From a virus: 64,000 nt of DNA. Positions 1-64,000 of this stretch are shown here, one piece after another; positions within the stretch are counted from its first letter, which is position 1, and the number at the start of each line of letters is the position of its first letter. Position numbers and translations under genes: made by a program. The stretch is taken from the IMG/VR virus record IMGVR_UViG_3300050343_000110, one strand, 5' to 3'. Under the pieces are notes generated by a model that saw only the letters and a program-made list of their open reading frames with translations, was not told the DNA's origin and made no database searches.

Positions 1-45
1 TGTATAAGTAAAGTGAGAAAACAAAGTCGTTAGGAGACAAATATT

Positions 46-1005
46 ATGGCACATGAACTTGAAATCGTAAACGGAAACGCACAAATGGCATACGTTGGTG
101 ACGTTCCTTGGCATGGACTTGGTACTAAGGTAGAGGCTGACCTCACACCTGGCCAGTTCCAAAAAGTTGCTGGACTTGATTGGGAAGTAACTAAAGAAAA
201 ACTTGTTACCCCACAAGGTGCAATCGTGAAGAACAAGGAAGCACTTGTTCGTACATCAGACAACTCAGTACTTGATGTTGTTGGTACTGGTTGGAATCCA
301 GTACAGAACTCAGAAGCATTTGAGTTTTTCCACGACTATGTAATGGCTGGTGACATGGAGATGCACACTGCTGGTTCATTGAAAAATGGACAACTTGTGT
401 GGGCTCTTGCAAAAACCAAAGAATCATTTGAATTGTTCAATGGTGATTTGACAGAGAACTACTTCCTGTTCACTAACCCTCACCAGTTTGGTAAGGCACT
501 AAACATTCGTATGACACCAATTCGTGTCGTATGTAACAACACTCTCACATTGTCTCTGTCACAAGACACTGACAAGATGGTTACTGTAAATCACCGTAAG
601 GCATTCGATGCCGCTGAGGTGAAAGAGCAGATGGGTATCGCTCGTGAGAAAATGGAGCAATATAAGTCAATGGCTCAGTTCCTTGGTAGTAAACCTGCTA
701 CTGGCGATAATGTCATTCAGTACTTCAATGAAGTATTTGGCGCTCCAGCAAAAGAGAAGGTAGATGGTGTTATGCCTTATACTTCTCGTAACGCCAAGAC
801 TGCAATGGAAAACTTGCAGACACAGCCAGGTGCAAACTTTGCCGAAGGTTCTTGGTGGCAGGCATTTAACTCTGTAACATACATGACTGACCACTTACAG
901 GGTCGTGAAGGTGACTCACGTTTGCAGTCTGCATGGTATGGACGTAACCGTAAGGTTAAACTAAATGCCCTAGATAAAGCTCTAGAGTACGCTGAGGCTG
1001 CATAA
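46..1005 (+). CDS. DUF932 / LGT_TIGR03299-family phage-plasmid protein
   Basis: PWHGLG, HTAGSL and TPIRVVCNNTL motifs; AGGAG RBS. Confidence 0.85.
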   Translation: MAHELEIVNGNAQMAYVGDVPWHGLGTKVEADLTPGQFQKVAGLDWEVTKEKLVTPQGAIVKNKEALVRTSDNSVLDVVGTGWNPVQNSEAFEFFHDYVMAGDMEMHTAGSLKNGQLVWALAKTKESFELFNGDLTENYFLFTNPHQFGKALNIRMTPIRVVCNNTLTLSLSQDTDKMVTVNHRKAFDAAEVKEQMGIAREKMEQYKSMAQFLGSKPATGDNVIQYFNEVFGAPAKEKVDGVMPYTSRNAKTAMENLQTQPGANFAEGSWWQAFNSVTYMTDHLQGREGDSRLQSAWYGRNRKVKLNALDKALEYAEAA

Positions 1006-1117
1006 GTCTTATATATAATACAGGGTGCTGTTCGTAAGTCGCCCTGTACGTCACATAATATGCTTACTCTGTGACGCAAATCACGGTTTTGGTAGTTTCC
1101 GCCCAAAAAACTACCAT

Positions 1118-1125
1118 TATAAATA
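1118..1125 (+). promoter_or_regulatory. T4-type late promoter TATAAATA upstream of hsp20
   Basis: Exact TATAAATA. Other intergenic copies at 15104, 35576, 49139, 52570, 53706, 62664 (+) and 62217 (-). Confidence 0.75.
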
Positions 1126-1129
1126 AATG

Positions 1130-1190
1130 TGATACGCCATATTATATGGGTATTACACTGTATCTTGCTTAATAAAGGAGATTAAATATG
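1130..1190 (+). promoter_or_regulatory. ROSE-like RNA thermometer in the hsp20 5' UTR
   Basis: TCTTGCTT-AATA-AAGGAGA (1163-1181): the UUGCU motif pairs with the SD around a bulged G; an upstream hairpin is also present. Confidence 0.65.
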
Positions 1191-1622
1191 GTAAATACAG
1201 CCTTTACACTAGATCCGTCAAGGATCAATACTTACTCTATCGGTTTCGATAGAATGTTTGACAGTCTGATGGGGAATCATCCTAATCAAACTAGTCCTTC
1301 AAGTTACCCCCCTTACAACATCGTAAAACACGATGATGATAAGTTCACCATTGAGATTGCCGTTGCTGGTTTCTCAAAGGATGAGATTGAGATTGAATTC
1401 AGAGAGAATGTTCTCAAGATTGAATCTAAGTCTCGACCAGAGGGTGATGATGAAAAGGAGTACCTATACAAAGGTATTTCAAACAAACGATTTAAAAAAG
1501 CATTTACACTGTCAGATGACGTAGTTGTAAATGGTGCTGATATGAAAGATGGTATTCTTAAAATCGACATGGAAAGAATTATTCCAGATGAAAAGAAGCC
1601 ACGTTCAATCAAAATCAAGTAA
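1188..1622 (+). CDS. hsp20: Small heat-shock protein Hsp20 (IbpA-like)
   Basis: YPPYNI, IAVAGF, YLYKGIS, DGILKI alpha-crystallin motifs. Confidence 0.95.
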   Translation: MVNTAFTLDPSRINTYSIGFDRMFDSLMGNHPNQTSPSSYPPYNIVKHDDDKFTIEIAVAGFSKDEIEIEFRENVLKIESKSRPEGDDEKEYLYKGISNKRFKKAFTLSDDVVVNGADMKDGILKIDMERIIPDEKKPRSIKIK

Positions 1623-1629
1623 GTAAAGT

Positions 1630-1669
1630 GAAGGTGCCTCTTGACAGGGGCACCTTTTTATGTTATAGT
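1630..1669 (+). terminator. Intrinsic terminator overlapping a sigma70-like promoter
   Basis: AAGGTGCCTC-ttgaca-GGGGCACCTT then a T-tract; loop TTGACA (1641) lies 17 nt before TATAGT (1664). Confidence 0.7.
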
Positions 1670-1696
1670 ATGATTAATTGAAATTGAGGATTCGTA

Positions 1697-2008
1697 ATGT
1701 TTAAGAAAAAAGATGAACCTGTAGTCGCTGAAAAGCGAATTGACTACAAATACTCAGAGGATAGAATCCTCAAAGAAATGACAGAGTATATAGATAAAAC
1801 CTATAACGCTCACTATTCCCACAACAAATTTCAAGCAACAGAATTCATCATGGACAGTGGCCATGGAGAAGGTTTCTGTATCGGTAATATTTTAAAGTAT
1901 TCACAACGGTATGGAAAAAAAGATGGCAAGAACAGAAATGACTTGCTAAAAGTAATCCATTATGGTATAATGGCTCTACATAATCACGATACTCAGGAGA
2001 AAAATTGA
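1697..2008 (+). CDS. DUF3310-like conserved T4-like phage protein
   Basis: HY...GFCIGNILKY..RYGKK..DLLK motif. Confidence 0.7.
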   Translation: MFKKKDEPVVAEKRIDYKYSEDRILKEMTEYIDKTYNAHYSHNKFQATEFIMDSGHGEGFCIGNILKYSQRYGKKDGKNRNDLLKVIHYGIMALHNHDTQEKN

Positions 2009-2010
2009 AA

Positions 2011-2670
2011 ATGAAACTTAGTAATGATACACGAGAGGTTCTAAAGAACTTTTCGACCATTAACCAGAATCTTATGGTAAAAAATGGTACTGCGATTGGA
2101 ACAATGTCTGCGATGAAAAACATCGTTGCAAAGGCAACTGTTCCAGATACTTTCAATAATGAATTTGCAATCTATGACTTGAACGAGTTCTTGTCTGCAT
2201 TGTCACTATTCAAAGACCCTACACTATCATTTGATGAGAAAAGTGTACGTCTTAATGAAGAAGGTGGTGGAAGCAATCTGACTTATATGTTCAGTGACCC
2301 ATCTATCGTAACTGCACCAAAGACTGAAATTAGTATGCCCTCTGTTGATGTAGAGTTTACCTTTACACAGGATACGTTTAATCAAATCCTCAAGGCCTCT
2401 GCTGTTCTTGGTGTTCCAGATGTGGTTCTTACTGGAACTGCTGGTGGTGATATTAAACTAACTGTTACTGACAGAAAGAATGATACATCAAACGATTTCA
2501 GCATTGCAGTTGGTGACAACTCACCTTCAGACTTTACTTACTTCTTTAAGGTTGAAAACTTAAAACTTCTTTCTGGTGACTACAAGGTACAAGTATCACA
2601 ACAAGGTATTTCGCATTTTGCAAATGTGACTAAGCCTATTGAATACTTTATCGCTCTCGAAGCTGCCTAA
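2011..2670 (+). CDS. gp45: Sliding clamp gp45
   Basis: MKLS..T..LKNFSTINQ, FAIYDLNEFL, YFIALE; synteny with 44/62. Confidence 0.95.
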   Translation: MKLSNDTREVLKNFSTINQNLMVKNGTAIGTMSAMKNIVAKATVPDTFNNEFAIYDLNEFLSALSLFKDPTLSFDEKSVRLNEEGGGSNLTYMFSDPSIVTAPKTEISMPSVDVEFTFTQDTFNQILKASAVLGVPDVVLTGTAGGDIKLTVTDRKNDTSNDFSIAVGDNSPSDFTYFFKVENLKLLSGDYKVQVSQQGISHFANVTKPIEYFIALEAA

Positions 2671-2687
2671 ACCAGAAGGACTATATT

Positions 2688-3626
2688 ATGAATGATGTGA
2701 TGCTATGGGTGGAGAAGTACCGCCCAGCGAAAATCAGCGAGTGTATTCTCACTGATGAGTTAAAGAATACCTTTCAGACTTTTGTGAATGATGGACACAT
2801 TCCTAATTTACTTTTGTCTGGTGGGCCAGGTGTCGGTAAGACTACTGTTGCGAAAGCAATGTTAGAAGAAATCGGTGCCACCTATATGATGATTAACGGT
2901 TCTGAAGAATCAGGTATTGATGTACTCAGAAACAAAATCAAGAACTTTGCAAGTACTGTCTCTATGGATGGTAATCGTAAGTTCGTGATTCTTGATGAGG
3001 CAGATTATCTAAATCCTCAATCTACACAGCCTGCGTTGCGTGGATTCATTGAGGAGTTTCACAAGAACTGTGGGTTTATTCTAACCTGTAATTTCAAGAA
3101 CCGTATCATTGAACCACTACACAGTCGGTGTTCTGTTGTGGAGTTTCGTATTCCACCAACAGAGAAACCAACACTTGCTGGACAATTTTTCAAACGAGTA
3201 CAGGACATTCTCAAATCTGAGGATGTCCAGTTTGAACCAAAGGCTGTTGCTGGTATTGTTGAGAAACACTTCCCAGATTGGAGAAGAGTTCTAAACGAAC
3301 TGCAAAGGTATTCTGCCTCTGGTATGATTGATAGTGGTATTCTTGTTAATCTATCAGAAACAAACATGAAAGATTTGGGTTCTTATCTAAAAGATAAAGA
3401 CTTCAAATCTATTCGTAAGTGGGTTGCAAATAATCTAGATAACGACCCCTCTCGTATGTATCGTAAAATCTATGATACATTGTATGAAGAAATCCAACCT
3501 CAAACCGTACCTCACCTAGTTCTTGCAACAGCAGACTACTCTTACAAATCAGCCTTTGTTGCAGATCAAGAAATCAATATGCTTGCATATATGGTTGAGA
3601 TTATGACACAGGTGAGTTGGAAATGA
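2688..3626 (+). CDS. gp44: Clamp loader large subunit gp44
   Basis: WVEKYRP, Walker A GPGVGKTT, DEAD, HSRC. Confidence 0.97.
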   Translation: MNDVMLWVEKYRPAKISECILTDELKNTFQTFVNDGHIPNLLLSGGPGVGKTTVAKAMLEEIGATYMMINGSEESGIDVLRNKIKNFASTVSMDGNRKFVILDEADYLNPQSTQPALRGFIEEFHKNCGFILTCNFKNRIIEPLHSRCSVVEFRIPPTEKPTLAGQFFKRVQDILKSEDVQFEPKAVAGIVEKHFPDWRRVLNELQRYSASGMIDSGILVNLSETNMKDLGSYLKDKDFKSIRKWVANNLDNDPSRMYRKIYDTLYEEIQPQTVPHLVLATADYSYKSAFVADQEINMLAYMVEIMTQVSWK

Positions 3627-4014
3627 GTTACCAACTAAAGGATTATCTTAACTCAATCAATCTCACAAAGGAAAATCTGATGGAAACAGATGATCCTATG
3701 TGGGAGAAGAAGTATTCGCCATTTATCATTAATAAGTGTGTTGCACCATTCAATGACACAATTATGCTTGTAAATGAGATGAATCAACGTCACCACCTTG
3801 ACTCAAAACTACAATATGACTTTTTACTAAATACTATTAGACGCCTAAGAAAAGATATGCTCCTTGGGTGAAAGCGGATAAGTTGAAAAACTTAGACTAT
3901 GTAAAAGAATATTATGGTTATAGTAATGAGAAGGCCAAACAAGCATTATCAATACTAAATGATGACCAGATAACCACTATTAAAAATAGTTTGAATAAAG
4001 GTGGAAGAAAATGA
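3623..4014 (+). CDS. gp62: Clamp loader small subunit gp62 (frameshift near 3841, probable read error)
   Basis: LKDYLNSIN...QYDFLLNTIR continues in another frame as KRYAPWVK...KEYYGYSNEKA...KGG. Confidence 0.9.
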
Positions 4015-4415
4015 ACGAAACTGAATGGCATCCAGAAGAGATGCTGGAAATTAAACTTAAAGAACCTGATGACTTTTTGAAGGTTCGTGAGACACTATCT
4101 CGTATTGGTGTCGCCTCTCGTAAAGAGAGAAAACTATATCAATCCTGTCACATTCTACATAAACAGGGTAAGTACTACATTGTGCATTTCAAAGAACTCT
4201 TTGCACTAGATGGTAAAGATACAAACTTAAATGAAAATGACATATCTCGTAGAAACTCTATTGCCTCTCTATTAGGTGATTGGGGGTTAGTAGAAATTGT
4301 TGGGAGTGCAGAACCTAAGGCTCCTCTTTCACAAATCAAAGTGATTGCCTTCAAAGAGAAGGATGAGTGGGTTCTAGAAACAAAATACAACATTGGTAAG
4401 AAAAGAGAAGTATAG
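4011..4415 (+). CDS. regA: Translational repressor RegA
   Basis: DDFLKVRETLSRIG, LYQSCHILHKQGKYYIVHFKELF. Confidence 0.97.
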   Translation: MNETEWHPEEMLEIKLKEPDDFLKVRETLSRIGVASRKERKLYQSCHILHKQGKYYIVHFKELFALDGKDTNLNENDISRRNSIASLLGDWGLVEIVGSAEPKAPLSQIKVIAFKEKDEWVLETKYNIGKKREV

Positions 4416-5768
4416 TTGACACGCTCGTTTACAGATTTTATCACAGAAGAAAAGCAACTAGAAAACTACAAAGTAGTTATTCTTACAGTTGAGGTGGGTG
4501 ATAAATCTAAGACTGCAATCAAGTTTGAAAAAGAGGCAAAGAAGATGGGTATGGAAGTTCTTTTATCAGACTTCAAAACAACATCCCTGACCTTTAATAA
4601 TGGTAAGTATACTCTAAACAACAAAGACAAAAGTATGGACATCAGTTCCAAAGATACTGTTGTGTTTGTTAGAGGAACACCAACCAGAGATAGTCATCTA
4701 GACTTGATTTCAGAACTAGAAAGAATTGGTATTACTTGTATTAACAACAGAACTACTATCAGTATTTGTGCTGATAAGTATCGTAGTTATGTGAGACTAA
4801 AAGATTTCAGATTAGACCAACCCAAAAGTGTTCTTGTTCCTACAGAAGATGATATTGATTCTGCATTAGAAGAGCTTGATACCAAGTTTCCTATCATCCT
4901 CAAAACTCTTAGGGGTGCAGGCGGTGTTGGTGTTCTATTTGTTGAATCGAAACGTGCATTAGATTCTCTCGTACAATTAATTTATAAACAAGACCCAGAA
5001 ACAGATATTCTCATTCAAGAATATATCAAAACAGATGGTGACATTCGTGTTATTATTGTTGGTGATAATATTGTTGGTACAATGAAACGAGAAGTTGTTG
5101 AAGGAGATTTTAGAAGTAACTATACACAGGGTGGTGGGGTAAAATCTTACGACTTATCAGAAGAAGAAATTCGTCAATGTCTAATTGCTGCAAAGGCGGT
5201 TGATGGTGATTTTGTTGCAGTGGACTTTATTCCATACAAAGGTAAACCATACTTTTTGGAAGTAAACAGTTCGCCTGGCACAGAAGGTATTGAAGAAGCA
5301 AACTCTGGTTTGAACATTGCAAAAGAAGTTCTAGAACACTACAGGGATGTAAACAATAGATTTACTTCTCCTATCAGATGTGGTTTTCACGAGATGGTAA
5401 ACATAAAGCCATTTGGTGAAATCGAAACAAAGTTTGATACAGGGAATAGTGCATACTCAGTATTGCACGCTACTGACTTAAAAACTAGTGGTAGCAACAT
5501 CACGTTTACTACAGTAGGTGGTAAAACACATACTGCTAAACTAGAAAAAGAATATAAAGCAAGAACAGGGGGTGGAGTTGATGAACGCCCTATTGTTAAG
5601 TTAGAAGTCGAATTCATGGGCCATACACACGAACTGATGTTTGGGCTTGATGATAGAAATAAAAGAGGAACAGAAGTTCTTCTAAATAGATTTGCCATGA
5701 AAGAAATGAACGTCATGGTAGACCCTCAGAAGAAGTTGATTATTACTACAAAGAAAGGCGAAAAATAA
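4416..5768 (+). CDS. RimK-like ATP-grasp ligase fused to a C-terminal retropepsin-like (RimB-type) protease
   Basis: ATP-grasp motifs ADK, ILKTLRGAGGVGV, QEYI..DGDIRV, FRSNYTQGG, LEVNSSPG; protease KFDTGNS...ERPIV...LLNR; TTG start. Confidence 0.85.
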   Translation: MTRSFTDFITEEKQLENYKVVILTVEVGDKSKTAIKFEKEAKKMGMEVLLSDFKTTSLTFNNGKYTLNNKDKSMDISSKDTVVFVRGTPTRDSHLDLISELERIGITCINNRTTISICADKYRSYVRLKDFRLDQPKSVLVPTEDDIDSALEELDTKFPIILKTLRGAGGVGVLFVESKRALDSLVQLIYKQDPETDILIQEYIKTDGDIRVIIVGDNIVGTMKREVVEGDFRSNYTQGGGVKSYDLSEEEIRQCLIAAKAVDGDFVAVDFIPYKGKPYFLEVNSSPGTEGIEEANSGLNIAKEVLEHYRDVNNRFTSPIRCGFHEMVNIKPFGEIETKFDTGNSAYSVLHATDLKTSGSNITFTTVGGKTHTAKLEKEYKARTGGGVDERPIVKLEVEFMGHTHELMFGLDDRNKRGTEVLLNRFAMKEMNVMVDPQKKLIITTKKGEK

Positions 5769-5989
5769 TGACACTACTTGACGCAATTAAAAAACACAAC
5801 GAAGGTATCATTGCACTGCATAAAGCAAACATTGCAGTGTATCTAAAGAATCCGGCTGGTATTGGAGAACACTCTGATATCGCAGAAGCAGTACAATGTG
5901 AACTTGATAAGATTGCTGCTGCCCAAGATAGGATTGATGCAATCCATCAACATTTCTCATCAGAAGAACAAATGCCACTTTTCTCTTGA
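5768..5989 (+). CDS. Conserved T4-like hypothetical protein
   Basis: YLKNPAGIGEHSDI motif; coupled to the previous stop. Confidence 0.7.
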   Translation: MTLLDAIKKHNEGIIALHKANIAVYLKNPAGIGEHSDIAEAVQCELDKIAAAQDRIDAIHQHFSSEEQMPLFS

Positions 5990-6020
5990 CAAATCCCCCT
6001 AACGGTGGTATTATTATATA

Positions 6021-8539
6021 ATGAAATTTTACACACACGTTGCCCAATGGGGCAATCAACTACTTGTTCGTGCAGTAGAGAATGGTGTTCGTTCTAACTT
6101 CAAGGTTAAGTACGAACCCACTCTCTATGTGCCTGTTCAGAAAGAGACTGGCTGGACTACCCTAGAGGGTAAGAATGTCAGTCCTATGAACTTCCTCTCT
6201 ATTAAAGAGGCGAAGGAGTTTGTTGAACAGTATCAAAGTCAGCCCCATCTTGTCTATGGTATGACTCAATTCCCCTACACCTACATCGCCGAAAAGTATT
6301 CTAAACAGATTCAGTTTGACAGTTCACAAATGCGTATTGTCACGATTGATATTGAGGTAGAGTGTGAGAATGGTTTCCCTAACGCCGACAAGGCTCTAGA
6401 ACCTATGTTGGCTATCACCATCAAGAACCATGATACAGGACGTATCAAGGTTTGGGGTTTGCACGACTATCACAATGACAGAGAAGATGTTCAATACATC
6501 AAGTGTCAGACTGAACGTGAACTTCTGGCTCAGTTCCTTGCATGGTGGGAAAGTGACTATCCAGACGTAATCACTGGTTGGAATACAGAGTTCTTTGATA
6601 TTCCCTACATCTGCAACCGTATCAAATCGGTGATGGGTGAAGAGGCTATGAAACGTCTGTCGCCTTGGGGTATTGTAAACTCTCGCATGGTGAATTCTGG
6701 TTATGGACGTAAAGACCAAGTGTATGATATTGTGGGTGTTGTTGAGGTTGACTATCTTCAACTATATCGTAAGTTTACTTATTCTGCACAGGAATCTTAT
6801 CGTCTTGACCATATCGCCTTTGTGGAACTTGGTGAACGCAAAGATGAGAATCCTTATGAGACTTTTCGTGATTGGTATACGAAAGACTATCAGTCTTTCC
6901 TAGACTACAACATCCAAGACGTTGAACTGGTTGATAGGCTTGACGATAAGATGAAACTTATCGACCCTTATTCTGACTATGACGTATGAGGCCAAAGTAA
7001 ATATCTCTGACTCGTTTACGTCTGTTAAGTATTGGGATGTTCTCATTTACAATCATCTTCTCAAGAGAAAGATTGTCATCCCTCAAAAGACTTCCCACAA
7101 GTCCAAGGGTGAAAAGTATGTGGGTGCATATGTGAAAGAACCACAGGTTGGACAACACAAATGGGTTATGTCTTTTGACTTGAACTCATTGTATCCACAC
7201 CTTATCATGCAGTACAATATTTCGCCAGAAACACTATTGCCCGAAAAACGGTTGCCAGTTGATGTTGACCATCTTCTCGACAACAAACCTCTTCCTAAAC
7301 TTGAAGGTGCAACATTCACACCTAATGGTGCAGTCTTTCATAAACGTCACCAAGGGTTTCTCCCTGAGATGATGCAGTCGATGTATAATGACACGTACTA
7401 TCTACAAGAAGAAGATGTTGCAGGCAAAACAACAATATGAAGATACGAAGGATGCTAAATATCTAAAAGATGTTTCAAGGTACAACAACATTCAGATGGC
7501 TCGCAAGATTTCTCTAAACTCTGCCTATGGTGCAATTGGTAACGAATGGTTTCGTTATTATGATTTGCGTATTGCAGAAGGTATTACTACCTCTGGCCAG
7601 TTCTCTATTCGGTGGATTGAAAAGTCTCTGAATATGTATCTCAACAAACTGTTGAAAACTGAAGGAGAAGATTATGTCATTGCGTCTGATACGGATTCAG
7701 TATACATTACTTTTGACAAATTGGTTAATACTGTGCTTAAAGAACGAGAAGGAGAGTCGGAAGATTCATATCGTGGGCGGGCTGTTGATTTCCTTGACAC
7801 AGTGGCTCAAGAGAAGATTGAACCTTTTATTGATAAGTCTTATCAAGCTCTTGCTTCGTATGTAAATGCATATGAACAAAAGATGCAGATGGCTCGTGAG
7901 GTGATTGCCGACAAGGGTATCTGGACTGCAAAGAAAAGATACATTCTCAACGCATGGGATGTGGAAGGTGTTCGTTATCAAGAACCTCAACTCAAGATTA
8001 TGGGTATCGAGGCTGTCAAGAGTTCGACTCCTGCTCCTTGTCGTGACAAGATTAAGGAGTGTTTGAAGATTATTATGTCTGGTACAGAGAAAGATGTAAA
8101 CAACTTCATTCAAGAGTTTCGTGAAGAGTTTTTGCAACTGTCACCAGAAGAGATTGGATTCCCTCGCTCTGTGAATGGTATTCAGAAGTGGAGTGATAGT
8201 GCAAGTATCTTCAAGAAGGGAACACCTATGCATATCAAGGGCGTTATCCTTTACAATCACTTTGTCCGTCAACAAAAGTTGACTAACAAGTATCCACTAA
8301 TCCAAGAGGGTGAGAAAATCAAGTTCCTCAATATGCGTACTCCTAATCGTATGCAGTCTAACGTCATATCTTTTATGACTAAATTACCAAAAGAACTTGA
8401 CATTCACTCACATTTGGACTATGATATACAATTCGAGAAGGCTTTTATTGAGCCTCTCACTTTTATTATGAATCAGATTGGATGGAACATTGACCGTTCC
8501 TATGGTACACAAATGACTTTGGAGGACTTTTTTACATGA
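6021..8539 (+). CDS. gp43: Family B DNA polymerase gp43 (two frameshifts near 6963 and 7390)
   Basis: Exo DIEV, SFDLNSLYPH, KISLNSAYGA and SDTDS fall across three contiguous frames. Confidence 0.95.
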
Positions 8540-9675
8540 GATATAAACCATACAACCTAGAAGATGTAGTAAATGCATCTAATGAAAACAAGTTCAATGT
8601 AATCTCTACCTTTGCTGGTGGGGGTGGTTCGTCCACTGGTTATCGTCTGGCTGGTGGTAAAATACTTTGTGTAAATGAATTTGTAGAAGAGGCCCAGAAC
8701 ACTTATAGAGAAAACTATCCAGACACACCGATTTTGCCTGGCGACATTAAAGAACTATCTGGTAAAGACTTCTTGGATGTTGTTGGATTGAAAGAAGGTG
8801 AACTTGATATTCTAGATGGTTCTCCACCATGCAGTGCCTTCTCAGTCGCTGGTAAACTATCACATTCTACTGATGGTAAACACTCAGACGGTTGGGGCCA
8901 GACTAAGAATTATTCAGATGGTAAGATGGTAGAAAATATTGAGGACTTGTTCTTTGAGTTTCTACGAGTTGCAGATGATATCAGACCTAAAGTTATTGTT
9001 GCAGAGAATGTGAAGGGGTTGACTATCGGTGAGGCCAAACAATACTTTAATAAAATTAATAATACATTTGAAGATATTGGATATGATGTTGTTGCAAAGG
9101 TATTAGATAGTCGTTACTTTGGTGTATCACAAACTAGAACTCGTGTTATCTTTATTGGTTTGAGAAACGATATTACAGAGAAGGCTGGACTAAACTTTAT
9201 GACTATCAATAGTGTGTTTCCAGAACAAAGTGTAGATGTCATTCCACTAAAGGATGCACTTGTCGGACTAGAATATGATGCAGAGGAAGTTGACTATCTA
9301 ACTAAGAAGTTTCTTAATACTGCATACTGGAAAGATACTGGTAGTAATATGGAGATTGACCCACCAAAAGTTTTGACAGGTATGGACTATCATCCTAAAG
9401 GACACCACTTCAATTTGAAACGTGTATCACAGTATGCACCAGCCCCAACACTAACTGCAATGGGTAGTAATGATACAACTGCTGGTGCGTTTCACTGGGC
9501 CGAACCCAGAAAACTAACTATTGGCGAACTGAAAAGAATACAATCGTTACCAGACGATTTCAAACTTACTGGTAAGTGGAATCAGAAATCAGAACGTATC
9601 GGTAGAATGGTGCCTCCTCTGATGATGAAGGCTATCGCAGATTCAATTTATAATAAAGTACTAAAGGAGATATAA
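8536..9675 (+). CDS. C5-cytosine DNA methyltransferase-family enzyme (possible carboxymethyltransferase)
   Basis: FAGGGG, GSPPC, ENV, R.R; motif X reads GRMVPP where GN.V is usual. Confidence 0.9.
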   Translation: MRYKPYNLEDVVNASNENKFNVISTFAGGGGSSTGYRLAGGKILCVNEFVEEAQNTYRENYPDTPILPGDIKELSGKDFLDVVGLKEGELDILDGSPPCSAFSVAGKLSHSTDGKHSDGWGQTKNYSDGKMVENIEDLFFEFLRVADDIRPKVIVAENVKGLTIGEAKQYFNKINNTFEDIGYDVVAKVLDSRYFGVSQTRTRVIFIGLRNDITEKAGLNFMTINSVFPEQSVDVIPLKDALVGLEYDAEEVDYLTKKFLNTAYWKDTGSNMEIDPPKVLTGMDYHPKGHHFNLKRVSQYAPAPTLTAMGSNDTTAGAFHWAEPRKLTIGELKRIQSLPDDFKLTGKWNQKSERIGRMVPPLMMKAIADSIYNKVLKEI

Positions 9676-10376
9676 TGGCTGACTTTACTTTTGCACATAG
9701 AGAGGAAGGTTTTGATGAACATATTGAACATTCTATTCGTGGTTACAGTAATTTACTTGATGATGTGGTTCAGTACTCACGTTACTTTGTAGAAGATGAT
9801 ACTAATGTTGTAGACATTGGTTGTTCTACAGGAAAGTTCACTCAAATGATGTTAGAGGCTAATCAAGATTTTTGTTGTGATGCACATTACATTGGTGTTG
9901 AGATTGCAGAGGGGTTTCATAATGACTTACTCAAAAGACAAGAAAACATTGACAAATTGCACCCTTGGGCCTCAACTGAATTCTTATTTGAAGATGTTCG
10001 TGACTACGAGTTTGAAAACTGTTCTTTGATTACATCTATCTTCACTTTACAATTCATGCCACCTAGACATAGACAAGAAGTAATAAGACGAATCTATGAA
10101 GGATTAAATACTGGCGGTGCATTTATATTTGGAGAGAAAACAGTATGTCAAGACCCTAGACTACAGAATATGATGACATTTAATTATTATGACTACAAGA
10201 GAAAGAACTTTGATACAGAAGATATCATGGATAAAGAAAAGACTTTACGTCATATGATGAAACCAAACACTTGGGATGAGATTGTAAACAATCTTATTGA
10301 GGCTGGGTTTTGGGGTGATAAGATACAGCCATTTTGGAGAAACCACACATTCGTAGGAGCGATTGCAATAAAATGA
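9675..10376 (+). CDS. cmoA: CmoA-like carboxy-S-adenosylmethionine synthase
   Basis: FTF..F..I..SIRGY, DIGCSTG, FTLQF, IYEGLNTGG..EK, DYKR match the CmoA pattern. Confidence 0.85.
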   Translation: MADFTFAHREEGFDEHIEHSIRGYSNLLDDVVQYSRYFVEDDTNVVDIGCSTGKFTQMMLEANQDFCCDAHYIGVEIAEGFHNDLLKRQENIDKLHPWASTEFLFEDVRDYEFENCSLITSIFTLQFMPPRHRQEVIRRIYEGLNTGGAFIFGEKTVCQDPRLQNMMTFNYYDYKRKNFDTEDIMDKEKTLRHMMKPNTWDEIVNNLIEAGFWGDKIQPFWRNHTFVGAIAIK

Positions 10377-10669
10377 AACCTAACACAATAGTCACACTAG
10401 TAATGACAACAGGAGCCGAAATTATTGGACGGCTCGTAAAAGATGAATTTTCAACAATAGTAATTTACAAGCCTCGCCTAGTACAGGCGACTCAGCAGGG
10501 CGTGGGGCTTGTGAATGGAATAAGCATGACAGGTAAAGAAATCAATGAAGATTTTGAGTTTCCTAAAACATCAGTCGCATACATGGTAGAAACTATGAAA
10601 GAACTTGCAGATGGCTGGACTACACAAACTTCTGGTATTGCAGTTCCAACTCAAGGAATTATAAAGTAA
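10373..10669 (+). CDS. Hypothetical protein (Sm-like small T4-type protein)
   Basis: TGAEIIG and C-terminal TSGIAVP motif. Confidence 0.55.
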   Translation: MKPNTIVTLVMTTGAEIIGRLVKDEFSTIVIYKPRLVQATQQGVGLVNGISMTGKEINEDFEFPKTSVAYMVETMKELADGWTTQTSGIAVPTQGIIK

Positions 10670-11736
10670 TGGTTATCGAAGAAGATTTCAAACTTGACTT
10701 TTCTAATGTATTGATTCGTCCAAAGCGTTCAACACTAAAATCTAGAAAAGAAGTGGATTTATTCAGAACTACAATCTTTAGAAACAGTAAAGAGGAATAC
10801 ATTGGTGTTCCTATTATGGCTGCGAATATGGATGGAGTTGGTACGTTTGAAATCGCAGATGCACTTGCAAAACATAATGTATTTACTTGTTTGGTAAAAA
10901 CATATTCAGTGAATGAACTTGTCAGTTTCTTTGATTGTGAAGATGAGGATTTGAAATATGACAGAAGAGAAAATGTTGCAATGTCTATCGGTGTATCTGA
11001 TGAAGATTTGCAAAAGTTTCGTAATGTTTATGAGTTGACTGATGGGGCTATTAAATACCTATGCGTAGATGTTGCAAATGGATATACTGAAATGTTCAGT
11101 AACTTTATTTATCAATTGCGTTTGAATCATTCAGAACTTGTTATCATAGCAGGTAATGTAGTTACTGGTGATATGACACAGGAGTTAATTCTAAATGGAG
11201 CAGATATTGTTAAGTGTGGGATTGGCCCTGGCAGTGTGTGTACTACTCGTATACAGACAGGAGTCGGATATCCACAACTCTCATCTGTTATTGAATGTGC
11301 TGATGCCGCTCATGGTCTTGGAGGCCATATTATTGCTGATGGTGGTTGTGTATCGTCTGGTGACGTAGCAAAAGCATTTGGTGGTGGAGCAGACTTTGTT
11401 ATGCTTGGTGGTATGTTGTCTGGCCACGATGAAGGTGGTGGGGAATATATATTAGAGGATGATAATCCAGAACCTATAGGAGTTCGATTCTATGGGATGA
11501 GTTCGGAGATAGCAAATGAAAAACACTTTGGTGGACTTAAAGACTACCGAGCTTCTGAAGGAAAAGAAGTCGTTGTTCCCTACAGAGGAAGCATTCATAA
11601 TACTATGCAAACTATTCTTGGAGGCATCAGATCGTCCTGTACTTATGTTGGAGCAAGACGAATAAAAGACTTGACAAAATGCACAACTTTTGTTAAAGTA
11701 TATAATACTCATAACACAATCTTTGGAGATAAATGA
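10669..11736 (+). CDS. guaC: GMP reductase
   Basis: KLDF.NVLIRPKRS, AANMD, DVANGY, GIGPGSVCTTR, FYGMSS. Confidence 0.95.
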   Translation: MVIEEDFKLDFSNVLIRPKRSTLKSRKEVDLFRTTIFRNSKEEYIGVPIMAANMDGVGTFEIADALAKHNVFTCLVKTYSVNELVSFFDCEDEDLKYDRRENVAMSIGVSDEDLQKFRNVYELTDGAIKYLCVDVANGYTEMFSNFIYQLRLNHSELVIIAGNVVTGDMTQELILNGADIVKCGIGPGSVCTTRIQTGVGYPQLSSVIECADAAHGLGGHIIADGGCVSSGDVAKAFGGGADFVMLGGMLSGHDEGGGEYILEDDNPEPIGVRFYGMSSEIANEKHFGGLKDYRASEGKEVVVPYRGSIHNTMQTILGGIRSSCTYVGARRIKDLTKCTTFVKVYNTHNTIFGDK

Positions 11737-12140
11737 TGGATAAAGACTTTCTACTTGACTACACTCGTTTTGTAGATGAGGTGACTAGTGACGCATCTTC
11801 TGATGCACAGTCGTTCTCAGATGCACTTGACGTAATTGATGGGTTTGGTGTTTCGCCAGAACGCATTCTTACTGCCGCAATTGGTATCAGTGCCGAGGGG
11901 GGTGAGTTTGCAGAGATTGTTAAGAAGAGTATTTTCCAAGGTAAACCGATGGATGATGATGCACAGTATCATATGAAACGAGAACTTGGTGATATCATGT
12001 GGTACATTACACAGGCTTGTATTGCATTGGGTATATCTTTGGAAGATGTACTAAGTACTAATATACAGAAACTTGAGGCACGATATCCTGATGGGTTTGA
12101 GGCGTTTCGTTCTGAAAACAGAAAAGAAGGAGATATTTAA
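11733..12140 (+). CDS. mazG: MazG-like nucleotide pyrophosphohydrolase
   Basis: EGGEFAEIVKK, ELGDIMWY, KLEARY. Confidence 0.9.
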   Translation: MMDKDFLLDYTRFVDEVTSDASSDAQSFSDALDVIDGFGVSPERILTAAIGISAEGGEFAEIVKKSIFQGKPMDDDAQYHMKRELGDIMWYITQACIALGISLEDVLSTNIQKLEARYPDGFEAFRSENRKEGDI

Positions 12141-12143
12141 AAT

Positions 12144-13199
12144 ATGGATTTTCTAAAAGATATTGCAAAGACAGCAGGCAACGAATATGCTGCTTTGGTG
12201 AGTGAAGGTGTAGAGGCTGGTGATGTTGATAACTTTATCGACACTGGTTCTTATATTTTCAATGCGTTGTTGAGTGGGTCAATCTATGGTGGATTGCCTG
12301 CGAACAAAATTACAGCAGTGGCGGGCGAGTCGGCCACTGGAAAAACATTCTTTGTGATGGGTATGGTTAAGTCATTCCTTGATGCAAACCCAGATGCTGG
12401 TGTGTTGTATTTTGAGTCTGAATCTGCAATCACAAAACAGATGGTAGTTGATAGAGGTATTGACCCAGAACGTATGGTTATCTTACCTGTAACAACTGTA
12501 CAAGAATTTCGTACACAAGCAATTAAGATTTTAGATAAATACATGGAGACACCAGAAGATAAACGTGTGCCTATGATGTTGTGTCTTGATTCACTTGGTA
12601 TGTTGTCTACTACAAAAGAAGTAGATGATACAAGTGAGGGTAAAGAGACACGAGATATGACACGGGCTCAAGTTCTAAAGGCTGCGTTTCGTGTATTGAC
12701 ACTAAAACTTGGTAAAGCAAAAGTTCCTATGGTTGTTACAAACCATACCTATGACGTTGTGGGTTCTATGTTCCCAACAAAAGAAATGGGTGGTGGTTCT
12801 GGATTGAAGTATGCGGCCTCATCTATTGTCTATCTTTCAAAGAAGAAAGAAAAGGACGGTACAGAAGTTGTTGGTAACATCATCCATTGTAAGAATGCAA
12901 AGTCACGTTTGACTATCGAAAACAAGATGGTGGACGTAAGACTTATGTATGAACGTGGACTTGATAGATACTATGGACTACTTGAACTTGCACTGAAGTA
13001 TGATATCTTCAAATCTGTTTCTACTCGTATTGAGTTACCTGATGGTACAAAGACATTTGGTAAGACTATCAACAATCAACCAGAAAAGTTCTTTACCCCA
13101 GAGATTATGGAACAGTTGGATGCAGTTGCTAGTAAAGAATTCAAGTATGGACAACGTGTAGAGGAAATTGAAGTTGAAGAAGAAACTGAACAAGATTGA
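12144..13199 (+). CDS. uvsX: RecA-like recombinase UvsX
   Basis: [23 protein letters not shown]. Confidence 0.95.
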
Positions 13200-13503
13200 T
13201 ATATCAAGAGCATATGTGTATTGTAACGATCAGTCTAAGGAGTGGACAGCCCTTAGACTTACTGCACTTACAGATTATGAAGATGTAATTTTTAAGTATG
13301 GAAAGATTTCAATAGACGAAAATGAAAAAGATGATAATGCTTCTTTACAATTCGACTATGATGTGTTAGTATCACCTAACGTACCAAAAGAAGAATTAGA
13401 GAAAGATATAGAATTTAAGAATGTCATGGGTGATATTCTTATTCATATCTTAGAAGAACAATTACAAAAGGACTCAATGAAGTATGTCAATACAGACGAT
13501 TGA
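13168..13503 (+). CDS. Probable gp40-like head vertex assembly chaperone
   Basis: Lies between uvsX and 41 as in T4; LQFDY motif. Confidence 0.55.
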
Positions 13504-14893
13504 AAGAACTACACTAAGTAACTTAGTATACAATGAACCATATGCGAGAAAGGTGCTACCTTTCATCAAACCAGAGTATTTTTCAGATCGTCACGAAAGA
13601 GTTGTATTTGAAGAAATCAATAAGTTCATGGATAGGTATGGTAATCAACCTACGAAAGAAGCCCTATCTATTGAACTTGATAATAGAAAAGATTTGAATG
13701 AAGATGAGTTCAAGTCAGTTCTAACAGTTGTAGAAACACTATCTGATGCACAGATTGATATGCAATGGCTAGTAGATACAACAGAAAAGTTTTGTAAGGA
13801 TAAAGCAGTCTACAATGCTATCCTAAACGGTATTCAGATTATTGAAGGGAAGGATAAAGAACATACTTCAGAGGCAATACCATCTATCTTATCTGAGGCA
13901 CTTGCAGTTGCATTTGACCAGAATGTAGGACACGACTATGTAGAACAAGGTGAAGAACGATTTGAGTTCTATCACAAAATAGAAGAAAAAGTAGAGTTCG
14001 ACTTGGATTACTTTAACAGGATTACCAAGGGTGGACTCCCACAGAAAACTTTGAACATTGCCCTTGCTGGTACTGGTGTTGGTAAATCGTTATTCATGTG
14101 TCACATGGCTGCGTCAACCCTCATGCAAGGAAAGAATGTTCTTTATATAACTTTGGAGATGGCAGAAGAAAGGATTGCAGAACGTATTGATGCAAACCTG
14201 ATGAATATCACAATGGATGACTTACATGAGTTACCCAAAAAGATGTTTACTGACCGTCTATCCAAAATACAAACAAAGACCAACGGAAAGTTAATTATCA
14301 AAGAATATCCTACTGCATCTGCACATACAGGACATTTCAGAAGTTTACTAAAAGAACTGGCACTGAAGAAATCATTTAGACCTGATATTATTTTTATCGA
14401 CTACTTGAACATCTGTGCCTCTTCACGATTCAAGGGGAATGCAAATGTCGGATCATATTTCTATATCAAGGCGATTGCCGAAGAACTTAGAGGGCTTGCA
14501 GTTGAGAATAATGTACCAATTATGTCGGCGACACAAACTACTAGAGGTGGATATGCGAACAGCGACATTGGATTGGAAGATACGTCAGAATCTTTTGGTT
14601 TGCCTGCTACGGCTGACCTCATGTTTGCGCTTATATCAACAGAAGATTTGGAAAGTCTAAATCAGTTGATGGTAAAACAATTGAAGAATAGATACAATGA
14701 TCCAGGCACTAATAAAAGGTTTGTGGTTGGTATCGACAGAGCTAGAATGAAACTATATGATTGCGAACAGGAAGCACAAGATGACATTATTGACAGTGGA
14801 CAAGATGAAGGAGCAGCATTTGATAAAACAACTTTCGGAGTGGGTCTTGGAAAGAGCAAGACTTATGAGAAATTTACGGACATCAAAGTATAA
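13484..14893 (+). CDS. gp41: Replicative helicase gp41
   Basis: AGTGVGKS, TLEM, IDYLNI, SATQTTR, ESFGLP, KNRY. Confidence 0.97.
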   Translation: MSIQTIERTTLSNLVYNEPYARKVLPFIKPEYFSDRHERVVFEEINKFMDRYGNQPTKEALSIELDNRKDLNEDEFKSVLTVVETLSDAQIDMQWLVDTTEKFCKDKAVYNAILNGIQIIEGKDKEHTSEAIPSILSEALAVAFDQNVGHDYVEQGEERFEFYHKIEEKVEFDLDYFNRITKGGLPQKTLNIALAGTGVGKSLFMCHMAASTLMQGKNVLYITLEMAEERIAERIDANLMNITMDDLHELPKKMFTDRLSKIQTKTNGKLIIKEYPTASAHTGHFRSLLKELALKKSFRPDIIFIDYLNICASSRFKGNANVGSYFYIKAIAEELRGLAVENNVPIMSATQTTRGGYANSDIGLEDTSESFGLPATADLMFALISTEDLESLNQLMVKQLKNRYNDPGTNKRFVVGIDRARMKLYDCEQEAQDDIIDSGQDEGAAFDKTTFGVGLGKSKTYEKFTDIKV

Positions 14894-15095
14894 GAAGCCA
14901 AAGTACTTTGTACACAAGAACGGTATATGGTGGGAAGTTGTTGAATTTCCTACTAACGATATTGTGCGTTCTTTTTCTAGAAAGATTGACGCTGAAATGT
15001 TTTCAGAACAACTTACTAAGAATCCACCTTTTGGTGAACGTGGAATACCGAAATTTTTGAAGGGAAATCCTTTACAGGTTGACATTTCTGAATAA
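14862..15095 (+). CDS. Hypothetical protein (start uncertain)
   Basis: Open frame filling the gap after 41; PFGERGIPKFL. Confidence 0.45.
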   Translation, partial: LMRNLRTSKYKKPKYFVHKNGIWWEVVEFPTNDIVRSFSRKIDAEMFSEQLTKNPPFGERGIPKFLKGNPLQVDISE

Positions 15096-15148
15096 TCTGT
15101 TATTATAAATAGTATTGAAATTATTTGTATGAATGGAAACGGTGTAAA

Positions 15149-16534
15149 ATGTCAATCAGAAAGTTTTATCGTCAACTGAATTCAGTTGATACATCTAAAG
15201 TATCGCACGTTGTAAGAGTTCAGAGTTTATACTCTGAATTGACTGAAGCGAATCTGAAGAAAGCTGATATTGCAAAACGTGACAACAAAGCCGTTCTTCA
15301 AGGTATTATTGATAGCAACACAAAAATATCTACAGATGAAGGACAAGTATCAATCAAGTGGATTGACAATGCATTAAAGGTTGCGTTTGATAACGATGAC
15401 TTTGATACTGCATTTCCATCAGGCAAAGCATCATTCACTGCATCTAACGGCAAAACTCTCAGAATTACACAAATAGAAAAGACTGCCGAGTTTGGTGGTG
15501 GTAAAGGTTCTGGTGGGGGTTCTTCTGGAACTCGTGCTGCTGAATCTGCACAGTGTGTATATTGTCAAGCAATCTGGAACAACCCCAAAACAGACTTCAA
15601 TATGTTAGAACTTCAGGCTGCATACGCACAAGTAAAGGTGGATGCAAGTTGGGAAGAGATTCAAAACCTATCAGATGATTGGGTTGTATCTTCTATTTCT
15701 GTTGCAAAAGGATTGTATAAAGCGCTTGGTAGAAACACATATAGTTTTCACAGAGGTTCAGAGTTTGTAGATATGATTGAAGGTTTGTTCAAGAATTCTG
15801 GACAGACTTACTTTACAAATGTAAACAAATGGACACCAGCAGATATTTGGATGGTACAGGATACCAAACTTAGTAACTATGATTTTGGTGGAAATAGTGG
15901 AAGCCCTGCACTTCCTTACATCAATCAAGAATTGTTGAAGGCATATGCCGCAAGAGATATCATGGGCGTATCTTTGAAGAAAACAACTAAAGTAAAATTC
16001 AAACAGATTAATTATAAGAAACCATTTAAGGCTCCAAGATACACTAATAAGTCTTTGGGTAAGAGAAACTTCTTTGCATCAAAGGACGGTTATCTTTTCG
16101 GTGCGAGTGGTTTGGAGATGCAGTTTAGAACCTTCCCAGCATTTCAGGCAGAGATTATTGGTGGTAAAGCGAAACACGGTAAACTTAGTGGAGACAGTGG
16201 AATTTCTAGTCCTATCGGTAAAGTTTTACAGGGCGCTGGTGTAAGAGAGTTTCCGGCCAGAAGCGATATTACTAACATGATTAGTAGAGAAAACGATAAG
16301 TTTTTTGAAATGTTTTATGCAGAGTATTTGAATGCTGGTGAAGATAGTAAAGTAACACTTGACGATTTCAAAAAACAACTATCAAAGAAAGATAGTGGTT
16401 GGTTAGAGTCAAAATATCTTGTCACATTTTTATTTAATAGAATAAAAGGTGCAGAACAGAAGTTCTTAGAACTTGCATATAGATATGCAAAATCCGAATC
16501 AGAAGATTCGTGTGTACACTTAAAGGCGATGTAA
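15149..16534 (+). CDS. PD-(D/E)XK nuclease-like late protein
   Basis: AAE...KWTPADIW...GVSLKK pattern; downstream of TATAAATA at 15104. Confidence 0.55.
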   Translation: MSIRKFYRQLNSVDTSKVSHVVRVQSLYSELTEANLKKADIAKRDNKAVLQGIIDSNTKISTDEGQVSIKWIDNALKVAFDNDDFDTAFPSGKASFTASNGKTLRITQIEKTAEFGGGKGSGGGSSGTRAAESAQCVYCQAIWNNPKTDFNMLELQAAYAQVKVDASWEEIQNLSDDWVVSSISVAKGLYKALGRNTYSFHRGSEFVDMIEGLFKNSGQTYFTNVNKWTPADIWMVQDTKLSNYDFGGNSGSPALPYINQELLKAYAARDIMGVSLKKTTKVKFKQINYKKPFKAPRYTNKSLGKRNFFASKDGYLFGASGLEMQFRTFPAFQAEIIGGKAKHGKLSGDSGISSPIGKVLQGAGVREFPARSDITNMISRENDKFFEMFYAEYLNAGEDSKVTLDDFKKQLSKKDSGWLESKYLVTFLFNRIKGAEQKFLELAYRYAKSESEDSCVHLKAM

Positions 16535-17780
16535 TGATAAATTTTAGTTCATTTCTTACAGAGGACAAGGGTGGAAAGAACCTACACCTAGAACATATTG
16601 AGGATGAAATCCTTAACTATGGTATTTCTGGTGGACGGGCTTCAATTAACTTTGTTCGCTCTCTACGAGATATGCTTGCTGGTGCATCACGTTCATCAAT
16701 AGACATGACTGTAAAGTGGGATGGAGCTCCTGCAATATTTGCTGGTATTGACCCTGCCGATGGTAAGTTTTTTGTTGCAAAGAAATCAGTATTCAATATA
16801 GAACCAAAACTCTATAAGTCAAATGCAGAGATTGATGCAGATGGATTATCTGGTGCATTGAATAGCAAATTCAAAGTTGCACTTGCAGAGTTTTCTAAGT
16901 TGGGTATTACAGATGTTCTTCAAGGTGACTTGATGTTTACTGATGATGTATCTACAGAAACTATTGATGGTAAGAGTTTTCTTACATTCCAACCCAACAC
17001 TATTGTATACGCAGTAGATGTAAATTCGGATTTGGGTAAGAAAATTGAAAATGCAAAGATTGGTGTCGTATGGCACACAACATACAAGGGTGCAGAACTA
17101 CAGGATATGAAAGCATCATTCGGTGCAAACATTAGTGGACTGCAATCTCCATCAACAGTATGGATGGATGATGCGACATACAAAGATGTATCTGGTAAAG
17201 CCACAATGACTGAAAAGGAAACATCTGCTGTGACAGCATCTTTATCATCTGCTGGTACAACATTCAGAAAGATTAATTCCACCCTGTTAACATCCTTTAT
17301 GAATATACAAAATACATTCACTGGAAACTTATCTGGAGCCTCTCTCAAGACTTACAATAATAGTAAGGTAAGAAAGGGGGAGACTATTAAGAATCCATCT
17401 GCTCATGCAAAGGGGTACTTAAAATGGGTAGAAGATGCATTTCAAAAGAATATAGACAAACTCAAGACCCCCTGCTCGTAAACAGGACTTGGAAAAAAAG
17501 AAAAAAGAAACTGTTCGTGAACTTGCAAAACACACGAAGAATTTGACTAGTATTATTGAGTTTCAGAACCACATTGTAGATGCAAAGATGGGGGGTCGTA
17601 AAGAAACTAAATACTGTTAAGAGCATTGGAACTTTCATCAAAACCGCCAATGGGTTCAAAGTTGTAAACCCAGAAGGATATGTTGCAATTGATAGAGTTA
17701 CAGGTGGTGCAGTTAAACTGGTGGATAGAATGGAATTTAGTTTCAATAACTTTACTGCAATAAAGGCATGGGATAAATGA
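16534..17780 (+). CDS. DUF6267-type protein with ATP-dependent ligase motifs (frameshifts near 17466 and 17590)
   Basis: NLHLEHIED, TVKWDG (motif I), QGDLMF (III), PEGYV (IV), VKLVDR (V). Confidence 0.7.
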
Positions 17781-19727
17781 TAAAGTTTTCAGAAATAAGA
17801 GAAGCTCGTGGTGACACTTGTGTATTTACCTTTGGTAGATTCAACCCACCAACGACAGGACACGAAAAACTATTAGATGCTGTTGCGGCACAGGTAAAGA
17901 AAAATCCTGGCGCACCCTATTATGTATTTGCGTCACACTCTGAAAACCCAAAGAAAGACCCTCTTCCATATGTAAAGAAGGTTGCATATATGAAGAAGAT
18001 GTTCCCAAAACACGCAAGGAACATTGTTGTAGATAAGGCAAGAAATGTATTTGAGATTGCAGTCTCATTACACAACAAAGGACACAAGGCAATCGTAATG
18101 GTTGTTGGTTCAGACAGAGTTGCAGAGTTTGATAAACTACTGAACACCTATAATGGTGTAGAAGCAAAACATGGTTTCTATGGTTTTGACAACATCGAAG
18201 TTGTATCTGCTGGAGAAAGAGACCCAGACGCAGAAGGTGTTGCTGGAATGTCTGCATCTAAGATGAGAGCCGCAGCATCTGCTGATGACTTTGACCAGTT
18301 CAAACTTGGTTTACCTAATGGTTTCAAACAGGGTATGTCTCTATTCAAAGATGTTCGTAAGTACATGGGTATTCGTGAATCATTTATTACGCACCAAGTA
18401 CAACAGACAGAAGAAGATGTGATTCGTGACTTGTATGTTGAAGGTAAAATCTTTACTATTGGTGAAGAAGTAACAGATACTTACAGTGGAGTAACAGGAA
18501 AGATTATTCGCAGAGGAACAAACTACGTTACTTTTGTAACAGAGGATGGCACATCATTCAAGAAGTGGTTGTATGAACTAGAACTAGCAGAAGATTGCTG
18601 GCCAGGATTTAAACAAGTTGGTATGAAAAAGAAGAACGGTAAAGACGTACCGAATTGCGTACCAGTTGGTGAAAAACAAGACAAGGACATTGATGATAAG
18701 AAGGGAACACAGCCTGCCAAGTATTTTGCAAAAGATGCTGAGGGTGATGAAATGGCAAAGTCTACAAAGGACAAGAGAGATGCTCATTTCAAAAAACAAG
18801 CGAAAAAGGATGACGATACTAAATCTGCATACAAACCAGCGCCAGGCGATGCATCTGCAAAAACTAAACCATCAAAGTATACAAACAAGATGAAGAAGAT
18901 GTTCCCAGACTTGTACAAAGAGATGGTAGATGAGAGTGCAACAAAGTCACTACAGAAGAAGGCAGATGCCTCTGGTATTTCTCTTGGTATTCTGAAGAAG
19001 GTATTCGATAGAGGTATGGCTGCATGGAAGGGTGGACATCGCCCAGGCACAACTGCTGTTCAGTGGGGCCATGCAAGAGTAAACTCTTTTATCTCAGGCG
19101 GCAAGACAAGAACTACTGGTGATGCAGATTTGTGGAAACAACACAAGGGTAAGAAAGAGACTTATGAGATTGGTAAAGACTATGCAGACCCATACTCGTA
19201 AGATTACACCGTTTCAAGAACACAGTTCATGTTGCGATGACTGTGCAGAAGAATCTAATCTAATTGAATCTAATGTATATCGTGTAGGTTCAGAAAAGTA
19301 TTATGAGTTCTTCCAAGAGAAAAGAGATGAATATAATATTGGAGTTTACACCCCAACAGGTTTTGATAAAGAACTGATGGAAGGTGATATTGGAAAGTAT
19401 GATATGTATCAAGGAAACCATGTTCCACTTGATTGTCCTATGATTGAAGAAAAAGATGTGGAACTAAACAAACCTAAAGTCGGTGGGCCTAAGAAGTACT
19501 ATGTGTATGTCAAAGACCCAAAGACAGGTAATGTTAAGAAGGTTACATTCGGAGATACGAGTGGACTGAAGGTTAAGTTGGATGATAAAGAGGCAAGAAA
19601 AAGTTTTGCCGCTCGTCATAACTGTGACCAACAAACAGACAGAACCAAGGCTGGATATTGGAGTTGTAATCTTCCAAAATATGCCAAACAACTTGGTTTG
19701 AGTGGGGGAGGCAATTTCTTTTGGTAA
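17777..19727 (+). CDS. HxGH-class nucleotidyltransferase (cytidyltransferase-like) multidomain protein (frameshift near 19187)
   Basis: FGRFNPPTTGH, VGSDR, GMSASKMR, followed by several small modules separated by acidic x-x-E linkers. Confidence 0.8.
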
Positions 19728-19996
19728 AACCTTATACTGAATCTTATGACAACGGTTTGATTATCAGAGAGTTTAAAGAGGATGTTGACAGTGAAGAACT
19801 GGTATGGCATAGAGACAAAAGAACAAGAGAGATAACAATTTTAGAGGGTAGGGGTTGGCAATTACAACTAGACAATCAATTACCTAAAGAATTACAACAA
19901 GGACTTTTATACACCATCCCAAAGATGGAGTATCACAGATTAATAAAAGGTACAGGGAAACTTGTCGTAAAAATATGGGAAGAAACACATGACTAG
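19721..19996 (+). CDS. Cupin-like hypothetical protein
   Basis: WHRD...E...YHRLIKG metal-binding pattern. Confidence 0.55.
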   Translation: MVKPYTESYDNGLIIREFKEDVDSEELVWHRDKRTREITILEGRGWQLQLDNQLPKELQQGLLYTIPKMEYHRLIKGTGKLVVKIWEETHD

Positions 19997-21467
19997 ATAT
20001 ACAAAAACTATGACAGAGGCCCTGCAAGAGATTCGTGAGGGGTTCTCATCAAAACAAATTAAAATGGCAATCGGTGTTGCATCAGATAAAAGATATGCTG
20101 GTGGAAACATGACAGGTGCAGTGGACGCTATTGAGAAAATCAAAAAAGGATTGTCTGACCATCCTCAAGTCGCCGCAGTTCTGAAAAGACAGAATGAAGA
20201 TCTGGAAGAAGAACTAGAACTTACTGAAGCAAAAATATCTAAAGAACTTGCAATTAAAATTTTGTCAATGAGGAAGGATAAAAAGTTTGTAAAGGTTTCT
20301 GGTGATTTTGTTCCAAAAATTTATTTGAGTGGCAACGATAAAGATGCATTAAAAAAAGAATTTGGAAAACTGCCTAGAGGACTACCTAGCGCAACATCTG
20401 GTATGTCAGTTGTATCAATGATTAACTATGCACTTGGTAGTAAAGATGGTCGTGACCCAATTGACACAGAGGACGGCGACAGTCAATCACCAAAATTAAT
20501 TAGTTGGAATAAAGGTGGTAAAGTTATTGGTAAACCAAGAACTGTAGGTGACGCAGTTAAAATTGCTGGTGTTAGAATGGAAAGTGTTGAAAGTGCTGAA
20601 CTTGATGAAGGTAAGATGAAAGACCGTCTAATGAAGGCACAAGACCTCATGGGCCCATCTAAAAATAGAGAACAGGGTATCGAATTTGTGATGAAAGGTT
20701 TAAAGGTTTCAGAGAAGGAAGCAACTAAACTTGTTGATGCAGTTCTAGATATGGTTATGAATAATGAAGTTGAAATTGATGAAATGAAAATGAATGACCC
20801 TAAGTTGAATAAAATATTCGACAAACTCAAAAAGGGTGATACTGTCAAACTCAAGACAAGTTCTACTATCAATCAAGGTAAAGACTTTGTAGAGTATATT
20901 GTGAAATCAAAGAACACAGTAAACAAAGGCAGAGTTGAAAAGATTACTCTTGTTACTAAAGGTAATGAGAAGGCAGTCAAGAAGTTTCTATACAAGAGAG
21001 ATGGCCAAGTAACATTTGCTATCGGTGATATGGGTGCATCTATTGATGATATCAAAGAAGAAAATCTTGATGAAGGTAAGGCTTATAAGTTTGCCGCTGT
21101 AGATAAAAAAGGATTGGTTATTGGATTTGCGTCTGACGAAAAAGATGCAAAGGATATGGCAAGAAGAAACAAGGGTAGAGTTGTTACTCTAACAAAACCT
21201 CTTCCAGATAACAAGAAGAGTGACATGATGGTTAATCGACCATTGCCAGACAAGATGGACAAGTTCCCAACCAATACGAGTGCAACTCAAGGTAAACGTA
21301 TGGGTGAAGAAGATGAAAAGAAAATGGACAAACCAGATTCTGCTAAAGAGGTAGAACAGGGGCGTGATGATAAGAAGAAAACTCGTATCGCTCAGTTGCA
21401 GTTGCAAATTGCAAAGGCAACAGAAACAATTAATAAACTAAACACACAGGAGAAACCAAATGCCTAA
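19989..21467 (+). CDS. Probable internal head (virion) protein, multi-module
   Basis: Lys/Glu-rich; repeated L/I-x-E linkers (LTEA, LDEG, IDEM, LDEG). Confidence 0.55.
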   Translation: MTRYTKTMTEALQEIREGFSSKQIKMAIGVASDKRYAGGNMTGAVDAIEKIKKGLSDHPQVAAVLKRQNEDLEEELELTEAKISKELAIKILSMRKDKKFVKVSGDFVPKIYLSGNDKDALKKEFGKLPRGLPSATSGMSVVSMINYALGSKDGRDPIDTEDGDSQSPKLISWNKGGKVIGKPRTVGDAVKIAGVRMESVESAELDEGKMKDRLMKAQDLMGPSKNREQGIEFVMKGLKVSEKEATKLVDAVLDMVMNNEVEIDEMKMNDPKLNKIFDKLKKGDTVKLKTSSTINQGKDFVEYIVKSKNTVNKGRVEKITLVTKGNEKAVKKFLYKRDGQVTFAIGDMGASIDDIKEENLDEGKAYKFAAVDKKGLVIGFASDEKDAKDMARRNKGRVVTLTKPLPDNKKSDMMVNRPLPDKMDKFPTNTSATQGKRMGEEDEKKMDKPDSAKEVEQGRDDKKKTRIAQLQLQIAKATETINKLNTQEKPNA

Positions 21468-21957
21468 GTATTTGAAAACCAAAGAAGGTAGTCTTGAAAG
21501 TGCAGTGGAAGCGGTTTCTACTGCACAACAGGCTGCAATCGCAATATCAAAAAAAGAAAAAGCAGGGAAACCTGGCTATGATAAAGAAGGCAAATCATTG
21601 AAAGATGATATGACTACAGAGGACAAAGAAGCATATGAGAAGTTCTTCAAGTCTGCACTGAAGAAGTTTGGTGTTGACAGTCCTGCTGACTTCAAATCTG
21701 ATGAAGAGAAAAAGAAGTTCTTTGATTACGTTGACAAGAACTACAAGGGTGAAAACGAAAAGGCTGAAGAAGTCAAAGAAGAAACTCTTGCAATGAAAAC
21801 AGCAAAACACATTTCTGATATGTGGGCTGAAGCTTCATCAAAGAAAGATGTTAAGTCTGAAGAAGATGAAGATGAAGATGAGAAAAAAGAAGATGGTAAA
21901 ACTATGACAGGTAAACCCATGTCAAAGGTTGATACTAAGGTTGTAGAGAAGGACTAA
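21460..21957 (+). CDS. Probable internal head/core protein
   Basis: AQQAAIAISKKE and YEKFFKSALKKFGV...KKFFDYVD modules; highly charged. Confidence 0.55.
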   Translation: MPKYLKTKEGSLESAVEAVSTAQQAAIAISKKEKAGKPGYDKEGKSLKDDMTTEDKEAYEKFFKSALKKFGVDSPADFKSDEEKKKFFDYVDKNYKGENEKAEEVKEETLAMKTAKHISDMWAEASSKKDVKSEEDEDEDEKKEDGKTMTGKPMSKVDTKVVEKD

Positions 21958-21959
21958 TC

Positions 21960-22474
21960 ATGCGTAATCTTGTGGAACTCACAAAGATAAATGAAGCAGA
22001 GCTTCCACAAATATATTGTGACATGGATATCAAGTTCTTTGTGACTTCATTGGTGGTTATGAACAACTTACTGGTTTACAGTTTGCGAAAACCGATAAAG
22101 ATGAGCGGTGGAATGCAATCACAGGGAAGAAAGATTTCTGGGCAACTCTTAATTGGATGCCTGGCGCTAAAGTAATGTGGAAGTTGATTAATAAATATAA
22201 TGCAAATATTTTGTCTGCATATTCTAATAGAGATGGAAACAGTAGAAGGGGTAAGACACAATGGTTGTCTAAGAATGCCAAACCTACTGGTAAAACACAT
22301 CTTGTTCTGAGAGCAGATAAACAAAAGTATGCCATGACTGACGGTAAACCTAATATCTTGATTGATGATTATATCAAAAATATCAAGGAGTGGGAAGCCG
22401 CTGGTGGTATTGGGATTCATCATCTGAGTCCAACACAAACTATATCTCAATTGAAGAGATATGGATTTAGATAA
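21960..22474 (+). CDS. HAD-family 5'(3')-deoxyribonucleotidase-like protein (frameshift near 22026)
   Basis: IYCDMD(Q)VLCDF, ILSA, K..W, ILIDD...W..AGGIGI. Confidence 0.8.
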
Positions 22475-22508
22475 ATAGAAGAGAAATCTTTAATTAAGGA
22501 GAAAGACT

Positions 22509-23541
22509 ATGGCCCTATGGGGAAATACAGATGCAGATGAAGCAAAACCAAAGTGGCTCACTGCTGACCCAAAAGACTAACGTGTTTGCAACCAATAAAG
22601 GTTGGACACAATTAAATGGCAAAGGACTTGAAGAAGTTATTTGTGCAATCGGTGGATTGTCAGGCGCATTAAATGCTTCTGATATTACATCAGTAAAATT
22701 TGTTCAGACATCTCTTGCTGCTGGTTCAAGAACAATCTCAGTTGATGTATCATTCAACGAGAAAGTTGCTGTAACTGGTACTCCACAGTTGGTTGTGGAT
22801 AATGCCAACAACTCAAGTGCTGGTAACGGAGACTACACACTAGACTACGCAAGTGGTACAGGAACTAACAAGTTGAGATTCACTAAAGCATCTCAAACTG
22901 TTGCTGCAACAGACGTACTTGCAATCGGTGGTGGTTCACCATCTGCTACAGCAGTAACACTTAACGGTGGTACTATTACTGGTGTTGATGGTGATAAACT
23001 TGGTACAATCACAATCGCTACTGCGACTGCTGGTTCTACTACATTCCCAACTGCTTCAGTTGATACGAATACCGATTCGATTTCTGCTGGTACAGTAAAC
23101 ACTCTAGTTGCTAAAGTACACTCTGCAACAGTTGCTGCTGGTGGCTCTAACTATGCAGTGGGTAACGAGATTACTATTGCAAATGGTTTCGGTACAGGAA
23201 CTAACGCAGTACTAGTAGTTGCAACAGTTAATTCTGGTGCAGTATTAACTGCAACAGTAAAACCTGCTGCTCCTGGCGTGTACTCTGCAATCGCTGGTGG
23301 TGTTACAGGAATTGCACAACAATCAGTAAATACTGGTAGTGGTTCTGGTGCAACATTTGACTTGACACTTGCTGTCGCTTCACTTGCAGTGAACTCTGCT
23401 GGTGCTGGTTATTCTGCCGCTCCAGATATTCTACTTGCTGGTACAGGACTTGAACAACAAGCAACTGTATCTCTAGTAGGTACTGCTGCTGCACTTGCAA
23501 CAACTGGTGCTGCTCAAGAGACACTAACTGTAGTCGCATAA
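22509..23541 (+). CDS. Virion structural/fibre protein (frameshift near 22566)
   Basis: MALWG..D..KPKWL N-terminus; Ig-like FNEKV.VTGTP.L and Y.SGTGTNKL.F; G/T/A-rich. Confidence 0.7.
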
Positions 23542-23568
23542 GTAGTAATATAATAAACGGAGTATATA

Positions 23569-23829
23569 ATGGCAAAGAATGATAAGGCACAACTTAGTGT
23601 CGATGATATTGAAAAACGTAAAACAAATTTGAATACTGAGCTTGAACAGGTTCATGCTCAGATTCAAAAAATAGATAATATGAGAGTTCAGTTGACAGCA
23701 CAAGGTAACGCCATCAATGGTGCAATCCAACAATGTGATGCTTTTCTGCAACAATTAGGTGAGTCGAGTCCCGACAGTAGCATTCCCTCTCAAGAGGCAA
23801 ATCCAGCAATAAATGCTGTGATGTCTTGA
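23569..23829 (+). CDS. Coiled-coil hypothetical protein
   Basis: Heptad pattern; GGAG RBS. Confidence 0.6.
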   Translation: MAKNDKAQLSVDDIEKRKTNLNTELEQVHAQIQKIDNMRVQLTAQGNAINGAIQQCDAFLQQLGESSPDSSIPSQEANPAINAVMS

Positions 23830-23859
23830 GGGTTCAAATTAAACTAAGGAGAAAGAAAA

Positions 23860-24336
23860 ATGGCAGATAAGAAAATTACTGCACTATCAGATCTTGGAGC
23901 AGGTATTGCTGGCGAAGATCTACTTCATGTGATTGATGACCCATCAGGCAACCCTGTTAATAAACGTGTGTCTGTAACTGATGTTTTTGGTAATATTCCA
24001 TCTATTGTTGCACTTGGTGGAACACCACAGGCAATTACTGCAGCTACCACTGCACCAAATATTACTACAACAATCACCACTATTGACTCAACATCTGGAG
24101 CGCATACAGGAACTATTTCTGAGACTTCAGTTAAACAGGGTCAAATTAAGCATATCGTAAAGATTGCTGGATCAAACTCAAATACTTCTACACTTACAGT
24201 AACAACTGGTGTAGGTATTGCAACAATTGTTCTAACAAGAATTGGTGACTCTGTAACACTTATGTGGACAGGCGCTCAAGGATGGGCAGTTGTAGGAACT
24301 GGTGGCATTAGTGCCGGCGGCCCAACAATTACTTAA
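23860..24336 (+). CDS. Virion structural protein
   Basis: [11 protein letters not shown]-terminus; beta-rich GDSVTLMW C-terminus. Confidence 0.65.
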
Positions 24337-24355
24337 TTAGAAAAAGGATAGAAAA

Positions 24356-24766
24356 ATGAAAACCTTTAAGAATCATTTAAACGAAAAGGCTGTAGATGGT
24401 GGTTATCCAGTAGATACAGATTCATTTTCTAACGACCTTGCAAAACCAGAAAATATCGAAAGAATTAATTCGTTTCTTGGTGCAATGAGTAAGATAGAAT
24501 ATCTTGTTCCAGAACACGCAATTAACAAAATTAAAGAAAGACTAGGTAGACTAGCAATTTCTTTCGGTGATGTTGACTTGAATGAGGCAGGGGGTAAAAT
24601 CTCCCTGCCACTTACTCAATTTGGTGGTCGTTCAGGAATGGATGATAATGCTGAAAAGATTGATGACGATGGTATCTCTCACAAAGTTGAGGGCGGTTTG
24701 TCAATTGAAATCATGCATGAAAAAACTGGAGCAGGAACACATTTTATTAAAGCCAGAATCGTTTAA
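24356..24766 (+). CDS. Hypothetical late protein with capsid-targeting-like N-terminus
   Basis: Starts MKTFKNHLNE. Confidence 0.6.
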   Translation: MKTFKNHLNEKAVDGGYPVDTDSFSNDLAKPENIERINSFLGAMSKIEYLVPEHAINKIKERLGRLAISFGDVDLNEAGGKISLPLTQFGGRSGMDDNAEKIDDDGISHKVEGGLSIEIMHEKTGAGTHFIKARIV

Positions 24767-24781
24767 TAGACGAAGGCAAAT

Positions 24782-25144
24782 ATGTTTGAAAAATTAACTA
24801 ATGATAACATCACAATGTTTGCAATTAAACATTATGATAATCCACAGTGTGAAGGTGAAGCCGAATTCCATGATGACATGAAACGCTTTAAGTATGTAAA
24901 GCGTTTGTTGAGAAAATATCAAGACTCGGGCGAATTAAAAGAACGACTGATATTAAATCACTTAATTGTTATCTTTAACGTGTTCGGTGCAGATGCTGGT
25001 TCTACATTGCTTCTGTTTAAGATTGAACCTGAGCATTGGAGTATTCTAAAAACATTTATGGTGTTTTTAAATATGCTACCAGATGGTGAAATTGCAGAAG
25101 TAGAATTAAACACTGAAGTCGAGAAAGTATTAGAGAAACTATAA
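24782..25144 (+). CDS. Conserved T4-like hypothetical protein
   Basis: FAIKHYDNP.C..EF.DD..RFKY.KRL..LILNH. Confidence 0.75.
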   Translation: MFEKLTNDNITMFAIKHYDNPQCEGEAEFHDDMKRFKYVKRLLRKYQDSGELKERLILNHLIVIFNVFGADAGSTLLLFKIEPEHWSILKTFMVFLNMLPDGEIAEVELNTEVEKVLEKL

Positions 25145-25756
25145 TGGGAAGAGCGATTGATTTATTTGTAACGTACCGTTTCATCAGACTGCTGACTACG
25201 CCGTTTGAAAAAACAGATGCGTTTAAGATGGGTATTATTGATAAGAACGGCAATAGGTTGCCGAAGAAACTGTATAAGATTGATGAACGCAATGCATATA
25301 CTGTATTGCATAAACTTGTATTCAATATCAAGAAACTATTTCAAAAAGTGCCTGGCCTTAGAACTAAGGTTGGTACATACGCTGCTGCCCTATTCTTACT
25401 GAAAGATACTTTCAAAGAACACGTTGAAGACCCCAAAGATGTTTGAGAAAGAGTTTCTTAAATATCTAGAGGAGAACAATATAGAACTTGATGATACTAT
25501 TGCAGAGGAAGTAACTCTGGACAACGGTAAACTATCAAAGGGTATCTATACTCTCACACAGGATGTTGTTGCAACAGAAGATGAGGAAGAAATTGAGGCA
25601 TTGGAAGGTGATGAGGTTGAGGTATTTGAAGATACACCAGCCGCAGATACTATTTTGGGCGTTGATGTTTTTCCAGTAATTCATATAAAAACAAAGCAGA
25701 AGATATTTGTTTCTGCTGAAGATATTAAGGAAGTAGATATAGGGGATCTATTATGA
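25144..25756 (+). CDS. Conserved T4-like hypothetical protein (frameshift near 25429)
   Basis: YRFIRLLTTPF..AFKMGIID..G; continues as MFEKEFLKYLEE. Confidence 0.65.
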
Positions 25757-26253
25757 GTCTAAAATTCGATGACATTATGAAAAAATTCTATGATGACCCA
25801 TCACTAGGTATCAAGACTGAAGATGCTCCTACCAACAATGCTGGTAGTGGTGCAGTCTCTATGCCACCTGATGCGGCAATGAAGAAGAAAAAGAAAAATC
25901 CATATGATGGTAGAACTAAAGAAGCAAGGCAGTTCTATAAGAGAATGGAAACGCTTCGTGCAAGAAGAGAATCTAGGCTTGCAAAGAAAGTTCAAGAGAA
26001 TACTATTGAACAGGCAAGTTATTTTGCAGAGAGTAATCTTGATGTGTTGAAAAAGATTGTAAAAGACAAACAACACCAAAATGTCAAATTTAAAGATGGG
26101 AATATGAAAGTGGACTTGTTCACTGCCTCAGCAGTAACACAAGTATATGACAAAGTTAATCGTTCCAACCAACAGAAGATGGATAAAATGTTGAATGGTA
26201 AGAAGGCAGAGTTTATGAAGATTGCCAACTTTGCACTTTCAAAGGTTAAATGA
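25753..26253 (+). CDS. Probable internal head protein
   Basis: EDAPTN, YDGRTKE and KFKDG..KVDLFTASA modules. Confidence 0.55.
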   Translation: MSLKFDDIMKKFYDDPSLGIKTEDAPTNNAGSGAVSMPPDAAMKKKKKNPYDGRTKEARQFYKRMETLRARRESRLAKKVQENTIEQASYFAESNLDVLKKIVKDKQHQNVKFKDGNMKVDLFTASAVTQVYDKVNRSNQQKMDKMLNGKKAEFMKIANFALSKVK

Positions 26254-27215
26254 AGAACTTTGCAAACTATATTACAGAACAAACTCTGTCTAAATCTGAC
26301 TTAGATGGAGTCGAAAAGTATGCAGATAGATTGTATGCGGCCGCTGGTATTGACGTTGAGTTTACCAGACATTTTCTTGACAGAGTAAATGACAGTCGTA
26401 ACAAGAAACAGATTACTGTGGCAGAACTTATTCGTATGTTTAAACAGTCTTATAAAAAGTTTGGTAAGAAGATTGCGAAACTTGGCCCTGATGCAGAGGC
26501 GGTATTAAATGATATGCAAACAGATATCAATATGCCCTTTGTTCTCAAATGGGATGGTAAAGAGTTAGACTTAATTGCAAAGACAGTAATGAGAAAGAGA
26601 AACTTTGGAACAACGAATCCAAAGTTAAGTTTTGAAGAATTTGAATTCTTTCCTGAAAACTTACATGAAAGAATTGTGCTTCCTGAACCCCCTACAGATT
26701 TACAAAAAGAAGCAGACAAAGTAAAACAGATTATTGCGAATAGGACTCCAGAAGATGAACAGTCTATTCGTATTCACGATGAGAATTCATTTTACGCTAT
26801 TGACAAATATTGTGAAGAACATGGGTTATTATTTCACGATAGTGAGATGAAAGATATCGTGATGCAAGCAAAACCCACAATCAAATATTTTAAAGAACAT
26901 TTCAATATTGATAGACCTCACGAAGTTGATCCGTCTATCAAACCAATGTCTAGTACTACAAACAAGACTAGAGCCTATCCAAGTGGACACGCAACTCAAT
27001 CAATGTTAGTTGGGTTGTACGTTTCTGCAAAGTTTCCAGAACATGAGGATGGTATAATCAGGGCCGCAAAAGAATGTGGACTTGGTAGAGTGAAAGCAGG
27101 ATTTCATTATCTTGCAGATTATGTCGCTGGCAATTTACTTGCAGAAAAAATGTTCCTAGTTATGAACAAAGATAACTATGGTAAATATATAAAGGAAGAA
27201 ATTGATGGCGCCTAG
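26250..27215 (+). CDS. Two-domain protein with C-terminal PAP2 / class A acid phosphatase
   Basis: K..F..RP, YPSGH, R..AGFHY..D; N-terminus MKNFANYITE. Confidence 0.8.
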   Translation: MKNFANYITEQTLSKSDLDGVEKYADRLYAAAGIDVEFTRHFLDRVNDSRNKKQITVAELIRMFKQSYKKFGKKIAKLGPDAEAVLNDMQTDINMPFVLKWDGKELDLIAKTVMRKRNFGTTNPKLSFEEFEFFPENLHERIVLPEPPTDLQKEADKVKQIIANRTPEDEQSIRIHDENSFYAIDKYCEEHGLLFHDSEMKDIVMQAKPTIKYFKEHFNIDRPHEVDPSIKPMSSTTNKTRAYPSGHATQSMLVGLYVSAKFPEHEDGIIRAAKECGLGRVKAGFHYLADYVAGNLLAEKMFLVMNKDNYGKYIKEEIDGA

Positions 27216-28272
27216 AAATCACAAACAGTGGAAATCAGTTCCAAACGTAGAATACATTTCAAGTGAATGTTATAATAACAACAGCATATTCCAACAAGAA
27301 CAAGAACTAATCTTCAGTAAAGTTTGGATTCCTATGTGTCACATCAGTGAGATGTATGAAAAGGGAAACTATAGAACAACGCAAATAGCAGGACAAAATG
27401 TTATTGCATATAATACAGGGGAACTTGGTGCAAGAGCATTTATCAATAATGGGCCTCAGATGCCTTCTGGTAAACTGTGGAATGATGATACCTTTGGTAG
27501 AGAACTGCATTGTGAAATAAAACATGGTGGTATGGTTTGGGTTACACTAGACCCTAATCCAACACAGAGTGTGGATGAATGGACTGCTGGTGCATTTGAT
27601 TGTATTGCAGAAGCAATTGACACAGAAGAGATGGAAGTATTCCACTACCACAAAGCCATTATAAATACAAACTACAAGTTATGGCACGATACTAACTCTG
27701 AGTTCTACCACGACTTTATGCACTACTTTAATCGTGTGTCTGGATTCAATGATGAGTATTTTGCTAGAAAAAATATCCCTTTCGACAATGGCCACGTTAA
27801 TGTTAGTTCATTTACAGTCAACTACGAAGAGTACGATGGGTTTGAGGATAGAGGCGAACTTAGTTTCCCTAACCTCCCCCCTAATCAATGGTACATGGTT
27901 GACTTATTTCCTGGCTTTAACTTTAATCTTAGAGGGAGTGCTTATAGAAGCGATAGTGTTACGCCTCTGGGCCCGAATGAAGTTCTTATAGAATTTCGTG
28001 GATATGGATTAAGAAAAGACACAAAAGAAGAAAGACAGACTAGAATTAAACATCATAATTCTATCTGGGGCCCGTTTGGTAGAAATCTCCATGAAGATTT
28101 GATTGGAGTTGCTGGACAGGGAACGACTATGCGTGAAGGAACAGAAGCACGAAATATCCTACACGGTAGACATGAGAATGGAACTATCCACGATGAAGTG
28201 GGTATGAGACATTACTATGGTGCATGGGGTGATATGCTGGGTGTAAATCCAGAACAACCTCTCGCCGCATAA
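27205..28272 (+). CDS. Ring-hydroxylating oxygenase alpha subunit, MsmA (methanesulfonate monooxygenase)-like, lacking the Rieske motif
   Basis: EQELIFSKVW..CH.SE, NYKLWHDTNSEFYHDFMH, WGPFGRNLHEDL, IHDE.GMRH; no CxH/CxxH. Confidence 0.8.
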   Translation: MAPRNHKQWKSVPNVEYISSECYNNNSIFQQEQELIFSKVWIPMCHISEMYEKGNYRTTQIAGQNVIAYNTGELGARAFINNGPQMPSGKLWNDDTFGRELHCEIKHGGMVWVTLDPNPTQSVDEWTAGAFDCIAEAIDTEEMEVFHYHKAIINTNYKLWHDTNSEFYHDFMHYFNRVSGFNDEYFARKNIPFDNGHVNVSSFTVNYEEYDGFEDRGELSFPNLPPNQWYMVDLFPGFNFNLRGSAYRSDSVTPLGPNEVLIEFRGYGLRKDTKEERQTRIKHHNSIWGPFGRNLHEDLIGVAGQGTTMREGTEARNILHGRHENGTIHDEVGMRHYYGAWGDMLGVNPEQPLAA

Positions 28273-28283
28273 AGGAGACTAAA

Positions 28284-28445
28284 ATGAAAAATTGGATTAA
28301 ATCACGAATCGCAGAAAGAACATCTTGGGATGGTGCAGTATGTATCGGACTAGGAGTTATGATTCTATTCATGGCACCTCTTGCCAAGATTGCAGCAGGA
28401 CTTGCAATTGCATGGGGAGTTTGGACAATTTGGAAATCAGAATGA
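28284..28445 (+). CDS. Small two-TM membrane protein, candidate holin
   Basis: MKNWIKSRIAERTSWDGAVCIGLGVMILFMAPLAKIAAGLAIAWGVWTIWKSE; AAGGAG RBS; upstream of spanins. Confidence 0.55.
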   Translation: MKNWIKSRIAERTSWDGAVCIGLGVMILFMAPLAKIAAGLAIAWGVWTIWKSE

Positions 28446-28564
28446 TTGGGCCAGAAAGATATTGTGAATCTTGTAAATGCAGATGTCACTGTTATTCACA
28501 AGAATGTCCTAATTGTACAAACGATATCTGCACAGAATGTAAATGTGAGGAATCAAAAAAGTGA
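28442..28564 (+). CDS. Cys-rich metallothionein-like peptide (40 aa, 10 Cys)
   Basis: MIGPERYCESCKCRCHCYSQECPNCTNDICTECKCEESKK; ATGA/GTGA-coupled at both ends. Confidence 0.55.
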   Translation: MIGPERYCESCKCRCHCYSQECPNCTNDICTECKCEESKK

Positions 28565-29064
28565 TTAAACTATATGGGGCAATCGCTCTCATAGCAATCT
28601 TGGGTGGTGTAGGTTATGGTGCAAAATACTATTACGACACCACCCAAAATACTATTGCACAATTGCGTGACAATAATGCAAAGCTAGAAGTTGCAGTTGA
28701 CACTGCACAGAATAGTGTAGAAACGCTACAGGGTGATATGGTAAAACTTGCAACCTTGAATAAAGGATTGCAACAAGACTTACAGAAGGCAGAAGCATAT
28801 GGGGATGAACTTAGATCGAAACTAAGTAAACTTGACCTTGTTGTGGAAGCATTAAAGAATTCAAAAAGTTTAGAAGGAAAGATGAATGGTGCTACAGCGA
28901 ATTTGTGGCGTGACTTCATGGGTGACACCGGCGGTAATTCTGAGCGTCCTCTTCCTAACTGGTTGCAGCAATCTCCGACAGGAGCCGGAGATCAAAGTAG
29001 TAACCAAGGTGGAGAAAGTTCAGATACCAGTGGTAGCACAACCGAAGCCACTCCAACTGAATGA
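28561..29064 (+). CDS. i-spanin (Rz-like)
   Basis: N-terminal TM followed by a long coiled coil; overlaps a lipoprotein ORF. Confidence 0.75.
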   Translation: MIKLYGAIALIAILGGVGYGAKYYYDTTQNTIAQLRDNNAKLEVAVDTAQNSVETLQGDMVKLATLNKGLQQDLQKAEAYGDELRSKLSKLDLVVEALKNSKSLEGKMNGATANLWRDFMGDTGGNSERPLPNWLQQSPTGAGDQSSNQGGESSDTSGSTTEATPTE

Positions 29065-29287
29065 TACTAGAGTATTTGTAGTAAACAAAGATAACTATGA
29101 AGAGTTTGTCAAAGAGTTCACAGAGACTTATGGCGAACTTGCGTTTGTTGCTTTGTCAATGAAGGACTATCAAAATCTTGCATTGAACATTGCAGATATC
29201 AAACGGTACTTAGAACAACAAAAAGAAATAATCATATATTATGAGAAAGCGGTGACAGAAGAACCAAAGGAGAAAGAAGATGATTGA
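28886..29287 (+). CDS. o-spanin (Rz1-like lipoprotein)
   Basis: Lipobox LTGC, Pro-rich segment, overlapping the i-spanin 3' end. Confidence 0.75.
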   Translation: MVLQRICGVTSWVTPAVILSVLFLTGCSNLRQEPEIKVVTKVEKVQIPVVAQPKPLQLNDTRVFVVNKDNYEEFVKEFTETYGELAFVALSMKDYQNLALNIADIKRYLEQQKEIIIYYEKAVTEEPKEKEDD

Positions 29288-29861
29288 TATGATTATCGAC
29301 TTGGCAATGACATGGTGGCAGTTTACTGTAGTAGGTATTCTCATCATTATAGGTTTTATCATCAATATGTTTGGTGTAGATAACAAAGACAAAAGACTTG
29401 GATTTGAATACAAGGAAATGCCACATATGCAACCAATAGCAATCCCAACAGCCGGAAAAGGTTTTTGGAGTGCAATCTGGATGTGGTTGATGGGTTCAAG
29501 ACATTGGGTAGTGTCAAAAGACTTTCACTACACAATTGATGAAGTTGACTATGTAATTCCAAAAGGATTTATGTTTGACGGAGCATCCATACCTAAGTTC
29601 CTACATACCTGGCTATCCCCCACAGGAGTACTGCTGATGGGTGGTCTTGTTCACGACTATGCATACAAGTATGCAACACTCAGAGGAAAAGATGGCGGCA
29701 CATGGGGTAAGATGAATCAGAAAGAGGCAGACCAAATCTTTCGTGACATAAATATAGAACAGAATGGTTTTCACTTTCTAAACTATCTTGCATATTGGGC
29801 GTTAAGAATTGGTGGCTTCGTTGCATGGAACGGCCATAGAAAAAACGACAAGAAAAAGTAG
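29280..29861 (+). CDS. DUF1353-family protein
   Basis: IPKGF.FDGASIP...VHDY.Y...AD.IF. Confidence 0.8.
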   Translation: MIDMIIDLAMTWWQFTVVGILIIIGFIINMFGVDNKDKRLGFEYKEMPHMQPIAIPTAGKGFWSAIWMWLMGSRHWVVSKDFHYTIDEVDYVIPKGFMFDGASIPKFLHTWLSPTGVLLMGGLVHDYAYKYATLRGKDGGTWGKMNQKEADQIFRDINIEQNGFHFLNYLAYWALRIGGFVAWNGHRKNDKKK

Positions 29862-29879
29862 AATGGAATAGATATTGCA

Positions 29880-30335
29880 ATGGCTACAGTAAAGACGATT
29901 GAAACGGAAGTTGAACTTCTAAAAAGAGAAGTTGCTGACATGAAGCAAATTCATGTGAGGTTGGATTCTGCTATCGAAAAGATTGCAGACGTTTCAACGT
30001 CTTTACATACTATCATGGCAGTGCATGAAGAGAAATTAATTAGACAGGAAGAAGCATTGGAAGGACAGGAAAAGGAGTTCAGAGATAGCGTTCAAGAACT
30101 GCATAGTAGAATTACGACCAATGCAAAAGAAACATCAACGCAGATGGGGGAAATGGAACGCCGTCTACATGATGCAATGAATGAACACAATCGTAAAGAA
30201 ACAGAACAGTTCATACGGTTGCGTGAAGAATTATCAACCAGAGTAGGCATACTGGAAAAATGGAGATACCTAATCATAGGCGGCTCTATCGTCATAGGAT
30301 TTGCACTTACAGAGATACTACCAATCTTTATGTAA
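29880..30335 (+). CDS. Coiled-coil protein with C-terminal TM (conserved upstream of primase)
   Basis: MAVHEEKL, RV..LEKWRY plus hydrophobic tail. Confidence 0.65.
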   Translation: MATVKTIETEVELLKREVADMKQIHVRLDSAIEKIADVSTSLHTIMAVHEEKLIRQEEALEGQEKEFRDSVQELHSRITTNAKETSTQMGEMERRLHDAMNEHNRKETEQFIRLREELSTRVGILEKWRYLIIGGSIVIGFALTEILPIFM

Positions 30336-30377
30336 AATCTATTGACAAGTGAGATGAAAACGTGTATATTATGACTT

Positions 30378-31396
30378 ATGAATTACATTGACACAAAATA
30401 TATTTCACTGATATCACACAGACTAAGAAACTTCACAAAGAAGGGTGACTTCTTGTGGAACTTTTCTTGTCCATTCTGTGGTGATTCTCAGAGGAATAAG
30501 AAGAAGGCCAGGGGTTTTGTTTATAGAACAAAGAGTGACTTGTTCTATAAATGTCACAACTGTGCTCATGGTACTAACCTATCTAAACTCATTGAGTATG
30601 TAGATCCAAATACACATAAAGAATATGTGATGGAGAGATACAAAGAGGGTAGTAACGGTACACCATACAAGGGTGCATATAAAACACCAGAACCAGATTT
30701 CATTTTTGAAAGTCCTGTGTTCAAAACCTTTGACGGACTAAGTAGTTTTGCAGAATTGGATGATACACATCCGGCTGTCAAATTTTTATTGGATAGAATG
30801 CTTCCTAGAGATTCTTGGAACGATATATATTTCTGTCCAAAGTTTTTTGAGTTTACTAATCGTTATGTTCCAAATAAGTTTCCTTCACTGAATGGCGATC
30901 ATCCTCGTATGATTATTCCTTTTAGAAAAGAAGATGGAACTATATTTGCTTATCAAGGAAGAGCGTTTGGTAAAGAAAAACAAAAGTATATTACTATCAT
31001 TTTGGACAAAGAATGTCCTAAAGATATTTGGGCTTGATAGGGTGGACACTTCTAGGAGATATTTTTGTCGTGGAAGGCCCTTTTGATAGTCTTTTTATTA
31101 CCAAACTGTATTGCGGTCGCTCAAAGTGATTTGCGTGTACCTCAATACAAAGATAAGGCAGTTCTTGTTCCAGATAACGAACCAAGAAACAAACAAGTAA
31201 TGTAAACAAATAGAACAGTGTAGTTGAAGATGGATATAGTGTTGTTGTCTGGCCACATGGGGTAAAAGAAAAAGATATAAACGATATGATTATTATCTGG
31301 AATGGACGCTCAGCAGAGATTCAAGAAATTATACATAATAACACCCATAAAGGATTACAAGCACAAACCGTTTTCAGTTCGTGGAAAAAAATATAG
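30378..31396 (+). CDS. gp61: DNA primase gp61 (several frameshifts after about 31015)
   Basis: CPFCGDS..CHNC zinc finger, YQGRA, VEGPFDSLF, DNEPRN, KDINDM in shifted frames. Confidence 0.9.
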
Positions 31397-31417
31397 GAAA
31401 CATTAGGAGATACAAAC

Positions 31418-33268
31418 ATGGCCCTTGAGAACGTAGTAACATTCCCAAGTGCTGAGGAAAGTGGTCTTTCACACCTTGGCATTACAATTGACAAAAGATA
31501 GAGACAAAGATTTATCAGAACAAGCATACAAACTACTCAAGGACTATTATTGTAACGAAAATGAAAATTCACCACAACAGGCATATGCACGAGCAGCAGT
31601 TGCATATTGTGATGGACGATTTAGAACTTGCACAAAGAATTTATGATGCAGTATCCAAAGGTTGGTTCATGTTTGCATCACCAGTATTATCGAATGCACC
31701 AATGCCTGGGCAGAAAGCAAGAGCATTACCTATTTCGTGTTTTTTAACTTATGTACCAGATTCACTTGGAAGGACTTATTGACCACTCAGCAGAGTTGCG
31801 TTGGTTGTCAGTCAAGGGTGGTGGTGTCGGTGGACACTGGAGTGATATTCGTGCAATCTCTGACAAAGCACCAGGCCCGATGCCATTTCTTGCATACCGT
31901 AGATGCAGACATGACTGCATACAGACAGGGTAAGACAAGGAAAGGTTCTTACGCCGCATACATGGATGTATCACATCCAGACATCATTGAATTCTTAAAC
32001 ATGAGAGTACCAACTGGTGATGTGAACCGTAAGAACCTTAACTTGCACCATGCGATTAACATTACTGATTCGTTTATGCGAGCAGTAGAACGAAATGAGA
32101 TGGTGGGATTTGAAAGACCCTAATGATGACACAGTTCGTGAATCAATGCCTGCAAGGACGTTATGGCAACAAATTCTAGAAGTAAGATATCGTACAGGTG
32201 AACCATATCTAAACTTTATCGACACTGCTAATCGTGCAGCTTGCCACATACAATGAAAGCGAAAGGATTAAAGATTCATGGTTCTAATCTATGTAACGAA
32301 ATTCATCTACCAACATCTGAAGACAGAACTGCTGTATGCTGTCTTTCTTCAGTCAATTTGGAAAATATGACGATTGGAAAGACACACAAATGATTCGTGA
32401 CCTTGTTCGTTTCTTGGACAATGTACTACAGTTCTTTATTGACAATGCACCAGATGATATTAGTCGTGCAAGATATTCTGCTGACCACAAGAGCGTAGTC
32501 TATTGGTCTTGGTGCGATGGGTTGGCATTCGTCTCTTAAACAAGAAGAGAATTCCATTTGATGGTGGTCAAGCAAGACGTATGGAATGCAGTCAAGTGTT
32601 TCAACATATTCAAAAACAAGCAGTTGCAGAAGAGTCTTAGATGATGGGTATGATAAAAGGGGTGAGGCACCAGACATGGAAGGTACTGGTAGACGTAATG
32701 CACATCTACTTGCAATCGCTCCGAATGCAAACAGTTCTATTATCTGTGGTACTTCACCATCAATTGAACCATTGAAAGCAAATGCATATACACATAGAAC
32801 CAGAGCAGGGTCACACTTAGTAAAGAACAAGTATCTTGCAGAAGAACTTGATAAGATTGATAAGAATACAGATAGAGGTATGGAACGACATTATTACTAA
32901 TGGTGGTTCTGTACAACACTTAAAGTTTTTATCTGATGAGGTCAAAGAAGTTTTCAAAACTGCTATTGAAGTTGACCAGAATAAACTAGTAGAACAGGGT
33001 GGTGACAGACAAAGAATTCTTATGTCAAGGTCAATCCCTAAATCTATTCTTCCCTGCTGGTGCAGAGAAAAAGTATCTACATCAAGTACACTACAACGCA
33101 TGGAAGTCTGGTTGTAAAGGTCTTTACTATTTAAGAACTGAAACTAGTCAACGTGCAGAGAATGTATCTGAAAAGGTAGAAAGGAATGCATTGAAAGACT
33201 ATGAGTCACAAGCTGTTTGCGACATCACTGCACAATCGCAAGATGAGTGTGTAGCGTGTCAAGGGTAG
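31418..33268 (+). CDS. nrdA: Ribonucleotide reductase class I alpha subunit (many frameshifts)
   Basis: FASPVLSN, PISCF, GGGVG, GSNLCNEI, AIAPNANSS, SPSIEP, KGLYYLR, C-terminal CVACQG. Confidence 0.9.
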
Positions 33269-33546
33269 TTCAGTTAACAGACAGTGCAAGAGAATATTTA
33301 AAACAAGTAGGTAAACCAAACGTATCACTATCTGTAAAGGGTGGTGGTTGTTCTGGATTCCAATATGAGTGGGGGGTGACAGACAAATCTCCCACAATAG
33401 AAAATTTATGGTTAGACCCCATGGCAGAGATGTTTGTGTTTGGTTGTACAGTAGACTATGTAGAAGAACTAGGTGGTTCTTATTTAAAAGTAATTAACCC
33501 AAACGCAACTGCATCGTGTGGTTGTGGTGAAAGTTTCGCAGTTTAG
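33247..33546 (+). CDS. HesB/IscA-family Fe-S carrier protein (start uncertain)
   Basis: GGGCSGFQY, NPNATASCGCGESF. Confidence 0.9.
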   Translation: MCSVSRVVQLTDSAREYLKQVGKPNVSLSVKGGGCSGFQYEWGVTDKSPTIENLWLDPMAEMFVFGCTVDYVEELGGSYLKVINPNATASCGCGESFAV

Positions 33547-33558
33547 GAGAAAGAAAAA

Positions 33559-34809
33559 ATGGAAATAAGAGTAGTAAGTAAGTCAGATTGTCCTTTTTGC
33601 AAAATGGCAAAAACATGGTTTGAAGATCATGGATTCCCATATGAAGAAAATTTGATGGATAATGAAGAAGAAAGACTTGCATTCTATCAATCATTGACAA
33701 ATGGAGTCAATGAAATTGTAGGAAAGTCAGATAGAGTTCGTAGAGTAAATTCAGTACCACAGATTTTTATTGATGGTAAACGTATCGGTGGATATGATGA
33801 GTTGATGAAAATGGCTCCTGAGCTCTTGAAGAAGAGAAGTTCTGGTGGACTGATGAAGTTCTCAGAAACCTACAAACCATTTCATTATCCTTGGGCTGTT
33901 GAGATTACAACAAGACACGAGAAGGTACATTGGATTGAAGATGAATTAGATTTATCAGAGGACGTTGCAGATTGGAAGTCTGGTAAGGTTAGTGAAGTTG
34001 AGAAAGAATATATCACCAACATTCTAAGACTGTTTACACAGTCAGATGTTGCAGTAGGACAGAACTATTATGACCAACTTATTCCTAAATTCAAGAACAA
34101 CGAAGTACGCAATATGCTTGGTTCGTTTGCGAATAGAGAAGCTATTCACCAACGTGCATATGCACTTCTTAATGAGACACTTGGGTTATCTGATGCCGAG
34201 TATCACGCCTTTCTAGAATACCAAGAGATGGCAGACAAGATTGAGTTTATGATGGATAGTGATCCTAACACTGTTCGTGGACTTGGACTTGCAATGGCAA
34301 AGTCAGTGATGAATGAGGGTGTCGCTCTCTTTGCATCATTCGTGATGTTGTTGAACTTCCAGCGTTACGGTAAGATGAAGGGTATGGGTAAGGTTGTTGA
34401 ATGGTCAATCAGAGATGAATCAATTCACGTTGAGGGTATTGCAAGATTGTTCAAAGCATATTGTGCAGAACATCCTCGTATTGTTGACGATGAATTCAAG
34501 GGTATGATTTATGAGATGGCCAGACAGGCAGTCAAATTAGAAGATGCCTTTGTTGACCTTGCATATAAACTTGGTGACATTGAAGGACTAGAACAGGCAG
34601 AAGTAAAAGAGTATTGTCGGTATATTACAGACAGACGTTTGCTTCAACTAGGATTGAAACCAAACTTCAAGGTAAAAGAGAATCCTTTGACTTGGTTAGA
34701 GTGGGTACTCAATGGTGCAGATCATACCAACTTCTTTGAGAACAGAGTGACAGAATACGAAGTCGCTGGACTTAATGGTAAGTGGGATGACGTTTATGAG
34801 GCCGCCTAA
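33559..34809 (+). CDS. nrdB: Glutaredoxin-NrdB fusion (RNR beta subunit)
   Basis: CPFC..VPQIFIDG..IGGY, then EAIH, DESIH, NFFE.RVTEY. Confidence 0.95.
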   Translation: MEIRVVSKSDCPFCKMAKTWFEDHGFPYEENLMDNEEERLAFYQSLTNGVNEIVGKSDRVRRVNSVPQIFIDGKRIGGYDELMKMAPELLKKRSSGGLMKFSETYKPFHYPWAVEITTRHEKVHWIEDELDLSEDVADWKSGKVSEVEKEYITNILRLFTQSDVAVGQNYYDQLIPKFKNNEVRNMLGSFANREAIHQRAYALLNETLGLSDAEYHAFLEYQEMADKIEFMMDSDPNTVRGLGLAMAKSVMNEGVALFASFVMLLNFQRYGKMKGMGKVVEWSIRDESIHVEGIARLFKAYCAEHPRIVDDEFKGMIYEMARQAVKLEDAFVDLAYKLGDIEGLEQAEVKEYCRYITDRRLLQLGLKPNFKVKENPLTWLEWVLNGADHTNFFENRVTEYEVAGLNGKWDDVYEAA

Positions 34810-34817
34810 ATAAAACT

Positions 34818-34985
34818 ATGAGAAAAAAAGAAATACTATGCGAATCCTGTGAGGCAGTTTTCCGAATCCAGCATGACATGGAAGAACATTACTATTCTAT
34901 TAGTCATTGCCCGTTCTGTGGTGATGAACTAAATAGTAGTGAAGATAATGAGGATGACTTATATGATGAAGAAGATTTTTCGTAA
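34818..34985 (+). CDS. Small zinc-ribbon protein
   Basis: CESC...CPFCG with an acidic tail (55 aa, below the ORF-track cut-off). Confidence 0.65.
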   Translation: MRKKEILCESCEAVFRIQHDMEEHYYSISHCPFCGDELNSSEDNEDDLYDEEDFS

Positions 34986-35172
34986 AATCCCAGCAGGATT
35001 ACAGGTAGTTGGACTAGGTATAATTGCAGCAATATTCCATTGGAAAACAATTGCATTCTATATTTTTGTAACGGCCTGTTTCTTTTTGATGTTGGCAGAA
35101 CAAGGTATACTCGCCGCCCTGGCAGTTATACCTATTGCTTATGTGTTAGATAAATTAGGTAAGTTGTTTTGA
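34963..35172 (+). CDS. Small membrane protein
   Basis: Hydrophobic segments; start uncertain. Confidence 0.5.
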   Translation: MMKKIFRKIPAGLQVVGLGIIAAIFHWKTIAFYIFVTACFFLMLAEQGILAALAVIPIAYVLDKLGKLF

Positions 35173-35504
35173 AAACACACTCTGCAAAAGCAAAGGGTAG
35201 ACGACTCCAACAGTGGGTTCGTGACCAACTCATAGAAAAACTAGAAGTACATCCAGAGGATATTGAATCTAGAAGCATGGGTGCTGGCGGTGAAGATTTA
35301 ATCATGGCTCGTGCCGCTCGTGCAAAGTTCCCCTATTCAATTGAATGTAAGAATGTAGAGAAACTAAATGTTTGGGATGCATACTCTCAGGCAATAGAAA
35401 ACAGTGGTGACTATGAACCACTTGTTGTTATGAAAAAGAATGGAAAGAAACCTCTGGTGGTTGTTGATGCTGAGTACTTTGTAAAATTACATGATACAGA
35501 ATAG
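35169..35504 (+). CDS. Holliday junction resolvase-like PD-(D/E)XK nuclease
   Basis: KAKGRRLQ...GEDL...IECKN. Confidence 0.75.
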   Translation: MKTHSAKAKGRRLQQWVRDQLIEKLEVHPEDIESRSMGAGGEDLIMARAARAKFPYSIECKNVEKLNVWDAYSQAIENSGDYEPLVVMKKNGKKPLVVVDAEYFVKLHDTE

Positions 35505-35613
35505 GTGTGCGATTTTGTCACATCACCTATTCCAAAATAACTTCAATAAAAATGTCAACAAGACTGTCCTAGTCTTATAAATATCTGCGAAACCCCCCAA
35601 AGGAGTTGTAACT

Positions 35614-35676
35614 ATGTGGCCTTACACAGATGAGGAAGCGGAATACCTGAGCGTGCCGCCGACTAAACCCAACTAA
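35614..35676 (+). CDS. 20-aa leader-like peptide MWPYTDEEAEYLSVPPTKPN
   Basis: Late promoter at 35576, AAGGAG RBS, terminator immediately downstream. Confidence 0.5.
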   Translation: MWPYTDEEAEYLSVPPTKPN

Positions 35677-35678
35677 CT

Positions 35679-35703
35679 AGGGATGCTTTTTGCATCCCTT
35701 TTG
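35679..35703 (+). terminator. Intrinsic terminator
   Basis: AGGGATGC-ttttt-GCATCCCT followed by TTT. Confidence 0.65.
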
Positions 35704-35726
35704 TACTTTTAAGAGGAAGAAATATT

Positions 35727-35885
35727 ATGTCAAAATGGATTGCAAAATTGTTTGAACCAAAACATAATTCTAATGATATTGTACGTTTTGTTCGTACTGA
35801 ATATCGAAAGGATACAGAACACCTACACGATGTAGATGTTATCGCCTACTACAATAACTTAATGACAAAGAAAAGGAGAGCCTAA
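35727..35885 (+). CDS. Small hypothetical protein (DIVRFVRTEY)
   Basis: GAGG RBS; TAATG coupling to the next ORF. Confidence 0.6.
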   Translation: MSKWIAKLFEPKHNSNDIVRFVRTEYRKDTEHLHDVDVIAYYNNLMTKKRRA

Positions 35886-36088
35886 TGTCCATTGGACTAG
35901 TAATAAGATATACATATGAAGAAACTTGTGAAATTTGTGAACAAGTTGCCAAGTTTACAAAAGTTGTTTTCAGAGAATTTGATAGATTCTTTACACGAGT
36001 TGGATATGCAAGAGCAGCATCTGAACTTGCAAGACAAGGATATGTTAATGAAGCAAAAGCACTGATGTTAGAAAAGGATAAGATGTAA
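35885..36088 (+). CDS. Small hypothetical protein (GYARAASELARQGY)
   Basis: AGGAG RBS; coupled at both ends. Confidence 0.6.
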   Translation: MSIGLVIRYTYEETCEICEQVAKFTKVVFREFDRFFTRVGYARAASELARQGYVNEAKALMLEKDKM

Positions 36089-36219
36089 TGTTGAACTCTT
36101 TTATAAAATGGTGGAGTACAAGAGATGTTCGCAGAATCGAAAGTTACCTTGCATCTTCAACCGACCTAGTTGAACTAGAACGCAGACAACAGATGTTGGC
36201 ACGAAAAGGCATATATTAA
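36088..36219 (+). CDS. DUF3563-like small protein
   Basis: ESYLASSTDLVELERR motif. Confidence 0.55.
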   Translation: MLNSFIKWWSTRDVRRIESYLASSTDLVELERRQQMLARKGIY

Positions 36220-36223
36220 AGTC

Positions 36224-36254
36224 CGATTCGGCCACGATTCGGCACGATTCGGCA
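36224..36254. repeat. Tandem CGATTCGGC(C)A x3
   Basis: cgattcggcca-cgattcggca-cgattcggca, intergenic. Confidence 0.85.
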
Positions 36255-36296
36255 AACTATGTAACTAAATTCTATAAATCCCAAAAAATATGTCTT

Positions 36297-36326
36297 AGAA
36301 GCCCTTGATTTACAAGGGCTTTTTTT
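36297..36326 (+). terminator. Intrinsic terminator
   Basis: AAGCCCTTG-attta-CAAGGGCTT followed by a T-tract. Confidence 0.8.
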
Positions 36327-36341
36327 ATGCCAAAAAAGGCC

Positions 36342-36370
36342 TTGACTTGTTATGAAAACATTGGTATAGT
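36342..36370 (+). promoter_or_regulatory. Conserved early promoter TTGACTTGTTATGAAAACAwTGGTA
   Basis: Near-identical copies at 36342, 37496 and 42454; -35 TTGACT, 17 nt spacer, -10 TATAGT/TATTAT/TATGAT. Confidence 0.8.
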
Positions 36371-36401
36371 ATATGTATAGTCAAGAGAAAGAGAGAAACA
36401 A

Positions 36402-36665
36402 ATGACAGAGACAATTTTTATCGGTGCGAACAACGGTGGCCTTGAGATTTACAAAGGTGCTGGAAACTTGATTGCTGGAAACGTCCAGACTGCAAAGACT
36501 TTCAAATATGTGATGGATACTCATGGTATTGATGTTGACGATGACACCTTCTGGTACACAAGCAGCATGGACTTTGCAGATGAAGAAGGGTTCGCCCACT
36601 ATGACGATGCAAAGATACTTGCAGAAGAAGGTTTTAAATTAATGGAAATGACAAAGGCGTATTAA
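36402..36665 (+). CDS. Early hypothetical protein
   Basis: Directly after an early promoter; SSMDFA.E.GF. Confidence 0.65.
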   Translation: MTETIFIGANNGGLEIYKGAGNLIAGNVQTAKTFKYVMDTHGIDVDDDTFWYTSSMDFADEEGFAHYDDAKILAEEGFKLMEMTKAY

Positions 36666-36666
36666 A

Positions 36667-36900
36667 ATGAATATTGAGAAAGTTACAAATATGATGTGTG
36701 AGTTCGTTACCTATGTTGACGATTTCTATAATGAGAAGTCTGGTATCTATCCTATCAAGGGTATGACAGACATGATGGTTATCAAGGCTGTCCAGAAACA
36801 CGTTGCAAATGTTGGAATGGATTTCTGTGCCGACAGTGTTGATAGAGAATGGGTAAGGGATATCATCCTTGCTGATAACGATTTGAAATGGGGAGTGTAA
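36667..36900 (+). CDS. Early hypothetical protein
   Basis: FY..GIYP...DSVDRE.VRD. Confidence 0.65.
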   Translation: MNIEKVTNMMCEFVTYVDDFYNEKSGIYPIKGMTDMMVIKAVQKHVANVGMDFCADSVDREWVRDIILADNDLKWGV

Positions 36901-36902
36901 TT

Positions 36903-37140
36903 ATGGGTTATTTTTACCAAGATTGGAAAGAGAAAAAGATGTTTGTTGAGAATACAGACGGGTCAGTTCGTGATGAACTTTGGTGAGGCAGAGAAGTCAA
37001 TGATTCAGAATCTTGAAGATGCTGTCATCAATCTCACAGAGGGTGCTTCTGATGAGAAGAGAATGGCGATTGGATACATGGAGTATCTTGCCGACTGCCT
37101 GAAAAAAGGTAAACTTGAAGTTAAGTGGAACATTAGTTAG
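36903..37140 (+). CDS. Early hypothetical protein, EGASDEK family (probable frameshift near 36960)
   Basis: MGYFYQDWKEKK with GGGAG RBS joins QFVMNFGEAE...EGASDEKRMA. Confidence 0.55.
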
Positions 37141-37149
37141 GAGAATATT

Positions 37150-37482
37150 ATGGGATTGTTAGTAAACGTATATAAGACTGAAGGTCGTGATTGTACAAAT
37201 GGTGGTGTTTCCTCTAAGTGGAACATCAAAGGACTTTGTTTGATAAATGTGCCTGGGCCCTTTAACCCAAGTGAGGATTATCCTGCCGCACAGTTGGTAA
37301 AACAGAGTTTTTATTTTGGTGATAGTGTGAAGATTATCCCAGAAGAGTGTGAAGGTAAACAGACAATGATGGGTGGTAACTATGCCGCAACATCTGATAG
37401 TCGGTTCAGTGACGCCATTGCGGCACGACTTGGACACAACTTCTACGGTGCTGTTCCTATTCACGATAGGGTTGAATTTTAA
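37150..37482 (+). CDS. Early hypothetical protein
   Basis: DCTNGGVSS, MMGGNYAATSDSRF, VPIHDRVE. Confidence 0.7.
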   Translation: MGLLVNVYKTEGRDCTNGGVSSKWNIKGLCLINVPGPFNPSEDYPAAQLVKQSFYFGDSVKIIPEECEGKQTMMGGNYAATSDSRFSDAIAARLGHNFYGAVPIHDRVEF

Positions 37483-37722
37483 TTCAAAAAGCTATTGACT
37501 TGTTATGAAAACAATGGTATTATGTAATAGAAAGATGAGGAGAGATTTGGATGTGACAATATTCTAAGGACAAAAACAGTGCAAGTAGGTTCGCCCATAT
37601 GAATTGAAAGCTATGTCCACACAGGGTGATATGGGGCGCACTAGCTAAAAGACCTGACTAGTGTGACTGACAGTGATGCGACCACATTAAAAGCCAGGCA
37701 TTCTTTTTTGAGGAGATTTGTT

Positions 37723-37902
37723 ATGAATGACGTTTTAAATGATATTGAGGTTCTTGAGAATCTTGTGATTGCAATGAATGAAGGTGCATCTGATGAGAAG
37801 TTCATGGCACTTCATGCAGTAGAAAAACTTCTTATTGAGAAGAAGGATTTGGTTCAGAAGTTTGAAGAGGAGTTTGCAGATGATACGCAACAAGCAGCCT
37901 AA
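37723..37902 (+). CDS. Early hypothetical protein, EGASDEK family
   Basis: GAGGAG RBS before ATG 37723. Confidence 0.6.
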   Translation: MNDVLNDIEVLENLVIAMNEGASDEKFMALHAVEKLLIEKKDLVQKFEEEFADDTQQAA

Positions 37903-38095
37903 GGATGAAATCGTAATTGATTTGACTGGCCCAGATGGGAATGCATTTTCTTTGATGGCCAATGCACAGAATCTTGCCAAACAGTTGGGGTTCAATGGTA
38001 AGGAAATCGTTGATGAAATGACTACTGGCGACTATGAAAACCTTATTTCAGTGTTCGATAAATATTTCGGAGACTACGTTATATTGGAGCGTTAA
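37880..38095 (+). CDS. Hypothetical protein
   Basis: IDLTGPDGNAF.L...GDYENL..FD..FG. Confidence 0.65.
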   Translation: MIRNKQPKDEIVIDLTGPDGNAFSLMANAQNLAKQLGFNGKEIVDEMTTGDYENLISVFDKYFGDYVILER

Positions 38096-38309
38096 ATGAC
38101 AGGACTTGAATTTTCATTGGTGGCAACACCTATACTTGCTGGTTTTTTCTACTTTGGAAAACATCAGGGCAAGAAAGAAAAGATTGAACATATCATCGAC
38201 CCATACTTTGAATCAGTTAGAAAAGAACAATATGATTAAAGTATCGGTTGATAAAAAAACTGGCGAAAAAGAGATTTTGCCACTTGACAAATACCAAAAA
38301 GTTTGGTAA
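38096..38309 (+). CDS. Small membrane-anchored protein (frameshift near 38198)
   Basis: MTGLEFSLVATPILAGFFYFG joins TLNQLEKNNMIK. Confidence 0.5.
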
Positions 38310-38350
38310 TATATAAAGTAATGTGAGTGATTCGGAGAAAGGTTAAAGAT

Positions 38351-38494
38351 GTGATTTATGAAACTCTAGATGAAGCGGTTGAGGCCGCTCTAGTAATGTG
38401 TGATGCCCTAGAAACTGTTGTAAAGATTACAGAGTGCAAGGGTGGATATGAATTGTTTGGAACTGGAAAGTTTGTAAAGGAAATAACAGGATAA
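38351..38494 (+). CDS. Small hypothetical protein
   Basis: GTG start after a promoter at 38284; TAATG coupling. Confidence 0.5.
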   Translation: MIYETLDEAVEAALVMCDALETVVKITECKGGYELFGTGKFVKEITG

Positions 38495-38898
38495 TGAAAA
38501 AGACTTTAATGACACTAGCACTTATTGGTGCATCTAGTACTGCATATGCAGAGACAGTACAGGATTATAACAAACAGGTTATTAATCGTGTACCTTACAA
38601 TGTAGAGGTTTGTACTAACCAATCAGTGGGTGGCGATAAATCTGGTGATATGCTAAGAGGTGCTATCATTGGTGGTATTATCGGTAACAACGTAACTAAG
38701 AATGTAGAGAACGGCGGTGCTGTTGGTGCATTACTTGGTGGTATGTTTGGACATAGTAATTCCACGGCCACTGGTGGTACACAACGAGTGTGTAATGTAC
38801 AAACTCGTTATAATGAGGAATCTGTAACAGTCTACTCTCATAGTGTAGTAACATTCTACCATGAAGGTAAACAGTATAAACTAAGATTTCAAAAGTAA
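38494..38898 (+). CDS. Glycine-zipper 2TM exported protein
   Basis: Signal peptide; GAIIGGIIGN...GAVGALLGG. Confidence 0.75.
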   Translation: MKKTLMTLALIGASSTAYAETVQDYNKQVINRVPYNVEVCTNQSVGGDKSGDMLRGAIIGGIIGNNVTKNVENGGAVGALLGGMFGHSNSTATGGTQRVCNVQTRYNEESVTVYSHSVVTFYHEGKQYKLRFQK

Positions 38899-38912
38899 CT
38901 AGTTGAGCGAAT

Positions 38913-38990
38913 CTGTCCGTAGCTCAGCTGGATCAGAGCAACAGCCTTCTAAGCTGTGGGTCGCAGGTTCGAGTCCTGCCGGACAGGCCA
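38913..38990 (+). tRNA. tRNA-Arg(UCU)
   Basis: Acceptor CTGTCCG/CGGACAG, anticodon arm ACAGC-CT TCT AA-GCTGT, GGTTCGAGTCC, encoded CCA. Confidence 0.95.
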
Positions 38991-39006
38991 ACTAACTGAG
39001 GAAAGT

Positions 39007-39258
39007 ATGTATAATAAAAGGAACAAAAGAAAACAAGAAAAACCACTTGGTGGCATGACAGTTATAGTTCGTAACGATGATGTCAATGGTGCATTGCGAG
39101 TCTTGAAAAAGAAACTTCTAAAGGAAGGTCTTTTCCAAGAAATGCGAGAGCGTTCATTCTATGAGAGTAGAGGAACAAAGAAAAGAAAAGCAAAAGCTGC
39201 TGCAACTAGACGATACAAACGTAAGATGCAGAAGCGTATGGAAGAACTTGGTTATTAA
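39007..39258 (+). CDS. rpsU: Ribosomal protein bS21
   Basis: V.VRNDDVNGALRVLKKKL..EG.F.EMR.R.FYE...K.KAAA.RR. Confidence 0.9.
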   Translation: MYNKRNKRKQEKPLGGMTVIVRNDDVNGALRVLKKKLLKEGLFQEMRERSFYESRGTKKRKAKAAATRRYKRKMQKRMEELGY

Positions 39259-39268
39259 GAGGTGAATC

Positions 39269-39778
39269 ATGGCACGGCGTGCTAAAGTGGAGACTGACTC
39301 AACACTACCTAAAACTCGTAAAAGACGTAAACCGATGACTGTCGAACAGAAGGCAGCCGCCGCAGAACGTCTTGCGATTGCACGAGAGAAACGTGCCAAA
39401 GCAAACCCACCAAAATATACAAACATCCATCATACTGTGGTTGCTCTTGATGAAGAACACATCATGTCTATGAAGAATGTTCAACGATGGATTAAGACAC
39501 AGAAAGAACTGTTGTCAATTGCAAAGAGTGATGTTAGACGTAAGGTAAAGGGTGCAGAGGCTCGTGTTGCTTCTCACGAAGGATACATTCGTAATCTTCA
39601 TAGGTATCTTAGGGATGGTGATTACTGTGATAGTTTCTACGGCGAACATCAACAACACAAATGCAAATTAGTTTGTAGAGTTATGGCGTACAATCCTGAT
39701 GGTACACCAAAGAGAAGTGTGGGTGTCTGGTATCCAGACATTGGCTGCACTTGGACAAGGGAAATGGAAAATGAGTGA
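39269..39778 (+). CDS. Conserved T4-like hypothetical protein
   Basis: RKPMT.EQ...ERLA.AREKR; YLRDGDY..FYGE. Confidence 0.7.
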   Translation: MARRAKVETDSTLPKTRKRRKPMTVEQKAAAAERLAIAREKRAKANPPKYTNIHHTVVALDEEHIMSMKNVQRWIKTQKELLSIAKSDVRRKVKGAEARVASHEGYIRNLHRYLRDGDYCDSFYGEHQQHKCKLVCRVMAYNPDGTPKRSVGVWYPDIGCTWTREMENE

Positions 39779-40163
39779 GAACGACAATGGAAAGATTATT
39801 CAGTTTCCAACGAAACTAAAATCTCATGGAGATGTAAAGATAAGTGATAAGGCAATCAGATTGCATACTGATTTGAAATTTGCAGAACATCTTTGTGAAG
39901 GCCTCGTTGTAAACATGATTGCAAATATGAACGAGAATGGAATGGATACAGAAAATCCAGAATTCATTAAAGATATAGGTTTTATGATCGAGGTTGTAAA
40001 GGCGACTATCTATAGAGACATGGGTGTAAAACATCCTATGCAAGAACTTGTTGACATTTTTGTACTTTCGGAGTATGATGAGACTCAAGGAATTTACACT
40101 GAGTTTGATTTGGATTTGGTGAAAGAAGTTATTAATGAAATAGCAGGAGATGAAAAAGATTAG
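39771..40163 (+). CDS. Hypothetical protein
   Basis: IIQFP N-terminal motif; HPMQ. Confidence 0.6.
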   Translation: MSENDNGKIIQFPTKLKSHGDVKISDKAIRLHTDLKFAEHLCEGLVVNMIANMNENGMDTENPEFIKDIGFMIEVVKATIYRDMGVKHPMQELVDIFVLSEYDETQGIYTEFDLDLVKEVINEIAGDEKD

Positions 40164-40165
40164 TT

Positions 40166-41028
40166 ATGATATTAATTGATATGAACCAAGTATGCATCAG
40201 TAATCTAATGATGCAGATAGGTTCTAAAAGACAAAATGATGTAGATGAAAGCCTGGTTCGTCATATGGTTCTCAACTCACTTAGAATGTATCGTTCTAGG
40301 TTTGGTGAAAAGTATGGCGAACTTGTTCTTTGTTATGATAGCAAAAAGTATTGGAGAAGAGAATACTTCCCTAACTATAAGTCTAATCGTAAGAAGGACA
40401 GAGAGGCATCTGGACTAGATTGGAATCTAATCTTTGAAACACTGAATAACATTCGTGATGAGATTCGTGACAACTTTCCATATAAAGTAATAGAGGTAGA
40501 AGGTGCAGAGGCTGATGATTGTATTGCTACAATAGTTGATTATGTTTCTAAAACACCTACTGCATATGAAAAGGTTCTTATCCTATCTGGTGATAAAGAT
40601 TTTATTCAGTTGCAAAAACACAACTTTGTAAAGCAATTTTCACCTGTTTTAAAGAAGTTTGTAGACGGACAAGACCCTCACCTATATATTAGAGAACATA
40701 TATTGAAGGGGGATAGGAGTGACGGTGTACCTAACTTCTTATCTGCTGACGATACATTTGTAAACGAGTTGCGACAGAAACCACTGGCCAAGAAGAAAAT
40801 CTCTACATGGGTTGAACTTGAACCAGAGGATTTTTGTACAGAAGAAATGATGAGGAATTATCAACGCAACAAAACATTAATTGATTTGGAATGTATTCCT
40901 AGTGTTTTGAAAGAGAAGATACTAATAGATTATCTGAAATCACCAATTGGTGATAGATCTCAAAACTACTGAGTTATTTCATATCAAAAAGATTGAAGAA
41001 TCTTATGAACGATATTGGAGACTTTTAA
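40166..41028 (+). CDS. rnh: T4-type RNase H / 5'-3' exonuclease (frameshift near 40956)
   Basis: ILIDMNQ, YWRR..FP.YK.NR, EADD, SGDKDFIQL, GDRSDG.PN. Confidence 0.95.
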
Positions 41029-41029
41029 T

Positions 41030-41483
41030 ATGAGTAGAACGCATACACCTCTACTTTCTGAGGTACTAAAGAAAGTGCATAACGCAAAAACTAAGGATAA
41101 GAAGATTTCTATCCTAAGAGAGAACGACAGTGACCCTCTTAGAATGGTTATTAAATCTTCTTTCGACCCCTAACATCGAATGGGTATTCCCAGAAGGTGA
41201 AGTTCCTTACAAAAAGAACGATGTTCCAGAGGGAACAGAACATACTGTTCTGAGAAAAGAATGCAGAAAACTGTTTAGATTCATCAAAGGGGGTGACAAT
41301 ACCATACCACAGTTTCGCAAAGAAAATCTTTTCATTCAAATGTTGGAAGGGTTACACGAATCTGAGGCTCAACTTATTATTGATGCCAAGGATAAAAAAC
41401 TGCATCAGGTTTACAAAGGACTATCTGATAATGTAGTTAAAGAAGCATTTGGTTGGAATGACCAATATATCAAGGAAACCTAA
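41030..41483 (+). CDS. Conserved T4-like hypothetical protein (frameshift near 41165)
   Basis: SEVLKKV..K..K..L...FDP.I.W..PEG.VPY...FIQMLEGLH. Confidence 0.7.
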
Positions 41484-41484
41484 T

Positions 41485-41995
41485 ATGAAAGAAAATTATC
41501 AAAATTGTTTGGAGATTATTCTCCATCACGAAGGCGGTTATGTAAATCATCCAAAAGACCCCTGGCGGCGAAACTAACCTTGGTGTAACCAAAAGGGTTT
41601 ATGAAGAATGGGGTGGAACTAAAGAGATGAAAGATTTAGAAGTCTCTGATGTTGCTCCTATCTATGAGAAAAACTATTGGGGGCGACTAAAATGTGACGA
41701 TATCCCATCTGGGCTTGACCTCTGCGTATTCGATTTCGGAGTAAACGCTGGTACAGGACGTAGTGCAAAGTATTTGCAGACAATGATTGGAACAGTTGCA
41801 GATGGTGGCATCGGCCCAAATACACTAAGAACACTTGGTGAGTATATTGATGAACATGGTCTTGAAACAACTATTAAGAACTTTCAAGAAGCCCGTCAGT
41901 CATACTATGAGAAACTATCTACCTTTGAGACATTCGGTAGAGGGTGGACTCGTAGGGTTCTAGAAACTACATCTTCTGCTCTAAAAATGTCTTGA
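41485..41995 (+). CDS. Glycoside hydrolase family 108 lysozyme / endolysin (frameshift near 41557)
   Basis: HEGGYVNHPKDPGGETNLG, FDFGVNAG, DG.IGP.T, FGRGW.RRV. Confidence 0.9.
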
Positions 41996-42024
41996 CAAAA
42001 CGCCCAGTTTTTAGTATTATATAA

Positions 42025-42111
42025 CAGTTGGGGGTTGTTGAACTCTTCTCTCTCAAACTCTCTCACTCCCCCCAACATAGAAATCCCCTGAGAAATCAGG
42101 GGATTTTTTTT
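42025..42111 (+). ncRNA. Candidate CU-rich small RNA
   Basis: Promoter TTGACA..TATTAT (41992-42020), stem GTTGGGGG/CCCCCAAC around a pyrimidine loop, terminator 42081-42111, no ORF. Confidence 0.55.
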
Positions 42112-42183
42112 GATTTTTCTCTTGACATTTGTTATTAAAGCAAGTATAATAGCTATATAAGATAAAGAAAGGAATTTATTATT

Positions 42184-42447
42184 ATGATTAAAAATTTGAA
42201 TATACCAGAAACTTGTGGATGGCTGGGAATGATTCTCATCCACGGAGCAACTGCTCCAACATCAATCTCTGTTCTAATGGGATGGTCAACTAACTTGCCA
42301 CCATTGAACTTCATACTATTAGTATGGTTAGGATTGTTCTTGTTTCTGGTTAGAGCGATATACGCTAAAGATACTTTGTACATTGTATCTAATGCGATTG
42401 GATTTGCCTTGAATACCTTGTTGTTAAGTTTGATTGCATTTAATTAA
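42184..42447 (+). CDS. Three-TM PQ-loop/SemiSWEET-like membrane protein
   Basis: GWLG..L....P and YIVSNAIGF pattern. Confidence 0.5.
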   Translation: MIKNLNIPETCGWLGMILIHGATAPTSISVLMGWSTNLPPLNFILLVWLGLFLFLVRAIYAKDTLYIVSNAIGFALNTLLLSLIAFN

Positions 42448-42509
42448 AAAGACTTGACTTGTTATGAAAACAATGGTATGATCTATATAGAAAGTGAGAA
42501 GTGATTCGT

Positions 42510-42923
42510 ATGAATTATATTGAAGTTATCGGTGGAAACAAGTTTCAGAAACATACTGCTGAAGTAGTTGTTGGACAGATGATTCAAGCTCTTATGCCTA
42601 GAATGAGAACATTAGAGATTACAGTCAACATCAAAAAACTGACAGGTGATGCTGTTGGTTGGTGTATGATGGAAGATACTAATCGTGAATTTACGATTGA
42701 CGTTCATAACAAACTGACACTGAAAGATTTTGTGACTACTATCTGTCACGAGATGGTTCATGTTAAACAGTACGCCCGTAAAGAGACTTGTGGTTATGGT
42801 AAGAAGTGGAAGGGTAAGAAGATTGCCCCTAAGACTGCTTACTATGATTTACCTTGGGAAAAGGAAGCGTACAAACTGCAAGACAATCTTGCACAACTAG
42901 TATGGGATGCAGATGTACTCTAA
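42510..42923 (+). CDS. Zinc metallopeptidase-like protein (HExxH)
   Basis: TICHEMVHVKQ...Y..PWEKEA. Confidence 0.75.
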   Translation: MNYIEVIGGNKFQKHTAEVVVGQMIQALMPRMRTLEITVNIKKLTGDAVGWCMMEDTNREFTIDVHNKLTLKDFVTTICHEMVHVKQYARKETCGYGKKWKGKKIAPKTAYYDLPWEKEAYKLQDNLAQLVWDADVL

Positions 42924-43173
42924 AGAAATAAGAAATAGGATTAAGTTATCAATAGCCGCATATGCATATGAGTTTGAAGATGATGCCATCATGTCAGACC
43001 ATCAGTTTGATGAATTGAGTTTGAAGATAAACCCAGAAGAAAAAACTGGAAATGATTTGATGGATAGGTTCTTTAAGAATCATTTTGAAGCACATACAGG
43101 AATGTGGATTAGAAAACATCCAGAGATAGGTAAATTAGCAACAATCTACAAAAAATACTATAAAACTACTTGA
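42907..43173 (+). CDS. Stand-alone NAD-dependent ligase domain Ia-like protein
   Basis: AYAYE..D.IMSD..FDEL resembles the LigA YY..D.P.I.D.EYD.L motif. Confidence 0.5.
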   Translation: MQMYSKEIRNRIKLSIAAYAYEFEDDAIMSDHQFDELSLKINPEEKTGNDLMDRFFKNHFEAHTGMWIRKHPEIGKLATIYKKYYKTT

Positions 43174-43230
43174 CAGTGTGTTGACTGTCTGTTATAGTAG
43201 CTATGTAAGATGAAAAGAGAGGAATAAATT

Positions 43231-43440
43231 ATGGGTAAATTAAAAGGTTACATTATGGACATTGAAGAGGATGTCTATGCAATTGAAGGTTTGGAAGAGA
43301 AGATTTCTGAATCAGAAGATATTTCAGAGGTGCAGACTTTTGTAGTTGATGCACTTCAATTGAAAACCTCATTTGACATTGAGATTGCCAAGGATGCAGT
43401 CTCTAGTATGTGGAATGAAGGTTGGGCATATTATCAGTAA
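43231..43440 (+). CDS. Early acidic hypothetical protein
   Basis: After promoter at 43170; MGKLKGYIMDIEE. Confidence 0.6.
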   Translation: MGKLKGYIMDIEEDVYAIEGLEEKISESEDISEVQTFVVDALQLKTSFDIEIAKDAVSSMWNEGWAYYQ

Positions 43441-43456
43441 GAGAGAGGATTATATT

Positions 43457-43747
43457 ATGACACAAGTTGCAGTTATTCATACAGCATTTGAAGATACCCC
43501 ACGAACAGTTGCGTTTGTTGAAGTGGGTGAACGAGTTGGTACAGAGGCTCTTGAGTATGCGTACCGTTGGACACAGAATATCTTTGACAGTTGGTCATTG
43601 AAGATGCCAGAAGATGGTAATAAGGATGTCACTGTTATGGGTGAGATTGTCGATGGAATGGGAATTCGTTCTACATCAGTCGGCGATCAGATATTGTTTG
43701 GAACTACAAAGTATAAAGTTGCTCCCTGTGGTTTTGAAAAGGTTTAG
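43457..43747 (+). CDS. Hypothetical protein
   Basis: ALEYAYR.TQNI..SW, RSTSVGD. Confidence 0.65.
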   Translation: MTQVAVIHTAFEDTPRTVAFVEVGERVGTEALEYAYRWTQNIFDSWSLKMPEDGNKDVTVMGEIVDGMGIRSTSVGDQILFGTTKYKVAPCGFEKV

Positions 43748-43869
43748 TTCATTATTGATTATATTTGCACTATCTGGTTGTGTATCTACGCCCGAGTTGG
43801 TGATTGAAATTTACCAGAAGTGTAAATATAGGAATGATTGTATTGGTGATAGAATAGGAGAAATGTTTA

Positions 43870-44514
43870 ATGTTGGGTAAAACTACAACAGCTCTTCTTA
43901 TCGCATCTCTTAGTGGTTGCCATCCAGCGTTTGCAGAAGCACCTTGTGAGTACGATAAGACAGTAGAGACTAATTGGACACAACAAATCGAAAAGACTTC
44001 TAATATAGACAAGAAGGTTTTTCCATATGTTGACGATACCAGAAAATGCGTTATGACTATGGATGTAACGATTGAAGGTACTACATATCCCACTGGAGGT
44101 AACTATGTTTTCGGGCCTGACATGACAGAAAATGACGCCTGTGAACAAGCGACTATCAAGGCAAAGAAAAAGGTAATCGGTGAGGTTTCACCAGAAGTTT
44201 TGACAGCAAGAACAGAGATGAACTGTTCTACTAAAGAAGAGTTGCCTGTCCATGCTGCAGCCCCACAACCAGAGGTGACTATTACTGAGAGTTCGCCTGT
44301 AGTTACAGAACGTATCATTACTGAACCAGTGGTTACTGAAAGAATTATTTCTAGAAAAGTTATTGACGTAACGCCATCTAATGTGGTACAGTATATACCA
44401 AATAGTAATCAAGGCTTTACTATTGGAGGCATAACACTCTCTTTCGACCCACACAGAAATAAGCGTGGTAAGTGTTATGCGAACTGGCAAACAGGTGGAA
44501 CGGACTGTTACTAA
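43870..44514 (+). CDS. Exported Cys-containing hypothetical protein
   Basis: Signal peptide ending AFA; short duplicated PVVTERII. Confidence 0.6.
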   Translation: MLGKTTTALLIASLSGCHPAFAEAPCEYDKTVETNWTQQIEKTSNIDKKVFPYVDDTRKCVMTMDVTIEGTTYPTGGNYVFGPDMTENDACEQATIKAKKKVIGEVSPEVLTARTEMNCSTKEELPVHAAAPQPEVTITESSPVVTERIITEPVVTERIISRKVIDVTPSNVVQYIPNSNQGFTIGGITLSFDPHRNKRGKCYANWQTGGTDCY

Positions 44515-44651
44515 TGTTAAAGTTGATTGTAGGAATTATATTGGGTATTGTTCTAATAACATACTACCCACAAATCGGTTCAGTATTAGGTGACTTGTTC
44601 ACTGAATCTGGAATGCGTGATGATCTAGTGAAACTTTTAGAAGGGATATAA
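44514..44651 (+). CDS. Small single-TM protein
   Basis: MLKLIVGIILGIVLITYYP; TAATG coupling. Confidence 0.55.
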   Translation: MLKLIVGIILGIVLITYYPQIGSVLGDLFTESGMRDDLVKLLEGI

Positions 44652-44652
44652 C

Positions 44653-45315
44653 ATGAATAAGATCATATTAGTTGGATGCACAGCACTACTTGGGGCTTGT
44701 AGTTCAACAAAAACTGTGGAGACATTGACAAATGTACCACCACAAAGTATCGTTGCCAAAGAGGTATACGAATACAAGGCACAGGCCGTAGTCGATCAGA
44801 TTGAGGTTATGCCTAAGTGGTTCTTGAAACCACCAACTAGTGAGACTGCAATCTATTCTGTAGGAACTGCTGTCACACCAGACTTGCAATTGACTGTAGA
44901 TATTGCAGTGTTGAATGCAAAGACAACTCTTGCAGACAGGATTAATGGTAGGGTTCGTTCTCAAACCAAAAGTTTTGTTGCAAAGATTGGTTCAGAAGAA
45001 ACAGATACTTCTATTCTATCAGAAGTAGAGAAGGCAACTAAAAACATCATTGCAGATGTAGATGTTGCTGGTTACAAAGTTTCTGAGAGTTCAGTGGTTG
45101 CTAATGGTACACAGTATCGTGCATATGTTTTATTGGAGTATTCAGACAAAGAGGCGAATAAGATTATTATGAACCGTCTGCGTAAGGATAGGATACTCTT
45201 ATCAAAGATACGTTCAACCAAGGCTTGGAAAGAACTTGATGAGTCTGTGAACAATCAACATGAAATGGATTCGGAAGAATCGCTAACTAATATGGAGATA
45301 CTTACAAGTGATTAA
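44653..45315 (+). CDS. LPP20-like lipoprotein
   Basis: Lipobox LGAC; P.WF, A..NAK..LA. Confidence 0.75.
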   Translation: MNKIILVGCTALLGACSSTKTVETLTNVPPQSIVAKEVYEYKAQAVVDQIEVMPKWFLKPPTSETAIYSVGTAVTPDLQLTVDIAVLNAKTTLADRINGRVRSQTKSFVAKIGSEETDTSILSEVEKATKNIIADVDVAGYKVSESSVVANGTQYRAYVLLEYSDKEANKIIMNRLRKDRILLSKIRSTKAWKELDESVNNQHEMDSEESLTNMEILTSD

Positions 45316-45841
45316 AGAATTGATGCTGTCTTTCCTATCTATCGCCGCAGAACCATCCTTTGCAGATGATGTGACGATACCACAAATGGAAAATTTCGCT
45401 GTCGAAGAGGCGATTTGTCTCGCCGACAACGTGTACCATGAAGCACGAAACCAACCAACTGCTGGACAGATGGCGGTTATATCAGTAACGATAAATCGTG
45501 TAAATGACCCTCGTTTTCCAAACACTATTTGTGGTGTAGTAAAGGAAGGGCCGCATCGTCCAACTTGGAAGGGTACTGGCGAAATGATACCTGTAAGGCA
45601 TCGTTGTCAGTTCTCTTGGTATTGTGATGGTAAATCTGATAAGATATATGATACAGAAACTTGGAATCACATATATCTGTTGACAAAGGGTATTGTTTCT
45701 GATACACTACAAATACTGGATATTACAGAGGGTGCAACACACTATCATGCAGACTATGTATCACCAGCGTGGGCAAAGACAAAGACTAAAACAATAGAGA
45801 TTGAAGACCATATCTTTTATCGGTGGGAGCGAGTGGAATGA
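45308..45841 (+). CDS. SleB-like cell wall hydrolase (Hydrolase_2)
   Basis: CLA.NVYHEAR, NRV..FP.TIC.VV, CQFSWYCDG, GATHYHA, HIFY. Confidence 0.92.
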   Translation: MIKELMLSFLSIAAEPSFADDVTIPQMENFAVEEAICLADNVYHEARNQPTAGQMAVISVTINRVNDPRFPNTICGVVKEGPHRPTWKGTGEMIPVRHRCQFSWYCDGKSDKIYDTETWNHIYLLTKGIVSDTLQILDITEGATHYHADYVSPAWAKTKTKTIEIEDHIFYRWERVE

Positions 45842-46408
45842 ATTTATTTTGGTTAGATGAAGACCCCTTTCAAGTCTATTGAATACCATTGTGACAAACA
45901 TATTGTAAAGATGCCAACAGAGTACAAACAAATGCTCTGTACGGCACATCGTGTTTTGGACGGCACAGAGTATATTGATAGAACTAAAAATGGTGCAAGA
46001 ATCAAACGATGGAAACACCCAGACAGAAAGATGGAGAAAATCTTATTCAAGGCTTCTCATGTCAATCATCCTACTAACAAGTGGGTTCGTCTGTGTCGTG
46101 AGAACTATTCTATGATGTTTACTTACTACATATTATGTTGTAATGAGTACGAACATCGCTACAATAAAATACATGGTGCAAAAGATTATTGGGATATGTT
46201 GCGTGAGCCACCAAAGAATATGCCATCTAGTATTATGGGGCATACACCTGTACCACAGGCAATGAAACAGTTTCCTGAGTGTATGGTAAAGGATGATAGT
46301 GTTCAAGCATATCGTAACTTTTACAATGTTGCCAAGAAGCGTTTTGCTACTTGGAAAGAAAGAGAAAGGCCTTATTGGTATGACAGTACAAAATTACGAG
46401 TTGCCTGA
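45838..46408 (+). CDS. Pyrimidine-dimer DNA glycosylase (DenV-like family; frameshift near 45862)
   Basis: MNLFWLDEDP..HCDKHIVKM.E..QML.TAH, H.NHP..W, PQAM, AYR.FY. Confidence 0.75.
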
Positions 46409-46550
46409 TTTGAGGGCAAAGATTGGTGCATTACAAACTGAAAACAATCTTCTAAGAGAAGATTTAAAGGATATGACAGCCTCTTACTATGGACTCCTAA
46501 ATAGGATCAAAGAACTAAGTGAAGAGAAAATAGATAATGCCGACATATAG
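46380..46550 (+). CDS. Small coiled-coil protein
   Basis: Heptad pattern; fills the gap between neighbours. Confidence 0.45.
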   Translation: MTVQNYELPDLRAKIGALQTENNLLREDLKDMTASYYGLLNRIKELSEEKIDNADI

Positions 46551-46845
46551 ATTTAAAAATGATGAGACAGGTGAGGAGTTTGATGATTTTATCAGCAACT
46601 CTCGTAGAGAAGAACTCTTAAAAAAGAATCCTCATATATCTCAACTACCAACACCATTTGGAATTGTTTCAACAACAGGTTCAATTGATAGTAAAACTGA
46701 CGGTGGTTGGAAAGAGGTTCTTAATAAAGTTACAGATGCCCACCCAGATAGTCCACTTGCAGATAGGTATGCAAAAAAGTCTATTAAGGATGTTAAGACT
46801 AAACAGGTGGTAGACAAACATCGACATAAGTGGAGAAGCAATTAA
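46537..46845 (+). CDS. Conserved T4-like protein (FmdB-like N-terminus without Cys)
   Basis: MPTY.F...TGE, GWKEVL.KV..HP. Confidence 0.65.
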   Translation: MPTYRFKNDETGEEFDDFISNSRREELLKKNPHISQLPTPFGIVSTTGSIDSKTDGGWKEVLNKVTDAHPDSPLADRYAKKSIKDVKTKQVVDKHRHKWRSN

Positions 46846-47546
46846 TGGCAAAAGCAAAAGACATTCGTATTGATGATATGGTAACAGTTAGTTCTGTTAC
46901 TGATAATCAAAAACGTGCCTTTCAAGAATATAAGAACGATAAGAATCTTTTCTTGTACGGTGCGGCTGGTACAGGTAAAACATTTATTACGTTATATCTT
47001 GCATTGCAAGAAGTGTTGAGAAACGAAACAAAGTTTGATTGTGTTTATATTGTTCGTAGTGCAGTTCCAACTCGTGAGATTGGGTTCTTGCCAGGCGATG
47101 AAGAAGATAAGACAGCGTTGTTCCAAGTTCCTTACCAGAATATGGTAAAGTTCATGTTTGAACAACCGAATGAACAGGCCTTCAGTATGTTGTATGACAG
47201 ACTAAAGAATCAAGGTTCGTTAATGTTCTTGACAACTTCCTTCTTGCGTGGTATAACATTAGATAATGCAATCATCATTGTGGATGAGGCACAGAACTTG
47301 ACGTTCCATGAACTGGATACAATCATTACTCGTGTGGGTATGGATTCAAAAATTATGTTCTGTGGTGATTTCTTTCAAAGTGATTTGCAGAAGAATATTG
47401 ATAAGGCCGGAATGCAACACTTTATGAAAATTCTAAGAGGTATGGACTCTTTTGCAAATATCGAATTTACACTTGGTGATATTGTTCGTTCTGGTATGGT
47501 TAAAGAATACCTTATCAGTAAGATTAAAACAGAAGGTGATGAATAA
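46845..47546 (+). CDS. phoH: PhoH-family ATPase
   Basis: GAAGTGKT, IGFLPG, FLRG.T, DEAQN, GD..QSDL, DIVRS. Confidence 0.95.
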   Translation: MAKAKDIRIDDMVTVSSVTDNQKRAFQEYKNDKNLFLYGAAGTGKTFITLYLALQEVLRNETKFDCVYIVRSAVPTREIGFLPGDEEDKTALFQVPYQNMVKFMFEQPNEQAFSMLYDRLKNQGSLMFLTTSFLRGITLDNAIIIVDEAQNLTFHELDTIITRVGMDSKIMFCGDFFQSDLQKNIDKAGMQHFMKILRGMDSFANIEFTLGDIVRSGMVKEYLISKIKTEGDE

Positions 47547-47794
47547 TGGGTAAGAAGAAGTCAAGAAGCACACAAACTTCTAAAGGTGAACGTAGATGTG
47601 TTGCACGAGATATTGTCAAAGCAACTCGCAGAGACTATATGCAGAGCAGTGAGAGGATTACAAATCAACTCTCTGCATTTCTAAGGGGCAAGAATGTCAT
47701 GTTGACTATTCCTAATCCAAACAAGAACGAAACGAACAAGAGAATGATTCGTGTTCCAGCCACTGACCAGTGGCGCCGTGGTGGTAAAAAGTAA
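47546..47794 (+). CDS. Basic hypothetical protein
   Basis: SKGERR, TIPNPNKNETNK..IRV. Confidence 0.65.
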   Translation: MGKKKSRSTQTSKGERRCVARDIVKATRRDYMQSSERITNQLSAFLRGKNVMLTIPNPNKNETNKRMIRVPATDQWRRGGKK

Positions 47795-47814
47795 ATACTA
47801 AAGGAGTATAGATT

Positions 47815-48039
47815 ATGGAAATACTAGCAATTATTGCTGCATTGGGTGTAGGCGCACATTATCTTAATAAAGAAGATGTGCCAGATAATGTAGTTCACAG
47901 TTCGCAGAATACACAGGAAATTGCAAATTTTGGAACTAACGATGTCAGTCTTGCACAGATTGATTGGAGCAAAGCAGGCAACTTTCGTGTAGGTGATTCG
48001 AGTGAGAATGGCGTACAGTGGGTTTTTATTACTAACTAA
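47815..48039 (+). CDS. Small membrane-anchored protein
   Basis: AAGGAG RBS; N-terminal TM. Confidence 0.6.
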   Translation: MEILAIIAALGVGAHYLNKEDVPDNVVHSSQNTQEIANFGTNDVSLAQIDWSKAGNFRVGDSSENGVQWVFITN

Positions 48040-48054
48040 TACAAGGACTATATT

Positions 48055-48768
48055 ATGTTTAATCATGTACCAGTAGATATCCCAGAGGTATCAACTAAAA
48101 CTATCAAGCGTAAGCGTTTCTATGATACGCCTACAGGGTTCTATCCCTCTATTACAACCGTATTAGGTGTTCGTAAAGAGAAACAACAAGGACTTGCAAA
48201 GTGGCGTGAACGTGTAGGTAACGATGTTGCCAATCACATCATGCGAACTGCCGCAGGCCGTGGAACTGCTGTTCACCATATGTGTGAAGATTTCCTTAAC
48301 AACAAAGAGGTTATTCAAGAAGAACAGAAGTTCTTGCCTTGGTGTTTGTTCTCTCAACTAAAACCCACTCTGACAAAAAGTATAAATAATATTTTCGCAC
48401 AAGAATGTGGACTATGGAGTGAGAAGTATAGACTCGCTGGTAGAGTCGATTGCATTGCTGAATGGAACGGTGTTCCTTCTATTATTGACTTTAAGACTTC
48501 ACGTTCTGAAAGAAAAGATGACTATAATTTTGAATATTATATGCAGGCATCAGCCTATGCAGAAATGTTTGAAGAACGAACAGGAATTGAAATCAATCAG
48601 ATTGTAATTCTTGTTGTAACAGAAGATGGACTAGTTCAAGAGTTTGTTAAAGAGAAGCACGAATATCTGCAACCTCTTATTGAAACCATTGATATGTTCA
48701 CTGAACAATGGGAAAAAGAAAATGAAGAGTTGGAAGAAGGCCCTGACGTTATCGGCGCTCCTGTTTAG
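48055..48768 (+). CDS. PD-(D/E)XK exonuclease
   Basis: YPSITTVL, RGT.VH, AGRVDCI, IIDFKTS, Q..AYA. Confidence 0.88.
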   Translation: MFNHVPVDIPEVSTKTIKRKRFYDTPTGFYPSITTVLGVRKEKQQGLAKWRERVGNDVANHIMRTAAGRGTAVHHMCEDFLNNKEVIQEEQKFLPWCLFSQLKPTLTKSINNIFAQECGLWSEKYRLAGRVDCIAEWNGVPSIIDFKTSRSERKDDYNFEYYMQASAYAEMFEERTGIEINQIVILVVTEDGLVQEFVKEKHEYLQPLIETIDMFTEQWEKENEELEEGPDVIGAPV

Positions 48769-49126
48769 TGGGAGTGCTTTGGCTGCGCCAGAGGACTATA
48801 ATACACCAGAACCAGAAACACCACCTCAAGTGTTTCGTTCAGACAAACCAGTAACTTGTACTACTGATTCATATGATGAAGTAAAGCAAAACTTTCTAGA
48901 ATCACATGGTGAAGTTGGTTTTATGAGATACATAAGTGATAGTAAAACTGCTATTGAAATAATTGGTAATGTAGACACAGGAACTATTACTATCTTAGAA
49001 TTTATACCATCAAATAAATATACTTGTTTTATTTCTGTTGGTAGAGGATTAGAGGTAAACAGTAATATTTTTGATAAGGCAAAACAAGGTATTGAAACTA
49101 ACTTACTTAAATCTATTGACTTGTAA
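48722..49126 (+). CDS. Exported hypothetical protein
   Basis: Signal peptide ending ALA; KPVTC...TC...G. Confidence 0.6.
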   Translation: MKSWKKALTLSALLFSGSALAAPEDYNTPEPETPPQVFRSDKPVTCTTDSYDEVKQNFLESHGEVGFMRYISDSKTAIEIIGNVDTGTITILEFIPSNKYTCFISVGRGLEVNSNIFDKAKQGIETNLLKSIDL

Positions 49127-49149
49127 ACACCACTATGGTATAAATATAG

Positions 49150-49508
49150 TACAGTTTGTTGATACAATCTGAAAGCTAGACAGGACTTGGGGGCAGTACC
49201 CAACGCCTCCACCATAATTACTTGAGGACAATATGTTTGATAGACTAACAGAGTTTTTTATAAAACTGTTTAAGATACAAGAAAAGACACCAGTAAGATA
49301 TCTATCTGGTGTTGGTAAATCAAGTAATTATGATGGGGGCGAACTAGGATCGACTGATGGTAATAGGAAAGAGTAGAGCTGTGGGATGGATGCCTAATAA
49401 TCCAAAAAAACTAAACGCAAACGATAACTTTGCACCTCAAGATTTTGCTCTAGCAGCATAATCGGATAGGGTTTCGGTAGGTTTCCTAGTAACAGAATAA
49501 CCTACCAC
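49150..49508 (+). ncRNA. ssrA: Two-piece (circularly permuted) tmRNA, alphaproteobacterial type
   Basis: Acceptor piece ends GGGGCAGTACCC..GCCTCCACCA (49214); the 5' end GGGGGCGAA..GGATCGAC lies downstream (49335); tag ANDNFAPQDFALAA* at 49417-49461; 3' hairpin. Confidence 0.92.
49233..49376 (+). CDS. 47-aa ORF starting in the tmRNA intervening segment
   Basis: GAGGA RBS then MFDRLTEFFIKLFKIQEKTPVRYLSG... Confidence 0.4.
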   Translation: MFDRLTEFFIKLFKIQEKTPVRYLSGVGKSSNYDGGELGSTDGNRKE

Positions 49509-49525
49509 TTAATTATGAAAGCAGG

Positions 49526-49750
49526 ATGATGAAAGAATTTATATTTGTAATTACAATGTGGGGAATCGATGGTTCTGGTACAGAGAATTATATAGGACAG
49601 ATTGCAATGCAACAGCCGTTCTCAGAAACACAGTGCGAAAGACTTATGGATGATGGTATGTGGAAATCTGATTACGAGAACGAACATTACTTTATGAAGG
49701 GCCATTGCTTCCCGGCAGAATGTTCTGGTAAAGAGCAATGTACAGAGTAA
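49526..49750 (+). CDS. Hypothetical protein
   Basis: ORF with AGGA RBS. Confidence 0.55.
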   Translation: MMKEFIFVITMWGIDGSGTENYIGQIAMQQPFSETQCERLMDDGMWKSDYENEHYFMKGHCFPAECSGKEQCTE

Positions 49751-50169
49751 CAGGATATTTTAAGGAACAGAAGGTAGTTCAGTATTTTACTGATGTATAT
49801 GACGCTATTGATTTCAAAGATGTTGTTGATGCACACTACCCTTTAAAGGTAACATTTGAAAAAGGAGTTTATCCAGTGAGAAGTTTTATTGTAGATAGTT
49901 GGAATGGTGTAATGAATATGGATAGAAATCCATTGAGACATATTCCAGATTTGAATGTGAGACACATGGTACTACAAGTGCTTGCATGGATGTGGTGTAT
50001 TGTGTTTAGTATGTGGATTGGTAGTTTTTGGATTATGGGTATCAGTATGATTGCTCATGCACTATTACTCGCCGCAATAGTTATTACAGTCGCAACCTTT
50101 GAAACTGCAAAACGAGCCCCACAGTATTTTGGTGGTTACGGCAGAGGCGCTGGTGGTGAGCATGAATAA
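49738..50169 (+). CDS. Membrane protein (possible internal GTG start at 49876)
   Basis: NPLRHIPD..RH..LQVLAWMWC plus TM helices; internal AAAGGAG. Confidence 0.6.
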   Translation: MYRVTGYFKEQKVVQYFTDVYDAIDFKDVVDAHYPLKVTFEKGVYPVRSFIVDSWNGVMNMDRNPLRHIPDLNVRHMVLQVLAWMWCIVFSMWIGSFWIMGISMIAHALLLAAIVITVATFETAKRAPQYFGGYGRGAGGEHE

Positions 50170-50293
50170 GATTAAACAGTTTTGGTATGAGACTGATAGC
50201 ATTGAAATGGTTCTCTTTGCAACTATATGGAGTCTGTTTGGTTACGGTGCATATGTAGTAATACTTGAACTAGTAGATAGGGTGATGCCTTAA
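50162..50293 (+). CDS. Small membrane protein
   Basis: MNKIKQFW.. followed by a TM helix. Confidence 0.5.
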   Translation: MNKIKQFWYETDSIEMVLFATIWSLFGYGAYVVILELVDRVMP

Positions 50294-50416
50294 TACATCC
50301 GTTCAGACCAACGGTAAGTCTGTTTTGCACCCAGCATTTATACACTGGCTCTGCTTTATTAGATGGGGGGAAGAATATTCCTTTCGCTTCCCCCCATCGC
50401 TTAACAGGAGTAGATT

Positions 50417-50656
50417 ATGAATCTAGAAGAATTAGCAGTGATGACACCCAAGAAGTTTGCAATCAAGATTGAAGAGATTGTAAAAGAAGGACTTGGACAA
50501 ACTACATATATGGATGCTATTTTGGACTATTGTGAAAGACATTCAATGGAGCCAGATACAGTTGCTCCACTTATCTCAAAACCCCTCAAGGAAAAAATAG
50601 AGGCAGATGCAAGAGAACTAAACTTCCTTCCAAGAGTCGCAACACTACCAATCTAA
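50417..50656 (+). CDS. gp33: Late transcription co-activator gp33
   Basis: F...IE..V, Y.DAI..YC, LISKPLKEKI..A..LNFL. Confidence 0.9.
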   Translation: MNLEELAVMTPKKFAIKIEEIVKEGLGQTTYMDAILDYCERHSMEPDTVAPLISKPLKEKIEADARELNFLPRVATLPI

Positions 50657-50665
50657 GGAGTTGTT

Positions 50666-51247
50666 ATGGAAGCATGGGAAGCCTATCAGATGTATCTTGG
50701 TCTAAAATTGCATTTCACAACAGATTATGATTACACTAGGTATGGGGGTAAAACCTCAGCCACTAAGGCATCTTTCCTCAAAAGAAAGGATAGATACTTT
50801 TTCGCCAGAGTTGCAAAAAAGTATGATGATAAAACCTTAGAGTATTATGTCTCAAATTTTATTAAATCACCAAAGGGGTGGTTAGGAGATTTCAAAGAAG
50901 AAAACTATCTGGATTGGTCTAAGAACAAACAATCATTGACATATAACTTTCTTACAGATATGTCACTTTTATTTTCGATTGTAGACGATTTTAATTCAAT
51001 TTTCTCTTGCCAAAACGGCCAACATCCAGTATTATTAAAGAACTTCCTCGCCAAGAGGATATCAGTTGAAACGATGGTAATCCTACAGGGGTTACTGAAT
51101 TATGTCAGAAAATGGGATAAGGAATTAGAAGATGATTTAGTATGGCCTGATAGTAGACGTTTAATCGTCAAGTATGGTGCATTTCTTGATTACGATAAAG
51201 AGAAATGTAAAACGAAACTTCTTAAACTGACTAAGGAGACTTTCTGA
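50666..51247 (+). CDS. gp59: Helicase loader gp59
   Basis: Y..YL.LK.HF..YDY..Y.GK, F.KRKD.YFF, IS.ET; synteny. Confidence 0.88.
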   Translation: MEAWEAYQMYLGLKLHFTTDYDYTRYGGKTSATKASFLKRKDRYFFARVAKKYDDKTLEYYVSNFIKSPKGWLGDFKEENYLDWSKNKQSLTYNFLTDMSLLFSIVDDFNSIFSCQNGQHPVLLKNFLAKRISVETMVILQGLLNYVRKWDKELEDDLVWPDSRRLIVKYGAFLDYDKEKCKTKLLKLTKETF

Positions 51248-51435
51248 TGACACAGGAAGAACTAGTAAGGGAAAGAGATTTTTACAGAGCAAAACTCAAA
51301 GAAGAGAAGTCTCTTGTAAAAGCACTAAGGTTTGAGTGTGCAGAACTGCAAAAGCGTGATGCCGAAGTAACCAAAAGATTGTCGGAAACGGCAAATCGCC
51401 CAGTGATGAGGCCCCGTAACAAGCGTCCTCACTAA
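51247..51435 (+). CDS. Small coiled-coil protein
   Basis: AAGGAG RBS; TGATG coupling. Confidence 0.55.
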   Translation: MTQEELVRERDFYRAKLKEEKSLVKALRFECAELQKRDAEVTKRLSETANRPVMRPRNKRPH

Positions 51436-51519
51436 ATAACATTTCCTGAGTATGAATCAAAACTGCTCATTGACATTTAACAGGAAGGTGAAGATTGGTA
51501 TGAAGAATAAGGAAAACTA

Positions 51520-52219
51520 TATGCTTACAACTGCTAAACTGGTATCGTATTCGATGCCAACTGAAGCCTTTGAACAGGAAGGGTTAAAGAACGTACAGGA
51601 CTTAATCTCTTACTGTGCTCGTGTATCAAATCCGGCAAACCAATTTAATAATAAAACCTCGACTAAACTTATACAATACTTGATAAAACACAAACACTGG
51701 TCGCCGTTGGAAATGGCGAGTGCTTGTTTGGAAATTGAAACAACTCGTGATATTGCACATCAACTAGTGCGTCATAGAAGTTTCAGTTTTCAAGAATTTA
51801 GTCAGCGATATGCTGACCCACAAACAATGGGGGATGCATTTACCTTGCGTGAATGCAGACTCCAAGACCCTGAGAATAGACAGAACTCTATTGAGATAGA
51901 GAATGATCCATCTTTACAATTAGACTTGCACAGACAAGAGTTGATTACAGAATGGCAACGTAGACAGCATGGTATTATTAATCAGTCTAAAGAATTGTAC
52001 AACTGGGCAATAGAACACGGTATTGCAAAAGAACAGGCTCGTGCAGTCTTACCAGAAGGGTTGACTAAAACTCGTGTGATGATGAATGGCACGTTGCGTT
52101 CATGGGTTCACTATATAGAATTAAGGGGTGCGAATGGAACTCAAAAGGAGCATATGGAAATCGCACAGGCAGCCGCAAAAGAGATTGCCCAAATTTTCCC
52201 ACTCATGGAGAAACTATAA
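51520..52219 (+). CDS. thyX: Flavin-dependent thymidylate synthase
   Basis: ARVS, HWSPLE, RHRSFSFQEFSQRY, EQARAVLP. Confidence 0.96.
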
Positions 52220-52515
52220 TGGAAAAATATATCAGAACCAGAATAGAGCAACTCAGTGACGATAGAGATAAAGCACACGATGAACACGACAAACAATGGT
52301 ACACTCGTTGTATCCAAGAATTAGATTGGGTACTGATGATGGGTGAAAAGAAACCAAAACGAAATTGCAGTCAGGAGTATTTGAAAGAGAAACAAGCAAA
52401 TATTCAATCTGATGCAACATCCTGGCCATTTAACATGAGTACACAATGGACTCAAGATATGACTGGCACAGGAAGTTATCTTACACTAGGTGATTATAAG
52501 GTAACTTACAAATAA
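52219..52515 (+). CDS. Hypothetical protein
   Basis: D.QWY.R.IQEL.W; GGAG RBS. Confidence 0.6.
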   Translation: MEKYIRTRIEQLSDDRDKAHDEHDKQWYTRCIQELDWVLMMGEKKPKRNCSQEYLKEKQANIQSDATSWPFNMSTQWTQDMTGTGSYLTLGDYKVTYK

Positions 52516-52599
52516 TTTATTTGCCCTAATATCCAAAAATGTATTGACAAATACAGGGTATTAGGGTATTATAAATACTATCATATAATGAATAATGTG

Positions 52600-52646
52600 A
52601 AATACTTAAACATACGCTAACATACATTAACATAAGGAGAAAATAT
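52600..52646 (+). promoter_or_regulatory. Putative gp32 translational autoregulation leader
   Basis: Unstructured A/C-rich AACATA x3 abutting the RBS. Confidence 0.45.
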
Positions 52647-53540
52647 ATGTCTATTTCAGCGCTAAGAAACCAGAACTCTCTGGACAAACTTCTACAACAA
52701 GTCCAAAAGGACGAATCCCCATCAACTGAGAAAAAGTCATACGTTGACGAAAGACTTTGGAAGCCTCAGGTTGACAAGGCAGGTAACGGTTACGCAGTAA
52801 TTAGGTTCTTGCCTGCACCAAAAGGTGAAGAGTTGCCATGGGTTCGTGTTTGGAATCATGCATTCCAAGGCCCAACTGGACAGTGGTTCATTGAGAACTC
52901 ACTAACTACGTTGAACCAGAAAGACCCAGTGTCAGAGTACAACTCTGCATTGTGGAACTCTGGTGTTGAGAGTGATAAAGAAATCGCTCGTAAACAGAAG
53001 AGAAAGTTGCAGTATTACTCTAACGTCTATATTGTACAAGATTCTACTAACCCAGAAAACGAAGGCAAAGTAATGCTTTATCGTTATGGTAAGAAGATTT
53101 TTGACAAGTTGATGGAGACTATGCAGCCTGCATTTGAGGATGAAAAAGCAATCAACCCATTTGATTTATGGGAAGGTGCAAACTTCAAACTCAAGATTCG
53201 TAAGGTTGATGGTTACTGGAACTACGATAAGTCTGAGTTCGACTCTGTGACGCCTTTGAAGTCAACTGATGAGGAACTAGAATCAATCTGGAATGCAGAA
53301 CATTCCCTTGCAGATTTTGTTGCTCCTTCTAACTTCAAATCATATGATGAGCTGAAAACTCGTTTGGATGCTGTTCTATCTGGTACGGTTGTTGCAGCTA
53401 AAACTGCAGCTGCAATGATTGAAGAGGATGAAACGCCCTTCACTCCTACGTTCAAGTCAGAACCAGCTCCAACACCAACTTCAGTTGATAATGAAGATGA
53501 TGACGCAATGTCATATTTTGAAAAGTTGGCAAACGAATAG
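52647..53540 (+). CDS. gp32: Single-stranded DNA-binding protein gp32
   Basis: DERLWKP..DK.GNGYAVIRFLP, YGKKIFDK, NYDKSEF, acidic tail. Confidence 0.97.
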   Translation: MSISALRNQNSLDKLLQQVQKDESPSTEKKSYVDERLWKPQVDKAGNGYAVIRFLPAPKGEELPWVRVWNHAFQGPTGQWFIENSLTTLNQKDPVSEYNSALWNSGVESDKEIARKQKRKLQYYSNVYIVQDSTNPENEGKVMLYRYGKKIFDKLMETMQPAFEDEKAINPFDLWEGANFKLKIRKVDGYWNYDKSEFDSVTPLKSTDEELESIWNAEHSLADFVAPSNFKSYDELKTRLDAVLSGTVVAAKTAAAMIEEDETPFTPTFKSEPAPTPTSVDNEDDDAMSYFEKLANE

Positions 53541-53624
53541 GTATAGTGGTAAAGTCCTTTGTGCAGTAAGTCTCTCTGAGTCGTAACACCACATAAAAAG
53601 ACTACTAAATAGTAAAACGAGATG

Positions 53625-53656
53625 GAGGGCAGAGTGTCAAAACTCTGTCCTCTTTT
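53625..53656 (+). terminator. Intrinsic terminator
   Basis: GAGGGCAGAG-loop-CTCTGTCCTC followed by TTTT. Confidence 0.7.
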
Positions 53657-53742
53657 CGTGTCATATTATGTTACTGTTCAAATTATTGACAAAGACTAAA
53701 TGTCTTATAAATATTGTCGTAAGTATATTAGGGAGTGATACT

Positions 53743-54288
53743 TTGAAAAAATTCATAATGGCGCTGGGTATTTTACTATTATCTACTACTGGCGCCTTTG
53801 CACAAACCGTTGTCGAAACAACAACTGATAGTAAATCAGATGTTACGACATCTGGAAAAACTATAGTCATATCACCGCCACCTTCTGCAATCTCGCCGAG
53901 TGTAGGTTCATCGACTTCTGATCTTTGTATGTCAGGAGTATCAGGTGCAGTACAAACACAAATTCTTGGTGTGTCAACTGGTGAGATGGTAAGAGATGAG
54001 AATTGTGAACGTCTAAAGATTTCAAAGACGCTATATGATATGGGTATGAAAGTAGCAGCCGTATCAGTGCTTTGTCAAGACGAAGAGTATATGATGCCAT
54101 GGAGATGGCAGGAACACCTTGTCCATTCCTTGGTAAAATTGGGGAACAAGCAACAGATGAGTGGAAGAACAATCCTGGCCGTATTCCACCATCAGAAGTA
54201 GTGAGGACACAAGGAAGATGTTCAAGAACGTAATGCAAAAATTGGCGCTGGCATTGGCGGCCTTGCTTTGCTTTTGCTCCTACTCTAA
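53743..54288 (+). CDS. Exported/membrane Cys-containing protein (compensating frameshifts near 54079 and 54206)
   Basis: Signal peptide; SPPPSAISP..C..GVSGAVQTQ..DENCERLK..MAGTPCP; C-terminal GAGIGGLALLLLLL. Confidence 0.65.
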
Positions 54289-55989
54289 CGCACAGGTATC
54301 TACAGGGCCCGCCTCTGGACAAACTGGTAACATTCTAATAATAGGGAATGGGTGGACAGGCAACTTTAGTACTTGTACTCATAATGTAAACTGTTGGGCA
54401 GGAAGTACTGATACTGGTGATATTCACAATGCTCCAGCCGGAACTACTGGTAATGGTTCTACTTTCTACTGGAGCGGCACACAAGAAACCCTTACAAATA
54501 CAATCGCAATAAACTCTGCACTTGCTGCCGCTGGTATACAAGTTGATGGTTTTGATTATGAGTGGGTATATAAGAATGGTAATGCAAACCATTTTTCTGG
54601 ACAGCCAGGCGGTGGTGGAATAGACCCCCTTTGAGATTGTTGTCAATGTCTATGATGCCAACGGTAACTTGTTTAAGACTTACAGGTATGACTACGGCAC
54701 TAATTTTGCAAACTGGACATATGATACAGGTACAGAAGTATTCGGTACAAATTTCCTTGACCCCTCATTCTTTGGAAATGTAGAAGTACTTGTTACTGGA
54801 CAGGACATCGCTGCACAGGCTGGTTATTGGGGGCCAGAGTTTAGAGCAGATGAATCTGGATTATATGTAAACTATTCTGCAAACCTTTGTTACAACAATC
54901 CTCTACATGACCCTTCATGTCCTGGCTATGCGAATGCTTTGTTTCAACAACAATGTACTGCAAATCCATTATTTGATTCCGCCTGTCCAGGCTATGCCGC
55001 CGCATATCTTATACAACAATGCACTGCAAATCCCTTGCATGACCCTGCCTGTCCTGGCTATGCAACTGCATATTACAATCAACAGTGTTCACTAGACCCT
55101 CTATATGATAAAGGTTGTACTGGACATTTGACTGCACAGTGTAATAAAAACCCTCTTTATGACCCTCAATGTCCTGGCTATGCGGCTGCTTATCTTGCAG
55201 ACAGGTGTTTCTATGACCCTCTATATGATGTACAGTGTACAGGATACCAACAGGCATACTTTGATCAGCAGTGTGAGTTGGATAGTCAATACGACCAACT
55301 CTGCCCTGCATATCTCGACCCCTGACCTTGTAGATTTAGGTGATGTTGACCCAGTTGAAGAAGTTCTATCTGAACCAGATATTCCAGTAGTTGCAGAACT
55401 AGACTTTACAAGTACAGTTAATGATTTTGATGGTGAGATAGTTGTAGAAGATCAACAGATAGTAGAAACTGTAGAAGTTGAAGATGGAGATGGTTTTCAA
55501 CAAGTCGATGATAATATCGAAGGTGAAAAATTGCAGATGGAAGATGATATCGAAAAAGAGATTGCCGCACTAGAGAATGAGGCCGTTGAAGATGATACTG
55601 CACCTGATTTTGTAAAGGGTGATGCTAATCAAGAGGACGATATTGAGAAGGAACTTGCAGAATTAAAGAATAGTGAAAATTCAGATAACAAGAAAGATGC
55701 ACCAAAACCAAAGACAAAGAACGAAAAGATAAAACTACTACTTGCTATGAAAGCAATAGAACTAACAAAAAAACTTGAGAAAGAAGTAAGTCTGGAACAG
55801 AATATGATAATGCAAAGACAACTACTTGCGTTGATTTCATATGTGCCAGGCTTTGATTATAATGAGAAGAAATTACCACAGACTAATTTCTATCCACCAA
55901 AACCAACAGTTGACCATGCCTATGCAAGGTGGTTCTTAAATGACCCTAATTTTGGTTTGATGGAAGATTCACAATATAATTTTAAATAG
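54218..55989 (+). CDS. Large secreted protein with seven Cys-rich repeats and an acidic domain (frameshifts near 54623 and 55317)
   Basis: Signal peptide; C..NPL.DP.CPGY repeats; the three ORF pieces join at GACCCC sites. Confidence 0.65.
54875..55315 (+). repeat. Tandem approx. 66-nt (22-aa) coding repeats, 7 copies
   Basis: QQCTANPLxDPxCPGYAxAY consensus. Confidence 0.85.
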
Positions 55990-55998
55990 GAGAGAGAA

Positions 55999-56544
55999 AT
56001 GGCAGAAATAGAATACGGTGGAATTAAAGTAGGGGGTTCTAAACTTCTACTTGTTTTGCCACTAGTGGGAACAATTGGTGGTGGACTATGGGCTGGATTT
56101 GAGTTCTACAAAGACTACATGGATATGAAAGAACAAATCCAAAACTATGTTGCACCAGACTTGTCAGAGTTTGACAAACAACTTGCAGTTATCACAGAAG
56201 AGATGACACTTACCAGAGAAGAGGTAAAAATCATCAGAGATTCTATCGGTGAACAAGTAGACTTTATGCGTGATACCAAACACGACTTGCGTGGTGACTT
56301 GGTTCGTATGGAGAAGATACTGGACAAGGTTGAGAACGACATTGATGCAGTAGAAGATGAGGCACAGGCACTTATGGACAGAACCAAGACTGATGCTCGT
56401 AATATGATTAATGATGCAAACAATCGTTTCAATGATAAGGTATCTGGTTTGGAAGGTTATGTCAAACGAGAACTGACTTCACTTGAAGATGACCTTGATA
56501 GAAAATTGCAGAAGAGTTTGGATAACCCACTAGCGAATAGATAA
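55999..56544 (+). CDS. Single-TM coiled-coil protein
   Basis: TIGGGLWAGFEFYKDY, long heptads, C-terminal LDNPL. Confidence 0.7.
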   Translation: MAEIEYGGIKVGGSKLLLVLPLVGTIGGGLWAGFEFYKDYMDMKEQIQNYVAPDLSEFDKQLAVITEEMTLTREEVKIIRDSIGEQVDFMRDTKHDLRGDLVRMEKILDKVENDIDAVEDEAQALMDRTKTDARNMINDANNRFNDKVSGLEGYVKRELTSLEDDLDRKLQKSLDNPLANR

Positions 56545-56613
56545 ATACTAGTGTGAGTTGAGAAGTCAAAAACATTATTCTTCATCATTTGTAACTAACT
56601 AAGGAAAATACAA

Positions 56614-57096
56614 ATGATAGACCCAGTTACCGCTCTTGCTACAGCCTCGAGCGCATTTAATCTTATCAAAAAAGGTTTTTCTGTCGGCAGAGATGTTGAA
56701 TCTATGGGAAAAGACCTTGGACGCTGGATGGGAGCAATGTCTGACCTGAAGAAGGCAGATGAATATGCTAAGAAACCGCCTTTGTTTAAAAAGATATTTG
56801 CAGCGGGTTCAGTAGAAGAAGAGGCCATGGCTGCCTTCATGGCGAAGAAGAAGGCAGAAGATATGCGTGACGAATTGCGACAAATGATTTCGATGACAAG
56901 AGGGCCGTCTGCATGGCAGGAGCTCATCAATATGGAAGCACAAATTCGTAAAGACAGACAGAGGGCAATCTATGATCAGAAAGAACGACAGAGAAAGTTC
57001 TTTGAATACAGTATTGCGGCACTATTAGTAATTATAACTTCTTGTTTTGTTGTATGGTTCGCTTGGTTCATTATGCAACATAAAGGTATGATTTAA
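56614..57096 (+). CDS. Conserved phage membrane-anchored protein
   Basis: MIDPVTALA.A..AF..IKKG; C-terminal TM. Confidence 0.65.
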   Translation: MIDPVTALATASSAFNLIKKGFSVGRDVESMGKDLGRWMGAMSDLKKADEYAKKPPLFKKIFAAGSVEEEAMAAFMAKKKAEDMRDELRQMISMTRGPSAWQELINMEAQIRKDRQRAIYDQKERQRKFFEYSIAALLVIITSCFVVWFAWFIMQHKGMI

Positions 57097-57287
57097 TGTT
57101 GTTGGTGTTTGTCTCTATATTTGTAATGATATTGATTGGCCTGTTGGGGTATCTGGTATGGATGGATGACCAGATATATAATCCACCATATATGCCTGAG
57201 ACAGAAGCAGAAAGACACGTTAAAGAAATGAAATTAAGAATTCATAATGCAGAGTGGAAGTTTAAGAGAGAAATCGGTGAGGTATGA
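57096..57287 (+). CDS. Small membrane protein
   Basis: N-terminal TM; coupled to neighbours. Confidence 0.5.
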   Translation: MLLVFVSIFVMILIGLLGYLVWMDDQIYNPPYMPETEAERHVKEMKLRIHNAEWKFKREIGEV

Positions 57288-57514
57288 TTCACGCATTCAT
57301 GTTAATAGTTGTTATGGGAACAAATGAATTTAGAAAAGTAGAACCAAACTCTATGTACTTTAGAAGTATAACAACTTGTCTATGGTATGCAGAAAAAATT
57401 CCTAAGAGATATGGAAACTATGCTTGGGATTCATATGTTGACCCTAGAGATAGGGTTACTGCATATTGTAAACCTGTCAAGATAAAAGATGGTGAACACA
57501 TCTACGATCACTAA
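57284..57514 (+). CDS. Hypothetical protein
   Basis: YFRS..C..YA...TAYC.P. Confidence 0.6.
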   Translation: MIHAFMLIVVMGTNEFRKVEPNSMYFRSITTCLWYAEKIPKRYGNYAWDSYVDPRDRVTAYCKPVKIKDGEHIYDH

Positions 57515-59667
57515 CCAGCAACTGCAGCTAATTGTGATGCAGAACTGTTATCTCTTGTCGCAACAGGTATAGGTGCAGATGCTCCTCCACTACTTCCACC
57601 ACCAACATTATTCTGGTTGACAACAACTGTTGTAGCTGCATCGGCAGTAGCATCTTGCGCTCCAGCAGTTCCTTGTGCAACTGCCTGTCCAGTAGAACTG
57701 CCAACTGGTGCAAGATTAGGATTGCCATACATTTGTTTGTATTTGGCATCAGCAAACTTCAATTGTTTGCGTGGTTTTAAATTACTATATCCGGCATATA
57801 TATCTTCATATTCTTCAGTTCCACGATATGCATATTGTCCTTGTCTATCTCCGTCTGATACCAGATATTCTTTCTGTCCAGAACCAGAGAATTCACCAGC
57901 ACCATTTCTTTTGCTAATCTCTGCTCTAAGGACTCCTGCTGTATCTTCATCAATATCTTTATCATCTAAGATTGCTTGTAACTGTTTAGTAGTAGCCTTA
58001 CCAATGAGATTAGCATTTACTTCAGAGTTGCCAATTAAGTCTTTGTCGTAAAGTCCTGTTGCCTTTGCTTGGTCTAAACCACTCATTCCTTTGAATTCAT
58101 CAGAACTTTGATCTACCTCTTTACCAAACAGGAAGTCAACTACTGTCTCTGGTAGTATTCCACTTGCAAGTCCTCGTACATCAATATTTAATAAACTTTT
58201 GAAGAACTCACCAATCTTACCAAATGTTTCGATAACAAAATCAGAAAGACGGAATGGTTCGTTTGGATCACCAAATCCAAATATATCTTTGATTGCATTG
58301 ACTGCCAAATTGATTGGTGCATATATTAAATCTGCAATACTACCAAATAAGTTAAGGAAGGCCTCGGCGCTAAAGTCACCAGAGAAAATTGCTTTAACAG
58401 AAGAAATTACATCACCCACAGTTTGTTTAATAAATTGGAACATTGCAAAATCACCAAATAAATCTTCTCCTAGTGCAAATATTTCTTTGATTTTGGTAAT
58501 TACAGTGTCAACCATTCCAGTGATAAATGTTCTAAGACTGAAATCAGTTCCATCCTCAGTTGACCAACCAAAGATACCCATAATCCAATTTACTGCTGAA
58601 TCAATGGGTGCAAAGATAATATCAAGAAGTCCACCTTCACCCACAATTCCATTCCACATAGATGTAAGTGTTCCTACAGGGTCAGTGAATAATCCAACAA
58701 CACCATCGTATATTCCAACAAAGAAATCTTTAATACTGGCCAATGTATCAGTAACAAACTTACCTATAGAACCAAAGACTGAATCTGTTTCTTCTAAACC
58801 AAACAGTTTTGCAAACAAATTATAAACACCAGTGATTAGATTATCTATTGTATCAATAAAGAATGTTCCTAGACTTCCAATTAGAGTTGTAATACCACCA
58901 AGGATATCACCCTCTTGAAACTTTGTGATTGCGTCACCAACACCAGAAAACAGTTCTTTGATATTTTCAAACTGTCTGATAAACACATCTTTAACAATCT
59001 CAAATATAGGTTTCAGAACATTTTCATACAAACTTTGAATTGCTGGTACTATGTCATCCATGATGACTTTCTTAGTCTTTTCCCAATACTCACTATTCAT
59101 AAATGCAATAAAGGCTGCAAGAGCGCCACCGATAAGAAGTTTACCTAATATACTTTTCAGTCCACCACCAAATGCAGATGCCTTATCTTTTATCGCTTTA
59201 CCAAAAGAAGATGCAACACCCACAACTCCCCTTTCTACAGACTGAATACCATCTAATAGTGCAGTTTGTAATCTGAAATTTTTACGTTTATCTTCAACTG
59301 CTGCGGCTGCATTTTTTACACCAGCTTTTGCACCATCTGCCAATAGTTTTAAGGGAGCAAGAATTGTTAGAGCAGGATTATTTTTAAGAATTGTTTCTTT
59401 TTGTTCTTGAAGTAATCTTTTAGTTTCCTCACGACCTTGATAGTTTGCCGCAGACGCCTCTGTTCCTTGTGAAATCAGTTCTCGTGTGAGCTCTCTTCCA
59501 TCTGCAAATGCCTTTTTAGTGACTTCAGTATTTTTTGCCATTGAGAGAGCATCTTCTGCCGCCCTCTTTTTGGATGCGGCAACAAGGGCAGAAAACCCTT
59601 CTGTCATGGTTTTAGTCAAACCTTTAAATTCTTTTTCGGTGTTACCCTTGTTGTCATCTTTTGCCAT
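57511..59667 (-). CDS. Tail length tape measure / gp29-like baseplate hub protein
   Basis: Long amphipathic helical protein with F/W periodicity; C-terminal VVVNQNN; located in the baseplate hub cluster. Confidence 0.7.
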   Translation of the reverse strand: MAKDDNKGNTEKEFKGLTKTMTEGFSALVAASKKRAAEDALSMAKNTEVTKKAFADGRELTRELISQGTEASAANYQGREETKRLLQEQKETILKNNPALTILAPLKLLADGAKAGVKNAAAAVEDKRKNFRLQTALLDGIQSVERGVVGVASSFGKAIKDKASAFGGGLKSILGKLLIGGALAAFIAFMNSEYWEKTKKVIMDDIVPAIQSLYENVLKPIFEIVKDVFIRQFENIKELFSGVGDAITKFQEGDILGGITTLIGSLGTFFIDTIDNLITGVYNLFAKLFGLEETDSVFGSIGKFVTDTLASIKDFFVGIYDGVVGLFTDPVGTLTSMWNGIVGEGGLLDIIFAPIDSAVNWIMGIFGWSTEDGTDFSLRTFITGMVDTVITKIKEIFALGEDLFGDFAMFQFIKQTVGDVISSVKAIFSGDFSAEAFLNLFGSIADLIYAPINLAVNAIKDIFGFGDPNEPFRLSDFVIETFGKIGEFFKSLLNIDVRGLASGILPETVVDFLFGKEVDQSSDEFKGMSGLDQAKATGLYDKDLIGNSEVNANLIGKATTKQLQAILDDKDIDEDTAGVLRAEISKRNGAGEFSGSGQKEYLVSDGDRQGQYAYRGTEEYEDIYAGYSNLKPRKQLKFADAKYKQMYGNPNLAPVGSSTGQAVAQGTAGAQDATADAATTVVVNQNNVGGGSSGGASAPIPVATRDNSSASQLAAVAG

Positions 59668-59673
59668 TTTATT

Positions 59674-60018
59674 TTACTTCTTTTTATCTACATATGCGTT
59701 TGCACCAAAATATGCGGCCACAAGAGCTGAGATGGCAACAAAATATGTTGGAGCAATATCACCTATAATTTTTGCAGTGTTTTCGTATCCTAACACTGAT
59801 GTAATTAAGATGCCTGCTGGATATAACAACATACCCATCAATGCGAACCATGTCATCTTTCTCATAGCATCCCTACGAGCGTCTGCATCTTCTAGTTCTT
59901 TACGTTTAAATTCCAAATTCATCTCCATTTCTTCATGCGAAATGTGTCCATCACCATTACTATCAATTTTTTCTACGACCTCTGGATCGACTGTTACTGT
60001 TTTCTTCTCTGCCAACAT
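59674..60018 (-). CDS. EF-hand plus two-TM membrane protein
   Basis: DSNGDGHISHEE loop; two TMs ending VAAYFG. Confidence 0.7.
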   Translation of the reverse strand: MLAEKKTVTVDPEVVEKIDSNGDGHISHEEMEMNLEFKRKELEDADARRDAMRKMTWFALMGMLLYPAGILITSVLGYENTAKIIGDIAPTYFVAISALVAAYFGANAYVDKKK

Positions 60019-60036
60019 CTCTCTCCTTTATAGTAT

Positions 60037-60240
60037 TTATCTTTTATTCTGGTTATTCATCGCCCGTTGACGTTGTTTTGTTCTTTCATCGTCTAGATGT
60101 TGTAACAGCAGAGAAACGTATATCTCCCTCTCCCAAGGCAACATCATTTCAAGTTCGGTTAATGAATATTGATGATGTTGCATTAACTGGAAATTTAACC
60201 GATAGTAATTTTCCAGAGAATTATGAGAGAGGGCTACTAA
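60037..60240 (-). CDS. gp51: Baseplate hub assembly protein gp51-like (-1 frame relative to gp26; first ATG at 60183)
   Basis: SHNSLENYYRLNFQLMQHHQYSLTELEMMLPWEREIY; missed by the ORF track. Confidence 0.8.
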   Translation of the reverse strand, partial: LVALSHNSLENYYRLNFQLMQHHQYSLTELEMMLPWEREIYVSLLLQHLDDERTKQRQRAMNNQNKR

Positions 60241-60938
60241 AAAAAATCAGCCATTCCCTGTAGTACAACTTCACCGTCCACCCCTGTCTTGGGGTTCTTA
60301 ACTTTAATCATGTGTTTGACTTTAGGCATAGTATTAAAGAATTCTTGAACCTTATCAAACTGGTCATGTGACATAGATTCAATAAAATCATTCAAATCCT
60401 CTTTGTCCATGTCTACCTTTTCATACACATTATTGCTATCATAAACCTGTCTAACACAAGACTTAATAACCTCAAAAGTTGATTCCATTTCATTTTCCAA
60501 ATCTAATTCTTGTACAGAATTAACTTTTGGATAATCCATAATCAAACCAATTTCGTCAGTCAATCTAATATTGGTATCATGTCCAACTTCTTTATGACAC
60601 TCAATCTTTGTCAAATCAACCTCTACTTGTACTTGTGTAGTATTGTCATCTGGACAAGTTACCATTAGTTTTACTATCTCTCCAACAGACTTTGCTCTTA
60701 GATTAATAAAGATATATTCTAAGTCAAAGATTGGTAATTTACTTGCATCGACTTTTTCAAACGTGCAAGATGTAATTACATCTTTAACTGCCCTCATAAT
60801 ATCATCTTGTTTTCCTGTTGATTGTGCTATCATCAGGGCCTTTTCTTCTTTTACAAGAAAAGGACGATATTCAACTTTTTCACCAGTTGAAGGAAGTGTC
60901 AATTCAAATTTCGCCGAGGCGAGTTTTGGTAATGCCAT
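60237..60938 (-). CDS. gp26: Baseplate hub subunit gp26
   Basis: MALPKL, YRPFLVKEEK.L, FDLEYIF..LRAKSVGE, FF.TMP. Confidence 0.9.
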   Translation of the reverse strand: MALPKLASAKFELTLPSTGEKVEYRPFLVKEEKALMIAQSTGKQDDIMRAVKDVITSCTFEKVDASKLPIFDLEYIFINLRAKSVGEIVKLMVTCPDDNTTQVQVEVDLTKIECHKEVGHDTNIRLTDEIGLIMDYPKVNSVQELDLENEMESTFEVIKSCVRQVYDSNNVYEKVDMDKEDLNDFIESMSHDQFDKVQEFFNTMPKVKHMIKVKNPKTGVDGEVVLQGMADFF

Positions 60939-60964
60939 TATATTTCTCCTATTGCATTATTAAA

Positions 60965-61618
60965 TTAAAAGGGGCCGGCAGTTGGATCAACTTCTAAACC
61001 ACCATTTGCCGAAACATTTCTCCCTCTCTGCCTTAGTCTTGCACCAAGGTCTATTGATGGAGCGTATTTTTGATTTAGTACTTTACCACTCCCATCAATA
61101 TGAGTATGCTCTTTGAAAACAAAATCAACACTGATTTGTCCTACTTCACCACTTTCTTGTGAATACTCTACTGCACCTATTGTTTTGGGATAACAGTCTT
61201 GTAATCGTATCCCAGCAGTTCTATCATTGTTTTTGTCTAACTGATAAACATCTATGGTTCTTTTATATTCATCATAATATTCCAAGTTATATGAATCTGG
61301 CTTGACAATCATATCCATCCAATTCATAAAGAAGGTTCTTTCAAAGTGTGTTGCCCCTAGATAGAAATTCATTGAGACACTTTCTGCATATGTTAATCCT
61401 TGAGCCATTTCGTAAGTCGGCCCATAGACATTTTCATTAGTTACAGTTCTTAGGTTCTTGCCGGGCATAGTCAAATTAACAACTTTGAATGATACAAATC
61501 TATCGTCTGCAATATTTGGATTTGCCTCATACGGTGAGATAATCATTACCTCAAACCTGTTTAAGAATGCAGGGCCGCCCTTATCATAGAACTTTGAAAT
61601 AAATTCTTGTAGTGCCAT
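60965..61618 (-). CDS. Tail-tube-like baseplate protein (gp54-like)
   Basis: NRFEV, PG, YP..IG.V tube-fold motifs; position in the cluster. Confidence 0.65.
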   Translation of the reverse strand: MALQEFISKFYDKGGPAFLNRFEVMIISPYEANPNIADDRFVSFKVVNLTMPGKNLRTVTNENVYGPTYEMAQGLTYAESVSMNFYLGATHFERTFFMNWMDMIVKPDSYNLEYYDEYKRTIDVYQLDKNNDRTAGIRLQDCYPKTIGAVEYSQESGEVGQISVDFVFKEHTHIDGSGKVLNQKYAPSIDLGARLRQRGRNVSANGGLEVDPTAGPF

Positions 61619-62211
61619 TATGGTCTCCTAGGCTGATTAACTATTCTTCTAGAATCAGCATATACTTTTGTTTCGCTTGCTCTAACAAATCTTTGTACTG
61701 GTAACAAAACTGCCACCATCATTTCTTCTGCATCAATTCTACGAAATGTTCCTCTGACATGATTTGCAAGATATCTCTTCACTGTTGGTTTTACAATTGG
61801 ATTTCTTTTAATACGATTCCATGTCAAACGAATTCTTGTAGTTTCGTCCATTTTATCATTTGTTGCATATTCTTGTATTATGTTTAGTAACTTTAATCTC
61901 ATAGGAATTGATAGGTAGTGAAAATTTAACCCAACAAATCCTTCATTTATGTTACCCCCACCAACAGGCTGTATAGGTAACACAAGAGGAAACCTATCAT
62001 AATATGGTAATACGTTCACATCATTCTTGTACTTTGGATCATACATAAAAAAGTTCATAGTACCCAAAGTTGGGCGCCCAGTTACAAAACCTTCACGCAC
62101 CAATTGTGCAGAAGGAACGTCACCAAGTTCCTTTACCTTCTGTCGAAACCAACGAACACTACGTTCCTTGCCTCCTGTTTTTTCTAGTACGCTTTCAATT
62201 ATCTCTGCCAT
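61618..62211 (-). CDS. gp2: DNA end protector gp2
   Basis: F.YDPK.K..LPYYDRFPLV, GLNFHYL, KRYL. Confidence 0.9.
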   Translation of the reverse strand: MAEIIESVLEKTGGKERSVRWFRQKVKELGDVPSAQLVREGFVTGRPTLGTMNFFMYDPKYKNDVNVLPYYDRFPLVLPIQPVGGGNINEGFVGLNFHYLSIPMRLKLLNIIQEYATNDKMDETTRIRLTWNRIKRNPIVKPTVKRYLANHVRGTFRRIDAEEMMVAVLLPVQRFVRASETKVYADSRRIVNQPRRP

Positions 62212-62226
62212 ACTAGTATTTATACG

Positions 62227-62658
62227 TTATCCCAGATGATCTTCTGTAAGAATTTTGAATTCCATATTTCTATCATTGCAAAATTCTATTGCTGCTTCCC
62301 ACTTTGCTTTGTTCACACCCCATGTACGGACTTCTTGAACAAATCGTGGTGTCTTGCGTTGAGGTTGTTTTGGAGGGCCACATTGTGCTTTTGGTTTTAC
62401 CTCAATTAGTAGTTTTTTAATCAATCCATCCTTCTGCTTAACTTTAACGTAGAAATCAGGGAAGTAGCGATGGCGTCTACCATCAAGGGGAGATACATAG
62501 GGTATAATAATCTCTTCACTACCCCATTCTAGGATAGCATCATTTCTGTCACAATAAACCATGAATTTACGTTCCCAGAGACTCCTATAAATAATATTAG
62601 AAGGGTCTCCTTTGTATTTTCGTGGTTTTGATGGAATATATCTTCCTCTGTATGCCAT
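62227..62658 (-). CDS. gp4: Head completion nuclease gp4
   Basis: KYKGDP..I.YRSLWE, WGSEE, YFPDF, EVKP, NKAKWEAA. Confidence 0.93.
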   Translation of the reverse strand: MAYRGRYIPSKPRKYKGDPSNIIYRSLWERKFMVYCDRNDAILEWGSEEIIIPYVSPLDGRRHRYFPDFYVKVKQKDGLIKKLLIEVKPKAQCGPPKQPQRKTPRFVQEVRTWGVNKAKWEAAIEFCNDRNMEFKILTEDHLG

Positions 62659-62700
62659 GGCGATATAAATACTTTCACACAATGTATAGGACTATTTAGA

Positions 62701-63603
62701 ATGGCAGTTATACCTACAATCAAAAGAACAAATAGCGGTGCTTCTGGTTCGCCTATGTTGACGTACCCAGAAACACTAGGAACTATGGATAGGCATAAAC
62801 ACTATGTCATGTTTTATATAAATCAAGCGGCCAAATCCAAAATTAATTTTGGGGAAGGTTCATATAATACTAGTCCAAACCCCCCTGGCTCTGTCCGTCC
62901 ACAGGCAACAACGCTATCTATAAAAAGAGCTCCTACCAAAAGATTATCACAGGCGATTGCATTGTATATGCCTGCAAAACTAGCAGTCGCACATACAGCA
63001 AACTACGGCGAACAGGAAATGGGTGCAGTTGTTGCTGGAATTGCATCTACGATTGAAACTCTAAACAGTGGTATGAGTAACGCTGCCATAGCAAAAGAAC
63101 TTGGTGCCAAGGTAGTAGAAAAGGGTGGAGCCCAACTTGAAAACATGGCACTTGTGGCATTAGACTCTACTATTGCTCCTGGCGCAAAGGCGGCACTTGA
63201 AATTAGTAGAGGTACAGTTATGAATAATAGAACAGAGATGGCATTTGAGGGTATTGGTAGAAGAGAGTTTTCTTTTGAATTTAGACTGTTACCAAACAAT
63301 GCAAAAGAAGCAGAAACAATAGAAAACATTGTAACTGCATTTAGATATCATGCCATGCCAGAAGTAGAAGGTAGTGATTTAAGTGGTAGAACAATGATTA
63401 CACCTTCAACCTTTGATATCGAATATTTTCCAAACACACACCTTCACAAGATATCCACTTCTGTACTACAAACTGTATCAGTCAGTTATGGTGGAGATCG
63501 CCCACAGTTCTTTGACGATGATCACCCTGTAGAAACTCAACTTACACTAGGGTTTAAGGAATTAGAGATTATTACAAAAGAACGCATCGAGGCAGGATTT
63601 TAA
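62701..63603 (+). CDS. gp48: Baseplate tail tube cap gp48
   Basis: IALYMP, FEG..RR.FSF.F..P.N..E, L.FKELE.IT. Confidence 0.85.
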   Translation: MAVIPTIKRTNSGASGSPMLTYPETLGTMDRHKHYVMFYINQAAKSKINFGEGSYNTSPNPPGSVRPQATTLSIKRAPTKRLSQAIALYMPAKLAVAHTANYGEQEMGAVVAGIASTIETLNSGMSNAAIAKELGAKVVEKGGAQLENMALVALDSTIAPGAKAALEISRGTVMNNRTEMAFEGIGRREFSFEFRLLPNNAKEAETIENIVTAFRYHAMPEVEGSDLSGRTMITPSTFDIEYFPNTHLHKISTSVLQTVSVSYGGDRPQFFDDDHPVETQLTLGFKELEIITKERIEAGF

Positions 63604-63605
63604 TT

Positions 63606-64000
63606 ATGGCTTATTTTTCTTATTTTCCTAAAGTAGAATATGATGTTCGTGGCACTGGTAATATTACAGTGATGACTAACCTTACTAAAAGGGTTAGACT
63701 TAGAGATTATGTCAGATTGAACTCTGTGAACTATGATTTTTACGATGTAAAGGCTGGTGAAACCCCAGAATATATTGCAAACGAATTTTATGGTGATCCA
63801 GAATTACATTGGGTTATTATTATTACAAATAATATTGTAGACTACTATTCACAGTGGCCAATGACAGTTCCAGCATTTGAAGCATTCGTGAAAGAAAAGT
63901 ATGATGATCCTAATGGTATACATCACTATGAATACACACAAACATCAGGAGATACTACAGAAGTTATAGAACTTCCAAACGAATCTGCAACTACAATTCC
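63606..64000 (+). CDS. gp53: Baseplate wedge gp53 (runs off the window end)
   Basis: YF.YFP.V.Y, GETPE.IA..FYG...HWVI..N, WP, IHHYE. Confidence 0.9.
   Translation, partial: MAYFSYFPKVEYDVRGTGNITVMTNLTKRVRLRDYVRLNSVNYDFYDVKAGETPEYIANEFYGDPELHWVIIITNNIVDYYSQWPMTVPAFEAFVKEKYDDPNGIHHYEYTQTSGDTTEVIELPNESATTI

Follow-up and report, generated by a model that had tools for sequence, protein, structure and literature searches.

Five open reading frames of the window (the whole 64,000-nucleotide stretch of DNA analyzed here, from a Melnitz/HTVC008M-like marine myophage of the Kyanoviridae), starting at 4416, 16534, 17777, 24356 and 26250, open with M-x-x-F-x-x-(aromatic)-[IL]-x-E or with a variant one residue longer or shorter, and this shared N-terminal peptide is very probably a capsid-targeting leader of the T4 internal-protein kind, taking the proteins that bear it into the head. 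The tag-bearing frames belong to five unrelated domain families, and the tag begins at codon 1 (Met1) in each. An initial annotation had reported a common N-terminal pattern on several unrelated proteins, citing seven N-termini, and had read it as a T4-like leader marking proteins for the capsid. All seven N-termini are present in the sequence at the coordinates it gave, the pattern is real and enriched at gene starts, and the capsid reading is now strongly supported by the match to T4 IPII and IPIII, by the portability and conservation of the tag, and by the virion proteomes of relatives.

In T4, IPII and IPIII begin with MKTYQEFIAE, IPI begins with MKTFKEF and is cut after ITE, and the gp23 propeptide ends in FLTE ahead of an A. 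The leaders described here resemble the capsid-targeting sequences (CTS) of these internal proteins in starting at Met1, in running for about 10 residues with position 4 aromatic, position 7 aromatic or hydrophobic and I/L-x-E at positions 8-10, in being attached to otherwise unrelated proteins, and, as far as relatives show, in a gp21/gp22-type head machinery and in the presence of tagged proteins in virions. They differ in belonging to Kyanoviridae, whose hosts are marine OM43, SAR11 and cyanobacteria, in that 9- and 11-residue forms occur within one protein family, and in the size and kind of the cargo, large enzymes between 136 and about 650 aa long here and small basic inhibitor proteins in T4.

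We looked for the strict pattern (^M..[FYW]..[FYWHI][IL].E) in all six frames, at each ATG, GTG and TTG that has 50 or more codons after it. In the window it occurs only at 16534, 24356 and 26250, each of them a real gene start, against 0.03 matches expected on shuffled N-termini (Poisson P ~4e-6). The leader at 4416 is the strict form plus one residue and that at 17777 the strict form minus one; a looser pattern admitting both yields six matches against 0.77 expected (P ~1.5e-4), made up of the five scored and of 16534, whose scoring began at an upstream GTG, and it fits 2 of 538 internal Met positions. Across 100 kb of T4, the strict pattern matches ipII and ipIII only; the looser one also matches proteins that are not packaged, such as lysozyme e and RnlA, so that the case for the 9- and 11-residue variants draws on conservation and not just on the pattern. 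These variants co-occur with the 10-residue form inside the same protein families, and the start positions are backed by relatives, in which ATG, TTG and GTG interchange and stop codons lie upstream.

The first tagged gene (4416..5768, + strand) encodes a RimK-like ATP-grasp peptide ligase with a putative C-terminal Zn-protease-like domain, and its 11-residue leader, (TTG)M-T-R-S-F-T-D-F-I-T-E, spans 4416..4448. The TTG start, read as Met, lies immediately 3' of the regA stop codon, and in 23 IMG/VR relatives the codon right after that stop is TTG, GTG or ATG. Leaders of the IMG/VR relatives read (M)A[QR]SF[ST][DE]FI[TIV]E or take the canonical 10-residue form METFSQFLSE with an ATG start, and the Melnitz counterpart is MTQKFSQFITE. 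The Pfam RimK domain (PF08443) is above threshold at 137 bits (E 7e-40, residues 119-307); Zn_protease (PF05618) scores 22.4 bits against a 27-bit cut-off, which leaves the protease half of the protein tentative. The domain labels of the initial annotation were broadly right, with the RimK ATP-grasp, HxGH cytidylyltransferase-like and PAP2 domains and the KxDG motif of the DUF6267 protein all recovered, but its protease label falls under the Pfam cut-off.

The second gene (16534..17780, + strand) encodes a DUF6267 protein (Pfam, 3e-82), a ligase-like nucleotidyltransferase with the strict leader M-I-N-F-S-S-F-L-T-E at 16534..16563. Its frame stops at 17481, but two frameshifts carry the coding sequence on to about 17780, and the last, C-terminal part of the DUF6267 profile matches 17592-17777 in a different frame. 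Among 33 distinct DUF6267 leaders, F4 (TTT/TTC) and E10 (GAA/GAG) never vary, position 8 holds L or I by way of six different codons, and codon 1 is ATG, TTG or GTG. The strict tag is present on 35 of 150 diverse representatives (clusters at 50% identity), where it stands just upstream of KN.HLEH; many of the others begin at KN.HLEH itself. In an AF2 model, residues 1-20 have a pLDDT of ~50 compared with 89 for the whole protein, and the leader is modelled as detached. Catalytic features are retained across 87 sequences: in KWDG, the motif I with its catalytic lysine, K61 and D63 never change and G64 hardly does, and the further ligase-like blocks QGD, PEGFV and KLVDR (motifs III, IV and V) are kept. 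As to an adenylyltransferase-domain fold, VIA-align ranks T. brucei RNA editing ligase 1 first for the model (Z 6.2 over 126 residues, rmsd 4.0), and the top Foldseek rows are DNA ligases, but with E > 0.1. The protein is a putative ATP-dependent RNA/DNA-ligase-like covalent nucleotidyltransferase; the label "polynucleotide-ligase-like" of the initial annotation is plausible in view of the KxDG and ligase-like motifs and of the fold match. As a separate observation, DUF6267 proteins are often fused to HxGH nucleotidyltransferases.

The third gene (17777..19727, + strand) encodes a cytidylyltransferase-like (HxGH, NMNAT-like) protein with DUF5824 (PF01467, PF19141), and its 9-residue leader, M-I-K-F-S-E-I-R-E, spans 17777..17803. 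A 1-nt insertion near 19190 cuts the frame at 19201, and tblastn continues in the next frame; the relatives are 649-650 aa long. PF01467 (CTP_transf_like) scores 28.5 bits against a cut-off of 21, and an N-terminal (T/H)xGH motif, FGRFNPPTTGHE, lies at residues 19-30; the product is a predicted NMNAT-like nucleotidyltransferase. In 120 close homologues the N-terminus is M[KR].F..[IL].E, and ARGDT comes next. The orthologues in S-SM1 (SSM1_190, 1e-65) and Syn9 have the strict form MKKFSAFL[NS]E, and that of S-CREM2 begins with MKNFSSFLTE. The tag is not universal, as the HTVC008M cytidyltransferase begins with MKTLKELLRKK, which lacks the Glu, and the family, tagged in S-SM1, Syn9, S-CREM2 and Melnitz-like phages, is untagged in P-HM2. 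Both the DUF6267 and the cytidylyltransferase families occur tagged and untagged, which shows the tag to be portable in nature.

The two remaining leaders are both of the strict form. One, M-K-T-F-K-N-H-L-N-E (24356..24385), heads an acidic 136-aa protein (24356..24766, + strand) that lies outside known families, with no Pfam or PHROG match; relatives carry MKNFSKFITE, MKTFNKYIAE or MKNFKNHIAE, and its HTVC008M homologue, gp139 (3e-17), begins with MKSFKDFQNVNE. The other, M-K-N-F-A-N-Y-I-T-E (26250..26279), heads a fusion of an unfamiliar N-terminal domain to a class-A acid-phosphatase-like PAP2 domain (26250..27215, + strand), for which PF01569 scores 32.7 bits against a Pfam cut-off of 27.2 and the PDB acid phosphatase 7f18 matches residues 163-300 (1.5e-11). 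Here relatives carry MKTFRQHLLSE, (TTG)KTFNQHVLTE or MKSFNQFKSLSE.

The same N-terminus might serve a purpose unrelated to the capsid, as an mRNA-level translation or RegA-type operator signal, or as a peptide for docking to a chaperone, the membrane or the replisome. Its codons are A/T-rich (ATG AAA .. TTT), the RimK gene directly follows regA, and MK.F-type starts are common in AT-rich phages; we nevertheless regard such a role as very unlikely, since the tag is kept at the amino-acid level while synonymous codons vary freely, as do the ATG, TTG and GTG starts and the variable positions, and since it predicts virion detection in two independent proteomes. The initial annotation had also held that the motif should be less frequent in replication and early genes than in the tagged ones. 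Those genes are without it: the motif is absent from the replication genes gp45, gp44, gp62, regA, gp43, uvsX, gp41, gp61, gp32 and gp59.

Evidence for packaging comes from published mass spectrometry of S-SM1 and S-CREM2 virions, in which tagged homologues or analogues are present. In the S-SM1 study, the cytidyltransferase SSM1_190 (25 peptide counts) and SSM1_192 / GC1455 (7 counts) were detected in virions, and an untagged DUF6267 protein (GC71) encoded next to these tagged genes is absent from the list of virion-detected proteins given there (PMC3037559). Genome-wide, SSM1_190 and SSM1_192 are the only annotated S-SM1 starts with the tag. Similarly, the only strict-tag annotated starts of S-CREM2 are ORF6 (SAM hydrolase), ORF14 (kinase) and ORF154 (cytidylyltransferase), and its proteome paper reports the three of them in virions, along with ORF13, which begins with MKDLHSFLTE (PMC10665884). 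Tagged annotated starts were therefore virion-detected in five of five cases over the two phages (hypergeometric P 0.013 for S-SM1 and 0.030 for S-CREM2; product 4e-4). The proteins seen in virions are homologues or analogues of those in the window (the S-SM1 orthologue of the 17777 protein, GC1455, and S-CREM2 ORF6, ORF14, ORF154 and ORF13), and their presence means that packaging of tagged proteins into the head is well supported at the level of the family and that the sequence probably suffices to tell which proteins are packaged.

The S-CREM2 authors caution that proteins without a structural role may, if abundant, come along with the virions during purification (PMC10665884). Were the resemblance to the T4 leader a matter of chance, in a motif that is short and in a looser pattern that gives false positives in T4, such contamination, raised by the authors as a possibility, could account for the detections. 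This explanation is disfavoured, and we consider it extremely improbable in view of the excess of strict matches in the window, the recurrence of the tag across diverse DUF6267 proteins, and the agreement between tag and detection in both proteomes. The authors of cyanophage proteomes have already proposed that such enzymes are carried by the virion into the host cell, and the portions of their papers at hand mention no shared leader or mechanism (PMC9602691, PMC10665884, PMC3037559). New here is the link of the virion-detected cyanophage enzymes to one common T4-type tag.

The machinery that such a leader would address is encoded by relatives: Melnitz (the closest cultured relative), S-SM1 and S-CREM2 all have the gp21 protease, gp22 scaffold and gp23, and where T4 gp23 is cleaved, the gp23 propeptide of the relatives has an [I/L]-x-E motif, AFLSE-AAP in the case of Melnitz and GLLTE-AP in that of S-CREM2. 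The head genes are absent from the window, so protease and scaffold are known through relatives alone. Within the window the tagged genes sit in the replication module, and a T4-type late-promoter-like box, TATAAATA (15104..15111, + strand), heads the gene cluster downstream of gp41. The same box occurs at the equivalent place in Melnitz (12156), ahead of a tagged gene at 12203, and also before most structural genes of that phage; in S-CREM2 it precedes ORF154, ORF15 and ORF6 by 28-30 nt, the copies at ORF15 and ORF6 being the only ones on the minus strand. This short consensus suggests that the tagged genes may be expressed late.

In the mechanism that we propose, the tagged proteins would be made late and carried by the leader into the scaffolding core while the prohead assembles, and a gp21-type prohead protease would cut after the Glu of [I/L]-x-E, the type of site that ends the propeptide of the major capsid protein. 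The mature enzymes would then remain in the DNA-filled head and probably exit with the DNA at infection, the cargo amounting to at least five proteins (the RimK-type ligase/protease-like protein, the DUF6267 protein, the NMNAT-like cytidylyltransferase, the 136-aa protein and the PAP2 fusion). We infer the cleavage, the function of the cargo in the host and, by analogy with T4 IPI* and Alt, its injection with the DNA. The leader could instead be a prohead-targeting and protease signal on proteins that serve assembly only, as helpers associated with the core or scaffold, being degraded or expelled like T4 gp22, gp67 and gp68, or staying as inert internal proteins, and that are not injected effectors; [I/L]-x-E sites run throughout the Melnitz gp22 scaffold, and several cluster neighbours are plain structural proteins in S-SM1 (the S-layer-domain proteins GC425 and GC426). 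We think this unlikely, as tagged proteins stay in CsCl-purified mature virions at peptide counts comparable to those of the portal (in S-SM1, 25 for the cytidyltransferase and 18 for gp20), as the cargo enzymes are conserved and keep their catalytic motifs (KxDG, HxGH, PAP2, ATP-grasp) intact, and as the tagged T4 proteins and Alt are injected (PMC3012670; T4 annotation).

Beyond packaging, we suggest tentatively, at somewhat less than even odds, that Kyanoviridae load an exchangeable set of enzymes by means of a portable T4-type tag and inject it, either to strike first at the defences of the host or to take over its metabolism. In this suggestion the set comprises ligase-like, NMNAT-like and RimK-type enzymes and a phosphatase here, and a SAM hydrolase, a kinase and a Cas9-like nuclease in S-CREM2. 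The virion enzymes of S-SM1, S-SCSM1, S-CBWM1 and S-CREM2 (NMNAT-like, cytidylyltransferase, kinase and SAM-hydrolase) are comparable in that the 17777 protein belongs to the same family. The ejection proteins of SPN3US/phiKZ-like giant phages have long propeptides and another cleavage motif, and are not known to carry a short Met1 CTS-type tag. The likeness is that in those phages a T4-gp21-like protease matures many proteins of the head interior, which are then ejected into the cell (PMC5694885, PMC7411985). A precedent for an enzyme payload is T4 Alt, a packaged ADP-ribosyltransferase delivered with the DNA (T4 annotation), although its leader, MELITE, is shorter and of another type and the enzyme classes here are unrelated to it.

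The T4 CTS code appears to be conserved far beyond the T-even phages, and the shared leader would explain the puzzling enzymes detected in cyanophage virions, which several proteomics papers could not assign to either cargo or contamination, and would tell the two apart. Kyanoviridae (cyano-, pelagi- and methylo-myophages) are among the most abundant marine viruses, and every day a sizeable fraction of the cyanobacteria, SAR11 and OM43 cells in the ocean falls to T4-like marine phages. For phages that have not been cultured, the sequence can then tell which proteins are packaged, and, if the proposal is true, their injected proteome could be read directly from metagenomes. The leader also singles out the DUF6267 ligase-like, NMNAT-like, RimK-type ligase and PAP2 phosphatase proteins as enzymes that may act in the host at the immediate-early stage.

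Two further N-termini, which the initial annotation had listed as looser versions of the leader, are conserved in relatives but fall outside the pattern, and are best regarded as unproven candidate leaders. A basic 492-aa protein (19989..21467, + strand), with no family match in Pfam or PHROG, begins with M-T-R-Y-T-K-T-M-T-E; its N-terminus is kept as MTRY..[TS]M.E in relatives and in HTVC008M, with Met at P3 in place of Ile/Leu. The homologue of HTVC008M gp134 (21960..22474, + strand; tblastn 1e-28), split by a frameshift near 22026, has the candidate leader M-R-N-L-V-E-L-T-K-I-N-E, and Pfam gives no confirmation of a phosphatase family for it. Its N-terminus, MRNLVELTKINE, is off-pattern and conserved, relatives beginning with MK.LVELT.I.E, and gp134 itself is annotated in HTVC008M as a 5'-3' deoxyribonucleotidase.

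The N-terminal leader shared by unrelated genes of the window (9-11 residues, M-x-x-F-x-x-(aromatic)-[IL]-x-E) is real, non-random, conserved and portable between proteins. All seven N-termini quoted in the initial annotation were recovered at their coordinates: those of the RimK protein (4416), the DUF6267 protein (16534), the nucleotidyltransferase (17777), a 136-aa protein (24356), the PAP2 fusion (26250) and two looser cases (19989 and 21960). A strict pattern, ^M..[FYW]..[FYWHI][IL].E, tried in six frames on every ATG, GTG and TTG followed by 50 or more codons, matches only 16534, 24356 and 26250 in the window, all genuine gene starts, against a chance expectation of 0.03 matches per proteome when residues 2-14 of every predicted protein are shuffled (Poisson P ~4e-6). 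A looser pattern of 9-11 residues, which takes in the leaders at 4416 (11 residues) and 17777 (9 residues), gives six matches versus 0.77 expected, and 2/538 at internal methionines. The proposal that these leaders mark a particular set of proteins implied a lower frequency in replication genes, none of which carries the motif. Across bases 50,001-150,000 of phage T4, in six frames, the strict pattern matches nothing but ipII and ipIII; the looser pattern is non-specific there, also matching lysozyme e, RnlA and cd.3, and the 9- and 11-residue variants were therefore accepted only where supported by conservation. The N-termini at 19989 and 21960, previously listed as looser versions, are conserved in relatives (MTRY..[TS]M.E and MK.LVELT.I.E, respectively) but both deviate from the pattern, and we retain them as candidate leaders.

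In Methylophilales (OM43) phage Melnitz, the closest cultured relative, which grows on OM43 strain H5P1, the orthologous leaders (MTQKFSQFITE, (TTG)INFSKYITE, MKKFSEIIE and MKNFKNHIAE) keep the key residues while other positions have changed, and one additional gene is tagged (MQGFKTFLSE). Further copies were collected from the IMG/VR neighbourhoods of DUF6267 (80 loci) and RimK (27 loci). DUF6267 leaders follow M[LIK].F..[FY..][LI].E and then an invariant DKGG, with both 9- and 10-residue forms in the family, and nucleotidyltransferase leaders follow M[KR].F..[IL].E and then ARGDT, as they do in 120 database homologues. RimK leaders, (M)A[QR]SF[ST][DE]FI.E, start at a TTG or GTG that immediately follows the regA stop codon, and three RimK loci have an ATG start with the canonical METFSQFLSE. 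A motif of this kind could also be conserved as an RNA element, an explanation we reject on codon evidence: among 33 distinct DUF6267 leaders, the start (position 1) is ATG, TTG or GTG, the invariant F at position 4 is TTT or TTC, the L or I at position 8 uses six different codons, and the invariant E at position 10 is GAA or GAG. Such variation at fixed residues shows that selection acts on the leader peptide.

The leader also comes and goes as a unit. When DUF6267 was searched against cluster representatives (50% identity clustering), 35/150 DUF6267 representatives carried the strict tag and 4 the 9-residue form, always just upstream of a conserved KN.HLEH.ED motif; many other representatives begin at that motif, leaderless, as in MSKNTHLEHLED. 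Tagged cytidylyltransferases occur in S-SM1 and Syn9 (MKKFSAFL[NS]E, with ~66 more residues between tag and domain) and in S-CREM2 (MKNFSSFLTE); the P-HM2 enzyme begins directly at the Rossmann strand. In the AlphaFold model of the DUF6267 protein from the window (pLDDT 89), residues 1-20 are the sole low-confidence stretch at the N-terminus.

The decisive step of the analysis was to link the tag to the virion proteomes of two related cyanophages, S-SM1 and S-CREM2, in both of which it predicts presence in the virion. Purified S-SM1 virions yielded 41 detected proteins (Sullivan et al., 2010; PMC3037559). Among them is a 'putative citidylyltransferase (T4-GC190)', whose peptide count was 25 versus 18 for the portal. 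The list also has GC1453, GC1454, GC1455, GC425 (with an S-layer domain) and GC426, and between them these proteins account for most of the cluster from gp41 to gp61. SSM1_190 (GC190) is the homologue of the nucleotidyltransferase at 17777 (1e-65) and begins MKKFSAFLNE, and SSM1_192 (GC1455) begins MLSFKELQE (GC190 N-termini were taken from GenBank records). In a scan of the whole S-SM1 genome the tag was found at no other annotated start, and the untagged, adjoining DUF6267 protein (GC71) is absent from the list of detected virion proteins. For S-CREM2, which has an independent proteome (PMC10665884, Table 3), the genome was assembled from the record and then scanned. Three ORFs carry the strict tag at the annotated start, ORF6 (SAM hydrolase, MKDFDSFLEE), ORF14 (kinase, (GTG)KRFDAFLTE) and ORF154 (the cytidylyltransferase), which are the three 'regulatory' virion proteins of that paper (PMC10665884). 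ORF13 (MKDLHSFLTE) is likewise listed as detected, as is the Cas9-like ORF12 (7704-10313, minus strand), in which a tag-like RFASFMAE-A lies at residues 19-27 instead of at Met1. Either the start of ORF12 is mis-annotated, or its leader is internal or of a longer, IPI-like kind and has Met at P3, as is also seen at 19989 in the window (MTRYTKTMTE). With all tagged proteins among those listed as detected, the hypergeometric P is 0.013 for S-CREM2 (3/3 tagged; 52/219 ORFs detected) and 0.030 for S-SM1 (2/2 tagged; 41/234 detected), with a product of 4e-4. Neither PMC3037559 nor PMC10665884 was among the literature matches for capsid targeting sequence.

These observations are best explained by a capsid-targeting leader of the T4 type, and packaging of the tagged proteins in the head is likely. 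In the T4 record, IPII and IPIII begin MKTYQEFIAE, and IPI begins MKTFKEF with ITE at residues 17-19. The T4 gp23 propeptide ends SFLTE/AE, and at the position of FLTE/AE the gp23 propeptides of Melnitz and S-CREM2 have AFLSE-AAP and GLLTE-AP, where alignment with T4 places their putative cleavage position. The ITE of IPI is the cleavage point reported for that protein. Since the window is only part of a genome, evidence on the head protease and scaffold was drawn from relatives: homologues of the gp21 protease and of the gp22 scaffold are present in Melnitz, S-SM1 and S-CREM2. Judged by T4 IPI* and Alt, the leader would probably be cleaved after the Glu; on the same analogy, injection into the host, as the initial annotation proposed, is slightly favored, and a role in anti-defence or takeover is a more tentative suggestion than injection itself. 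The principle of a capsid-targeting tag is already known from T4; what is new is its extension to Melnitz- and pelagiphage-type Kyanoviridae with enzymatic cargo and its connection to proteomics results published without explanation in the two virion studies. S-SM1 SSM1_191 (GC1454), whose protein is listed among virion proteins, and Syn9 gp185 start MNLN[ED]LPDMSDAL, with L-x-E at residues 3-5. These starts recall the short leaders on T4 Alt (MELITE), gp67 (MEGLIE) and gp68 (MLLIPE), and may represent a second type of leader in Kyanoviridae.

In Melnitz, most structural genes are preceded by the T4-type late box TATAAATA, and a copy at 12156 lies ahead of the tagged gene at 12203. An equivalent box at 15104 in the window lies between gp41 and the cluster. 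In S-CREM2 (OR473000.1), the minus strand has just two copies, at 5110 and 13361; they precede ORF6 and ORF15 by 29-30 nt and stand ahead of the two minus-strand operons encoding tagged proteins listed as virion-detected. A plus-strand copy at 124580 precedes ORF154 by 28 nt. Overall, the box stands 28-47 nt ahead of a tagged gene or operon in S-CREM2, Melnitz and the window, a placement that suggests late expression. Publications searched for early, middle and late classes of cyanophage orthologues provided orthologue lists that give no timing for the genes in question.

Every gene within 1-57,500 of the window is on the plus strand. Nucleotide identity to Melnitz is ~81% over conserved genes, cyanophage replication genes being more distant matches, and the gene order (gp45, gp44, gp62, regA, the RimK gene, gp43, uvsX, gp41, a mostly unannotated cluster and gp61) is shared with Melnitz and Pelagibacter phage HTVC008M, both Kyanoviridae. 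Taken together, the gp41-gp61 genes behave like a module of virion proteins set inside the replication region. The remaining genes of the cluster, at 22509-23541, 23860-24336 and 24782-25144, match S-SM1 and HTVC008M genes. One of them is for the S-layer-domain protein (GC425), which in S-SM1 was detected in virions, and the DUF7207 gene (GC198) is conserved in all phages compared.

The window assembly contains many frameshifts. gp43 (6021-8539) occupies three frames, colinear with one undivided Melnitz protein of 843 aa. Two frame changes in 17470-17600 are required for DUF6267 to reach its conserved C-terminus at 17592-17777, and the nucleotidyltransferase (expected ~649 aa) carries one surplus C in a run of Cs (GACCCATAC) at ~19190. 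Splits also affect the gp134-like, S-layer-domain and gp141-like genes, at ~22026, ~22574 and ~25440, respectively. Truncated ORFs could be read as pseudogenes, but because the essential gp43 is likewise split, sequencing or assembly errors look likelier, and we rejected the pseudogene reading. ORF ends in the window are consequently unreliable, while the leaders are intact.

The candidate cargo is largely enzymatic. The protein at 4416 is a RimK ATP-grasp ligase (7e-40) with a Zn-protease-like, sub-threshold C-terminus. In DUF6267 (16534), K61 and D63 of TVKWDG are invariant across 87 diverse sequences, G64 is nearly so, and QGD, PEGFV and KLVDR blocks are conserved, a pattern typical of covalent nucleotidyltransferases. 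Structurally, it matches T. brucei RNA editing ligase 1 best (Z 6.2, 126 residues), and the top Foldseek rows for the model are DNA ligases with weak scores; PDB sequence searches with DUF6267 and the nucleotidyltransferase gave no useful match. On motifs and model, 'ligase-like' is a likely label. In phrog_455 and in many proteins from metagenomes (P0154, P0227, P0229, P0245, P0252), DUF6267 is fused, in either order, to HxGH nucleotidyltransferases, and the two are neighbours in the window (16534-19727), which suggests that both enzymes act in a single pathway, for instance RNA repair or a nucleotide cofactor step. The protein at 17777 combines an HxGH cytidylyltransferase-like (NMNAT-like) domain with DUF5824, and that at 24356 has no family match. 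A phosphatase assignment for 21960-22474 was set aside, as the label came from HTVC008M gp134 homology only and Pfam did not confirm it. At 26250, an uncharacterised domain is fused to a class-A acid-phosphatase-like PAP2 domain, directly followed at 27202-28272 by an untagged ORF with a ring-hydroxylating oxygenase alpha-subunit catalytic domain (Pfam 3e-7).

What the first reader, a model, noticed from the sequence alone, without database searches (positions are those of the whole stretch)
8536..10376. C5 DNA methyltransferase coupled to a CmoA-like carboxy-SAM synthase: probable carboxymethyl-cytosine DNA modification
Seen: the MTase overlaps the gp43 stop (ATGA) and is TAATG-coupled to a clear CmoA homologue. 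Its motif X reads GRMVPP, with Arg where C5-MTases normally have Asn. Known: CmoA makes Cx-SAM from SAM and prephenate, and a basic residue at this Asn position is what lets engineered C5-MTases use Cx-SAM. From memory, a similar pair has been reported in a cyanophage; this needs verifying. No cmoB tRNA partner is in the window. The CmoA homologue has KEKTLR where E. coli has KRSMLE, so the carboxylate-binding Arg appears shifted. Inference: the phage DNA carries 5-carboxymethylcytosine or a derivative as anti-restriction chemistry.
Basis: partly seen in the sequence, partly recalled or inferred. Interest (0 to 1): 0.82.

Follow-up and report, generated by a model that had tools for sequence, protein, structure and literature searches.

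The report
Phage CmoX–CmoA carboxymethylcytosine DNA-modification pair
A marine T4-like phage carries, just after its DNA polymerase gene, the two-enzyme system published in 2025 that puts a carboxymethyl group on DNA cytosines; this is a new, ligase-less member of a known system, and its target sequence may differ from the published one.

Summary
Every sequence observation holds. ORF 8536-9675 is a C5-cytosine methyltransferase homologue with Arg357 (GRMVPP) where these enzymes normally have Asn. It overlaps the gp43 stop (ATGA) and is TAATG-coupled to a CmoA homologue (9675-10376).

Synechococcus phage S-B43 CmoA makes Cx-SAM, CmoX makes 5-carboxymethylcytosine, and CmoY amidates it with glycine. 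The window's proteins are 62% and 61% identical to SpCmoX (PDB 8YF3) and SpCmoA, and they keep SPPC, ENV, QxRxR and the key Arg. The "shifted Arg" in CmoA (KEKTLR) is shared with the biochemically active SpCmoA.

What is specific here:
- The backbone is Melnitz-like (OM43 phage type).
- The cassette fills a slot after gp43 that in Melnitz holds a methyltransferase–TET cassette.
- No CmoY-type ligase was found in the window or in 79 kb of a sister contig, so un-amidated 5cxmC is the likely end product.

Following an earlier scan note, I found that the window's assembly indels, including the two that break gp43, fall almost only at GACC/GATC sites (p≈5e-14). This suggests native DNA modified at GAYC rather than at S-B43's GC motif. 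Attribution to CmoX is unproven.

The parts
8536..9675 (+). cmoX: Cx-SAM-dependent DNA cytosine C5-carboxymethyltransferase homologue (379 aa). Key residues: SPPC 96-99 (Cys99 nucleophile), ENV 157-159, QxRxR 199-203, Arg357 in GRMVPP. The target-recognition region is roughly 209-322.
   Evidence: PF00145 at E 3.4e-57. PDB 8YF3 (SpCmoX) at E 1.1e-150, 61.6% identity. Residue conservation in 82 of 82 homologues. The recognition region is 42% identical to SpCmoX, against 69% for the catalytic part.
9675..10376 (+). cmoA: carboxy-SAM synthase homologue (233 aa). E188 sits at the E. coli R199 position and R192 lies one helical turn later.
   Evidence: TIGR00740 at E 9e-35, below the cut-off. 4GEK and 1IM8 at E ~1e-26. 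60.6% identity to the biochemically active SpCmoA. K187 and E188 are invariant and R192 is present in 65 of 70 phage homologues.
6021..8539 (+). gp43 DNA polymerase (context; upstream boundary of the cassette). Its stop overlaps the cmoX start (ATGA). In this window it is split into three ORFs by +1 insertions at 6965 and 7393, both at true GACC sites.
   Evidence: 83-85% amino-acid identity to Melnitz gp43 across three frames. Intact in L004, L085, L086 and others; both insertions are supported by 9 of 9 references.
10373..10669 (+). orf98, a backbone gene that marks the downstream boundary of the cassette. Its ATG overlaps the cmoA stop (ATGA).
   Evidence: 42% identity (E 2e-31) to the 99-aa Melnitz ORF just before mazG. 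phrog_527, function unknown.

Best explanation
This is a two-gene cmoX-cmoA cassette of the published phage DNA carboxymethylation system. It is expressed with the replication genes, being translationally coupled to gp43. CmoA converts host SAM and prephenate into carboxy-SAM. CmoX attacks cytosine C6 with Cys99 and transfers the carboxymethyl group to C5, with Arg357 holding the cofactor carboxylate. Replicating phage DNA therefore acquires 5-carboxymethylcytosine, which blocks restriction enzymes. This lineage has no CmoY-type amide ligase next to the pair, so 5cxmC itself is probably the final mark. What is shown here is orthology, residue conservation and gene linkage. What is shown elsewhere is the chemistry, on orthologues 61-62% identical. 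What is inferred is activity in this phage, the end product and the target motif.
For: Orthology to the characterised enzymes: 8YF3 at E 1.1e-150, with 61.6% and 60.6% identity. The Cx-SAM-binding and catalytic residues named in the paper are all present: F26, E48, F49, D70, SPPC, E157, R201/R203 and R357. They are invariant in 80 IMG/VR relatives. Biochemistry of the S-B43 system: SpCmoA kcat 2.33 s-1; SpCmoX uses only Cx-SAM; R350N is dead; 5cxmC blocks HhaI. Overlapping start and stop codons link gp43, cmoX, cmoA and orf98. CmoA accompanies CmoX in 73 of 80 related loci. No CmoB was found, and the only tRNA is Arg(UCU). No CmoY was found by tblastn or Pfam in the window or in 79 kb of the sister contig. 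The closest relatives (CmoX at least 90% identical) also run straight from gp43 into cmoX.
Against: No chemistry was done on this phage. wCmoA scores below NCBIfam's CmoA cut-off (120 vs 193 bits) and lacks Arg at the E. coli R199 position, although SpCmoA shares that feature. About 54 kb of the genome (the structural module) was not examined, so a ligase could lie there. Relatives 88-89% identical in CmoX do carry cmoY. The host, and therefore its prephenate supply, is unknown.
Confidence: 0.8

Rival explanations
1. The pair makes 5cxmC only as an intermediate. An unrecognised or distant ligase, elsewhere in the genome or of a different family, amidates it, so virion DNA carries a 5cxmC amide as in S-B43.
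For: S-B43 virions contain only the glycine amide and no free 5cxmC. 36 of 80 related loci, including CmoX homologues 88-89% identical, have a CmoY homologue beside cmoX. Relatives also carry unannotated 300-520-aa genes in the cassette. About 54 kb of the genome was not seen.
Against: No Asn-synthase-type protein was found in the window, or in positions 54-133 kb of the sister contig. None of the relatives' accessory proteins has a homologue in the window. In known cases the ligase is adjacent. The RimK-like ATP-grasp at 4416-5768 is also present in Mosig, where I found no C5 methyltransferase (Melnitz has one too), and it co-occurs with CmoY in L021. It is therefore not a substitute.
Confidence: 0.13
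2. The methyltransferase is an ordinary SAM-dependent 5mC enzyme. The CmoA homologue then serves another purpose, such as draining SAM against SAM-dependent host defences, or supplying Cx-SAM to host CmoB for tRNA cmo5U.
For: The fold and all catalytic motifs are those of C5 methyltransferases. The paper itself raises SAM depletion by CmoA as a possible extra role. Four related loci have CmoX without CmoA.
Against: Arg at the Asn position is invariant in 82 of 82 homologues. Wild-type SpCmoX accepted only Cx-SAM and not SAM. CmoX and CmoA are tightly coupled translationally and genomically. There is no CmoB, and the single tRNA does not need cmo5U.
Confidence: 0.04
3. On the indel footprint only: the GACC/GATC-specific assembly errors come from a different modification and not from CmoX. 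Candidates are N6-adenine methylation by a Dam-like enzyme of relaxed GAYC specificity (phage or host), or a motif-specific basecaller artefact.
For: From memory, T4/T2 Dam variants methylate GACC as well as GATC. Adenine is the only base shared on one strand by all hit sites. SpCmoX targets GC, not GAYC. The sequencing platform of the window is not known to me.
Against: CmoX is the only Pfam-recognisable DNA methyltransferase in the window and in 79 kb of the sister contig. The whole Melnitz genome has no PF02086, PF05869 or PF01555 enzyme. GATC is 4.6-fold depleted in the window, which is unusual for a Dam-protected phage. All GAYC sites also share a 3' cytosine, and C5 enzymes for GATC exist (M.Sau3AI, from memory).
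Confidence: 0.5

Closest known systems
CmoA-CmoX-CmoY system of Synechococcus phage S-B43 (Yang et al., Nat Commun 2025; PDB 8YF3)
   Same: Orthologous CmoX (62% identity) and CmoA (61%). Same SPPC Cys, same Arg at the HhaI-N304 position, same Cx-SAM-contacting residues and the same KEK-LR variant in CmoA. Both are adjacent genes in a T4-like marine myophage with no CmoB.
   Different: Gene order is cmoX-cmoA here, against cmoA-cmoY-cmoX in S-B43. There is no CmoY, so the predicted end product is 5cxmC rather than the glycine amide. The backbone is Melnitz-like (OM43-phage type) rather than cyanophage. The target-recognition region is only 42% identical. The error footprint points to GAYC rather than GC, which is unproven.
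Engineered carboxymethyltransferases M.MpeI N374K and M.MedI variants (CpG-specific)
   Same: A basic residue replaces the motif X Asn, which lets a C5 methyltransferase use Cx-SAM to make 5cxmC.
   Different: Those are laboratory mutants with Lys that act at CG and rely on E. coli CmoA. Here the residue is a natural Arg and the phage brings its own CmoA.
E. coli CmoA/CmoB tRNA cmo5U34 pathway
   Same: The CmoA fold and SAM-binding residues are shared (Y24, D47, G49, S51, D107, F127 equivalents). The likely reaction, SAM plus prephenate to Cx-SAM, is the same.
   Different: There is no CmoB, and DNA rather than tRNA is the acceptor. E. coli R199, which binds the carboxylate, is Glu here, with Arg four residues later (a swap with E203). 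The protein scores below the NCBIfam equivalog cut-off.
Methyltransferase-TET/JBP cytosine hypermodification cassette of Methylophilales phage Melnitz
   Same: It occupies the same genomic slot, between gp43 and the orf98/99-mazG-uvsX block. Its C5 methyltransferase is 39% identical, with the same SPPC/ENV/QxRxR motifs.
   Different: The Melnitz enzyme has Leu (GLMVAP) at the Arg/Asn position. It is followed by a TET/JBP dioxygenase, a 427-aa unknown protein and a P-loop kinase rather than CmoA. That implies a 5mC/5hmC-based route rather than carboxymethylation.

Membership tests
CmoX (Cx-SAM-dependent DNA cytosine C5-carboxymethyltransferase) | C5-cytosine methyltransferase fold with the SPPC catalytic cysteine motif | tested here: met
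   PF00145 at E 3.4e-57. SPPC at 96-99, aligned to S95-C98 of SpCmoX.
CmoX (Cx-SAM-dependent DNA cytosine C5-carboxymethyltransferase) | Arg at the position of HhaI Asn304 / SpCmoX Arg350, which binds the cofactor carboxylate | tested here: met
   R357 in GRMVPP aligns to R350 of 8YF3 and to Asn of HaeIII. It is invariant in 82 of 82 homologues.
CmoX (Cx-SAM-dependent DNA cytosine C5-carboxymethyltransferase) | Cofactor- and cytosine-contacting residues (SpCmoX F25, E47, F48, D69; ENV Glu; QxRxR Arg) | tested here: met
   F26, E48, F49, D70, E157, R201 and R203 are present and invariant.
CmoX (Cx-SAM-dependent DNA cytosine C5-carboxymethyltransferase) | Genomic association with a phage CmoA | tested here: met
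   TAATG overlap with cmoA. 73 of 80 related loci also have CmoA.
CmoX (Cx-SAM-dependent DNA cytosine C5-carboxymethyltransferase) | Transfers carboxymethyl from Cx-SAM, and not methyl from SAM, to DNA cytosine C5 | not testable with these tools
   Known only for SpCmoX. Needs an enzyme assay or LC-MS.
CmoX (Cx-SAM-dependent DNA cytosine C5-carboxymethyltransferase) | GC target motif (a property of SpCmoX, not necessarily of the family) | tested here: inconclusive
   The recognition region is 42% identical to SpCmoX. Only 2 of 16 indel events lie near a GC (about chance), and 14 lie at GACC/GATC. The link to CmoX is unproven.
CmoA (carboxy-SAM synthase) | Scores as a CmoA equivalog (TIGR00740 / PRK15451) | tested here: not met
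   CmoA is the best family, but the scores are below the curated cut-offs: 120.4 against 193.3 bits and 94.2 against 285 bits.
CmoA (carboxy-SAM synthase) | Close homology to an enzyme with demonstrated Cx-SAM synthase activity | tested here: met
   60.6% identity over the full length to SpCmoA, kcat 2.33 s-1. E ~1e-26 to E. coli and H. influenzae CmoA structures.
CmoA (carboxy-SAM synthase) | Arg199 (E. coli numbering) forming a salt bridge to the Cx-SAM carboxylate | tested here: not met
   The aligned residue is E188, and Arg is at 192, where E. coli has E203. SpCmoA has the same arrangement, and it is near-invariant in 70 phage homologues.
CmoA (carboxy-SAM synthase) | SAM-binding residues of E. 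coli CmoA (Y39, D62, G64, S66, D89, D117, F137) | tested here: met
   By the HMMER alignment: Y24, D47, G49, S51, E76 (conservative), D107 and F127. N90 and N132 are not kept.
CmoY (ATP-dependent 5cxmC amide ligase, Asn-synthase-like) | A PF00733-type ligase homologous to SpCmoY encoded with the pair | tested here: not met
   tblastn with SpCmoY against the window gives a best E of 0.63. No PF00733 hit in the scanned ORFs or in the precomputed Pfam hits of the sister contig, 54-133 kb. The positive control, S-B43, was found.
CmoB-type tRNA carboxymethyltransferase pathway | Presence of CmoB as the Cx-SAM consumer | tested here: not met
   No CmoB-like family among the window's ORFs or the sister-contig genes. 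The only tRNA is Arg(UCU).

The most novel reading that the evidence does not exclude
This CmoX has a different and more selective target than the published enzyme: GAYC (GACC and GATC) rather than GC. It leaves free, un-amidated 5-carboxymethylcytosine as the terminal mark in an abundant OM43/SAR11-type marine myophage lineage. On this reading, the frameshift errors in long-read assemblies of this phage are a direct in-situ footprint of that modification.
Probability: 0.3. Interest if true: 0.55.

Novelty: new member of a known kind. Interest (0 to 1): 0.36.

Why it matters
The value here is in the detail. The cassette is not confined to cyanophages: it sits in Melnitz-like phages of streamlined marine heterotrophs and is very common in marine viromes. 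It occupies an exchangeable modification slot after the DNA polymerase gene, which in Melnitz holds a TET-based cassette. Very close relatives differ by the presence or absence of the amide ligase, so both free 5cxmC and its amides probably exist in nature. If the GAYC footprint is due to CmoX, it would give the first evidence of diversified sequence specificity in this enzyme family. It would also give a practical warning that long-read phage assemblies break genes at modified sites.

Tried and rejected
**RimK-like ATP-grasp as a stand-in ligase.** I considered the RimK-like ATP-grasp/retropepsin fusion (4416-5768) as a substitute amide ligase and rejected it. The same gene sits in the regA-gp43 module of Pelagibacter phage Mosig, where I found no C5 methyltransferase, and of Melnitz (TET cassette). 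It also co-occurs with CmoY in L021.

**ORF 48055-48768.** This gave a weak tblastn hit to SpCmoY (E 0.63). It is a PD-(D/E)XK nuclease, not a ligase.

**orf98 as a chorismate mutase supplying prephenate.** It has no Pfam hit and is a backbone gene conserved in Melnitz.

**Accessory unknown proteins next to the cassette in relatives.** None has a homologue in the window.

**Whole-genome searches.** No genome is held for the window, and the JGI sister contig cannot be searched as a record. I therefore walked it with exact-protein look-ups and covered 54-133 kb only.

**Generic homopolymer error as the cause of the indels.** Rejected. There were no indels at 590 A/T runs of at least 4 bases. All C/G-run indels lie at the 3.7% of C/G runs of two or more bases that are flanked by GA or TC.

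**A palindromic GWC motif.** Unlikely. GTCC/GGAC sites (143 covered) have 0-1 events, against 13 at 99 GACC/GGTC sites.

**Not run.** I ran no structure prediction, because a 62%-identical crystal structure exists.
Full report
**Observation**

The two ORFs are real and are arranged as described. ORF 8536-9675 (379 aa) starts at an ATG that overlaps the TGA of the upstream polymerase ORF. Its TAA overlaps the ATG of ORF 9675-10376 (233 aa), whose own TGA overlaps the ATG of a 98-aa ORF.

The first protein is a full-length C5-cytosine methyltransferase (PF00145 at E 3.4e-57; TIGR00675 at 1.6e-47). It has SPPC at 96-99, ENV at 157-159, QxRxR at 199-203 and GRMVPP at 356-361. The Arg in GRMVPP aligns with the Asn of HaeIII.

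The second protein's best family is CmoA, but it scores below NCBIfam's cut-off (TIGR00740, 120 against 193 bits). Its best solved structures are E. coli and H. influenzae CmoA (E ~1e-26).

**What it is**

Yang et al. (Nat Commun 2025, PMC12783734) describe CmoA, CmoX and CmoY of Synechococcus phage S-B43.
- SpCmoA makes carboxy-SAM from SAM and prephenate, with kcat 2.33 s-1.
- SpCmoX accepts only Cx-SAM and forms 5-carboxymethylcytosine at GC sites, which blocks HhaI.
- In the 1.9 Å structure (8YF3), Arg350 replaces HhaI Asn304 and contacts the carboxylate. The R350N mutant is dead.
- SpCmoY, an asparagine-synthetase homologue, ligates glycine to the carboxylate. Virion DNA carries only the glycine amide.

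The window's methyltransferase hits 8YF3 at E 1.1e-150 and is 61.6% identical. The CmoA homologue is 60.6% identical to SpCmoA. All residues the paper names have equivalents here: F26, E48, F49, D70, C99, E157, R201/R203 and R357. They are invariant across 80 IMG/VR homologues plus SpCmoX.

**The CmoA 'shifted Arg'**

E. coli Arg199 forms a salt bridge to the Cx-SAM carboxylate (PMC3663124). In an ungapped, well-anchored alignment it corresponds to E188 here, while E. coli E203 corresponds to R192. This looks like a charge swap one helical turn apart.

The active SpCmoA has the same KEKELR sequence. K187 and E188 are invariant, and R192 is present in 65 of 70 phage homologues. The feature therefore marks the phage clade and does not indicate lost function. 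Whether R192 takes over the role of R199 is inferred, not shown.

**Genomic setting**

The backbone is not a cyanophage. gp43 is 83-85% identical in protein to Methylophilales (OM43) phage Melnitz and about 49% identical to Pelagibacter phage Mosig.

In Melnitz the same slot lies between gp43 and a conserved orf99-mazG-uvsX block. It holds a C5 methyltransferase that is 39% identical, with Leu at the Arg/Asn position, followed by a TET/JBP dioxygenase, a 427-aa unknown protein and a P-loop kinase. The slot after gp43 therefore looks like an exchangeable site for cytosine-modification cassettes.

A scan of IMG/VR found 259 relatives of the window's CmoX, and the best 80 loci were fetched for analysis. 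The recurrent order is gp43-[cmoY]-cmoX-cmoA-[orf98]-[guaC-like]-mazG-uvsX.
- CmoA accompanies CmoX in 73 of 80 loci, and a CmoY homologue in 36 of 80.
- Loci with CmoX at least 90% identical run straight from gp43 into cmoX, as here.
- Loci at 88-89% identity have cmoY in between.
- Four loci have CmoX without CmoA.

**No ligase here**

SpCmoY finds nothing in the window (best E 0.63, in a PD-(D/E)XK nuclease). Pfam and PHROG scans of the larger ORFs found no Asn-synthase-type or AMP-forming ligase and no CmoB.

An exact-protein look-up found a 133-kb JGI contig of the same phage. Its precomputed Pfam hits over positions 54-133 kb show CmoX as the only DNA methyltransferase and no PF00733 protein. 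About 54 kb, mainly the structural module, was not seen.

The RimK-like ATP-grasp at 4416-5768 is a backbone gene. It is shared with Mosig, where I found no C5 methyltransferase, and with Melnitz, so it is not a Cmo-specific ligase. The most likely product is therefore free 5cxmC.

**A footprint in the sequence itself**

An earlier scan note (e1-5792552) claimed that broken genes in this window break at similar contexts. I tested this against near-identical short-read contigs (97.6-100% identity) that cover 45.6 kb of the window. The window has 16 consensus indel events.
- 13 lie at true GACC/GGTC sites, one at GATC and two at GACA.
- These include the two +1 insertions that split gp43, each supported by 9 of 9 references.
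- Only 1.9% of covered positions lie near GACC, giving a binomial p of about 5e-14.
- There are no events at 590 A/T runs of at least 4 bases. There are 0-1 events at 143 GTCC sites, against 13 at 99 GACC sites.

An independent and noisier long-read contig of the same phage shows the same bias. In the pooled 45 contexts, GACC appears in 19 (background 1.1%, p 1e-25) and GATC in 4 (background 0.4%, p 2e-5).

This is what systematic miscalling at modified bases in native long-read data looks like, and it points to a GAYC motif rather than S-B43's GC.
- In favour of CmoX: its recognition region is only 42% identical to SpCmoX, against 69% for the catalytic part. It is also the only recognisable DNA methyltransferase in the regions examined. 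The whole Melnitz genome has no Dam-type or N6/N4-type enzyme.
- Against: attribution is unproven. A relaxed Dam-like adenine methylase, or a host enzyme, would fit the motif too, and I do not know the sequencing platform.

Separately, GGWCC is absent (0 observed against about 51 expected) and GATC is 4.6-fold depleted.

**Verdict**

The paper's own survey counted 5,615 candidate CmoX sequences from sources including IMG/VR, and near-identical copies of this gene are in IMG/VR. This is a new member of a known kind: a minimal, ligase-less cassette in a Melnitz-like phage. The open and more interesting question is whether its target is GAYC. Interest is moderate to low for the finding as written.

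Noticed in passing
window 3841, 6964, 7392, 17467, 17589, 19188, 25430, 38199, 40957, 41166, 41558, 45863, 54081, 54209, 54624, 55318: The window carries 16 consensus indels relative to near-identical short-read contigs. 13 lie at true GACC/GGTC sites, 1 at GATC and 2 at GACA (p ~5e-14). They break gp43 and several other genes. An independent long-read contig (JGI 3300047157, L084/L094/L099/L109) shows the same bias. This is probably a modification footprint in native long-read data.
   Followed up: partly
window, whole: GGACC and GGTCC are completely absent (0 observed against about 51 expected). GATC is 4.6-fold depleted (48 against 219 expected) and GGTC is 3.7-fold depleted. GTCCC/GGGAC occurs only once. 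This looks like restriction-site avoidance.
   Followed up: partly
window 6021-8539: The gp43 DNA polymerase is split into three ORFs by two single-base insertions at 6965 and 7393. It is intact in L004, L085, L086 and six other contigs, so this is an assembly error and not a split gene.
   Followed up: yes
window 4416-5768: A RimK-like ATP-grasp is fused to a PF05618 retropepsin-like domain, between regA and gp43. It is conserved at full length in Pelagibacter phage Mosig (46% identity) and in its ATP-grasp part in Melnitz. Homologues in Yersinia phages YerA41 and GN1 are annotated as structural proteins.
   Followed up: partly
window 10669-11736: An IMPDH/GMP-reductase-family gene (PF00478, E 1e-69) is inserted between orf98 and mazG. 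It is present only in the closest relatives (6 of 80 loci). Such a gene seems unusual for a phage (my impression, not checked).
   Followed up: no
L002 (Melnitz MZ577097.1) 4010-8090: The Melnitz slot after gp43 holds a C5 methyltransferase with Leu (GLMVAP) at the motif X Asn/Arg position, a TET/JBP dioxygenase (PF12851), a 427-aa unknown protein and a P-loop kinase. The record annotates these only as 'modification methylase' and hypothetical proteins. It is a likely 5mC/5hmC-type hypermodification cassette.
   Followed up: partly
L018:363-1781, L021:5393-6445, L026:5323-6231, L033:9830-11395, L062:4166-5269, L064:4123-5523, L070:3193-4290: Cmo cassettes in relatives carry extra 300-520-aa proteins with no Pfam hit. 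One of them (L018) is distantly homologous to the Melnitz 427-aa protein of the TET cassette. These are candidate further hypermodification enzymes.
   Followed up: partly
L044:1435-3206: In one related contig a UDP-glucose/GDP-mannose dehydrogenase and an NAD-dependent epimerase lie between cmoX and cmoA. This hints at a sugar-linked derivative.
   Followed up: no
L050, L052, L076, L079: These related loci run gp43-cmoX-uvsX with the Arg-type CmoX but no CmoA. Such phages would depend on host CmoA for Cx-SAM.
   Followed up: no

Follow-up and report, generated by a model that had tools for sequence, protein, structure and literature searches.

Late block and operon layout

Among isolates, Methylophilales phage Melnitz is closest to the phage from which the window (the whole stretch of DNA analysed, 64,000 nucleotides) comes; the features of the block are collected in Table 1.

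Table 1. Features of the late block and of the genes that follow it; positions are counted from the first letter of the window.
Feature	Position	Strand	Remarks
Sigma-70-type promoter-like site	15079–15106	+	TTGACA, 16 nt, TATTAT with TG; overlaps the late promoter
Start of late block	from 15104	+	follows gp41 (helicase) in this marine T4-like myophage
T4-type late promoter TATAAATA	15104–15111	+	37 nt 5' of the gene A ATG
Gene A, 461 aa	15149–16534	+	phage-only family phrog_1462; long leader, LTE end at residue 33
Gene B, DUF6267	16534–17780	+	PF19782 277 bits; leader MINFSSFLTE; two +1 insertions
Gene C	17777–19201	+	HIGH-motif nucleotidyltransferase (N-terminal), small middle module, DUF5824; leader MIKFSEIRE
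Gene D, phrog_7595 module	19182–19727	+	close relatives: C-terminal portion of gene C
Gene E, 91-aa mini-cupin	19721–19996	+	WHRD ... YHR; Cupin_2 in relatives
Gene F, 492 aa	19989–21467	+	without family; same coupled operon
Gene G (165 aa) and broken NT5C-like HAD 5'-nucleotidase gene	21460–22474	+	HAD part 21960–22474
PAP2 phosphatase-domain protein	26250–27215	+	leader MKNFANYITE

Promoters and coupling: TATAAATA was found 11 times in the window against 4.4 expected, a count reached by no shuffle; of 43 related loci, 27 have an exact copy in the interval from gp41 to the DUF6267 gene, mostly directly 5' of the first gene of the block. The sigma-70-type site (11/12 matches, top site within 13–24 kb) was identified by consensus match alone; early cytoplasmic expression from this strong site, overlapping the late promoter, is possible. 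The genes are tightly joined: TAATG at the A/B junction, ATGA at B/C, overlaps of 7 nt (D/E), 8 nt (E/F) and 8 nt (F/G), and a spacing of 2 nt between G and H. The first-pass annotation had set one TATAAATA promoter ahead of translationally coupled ORFs and closed the operon at 19996; promoter, coupling and the single late operon are borne out, and the end is not: since overlaps and close spacing continue through G/H, the operon passes 19996 and reaches at least ~22474. Sequencing errors are the probable cause of several frame breaks in the window, including two in gene B, the ligase-like gene.

Gene B (DUF6267) and its predicted fold

Sequence and motifs: DUF6267 was the sole Pfam match of gene B, with none to any ligase family. 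The ligase motifs I, III, IV and V, read in this order in the first-pass annotation, are all present: KWDG (K61), QGDLMF, EGYV and VKLV. Among 58 diverse DUF6267 representatives (34–61% identity to the first sequence) K61, D63, G381 and K394 do not vary, and conservation is at least 90% at G64, D132 and E380; an N-terminal H-x-x-H motif (H18, H21) is invariant in the family. The reading frame was restored by two corrections against intact, 95% identical relatives (414 aa): one extra base beside a C5 run near 17468, and G6 in place of G5 at 17590. If the breaks are real, the copy in the window is a pseudogene.

Structure: The model was made from an intact homologue (95% identical to gene B; pLDDT 91.3, pTM 0.88) and compared with 48,161 PDB representatives. 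Ranks 1–5 all went to ligases, as did about 18 of the first 50 places (Z 8.3–5.5), among them NgrRnl/Rnl5 (5cot, Z 8.3, 186 aa), TbREL1 (1xdn, Z 8.2, 192 aa), Trl1 (6n0t, Z 7.5), T4 Rnl2 (2hvq/1s68, Z 7.3 and 7.2) and T4 Rnl1 (9do4, Z 6.8); DNA ligases were found at lower Z (2q2t 5.5; archaeal and human enzymes 5.8–6.4). Because Z ~8 is middling on the scale of this aligner, the case for a ligase fold rests on enrichment and coverage, the alignments (165–205 residues) spanning most of the nucleotidyltransferase domain; in Foldseek, a probability of 0.4–0.6 was reached by ligases alone. From the KxDG lysine loop through motif III and motif IV (EG[FY]V) to motif V (K), the motif order of DUF6267 is that of the RNA ligases, and K61 closes a strand ahead of a loop in the model, as in ligases. 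The RNA ligases listed likewise have no OB domain; in the gene B model, motif V is followed by ~20 residues with one short helix, and neither motif VI nor OB-like strands are present. DUF6267 differs from these enzymes in a helical insert of ~130 aa (after the H181 strand and before motif IV), the H-x-x-H motif, a capsid-targeting-type leader and a HIGH-motif nucleotidyltransferase as partner.

Sequence or profile similarity of DUF6267 to the RNA ligases was not detectable: phmmer and hmmsearch profile searches with the PDB gave no link to ligases, hhalign against T4 Rnl1, Rnl2, gp30 and the Rnl2 profile gave a probability <1%, and a local hhalign that placed EGFV...K on T4 Rnl1 E227...K240 was not significant. 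T4 gp30 and Chlorella virus DNA ligase have the nucleotidyltransferase fold in common with DUF6267, at lower Z, whereas DUF6267 is without their OB domain, motif VI and PF01068 match. Comparison of the corrected protein with Rnl1, Rnl2 and DNA ligase had been proposed in the first-pass annotation; with ligases leading the matches, the model supports a divergent, OB-less fold of the ligase-type covalent nucleotidyltransferases.

Fusions: CTP_transf_like was found in 8 of the 20 long DUF6267 forms scanned, in either order relative to DUF6267, and in 58 of 80 related loci a C-like gene lies 3' of the DUF6267 gene. One relative (P0130) has a D-like module joined to DUF6267, another (P0178) the N-terminal module of the PAP2 protein, and in two loci (L055 and L041) the mini-cupin is fused to the DUF6267 N-terminus, the leader being kept at the junction. 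In a distant relative (P0132) the partner is a kinase aligning to the T4 Pnk kinase domain, comparable with the kinase–ligase fusion of Trl1. This last fusion, the lead of RNA over DNA ligases among the structural matches, the lack of an OB domain and the HAD-like and PAP2 phosphatases downstream speak for intracellular repair of tRNA (RNA) in the style of T4 Pnk/Rnl1, in which nuclease, phosphatases and ligase would mend ribotoxin-cut RNA. An end-healing and sealing module akin to T4 Pnk/Rnl had been suggested earlier; the kinase fusion fits its chemistry, but the operon holds no healing enzyme of Pnk type. A kinase domain is absent from the operon genes of the window (the Pnk-like kinase occurs only in the P0132 fusion), a 2',3'-cyclic phosphodiesterase was not found in this operon, NT5C and PAP2 are not among the known RNA end-healing enzymes, and the constant partner, a HIGH-motif nucleotidyltransferase, plays no part in the T4 pathway. 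Repair of this kind is considered quite unlikely.

Distribution: Relatives of DUF6267 are encoded in 460 phage records, mostly cyanomyophages, and in most related loci the gene stands beside uvsX and gp41. PF01068, PF01653 and PF09414 gave no match in Melnitz, S-PM2 or S-SCSM1, and these gp30-lacking phages have no ligase-fold gene besides DUF6267, whereas T4 has PF01068 and PF09414 and is without DUF6267. The gene for gp30 is regarded as 'quasicore', and many genes of its group are missing from marine cyanophages (PMC2993671). Together with the early expression that the sigma-70-like promoter could allow, these observations would suit a role of DUF6267 as the DNA ligase, replicative or repair, that cyanomyophages and pelagimyophages seem to lack, a gp30 substitute acting in the cytoplasm on Okazaki fragments, leader and late promoter being secondary. 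However, classical DNA ligases require for adenylylation the OB domain and motif VI that DUF6267 lacks, the DUF6267 gene of S-SCSM1 is remote from the replication block, and replication could use the host NAD-dependent LigA; we rate a gp30 substitute as unlikely.

Genes C and D and the accessory genes

Genes C and D: Gene C matched CTP_transf_like (28.5 bits, cut-off 21), DUF5824 (66 bits), phrog_3041 and phrog_395; it carries PPTTGH and MSASKMR, and G20, R21, P24, T26, G28, H29, S159 and R164 are invariant in the family alignment. Its N-terminal domain is a clear member of the cyanophage 'cytitidyltransferase'/NMNAT-like family (T4-GC 190; S-PM2p139, S-SCSM1 ORF91), which is likewise located behind uvsX and gp41; to this family gene C adds DUF5824 and the D module. 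In close relatives C and D form one gene of 650–710 aa (650 aa in Melnitz), and blastx against a 709-aa relative gave residues 1–460 in the frame of C and 534–709 in the frame of D; the split in the window is probably due, as judged from these alignments, to another frame break or deletion.

Gene C had been taken for an NMNAT/PPAT-class transferase on account of its HxGH motif. The HIGH-motif nucleotidyltransferase was retained, and assignment as NMNAT (NadR/NadM) or PPAT proper was not supported, the equivalog scores lying far below the cut-offs (TIGR01526 16.7 vs 341 bits; TIGR01510 15.1 vs 103; TIGR00482 12.7 vs 112) and the weak PDB profile matches (PPAT, archaeal NMNAT; E 0.03–0.2) covering the first motif only. 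The same values weigh against a counter-defence by NAD or cofactor supply, also raised in the first-pass annotation, in which gene C would act as a genuine NMNAT, restoring NAD+ depleted by host immunity, and gene B an NAD-handling enzyme and not a polynucleotide ligase. GRFNPPTxGH and SxSKMR do resemble archaeal/NadR-type NMNAT and PPAT, and the family is annotated as NMNAT in cyanophage papers (PMC9602691), but Nampt, NadV and Nudix partners were not seen among the operon genes scanned, and the constant partner of gene C is ligase-like. The counter-defence proposal is rated as improbable.

Accessory modules: Variable accessory modules are gene A, the mini-cupin E and the phosphatases further downstream. 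In gene A, E132, D232 (of PADIW), D270 and S275-x-K277 (SLKK, within GVSLKK) are invariant, and in the model (pLDDT 85) D232 and S275-x-K277 stand at strand ends. The nuclease-like PADIW...SLKK protein of the earlier reading keeps both motifs; for its putative nuclease fold no convincing structural match was found in the PDB (best Z 4.1). The weak matches included BsoBI (Z 4.0), Cas4-like ACE1 (Z 3.6) and MspI (Z 2.7); by language-model features, RE_HaeIII and RE_HpaII came nearest among the named clusters (0.82–0.84, below the lead level of 0.9). A restriction-endonuclease-like protein is possible, as far as the model goes. For gene E, called a cupin earlier, the window copy remained under the threshold (17.1 bits, cut-off 27.2), while Cupin_2 was found in 8 of 13 relatives (best E 1.5e-5), other cupin models also matching. 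The HAD phosphatase gene announced at 21960 is NT5C-like and broken twice in the window; its intact relative gave 24.4 bits for NT5C, just under the cut-off of 24.8. At 26250 the PAP2 domain was found as annotated.

Leaders, virion data and proposed function

Leaders: The internal proteins IPI, IPII and IPIII and Alt of T4, cargo trimmed by gp21, have a common leader of ~10 residues, M-K-x-[FY]-x-x-[FY]-[LI]-x-E; the T4 capsid-targeting leader MKTYQEFIAE was confirmed in the T4 record. Four such leaders occur in the window (MINFSSFLTE, MIKFSEIRE, MKNFANYITE and MKTFKNHLNE), a feature missed in the first-pass annotation. That of gene B is a clear match to the T4 type (~10 aa ending in (L/I)-x-E), that of gene C is one residue shorter than in T4, and that of gene A is long, with Glu at residue 33, short-leader members of its family beginning MKSFGSFLLE. 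A leader of the F..(F/Y)(L/I).E type was found in 50 of 58 DUF6267 representatives, with Glu mostly at residue 9–11. As with the T4 internal proteins, transcription of the operon genes is late, and a gp21-type protease (PF03420) is encoded in the relatives Melnitz, S-PM2 and S-SCSM1; the head genes of the source phage lie outside the window.

Virion data: Genes A and C are homologous to S-SCSM1 ORF90 (E 1.3e-33) and ORF91 ('NMNAT', E 7e-55), respectively, both virion proteins by mass spectrometry (PMC9602691), a further parallel to the T4 internal proteins; the cytidylyltransferase of S-CREM2 was also detected in virions (PMC10665884). Abundant proteins carried through CsCl purification could explain such detection (PMC9602691, PMC10665884). 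For DUF6267 itself, no report in a virion proteome was found in the literature.

Leaders, late transcription and the virion homologues of A and C point to injected cargo in preference to intracellular tRNA repair, the T4 pseT and rnlA genes being unlike the operon genes in both timing and leader; the conserved leader and late promoter stand equally against a replicative ligase. Since the operon products bear T4-like capsid-targeting leaders, they would most likely be loaded into the prohead via these leaders, cut by the gp21-type protease behind the Glu of the leader and ejected together with the phage DNA. The gene B enzyme would accept AMP on Lys61 of KWDG and go on to join the 5'-phosphate and 3'-OH ends at a break in DNA or RNA; gene C (with D), PPAT/NMNAT-like, may work with B by making or recycling the nucleotide donor or by acting on the phosphate end. 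A head-tagged, late, injected ligase-like enzyme that seals or processes nucleic acid with its HIGH-motif partner is, on balance, the reading to which we incline.

More tentatively, and with considerable doubt, DUF6267 might be a new family of polynucleotide ligases, the only ligase of the dominant ocean T4-like phages (Kyanoviridae, pelagimyophages), packaged in the capsid beforehand together with its partner, an adenylyltransferase, and injected. If so, the enzyme would close breaks left in the entering phage genome by sunlight or host nicking, or breaks in host RNA, ahead of all phage gene expression. The T4 cargo consists of small basic proteins or an ADP-ribosyltransferase, whereas the putative cargo here comprises large enzymes (ligase-like, nucleotidyltransferase and phosphatase).

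Operon, genome setting and reading frames

The enzyme classes named in the first-pass annotation had been read largely correctly; the T4-like tRNA-repair or NAD-rescue role proposed with them is not supported in this window. Better supported is a late operon that encodes capsid-tagged cargo, with a ligase-like enzyme and its adenylyltransferase partner at the centre. The window is part of the genome of a marine T4-like myophage; at the nucleotide level its only relatives in the phage collection were four records of Methylophilales phage Melnitz (Kyanoviridae), the match showing 79% identity across the start of gene C. Replication genes lie upstream of the operon, namely a gp44 clamp loader, pieces of a family-B DNA polymerase, a C5 DNA methylase and a GMP-reductase-like gene. 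The order uvsX, gp41 and then a block of genes named 'hypothetical', 'cytitidyltransferase' and 'virion protein' is the same in Melnitz and in the cyanophages S-PM2 and S-SCSM1.

Features of the operon and of its surroundings in the window
Feature	Coordinates	Strand	Remarks
Protein of 450 aa, RimK-type ATP-grasp domain	4416-5768	+	E 7e-40; weak Zn_protease-like C-terminus
gp43 family-B DNA polymerase	6021-8539	+	three overlapping ORFs (322, 153, 383 aa); DNA_pol_B_exo1 and DNA_pol_B matches
C5 cytosine DNA methylase	8536-10376, incl. next gene	+	E 3e-57; class I SAM methyltransferase directly after; in replication module
IMPDH/GMP-reductase-family gene	10669-11736	+	E 1e-69; adjoins MazG-position gene and uvsX
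UvsX/RecA	12144-13199		upstream of operon
DnaB/gp41-type helicase	13484-14893		upstream of operon
Gene A	15149-16534	+	461 aa
Gene B	16534-17780	+	DUF6267, ligase-like
Gene C	17777-19201	+	HIGH-motif nucleotidyltransferase
Gene D	19182-19727	+	
Gene E	19721-19996	+	mini-cupin
NT5C-like HAD 5'-deoxynucleotidase gene	21960-22474	+	two breaks vs intact 170-aa relative L006:7183-7692
Protein of 136 aa, no family	24356-25144, incl. next gene	+	start MKTFKNHLNE, almost the T4 leader; DUF7207 gene next (E 3e-46)
PAP2-domain protein	26250-28272, incl. next gene	+	leader MKNFANYITE; next gene: ring-hydroxylating oxygenase alpha catalytic domain

When gene B was aligned with two intact relatives, two breaks became visible, an extra base beside a C5 run near 17468 and G6 for G5 at 17590; the 117 nt separating them are read properly in the intermediate frame. 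In Melnitz, and in relatives with 87.5% identity across C's part, C and D form a single gene of 650-710 aa, and the gp43 ORFs are either further frame errors or a split gene. Because the breaks are so numerous and one essential gene is among those hit, they probably stem from sequencing or assembly errors and not from decay. Programmed frameshifting in gene B was rejected: each of its breaks is an insertion of one base in or next to a homopolymer run, absent from the intact relatives, and other genes of the window are split too, including gp43 and the NT5C-like gene.

Family, fold and motifs of the DUF6267 protein

Gene B was assigned to PF19782 (Pfam, 277 bits) and to phrog_455 (PHROGs), the 764-position profile of which spans the neighbouring nucleotidyltransferase as well. 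The family comprises 2,646 clusters (50% identity) with E <= 0.001; relatives were found in 460 phage records, mostly of cyanomyophages and including 'T4-GC 71' of S-PM2, and no mention of 'DUF6267' was found in the literature searched. The S-PM2 gene (L002, 5992-7771) is split between p138 and the start of p139 'Cytitidyltransferase'; that of S-SCSM1 (W03, 221412-222266) lies far from the block of A and C, and its profile match omits positions 207-311; S-SCSM1 ORF89 was checked and is not DUF6267.

The protein had been noted for its motifs of ATP-dependent ligases, and a ligase fold is supported by structural matches to its AlphaFold2 model, obtained from 58 diverse sequences (pLDDT 91.3, pTM 0.88). 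Foldseek against the PDB gave only weak DNA-ligase rows (E ~0.1); exhaustive structural alignment of the same model gave as top matches NgrRnl (Z 8.3), TbREL1 (8.2) and Trl1 (7.5), with T4 Rnl2 at Z 7.3 and 7.2 and T4 Rnl1 at Z 6.8; DNA ligases of archaea, humans and Chlorella virus came next, to Z 5.5. A Z of ~8 alone is not decisive, and the weight lies in the enrichment of one enzyme class (ligases are ~18 of the top 50 matches) and in coverage, most of the adenylation domain being covered in each.

K61, D63, G381 and K394 do not vary across the 58 representatives, and G64, Q130, D132, E380 and R398 are nearly invariant, a pattern that fits catalysis; in the model K61 is found at a strand end and loop start, as in ligase motif I. 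H18 and H21, near the N-terminus, are also invariant. A helical insert (~226-358) splits the predicted nucleotidyltransferase domain, which stops ~20 residues past motif V and is therefore without an OB domain.

No known ligase was matched in the PDB by phmmer (gene B) or by hmmsearch (its profile); hhalign of the DUF6267 profile against T4 Rnl2, gp30 and Rnl1 gave no link, the sole match being non-significant and local (motif IV-V of Rnl1), and nothing was obtained against a 20-sequence Rnl2 profile. Because sequence and profile methods show no ligase link, the protein is termed ligase-fold and ligase-like and is placed in no named ligase family.

Matches to PF01068, PF01653 and PF09414 were absent from Melnitz, S-PM2 and S-SCSM1, and DUF6267 is present in all three (3/3), whereas T4 has gp30 and Rnl2 and is without DUF6267. 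In a review of the T4 family gp30 is a quasicore gene, and many quasicore genes are missing from at least one marine cyanophage (PMC2993671). DUF6267 may be the only ligase of Melnitz, S-PM2 and S-SCSM1, though the sample is small (n = 4 genomes compared). Were DUF6267 a working ligase, it would be a new architecture for the ligase superfamily, gp30-less marine T4-like phages would gain a ligase of their own, and the T4 capsid-targeting route would be shown to deliver large enzymes.

Nucleotidyltransferase partner, fusions and accessory genes

The N-terminal 190 residues of gene C exceed the CTP_transf_like cut-off (28.5 bits vs 21) and include invariant TxGH and SxSKMR motifs; the nucleotidyltransferase assignment is confirmed at superfamily level. 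A single-sequence PDB search gave no match; the profile came closest to PPAT and to archaeal or NadR-type NMNAT, weakly (E 0.03-0.2). A true NMNAT-based NAD-salvage module was rejected, the NCBIfam equivalog scores being far under the cut-offs and no salvage partner being seen among the operon genes scanned. The term 'cytitidyltransferase' gave nothing in the literature searched; the constant pairing with DUF6267 provides a concrete hypothesis for this HIGH-motif 'NMNAT' family, unexplained and repeatedly present in virion proteomes.

Fusions are the best functional evidence for DUF6267. A scan of 20 long DUF6267 proteins showed CTP_transf_like in 8, where it either precedes or follows DUF6267. 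One of the 20 (P0132) has a fused AAA_33/Zeta-type P-loop kinase, and its 149-residue alignment with the T4 Pnk kinase domain takes in the P-loop (pairwise E 1e-4); the gene upstream of this fusion is not A-like. The 91-aa cupin of gene E, a plausible assignment, is fused N-terminal to DUF6267 at two related loci (L055, L041), and the relative P0130 has a fused D-like module. The PAP2 protein of the window shares its N-terminal module (…GIDVEFTRHFLDR…) with P0178, where it is fused to DUF6267. A C-like gene stands within one or two genes after the DUF6267 gene at 58 of 80 related loci; an A-like gene stands immediately ahead of it at 23 of the 66 loci with upstream room. On the strength of these fusions and locus counts, gene B and the HIGH-motif nucleotidyltransferase are the invariant core, with A, E and D as accessories that vary.

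Gene A belongs to a phage-only family (phrog_1462), and BFVD returned uncharacterised phage homologues only, from cyanophages and Campylobacter T4-like phages. It had been called nuclease-like, which is plausible: the invariants E132, D232 and S275-x-K277 are at the positions expected for a PD-(D/E)xK nuclease. The structural matches are weak; Foldseek against the PDB gave no match, a PDB profile search gave nothing, and the exhaustive structural search gave a best Z of 4.1, with a few restriction-enzyme and Cas4-like rows (Z 2.7-4.0). The language-model neighbours RE_HaeIII and RE_HpaII were under the lead level.

Late transcription, capsid-targeting leaders and virion proteins

The T4-type late promoter motif TATAAATA was found ahead of the operon as annotated, at 15104-15111, overlapped by a near-perfect sigma-70-type site. 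Eleven copies occur in the window (expected 4.4), ten of them on the plus strand; an exact copy between gp41 and the DUF6267 gene is present at 27 of 43 related loci, typically directly ahead of the block's first gene. Translational coupling was borne out: neighbouring genes overlap by 1-8 nt (TAATG and ATGA are among the overlaps), and the run of coupled genes continues past 19996 to at least ~22474; the motifs quoted for the operon proteins were all found.

Two copies of the T4 leader MKTYQEFIAE are present in the T4 record, at ~65.7 and 66.4 kb, presumably the starts of the ipII and ipIII genes. That this leader helps to load proteins into the prohead core is established (PMC3012670). A leader F-x-x-[FY]-[LI]-x-E is present in 50 of the 58 DUF6267 representatives (MKTFKHFVTE, MKTFLQFLTE), with Glu at residue 9-11 in most; the same type is found in most C-family members and is absent from short stand-alone nucleotidyltransferases. 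A-family leaders have a 10-residue form (MKSFGSFLLE) or ~30 residues with an L-x-E end, and the leader of the NT5C-like gene product, MRNLVELTKINE, is also of L-x-E type. The leader is retained between the two parts of E-B fusions and would there serve as a protease site; genes for a gp21-type protease are present in relatives. Carriers in the window are B, C, the PAP2 protein, the 136-aa protein at 24356 and the RimK-type protein at 4416; the strict pattern was met in 4 of 98 window N-termini, 0.8 being expected.

S-SCSM1 ORF90 is clearly homologous to gene A (E 1.3e-33) and ORF91 to gene C (E 7e-55); both are virion proteins by mass spectrometry (PMC9602691), and the S-CREM2 virion proteome includes a cytidylyltransferase (PMC10665884). 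Because late promoter, leaders and proteomics combine, packaged, injected enzymes are the best reading of the operon products; we infer that gene B itself is packaged. The RimK-type ATP-grasp protein, with the capsid-targeting-like stretch RSFTDFITE near its N-terminus, may be another packaged enzyme.

The GC skew of the window flips sign at ~58 kb, where the long series of plus-strand ORFs stops (about 58000-62000), a pattern suggestive of a switch in the direction of transcription.

What the first reader, a model, noticed from the sequence alone, without database searches (positions are those of the whole stretch)
27205..28272. MsmA-like oxygenase alpha subunit with the Rieske [2Fe-2S] loop precisely deleted
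Seen: the catalytic domain is intact (EFYHDFMH, HEDL: a 2-His-1-Asp iron site plus the bridging acidic residue). Between RAFIN and ELHCEIKHGGMVWV there are only ~17 residues and no CxH/CxxH, where a ~55-60 aa cluster-binding segment normally sits. The ORF is otherwise clean and in frame. It resembles methanesulfonate monooxygenase MsmA (recalled similarity), and no beta subunit, ferredoxin or reductase is nearby. Known: in these trimers the Rieske centre of one subunit feeds the iron of its neighbour. Inference: the phage subunit joins host trimers as an iron-sparing catalytic subunit or a dominant-negative modulator of C1-sulfur (DMS-derived) metabolism.
Basis: partly seen in the sequence, partly recalled or inferred. 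Interest (0 to 1): 0.8.

Follow-up and report, generated by a model that had tools for sequence, protein, structure and literature searches.

The report
Phage half of a split methanesulfonate oxygenase
A marine phage carries only the iron-site half of a methanesulfonate-oxidising enzyme; the gene and its missing iron-sulfur motif were already published, but in SAR116 bacteria the missing half sits on a second, catalytically dead copy fused to a reductase, which suggests how the phage protein could work.

Summary
ORF 27205-28272 (355 aa) is an intact MsmA-clade oxygenase alpha subunit. It has no CxH/CxxH cluster ligands but keeps the full iron site (E166, H169, H173, D298).

It is neither an artefact nor a pseudogene. 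All 103 Rieske-less copies examined are intact. dN/dS is about 0.07 overall and about 0.9 only in the 18-residue linker that replaces the cluster fingers.

It is not new: this is the 'msmA' AMG of phage HMO-2011 (70% identity), and Henriques & De Marco (2015) already reported the missing motif.

What I add: the deletion is not phage-specific. SAR116 chromosomes, apparently including the cultured host IMCC1322, carry the orthologue (78-80% identity) inside their msm operon, beside a complementary paralogue. That paralogue keeps the MsmA-type CPH-X26-CMFH Rieske motif, has lost all iron ligands (10/10) and is fused to a flavin reductase. Fourteen of 17 MsmA-bearing genomes of the order hold both halves; none pairs the Rieske-less gene with a canonical MsmA.

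So the phage most likely supplies the catalytic half of a split enzyme, as in NdmC/NdmD. The iron-sparing and dominant-negative readings are not supported.

This window is a Melnitz-type myophage of unknown host. The scan reached the same reading before on other DNA (e1-5801447).

The parts
27205..28272 (+). CDS, 355 aa: Rieske-less MsmA-clade oxygenase alpha subunit (catalytic half)
   Evidence: ORF; start fixed at the ATG by 19 relatives with a stop codon just upstream; 69.9% identical to HMO-2011 gp61 and 78-80% to SAR116 chromosomal orthologues; AF2 pLDDT 88.6, best PDB matches are Rieske oxygenase alpha subunits at TM 0.67-0.74
27192..27198 (+). Shine-Dalgarno-like AAGGAAG, 6 nt before the ATG; the gene overlaps the end of the upstream PAP2-domain gene (stop at 27215)
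   Evidence: sequence read directly; ORF list
27205..27447 (+). Residues 1-81: retained basal part of the former Rieske domain (beta strands, no cluster ligands)
   Evidence: PDB/NCBIfam hits to the first half of Rieske domains; 38% identity to Filomicrobium MsmA; dN/dS 0.15; strands with pLDDT 84-98
27448..27501 (+). Residues 82-99 (NGPQMPSGKLWNDDTFGR): linker replacing about 64 residues of cluster-binding fingers (CxH-X26-CxxH region of MsmA); only P87 and G89 conserved
   Evidence: alignments A1 and A3; dN/dS about 0.9 and column compositions
27625..28239 (+). Residues 141-345: Ring_hydroxyl_A catalytic domain
   Evidence: PF00848, E 3e-7, above the gathering score; 73% identity to Filomicrobium MsmA over residues 120-355; dN/dS 0.04
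27700..27723 (+). EFYHDFMH: bridging Glu166 and iron ligands His169 and His173
   Evidence: kept in 103/103 Rieske-less and 19/19 canonical copies, lost in 10/10 fusion paralogues
28084..28101 (+). NLHEDL: third iron ligand Asp298
   Evidence: kept in 103/103 Rieske-less copies; removed by a 16-residue deletion in the fusion paralogues

Best explanation
The gene encodes the catalytic (mononuclear-iron) half of a two-polypeptide methanesulfonate monooxygenase.

In SAR116 bacteria the ancestral MsmA has been replaced by two complementary paralogues in one operon. The first, alpha', keeps the MsmA-type Rieske [2Fe-2S] domain, has a dead but still folded catalytic domain, and is fused to an NAD(P)H flavin reductase. 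The second, alpha'', has lost the cluster fingers but keeps the iron site.

The inferred electron path is NAD(P)H, then the reductase domain, then the MsmC-like Rieske ferredoxin, then the alpha' Rieske cluster, then (through the conserved bridging Glu166) the iron of a neighbouring alpha''. There methanesulfonate would be split into sulfite and formaldehyde.

The phage carries only alpha''. During infection it would add or replace the catalytic, probably damage-prone, subunit and use the host's alpha'-reductase, beta subunit and ferredoxin, keeping sulfur/C1 oxidation going for phage production.

Shown: the anatomy, the complementarity, the co-occurrence, the selection and the phylogeny. Inferred: physical assembly, the electron path, the substrate, the benefit to the phage, and that this phage's unknown host has the partner.
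For: The gene is real and selected. 82/82 viral copies are intact. dN/dS is 0.07 overall and 0.04 in the catalytic domain.

It belongs to the MsmA clade. It nests within MsmA from canonical msmABCD operons, with 73% catalytic-domain identity.

The host orthologue sits in an operon with an MsmE-like binding protein, a beta subunit, a Rieske ferredoxin, the TauE sulfite exporter and C1-folate genes.

The ligand census is perfectly complementary: the fusion keeps C,H,C,H in 10/10 copies and E,H,H,D in 0/10; the Rieske-less form shows the reverse in 103/103; canonical MsmA keeps all eight in 19/19.

Of 192 genomes of the order, 14 hold both halves, one holds only a canonical MsmA, and none pairs the Rieske-less gene with a canonical one.

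The bridging Glu is retained in every Rieske-less copy. Its established role in Rieske oxygenases is to couple the iron site to a neighbouring subunit's Rieske His.

The fusion's dead catalytic core is still constrained (dN/dS 0.17-0.22) and is predicted to fold.

There is an experimental precedent: NdmC lacks the Rieske cluster and uses one fused to the reductase NdmD (PMC4408171).
Against: No biochemical data exist for either half. MSA oxidation by SAR116 or by this arrangement has not been shown in what I could read.

The window holds no partner genes and its host is unknown. The nearest isolate, Melnitz, infects an OM43 methylophile, and I found Rieske-less or fusion genes only in SAR116-type genomes. 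The only host clue is an alphaproteobacterial-type tmRNA.

The gene occurs in very diverse phage contexts, which would also fit a partner-independent function.

dS is saturated, so the dN/dS values are approximate. Few fusion pairs were usable.

The heteromer could not be modelled with the tools at hand.
Confidence: 0.6

Rival explanations
1. Stand-alone enzyme. The Rieske-less protein works without any Rieske-bearing alpha'. It takes electrons directly from a soluble ferredoxin or another donor, or it catalyses a reaction that needs no external electrons.
For: Phages carry it alone, in many unrelated genomic contexts. The window phage's nearest isolate infects OM43, where I found no partner. 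Two phage lineages encode IscA-type Fe-S carriers near or beside it, which could serve some other donor.
Against: The bridging Glu is kept in 103/103 copies. In cellular genomes the gene co-occurs with the fusion in 14 genomes and lies in the same operon. The fusion keeps a highly constrained Rieske domain (dN/dS 0.02) that would otherwise have no acceptor.
Confidence: 0.13
2. Same split architecture, but the substrate is not methanesulfonate. It would be another small sulfonate or C1-sulfur compound.
For: No activity data exist. In IMCC1322 and two other loci a DMSO-reductase-type dmsABC cluster is inserted in the operon (PMC8547437). According to PMC4433239, all strains proven to grow on MSA have the intact long-spacer MsmA.
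Against: The catalytic domain is 73% identical to MsmA of Filomicrobium, a genus in which MSA-degrading strains carry this operon. The binding protein is 91% identical between the split operon (L089) and a canonical Puniceispirillales operon (L148). TauE and C1-folate genes follow the operon.
Confidence: 0.15
3. Dominant-negative or regulatory subunit. The phage protein poisons or throttles the host oxygenase.
For: It lacks one redox centre and arrives without partners.
Against: It is the orthologue of the host's own catalytic subunit, not a crippled version of it. All catalytic residues are invariant and the catalytic domain has dN/dS 0.04.
Confidence: 0.04
4. Pseudogene or assembly artefact.
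For: The same window contains an nrdA gene broken into at least six frame segments, so local sequence quality or gene decay is a fair concern.
Against: The reading frame is intact here and in 81 other viral loci from independent samples, and in 18 host genomes. The same gap pattern occurs in all of them, and purifying selection is strong.
Confidence: 0.01

Closest known systems
Puniceispirillum phage HMO-2011 gp61 (YP_008320323, annotated 'methanesulfonate monooxygenase'); the viral 'msmA' AMG family
   Same: Full-length homologue, 69.9% identity, same length, same missing Rieske motif and same iron site. The family is reported as a marine-only AMG under purifying selection (Kieft et al. 2021). 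The missing motif was published in PMC4433239.
   Different: Different phage backbone: HMO-2011 is a 55-kb genome, whereas this window belongs to a Melnitz-related T4-like myophage. Melnitz itself lacks the gene. The flanking genes are unrelated.
Rieske-less MsmA paralogue in the msm operon of SAR116 bacteria (L163 13561-14670, on a 2,753,527-bp contig that matches the genome size of Ca. Puniceispirillum marinum IMCC1322 as I recall it; L089 8001-9095)
   Same: 78-80% identical, same architecture, one clade.
   Different: The chromosomal copy sits beside its presumed partners (alpha'-reductase fusion, beta subunit, Rieske ferredoxin, binding protein, TauE). The phage copy is alone. The phage copy's GC3 (32%) has drifted to phage composition.
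MsmA, alpha subunit of methanesulfonate monooxygenase MsmABCD (Methylosulfonomonas methylovora M2; Filomicrobium)
   Same: Nested in the same clade. The catalytic domain is 73% identical, with the same E-x2-H-x3-H ... D iron site.
   Different: MsmA carries the family-specific CXH-X26-CXXH Rieske motif. Here all four ligands and about 46 residues are absent.
NdmC/NdmD/NdmE N7-demethylase of Pseudomonas putida CBB5
   Same: A non-heme iron oxygenase without a Rieske cluster that depends on a Rieske domain fused to its reductase. [quoted passage not shown]
   Different: A different branch of the superfamily. NdmD is an FNR-type reductase with an extra isolated Rieske domain, whereas the SAR116 partner is a whole, catalytically dead alpha subunit fused to a glutathione-reductase-type flavoprotein (Pyr_redox_2 + Reductase_C). 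A separate Rieske ferredoxin and a beta subunit are kept. No GST-like NdmE was found; instead a DUF5996-like ORF precedes alpha''. No phage involvement is reported for Ndm.

Membership tests
Rieske non-heme iron oxygenase alpha subunit | C-terminal catalytic domain (Pfam PF00848, helix-grip fold) | tested here: met
   PF00848 at 30.9 bits, above the cut-off of 24.9. The AF2 model matches TPADO, CntA, Stc2 and NagG alpha subunits at TM 0.67-0.74.
Rieske non-heme iron oxygenase alpha subunit | 2-His-1-carboxylate iron site plus bridging acidic residue three positions before the first His | tested here: met
   E166, H169, H173 and D298 are aligned to the canonical positions and invariant in 103 Rieske-less copies.
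Rieske non-heme iron oxygenase alpha subunit | N-terminal Rieske [2Fe-2S] domain with CxH...CxxH ligands | tested here: not met
   No motif in this copy or in 81 other viral copies. All four ligand columns are gaps or non-ligand residues. No PF00355 hit.
MsmA (methanesulfonate monooxygenase large subunit) | Phylogenetic placement within MsmA of msmABCD operons | tested here: met
   A clade with SH-aLRT 100 unites canonical MsmA, the fusion paralogues and the Rieske-less proteins, to the exclusion of other Rieske oxygenases.
MsmA (methanesulfonate monooxygenase large subunit) | CXH-X26-CXXH long-spacer Rieske motif (the family signature according to PMC4433239) | tested here: not met
   Absent here. 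Present in canonical MsmA (19/19) and in the SAR116 fusion paralogue (10/10).
MsmA (methanesulfonate monooxygenase large subunit) | Encoded with msmB, msmC, a reductase and the msmEFGH transporter | tested here: not met
   None is in the 64-kb window. The SAR116 chromosomal orthologue does sit in such an operon.
MsmA (methanesulfonate monooxygenase large subunit) | NADH-dependent oxidation of methanesulfonate to sulfite and formaldehyde | not testable with these tools
   Needs an enzyme assay.
Split Rieske oxygenase of the NdmC/NdmD kind | Oxygenase subunit with an iron site but no Rieske cluster | tested here: met
Split Rieske oxygenase of the NdmC/NdmD kind | Compensating Rieske domain fused to the reductase | tested here: met
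   Met in the host, not in the phage. A protein of 795-857 aa with PF00355 + Pyr_redox_2 + Reductase_C is present in ten SAR116-type loci. It co-occurs with the Rieske-less gene in 14 genomes.
Split Rieske oxygenase of the NdmC/NdmD kind | GST-like structural adaptor (NdmE) and demonstrated complex | tested here: inconclusive
   No GST-like gene was seen. A conserved 274-aa ORF (DUF5996-like by ESM Atlas; no Pfam, NCBIfam or PDB hit) precedes the Rieske-less gene in host operons. Complex formation is untested.

The most novel reading that the evidence does not exclude
The Rieske-less catalytic subunit arose, or at least diversified, in phages and was later captured by the SAR116 chromosome. 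Once it was there, the resident MsmA was free to lose its iron site and become a Rieske-plus-reductase electron module. On this reading a phage AMG drove the splitting of a host enzyme, and alpha'/alpha'' would be a natural, evolution-made dissection of inter-subunit electron transfer in Rieske oxygenases. In my tree the host copies form one shallow clade nested among deeper viral lineages (P0121, HMO-2011). An AU test rejects a tree with all viral copies as one clade (p about 1e-4). Long viral branches, post-hoc grouping and unsampled hosts could still produce this pattern.
Probability: 0.2. Interest if true: 0.8.

Novelty: new variant of a known kind. Interest (0 to 1): 0.55.

Why it matters
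Viral 'msmA' is widespread in marine viromes and is counted in sulfur-cycle AMG surveys as if it were a complete methanesulfonate monooxygenase subunit.

This analysis says it is only the iron-site half of a split enzyme. It would work only in hosts that supply the Rieske-plus-reductase paralogue. In the genome collection scanned such hosts were found only among SAR116-type genomes. That narrows the hosts and the biogeochemical meaning of the gene. It also gives a host-prediction marker for unrelated phage backbones, here a Melnitz-type myophage.

For enzymologists, the complementary alpha'/alpha'' pair is a natural experiment on cross-subunit electron transfer. It would be a second, independently evolved case after NdmCDE of a Rieske centre moved onto the reductase, with the twist that a whole dead alpha subunit is retained, probably as a scaffold.

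A phage carrying only the catalytic, probably damage-prone, subunit parallels cyanophage psbA. That parallel is my inference.

Tried and rejected
1. A clade-specific new metal site at H102-C103-E104-x-x-H107 just after the linker. Rejected: the SAR116 orthologues read H-S-G-V-K-H, and canonical MsmA has R-C-E-V-K-F there.

2. PHROGs: no family.

3. Typing the 80 viral loci as HMO-type or Melnitz-type by neighbours. Most assignments rest on a single weak neighbour (an HMO gp62-like gene that the window also has elsewhere). I claim only that about ten loci are syntenic with the window and that many share nothing with either reference.

4. IscA-like gene as a regular neighbour: found next to the gene only in L162. 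The window has its own divergent IscA-type gene 5 kb away. The link is not established.

5. ARAGORN did not find the tmRNA; Rfam did.

6. Kang et al. 2013 (PMC3725092) is not held in the library, so I could not check what it says about the Rieske domain or the host paralogues.

7. orf274: no Pfam, NCBIfam or PDB match.

8. The whole genome of the window is not held, so the rest of the phage could not be searched for partners.

9. The position of the Rieske-less clade relative to the fusion clade is unresolved (polytomy, support 87-91). A single duplication within SAR116 is therefore plausible but not shown.
Full report
OBSERVATION

The window has an uninterrupted ORF at 27202..28272 on the + strand. 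In 19 related viral copies the codon that precedes the ATG is a stop, so translation starts at ATG 27205 (355 aa), six bases after AAGGAAG.

Pfam recognises only the catalytic domain of ring-hydroxylating alpha subunits (PF00848, residues 141-345). NCBIfam and PDB sequence searches match only residues ~18-86 to the first half of Rieske domains of CntA, anthranilate dioxygenase and similar enzymes. Those matches stop where the first Cys-x-His should be.

The closest Rieske-bearing relatives were aligned. They show that 18 residues (NGPQMPSGKLWNDDTFGR, 82-99) stand in for about 64 residues of Filomicrobium MsmA, the stretch that holds CPH-X26-CMFH. The iron-site elements are all in place: EFYHDFMH (E166, H169, H173) and NLHEDL (D298).

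The alignment needs several gaps and a PSG remnant survives.

NOT AN ARTEFACT, NOT A PSEUDOGENE

A protein search found more than 1,200 homologues of about 355 aa carrying PF00848 only. All 82 copies examined are intact and none has a C.H...C..H pattern.

Pairwise Nei-Gojobori dN/dS values:
- 0.07 overall
- 0.04 in the catalytic domain
- 0.15 in the N-terminal remnant
- about 0.9 in the linker, where only P87 and G89 are conserved

dS is near saturation, so these ratios are approximate, but the contrast is unambiguous. An AlphaFold2 model is confident (pLDDT 88.6, pTM 0.89). Its best PDB matches are Rieske oxygenase alpha subunits (TPADO, CntA, Stc2, NagG; TM 0.67-0.74).

ALREADY KNOWN

The gene is the homologue (69.9% identity) of gp61 of Puniceispirillum phage HMO-2011, annotated 'methanesulfonate monooxygenase'. 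Henriques & De Marco 2015 (PMC4433239) state that the CXH-Xn-CXXH motif is absent from the HMO-2011 protein, from many GOS and virome 'MsmA' sequences, and from one of the two MsmA-annotated proteins of the host IMCC1322. Reviews and surveys treat viral msmA as a sulfur-cycle AMG, and Kieft et al. reported dN/dS below 1. The observation as such is therefore not new.

WHAT THE SURROUNDINGS AND RELATIVES ADD

A scan of one genome per prokaryotic species gave two classes of cellular relatives.

(i) Canonical MsmA of 403-408 aa (53-57% identity). These occur in Hyphomicrobiaceae, Filomicrobium, Xanthobacteraceae and others, in msmABCD operons next to the ABC transporter.

(ii) Rieske-less copies at 77-89% identity. 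Five of these lie on short phage-like contigs binned into MAGs. Seventeen lie in SAR116-type genomes, some on contigs of 200-600 kb.

In L089 the gene order is as follows:
- MsmE-like binding protein
- an 815-aa protein
- Ring_hydroxyl_B beta subunit
- Rieske ferredoxin
- a 274-aa ORF without Pfam match
- the Rieske-less alpha
- LysR
- TauE sulfite exporter
- PanB-like protein, formate-THF ligase and FolD

The 815-aa protein is an MsmA homologue with a perfect CPH-X26-CMFH motif. In its catalytic domain the iron motif and the NLHEDL segment are gone. It is followed by a Pyr_redox_2/Reductase_C flavoprotein.

There, 'SEFYHDFMHYHNR' reads 'IKFHQDFM----K' and a 16-residue deletion removes 'GRNLHEDL...'. 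A dmsABC cluster is inserted in that operon, in line with Roda-Garcia et al. 2021.

Ligand census:

| Group | Copies | Rieske Cys/His ligands kept | Bridging Glu, 2 His, Asp kept |
|---|---|---|---|
| Canonical MsmA | 19 | all four, 19/19 | all four, 19/19 |
| Fusion paralogue | 10 | all four, 10/10 | none, 0/10 |
| Rieske-less (80 viral, 18 host, 5 MAG-binned phage) | 103 | none | all four, 103/103 |

Among 192 genomes of the order, 17 have an MsmA-type gene. Fourteen hold both halves, one holds only a canonical MsmA, and two incomplete genomes show one half. No genome pairs the Rieske-less gene with a canonical MsmA.

In the fusion, the Rieske domain (dN/dS 0.02) and the reductase (0.05) are tightly constrained. 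The dead catalytic core is relaxed but still constrained (0.17-0.22, few usable pairs). AlphaFold still predicts its core sheet and helices, while the deleted ligand helix becomes a low-confidence loop. This fits a scaffold role.

PHYLOGENY

Canonical MsmA, the fusion N-terminal halves and the Rieske-less proteins form one clade (SH-aLRT 100) apart from other Rieske oxygenases. The fusion halves are one long-branched clade next to the canonical MsmA of a Puniceispirillales MAG (L148). That MAG's binding protein is 91% identical to the L089 one.

The Rieske-less proteins are one clade (100). Within it the SAR116 chromosomal copies form one shallow subclade (95), flanked by viral lineages, with HMO-2011 branching first and the viral P0121 lineage as sister. 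An AU test rejects a tree in which all viral copies form one clade (p about 1e-4). So either several host-to-phage transfers came from unsampled hosts, or a phage-to-host transfer occurred. Long viral branches and post-hoc grouping forbid a firm conclusion.

MECHANISM

In Rieske oxygenases, electrons pass from the Rieske cluster of one alpha subunit to the iron of the neighbouring one through a bridging carboxylate. This is established knowledge and is summarised in PMC12445004.

A pair of paralogues in which one keeps only the cluster and the other keeps only the iron site plus the bridging Glu is what complementary loss in a hetero-oligomer should look like. NdmCDE is an experimentally characterised precedent for a cluster-free oxygenase served by a Rieske domain fused to its reductase (PMC4408171).

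I therefore read the phage gene as the catalytic half of a split methanesulfonate monooxygenase that relies on the host's alpha'-reductase, beta subunit and Rieske ferredoxin. The substrate assignment rests on three points: 73% catalytic-domain identity to Filomicrobium MsmA, the conserved MsmE-like binding protein, and the TauE and C1-folate genes. It is not demonstrated.

The benefit to the phage is inference. It could be more flux, or replacement of a labile subunit after host shut-off.

THIS WINDOW'S PHAGE

The first 25 kb match Methylophilales phage Melnitz at 81% identity over about a quarter of their length. Melnitz has no copy of the gene. The gene overlaps the end of a PAP2-domain gene, and its neighbours are phage ORFs of unknown function. 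No partner gene is found in the 64 kb.

The gene's composition (GC 39.7%, GC3 32%) matches the phage (38.2%) rather than SAR116 (42-46%), so it is an old resident. The host is unknown. A permuted alphaproteobacterial-type tmRNA at 49112-49506 is a soft hint.

Cellular Rieske-less and fusion genes were found only in SAR116-type genomes. The model therefore predicts a SAR116-like host. If that prediction fails, the stand-alone rival gains weight.

VERDICT

The iron-sparing, dominant-negative and phage-specific readings are not supported.

I did not find the complementary host paralogue, or the split-enzyme reading it implies, in the literature I could search. An earlier follow-up of this scan reached the same reading on another genome (e1-5801447). 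I reached it independently before seeing that note.

Noticed in passing
window 31449-33268: The ribonucleotide reductase large-subunit gene is spread over at least six short ORFs in different frames. They match consecutive parts of PF00317/PF02867 (profile 2-39, 43-75; 53-132; 372-439; 437-485; 483-523). The nrdB-glutaredoxin fusion at 33559-34809 and other neighbours are intact. This could be a decayed gene, local sequencing errors or something unusual.
   Followed up: partly
window 33247-33546; L162 1072-1470: The window encodes a 99-aa IscA/HesB-type Fe-S carrier (PF01521, 38.1 bits) between nrdA and nrdB. In another phage lineage (P0121 on L162) an IscA/SufA-type gene (TIGR00049, 62.7 bits, above the cut-off) overlaps the start of its Rieske-less msmA. 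A functional link, such as supplying iron or clusters, is possible but untested.
   Followed up: partly
window 49112-49506: Permuted two-piece tmRNA of the alphaproteobacterial type (Rfam RF01849, 103.5 bits; RF04321, 101.8 bits). ARAGORN missed it. It hints at an alphaproteobacterial host for this Melnitz-type phage.
   Followed up: partly
L089 6921-7745; L163 12555-13385: A conserved ORF of 274-276 aa lies immediately upstream of the Rieske-less alpha in SAR116 operons. It has no Pfam, NCBIfam or PDB match and is DUF5996-like by ESM Atlas. Weaker homologues (27-40%) lie after msmD in some canonical operons. It could be an accessory or adaptor protein.
   Followed up: partly
L163 7912-12502 (also probably L095 and L100): A DMSO-reductase-type dmsABC cluster (molybdopterin subunit, 4Fe-4S subunit, DmsC anchor) is inserted inside the split msm operon, between the Rieske ferredoxin and orf276.
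   Followed up: no
L114 (Magnetovibrio sp. SP115 MAG), about 12928: A canonical full-length MsmA operon has no MsmD-type reductase. Instead a separate homologue (55%) of the flavin reductase that is fused to alpha' in SAR116 lies downstream. This may be an evolutionary intermediate.
   Followed up: no
P0131, P0155 (alignment A1): Other relatives in the wider MsmA-like superfamily have partly degenerate Rieske motifs. P0131 lacks the second Cys; P0155 lacks the second Cys-x-x-His and has an altered first pair. Loss of the cluster may therefore have happened more than once.
   Followed up: no
L082, L083, L098, L101, L102: Contigs of 7-48 kb assigned to Verrucomicrobiales, Endobugula, Hellea, Rickettsiales and Legionellales MAGs carry the Rieske-less gene without any msm neighbours, and their copies branch among viral sequences. 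They are probably phage contigs mis-binned into MAGs.
   Followed up: partly
window 57290 and 56614: Homologues of HMO-2011 gp62 (53%) and gp60 (26%), the two genes flanking msmA in HMO-2011, occur in this window about 29 kb away from the msmA-like gene.
   Followed up: no
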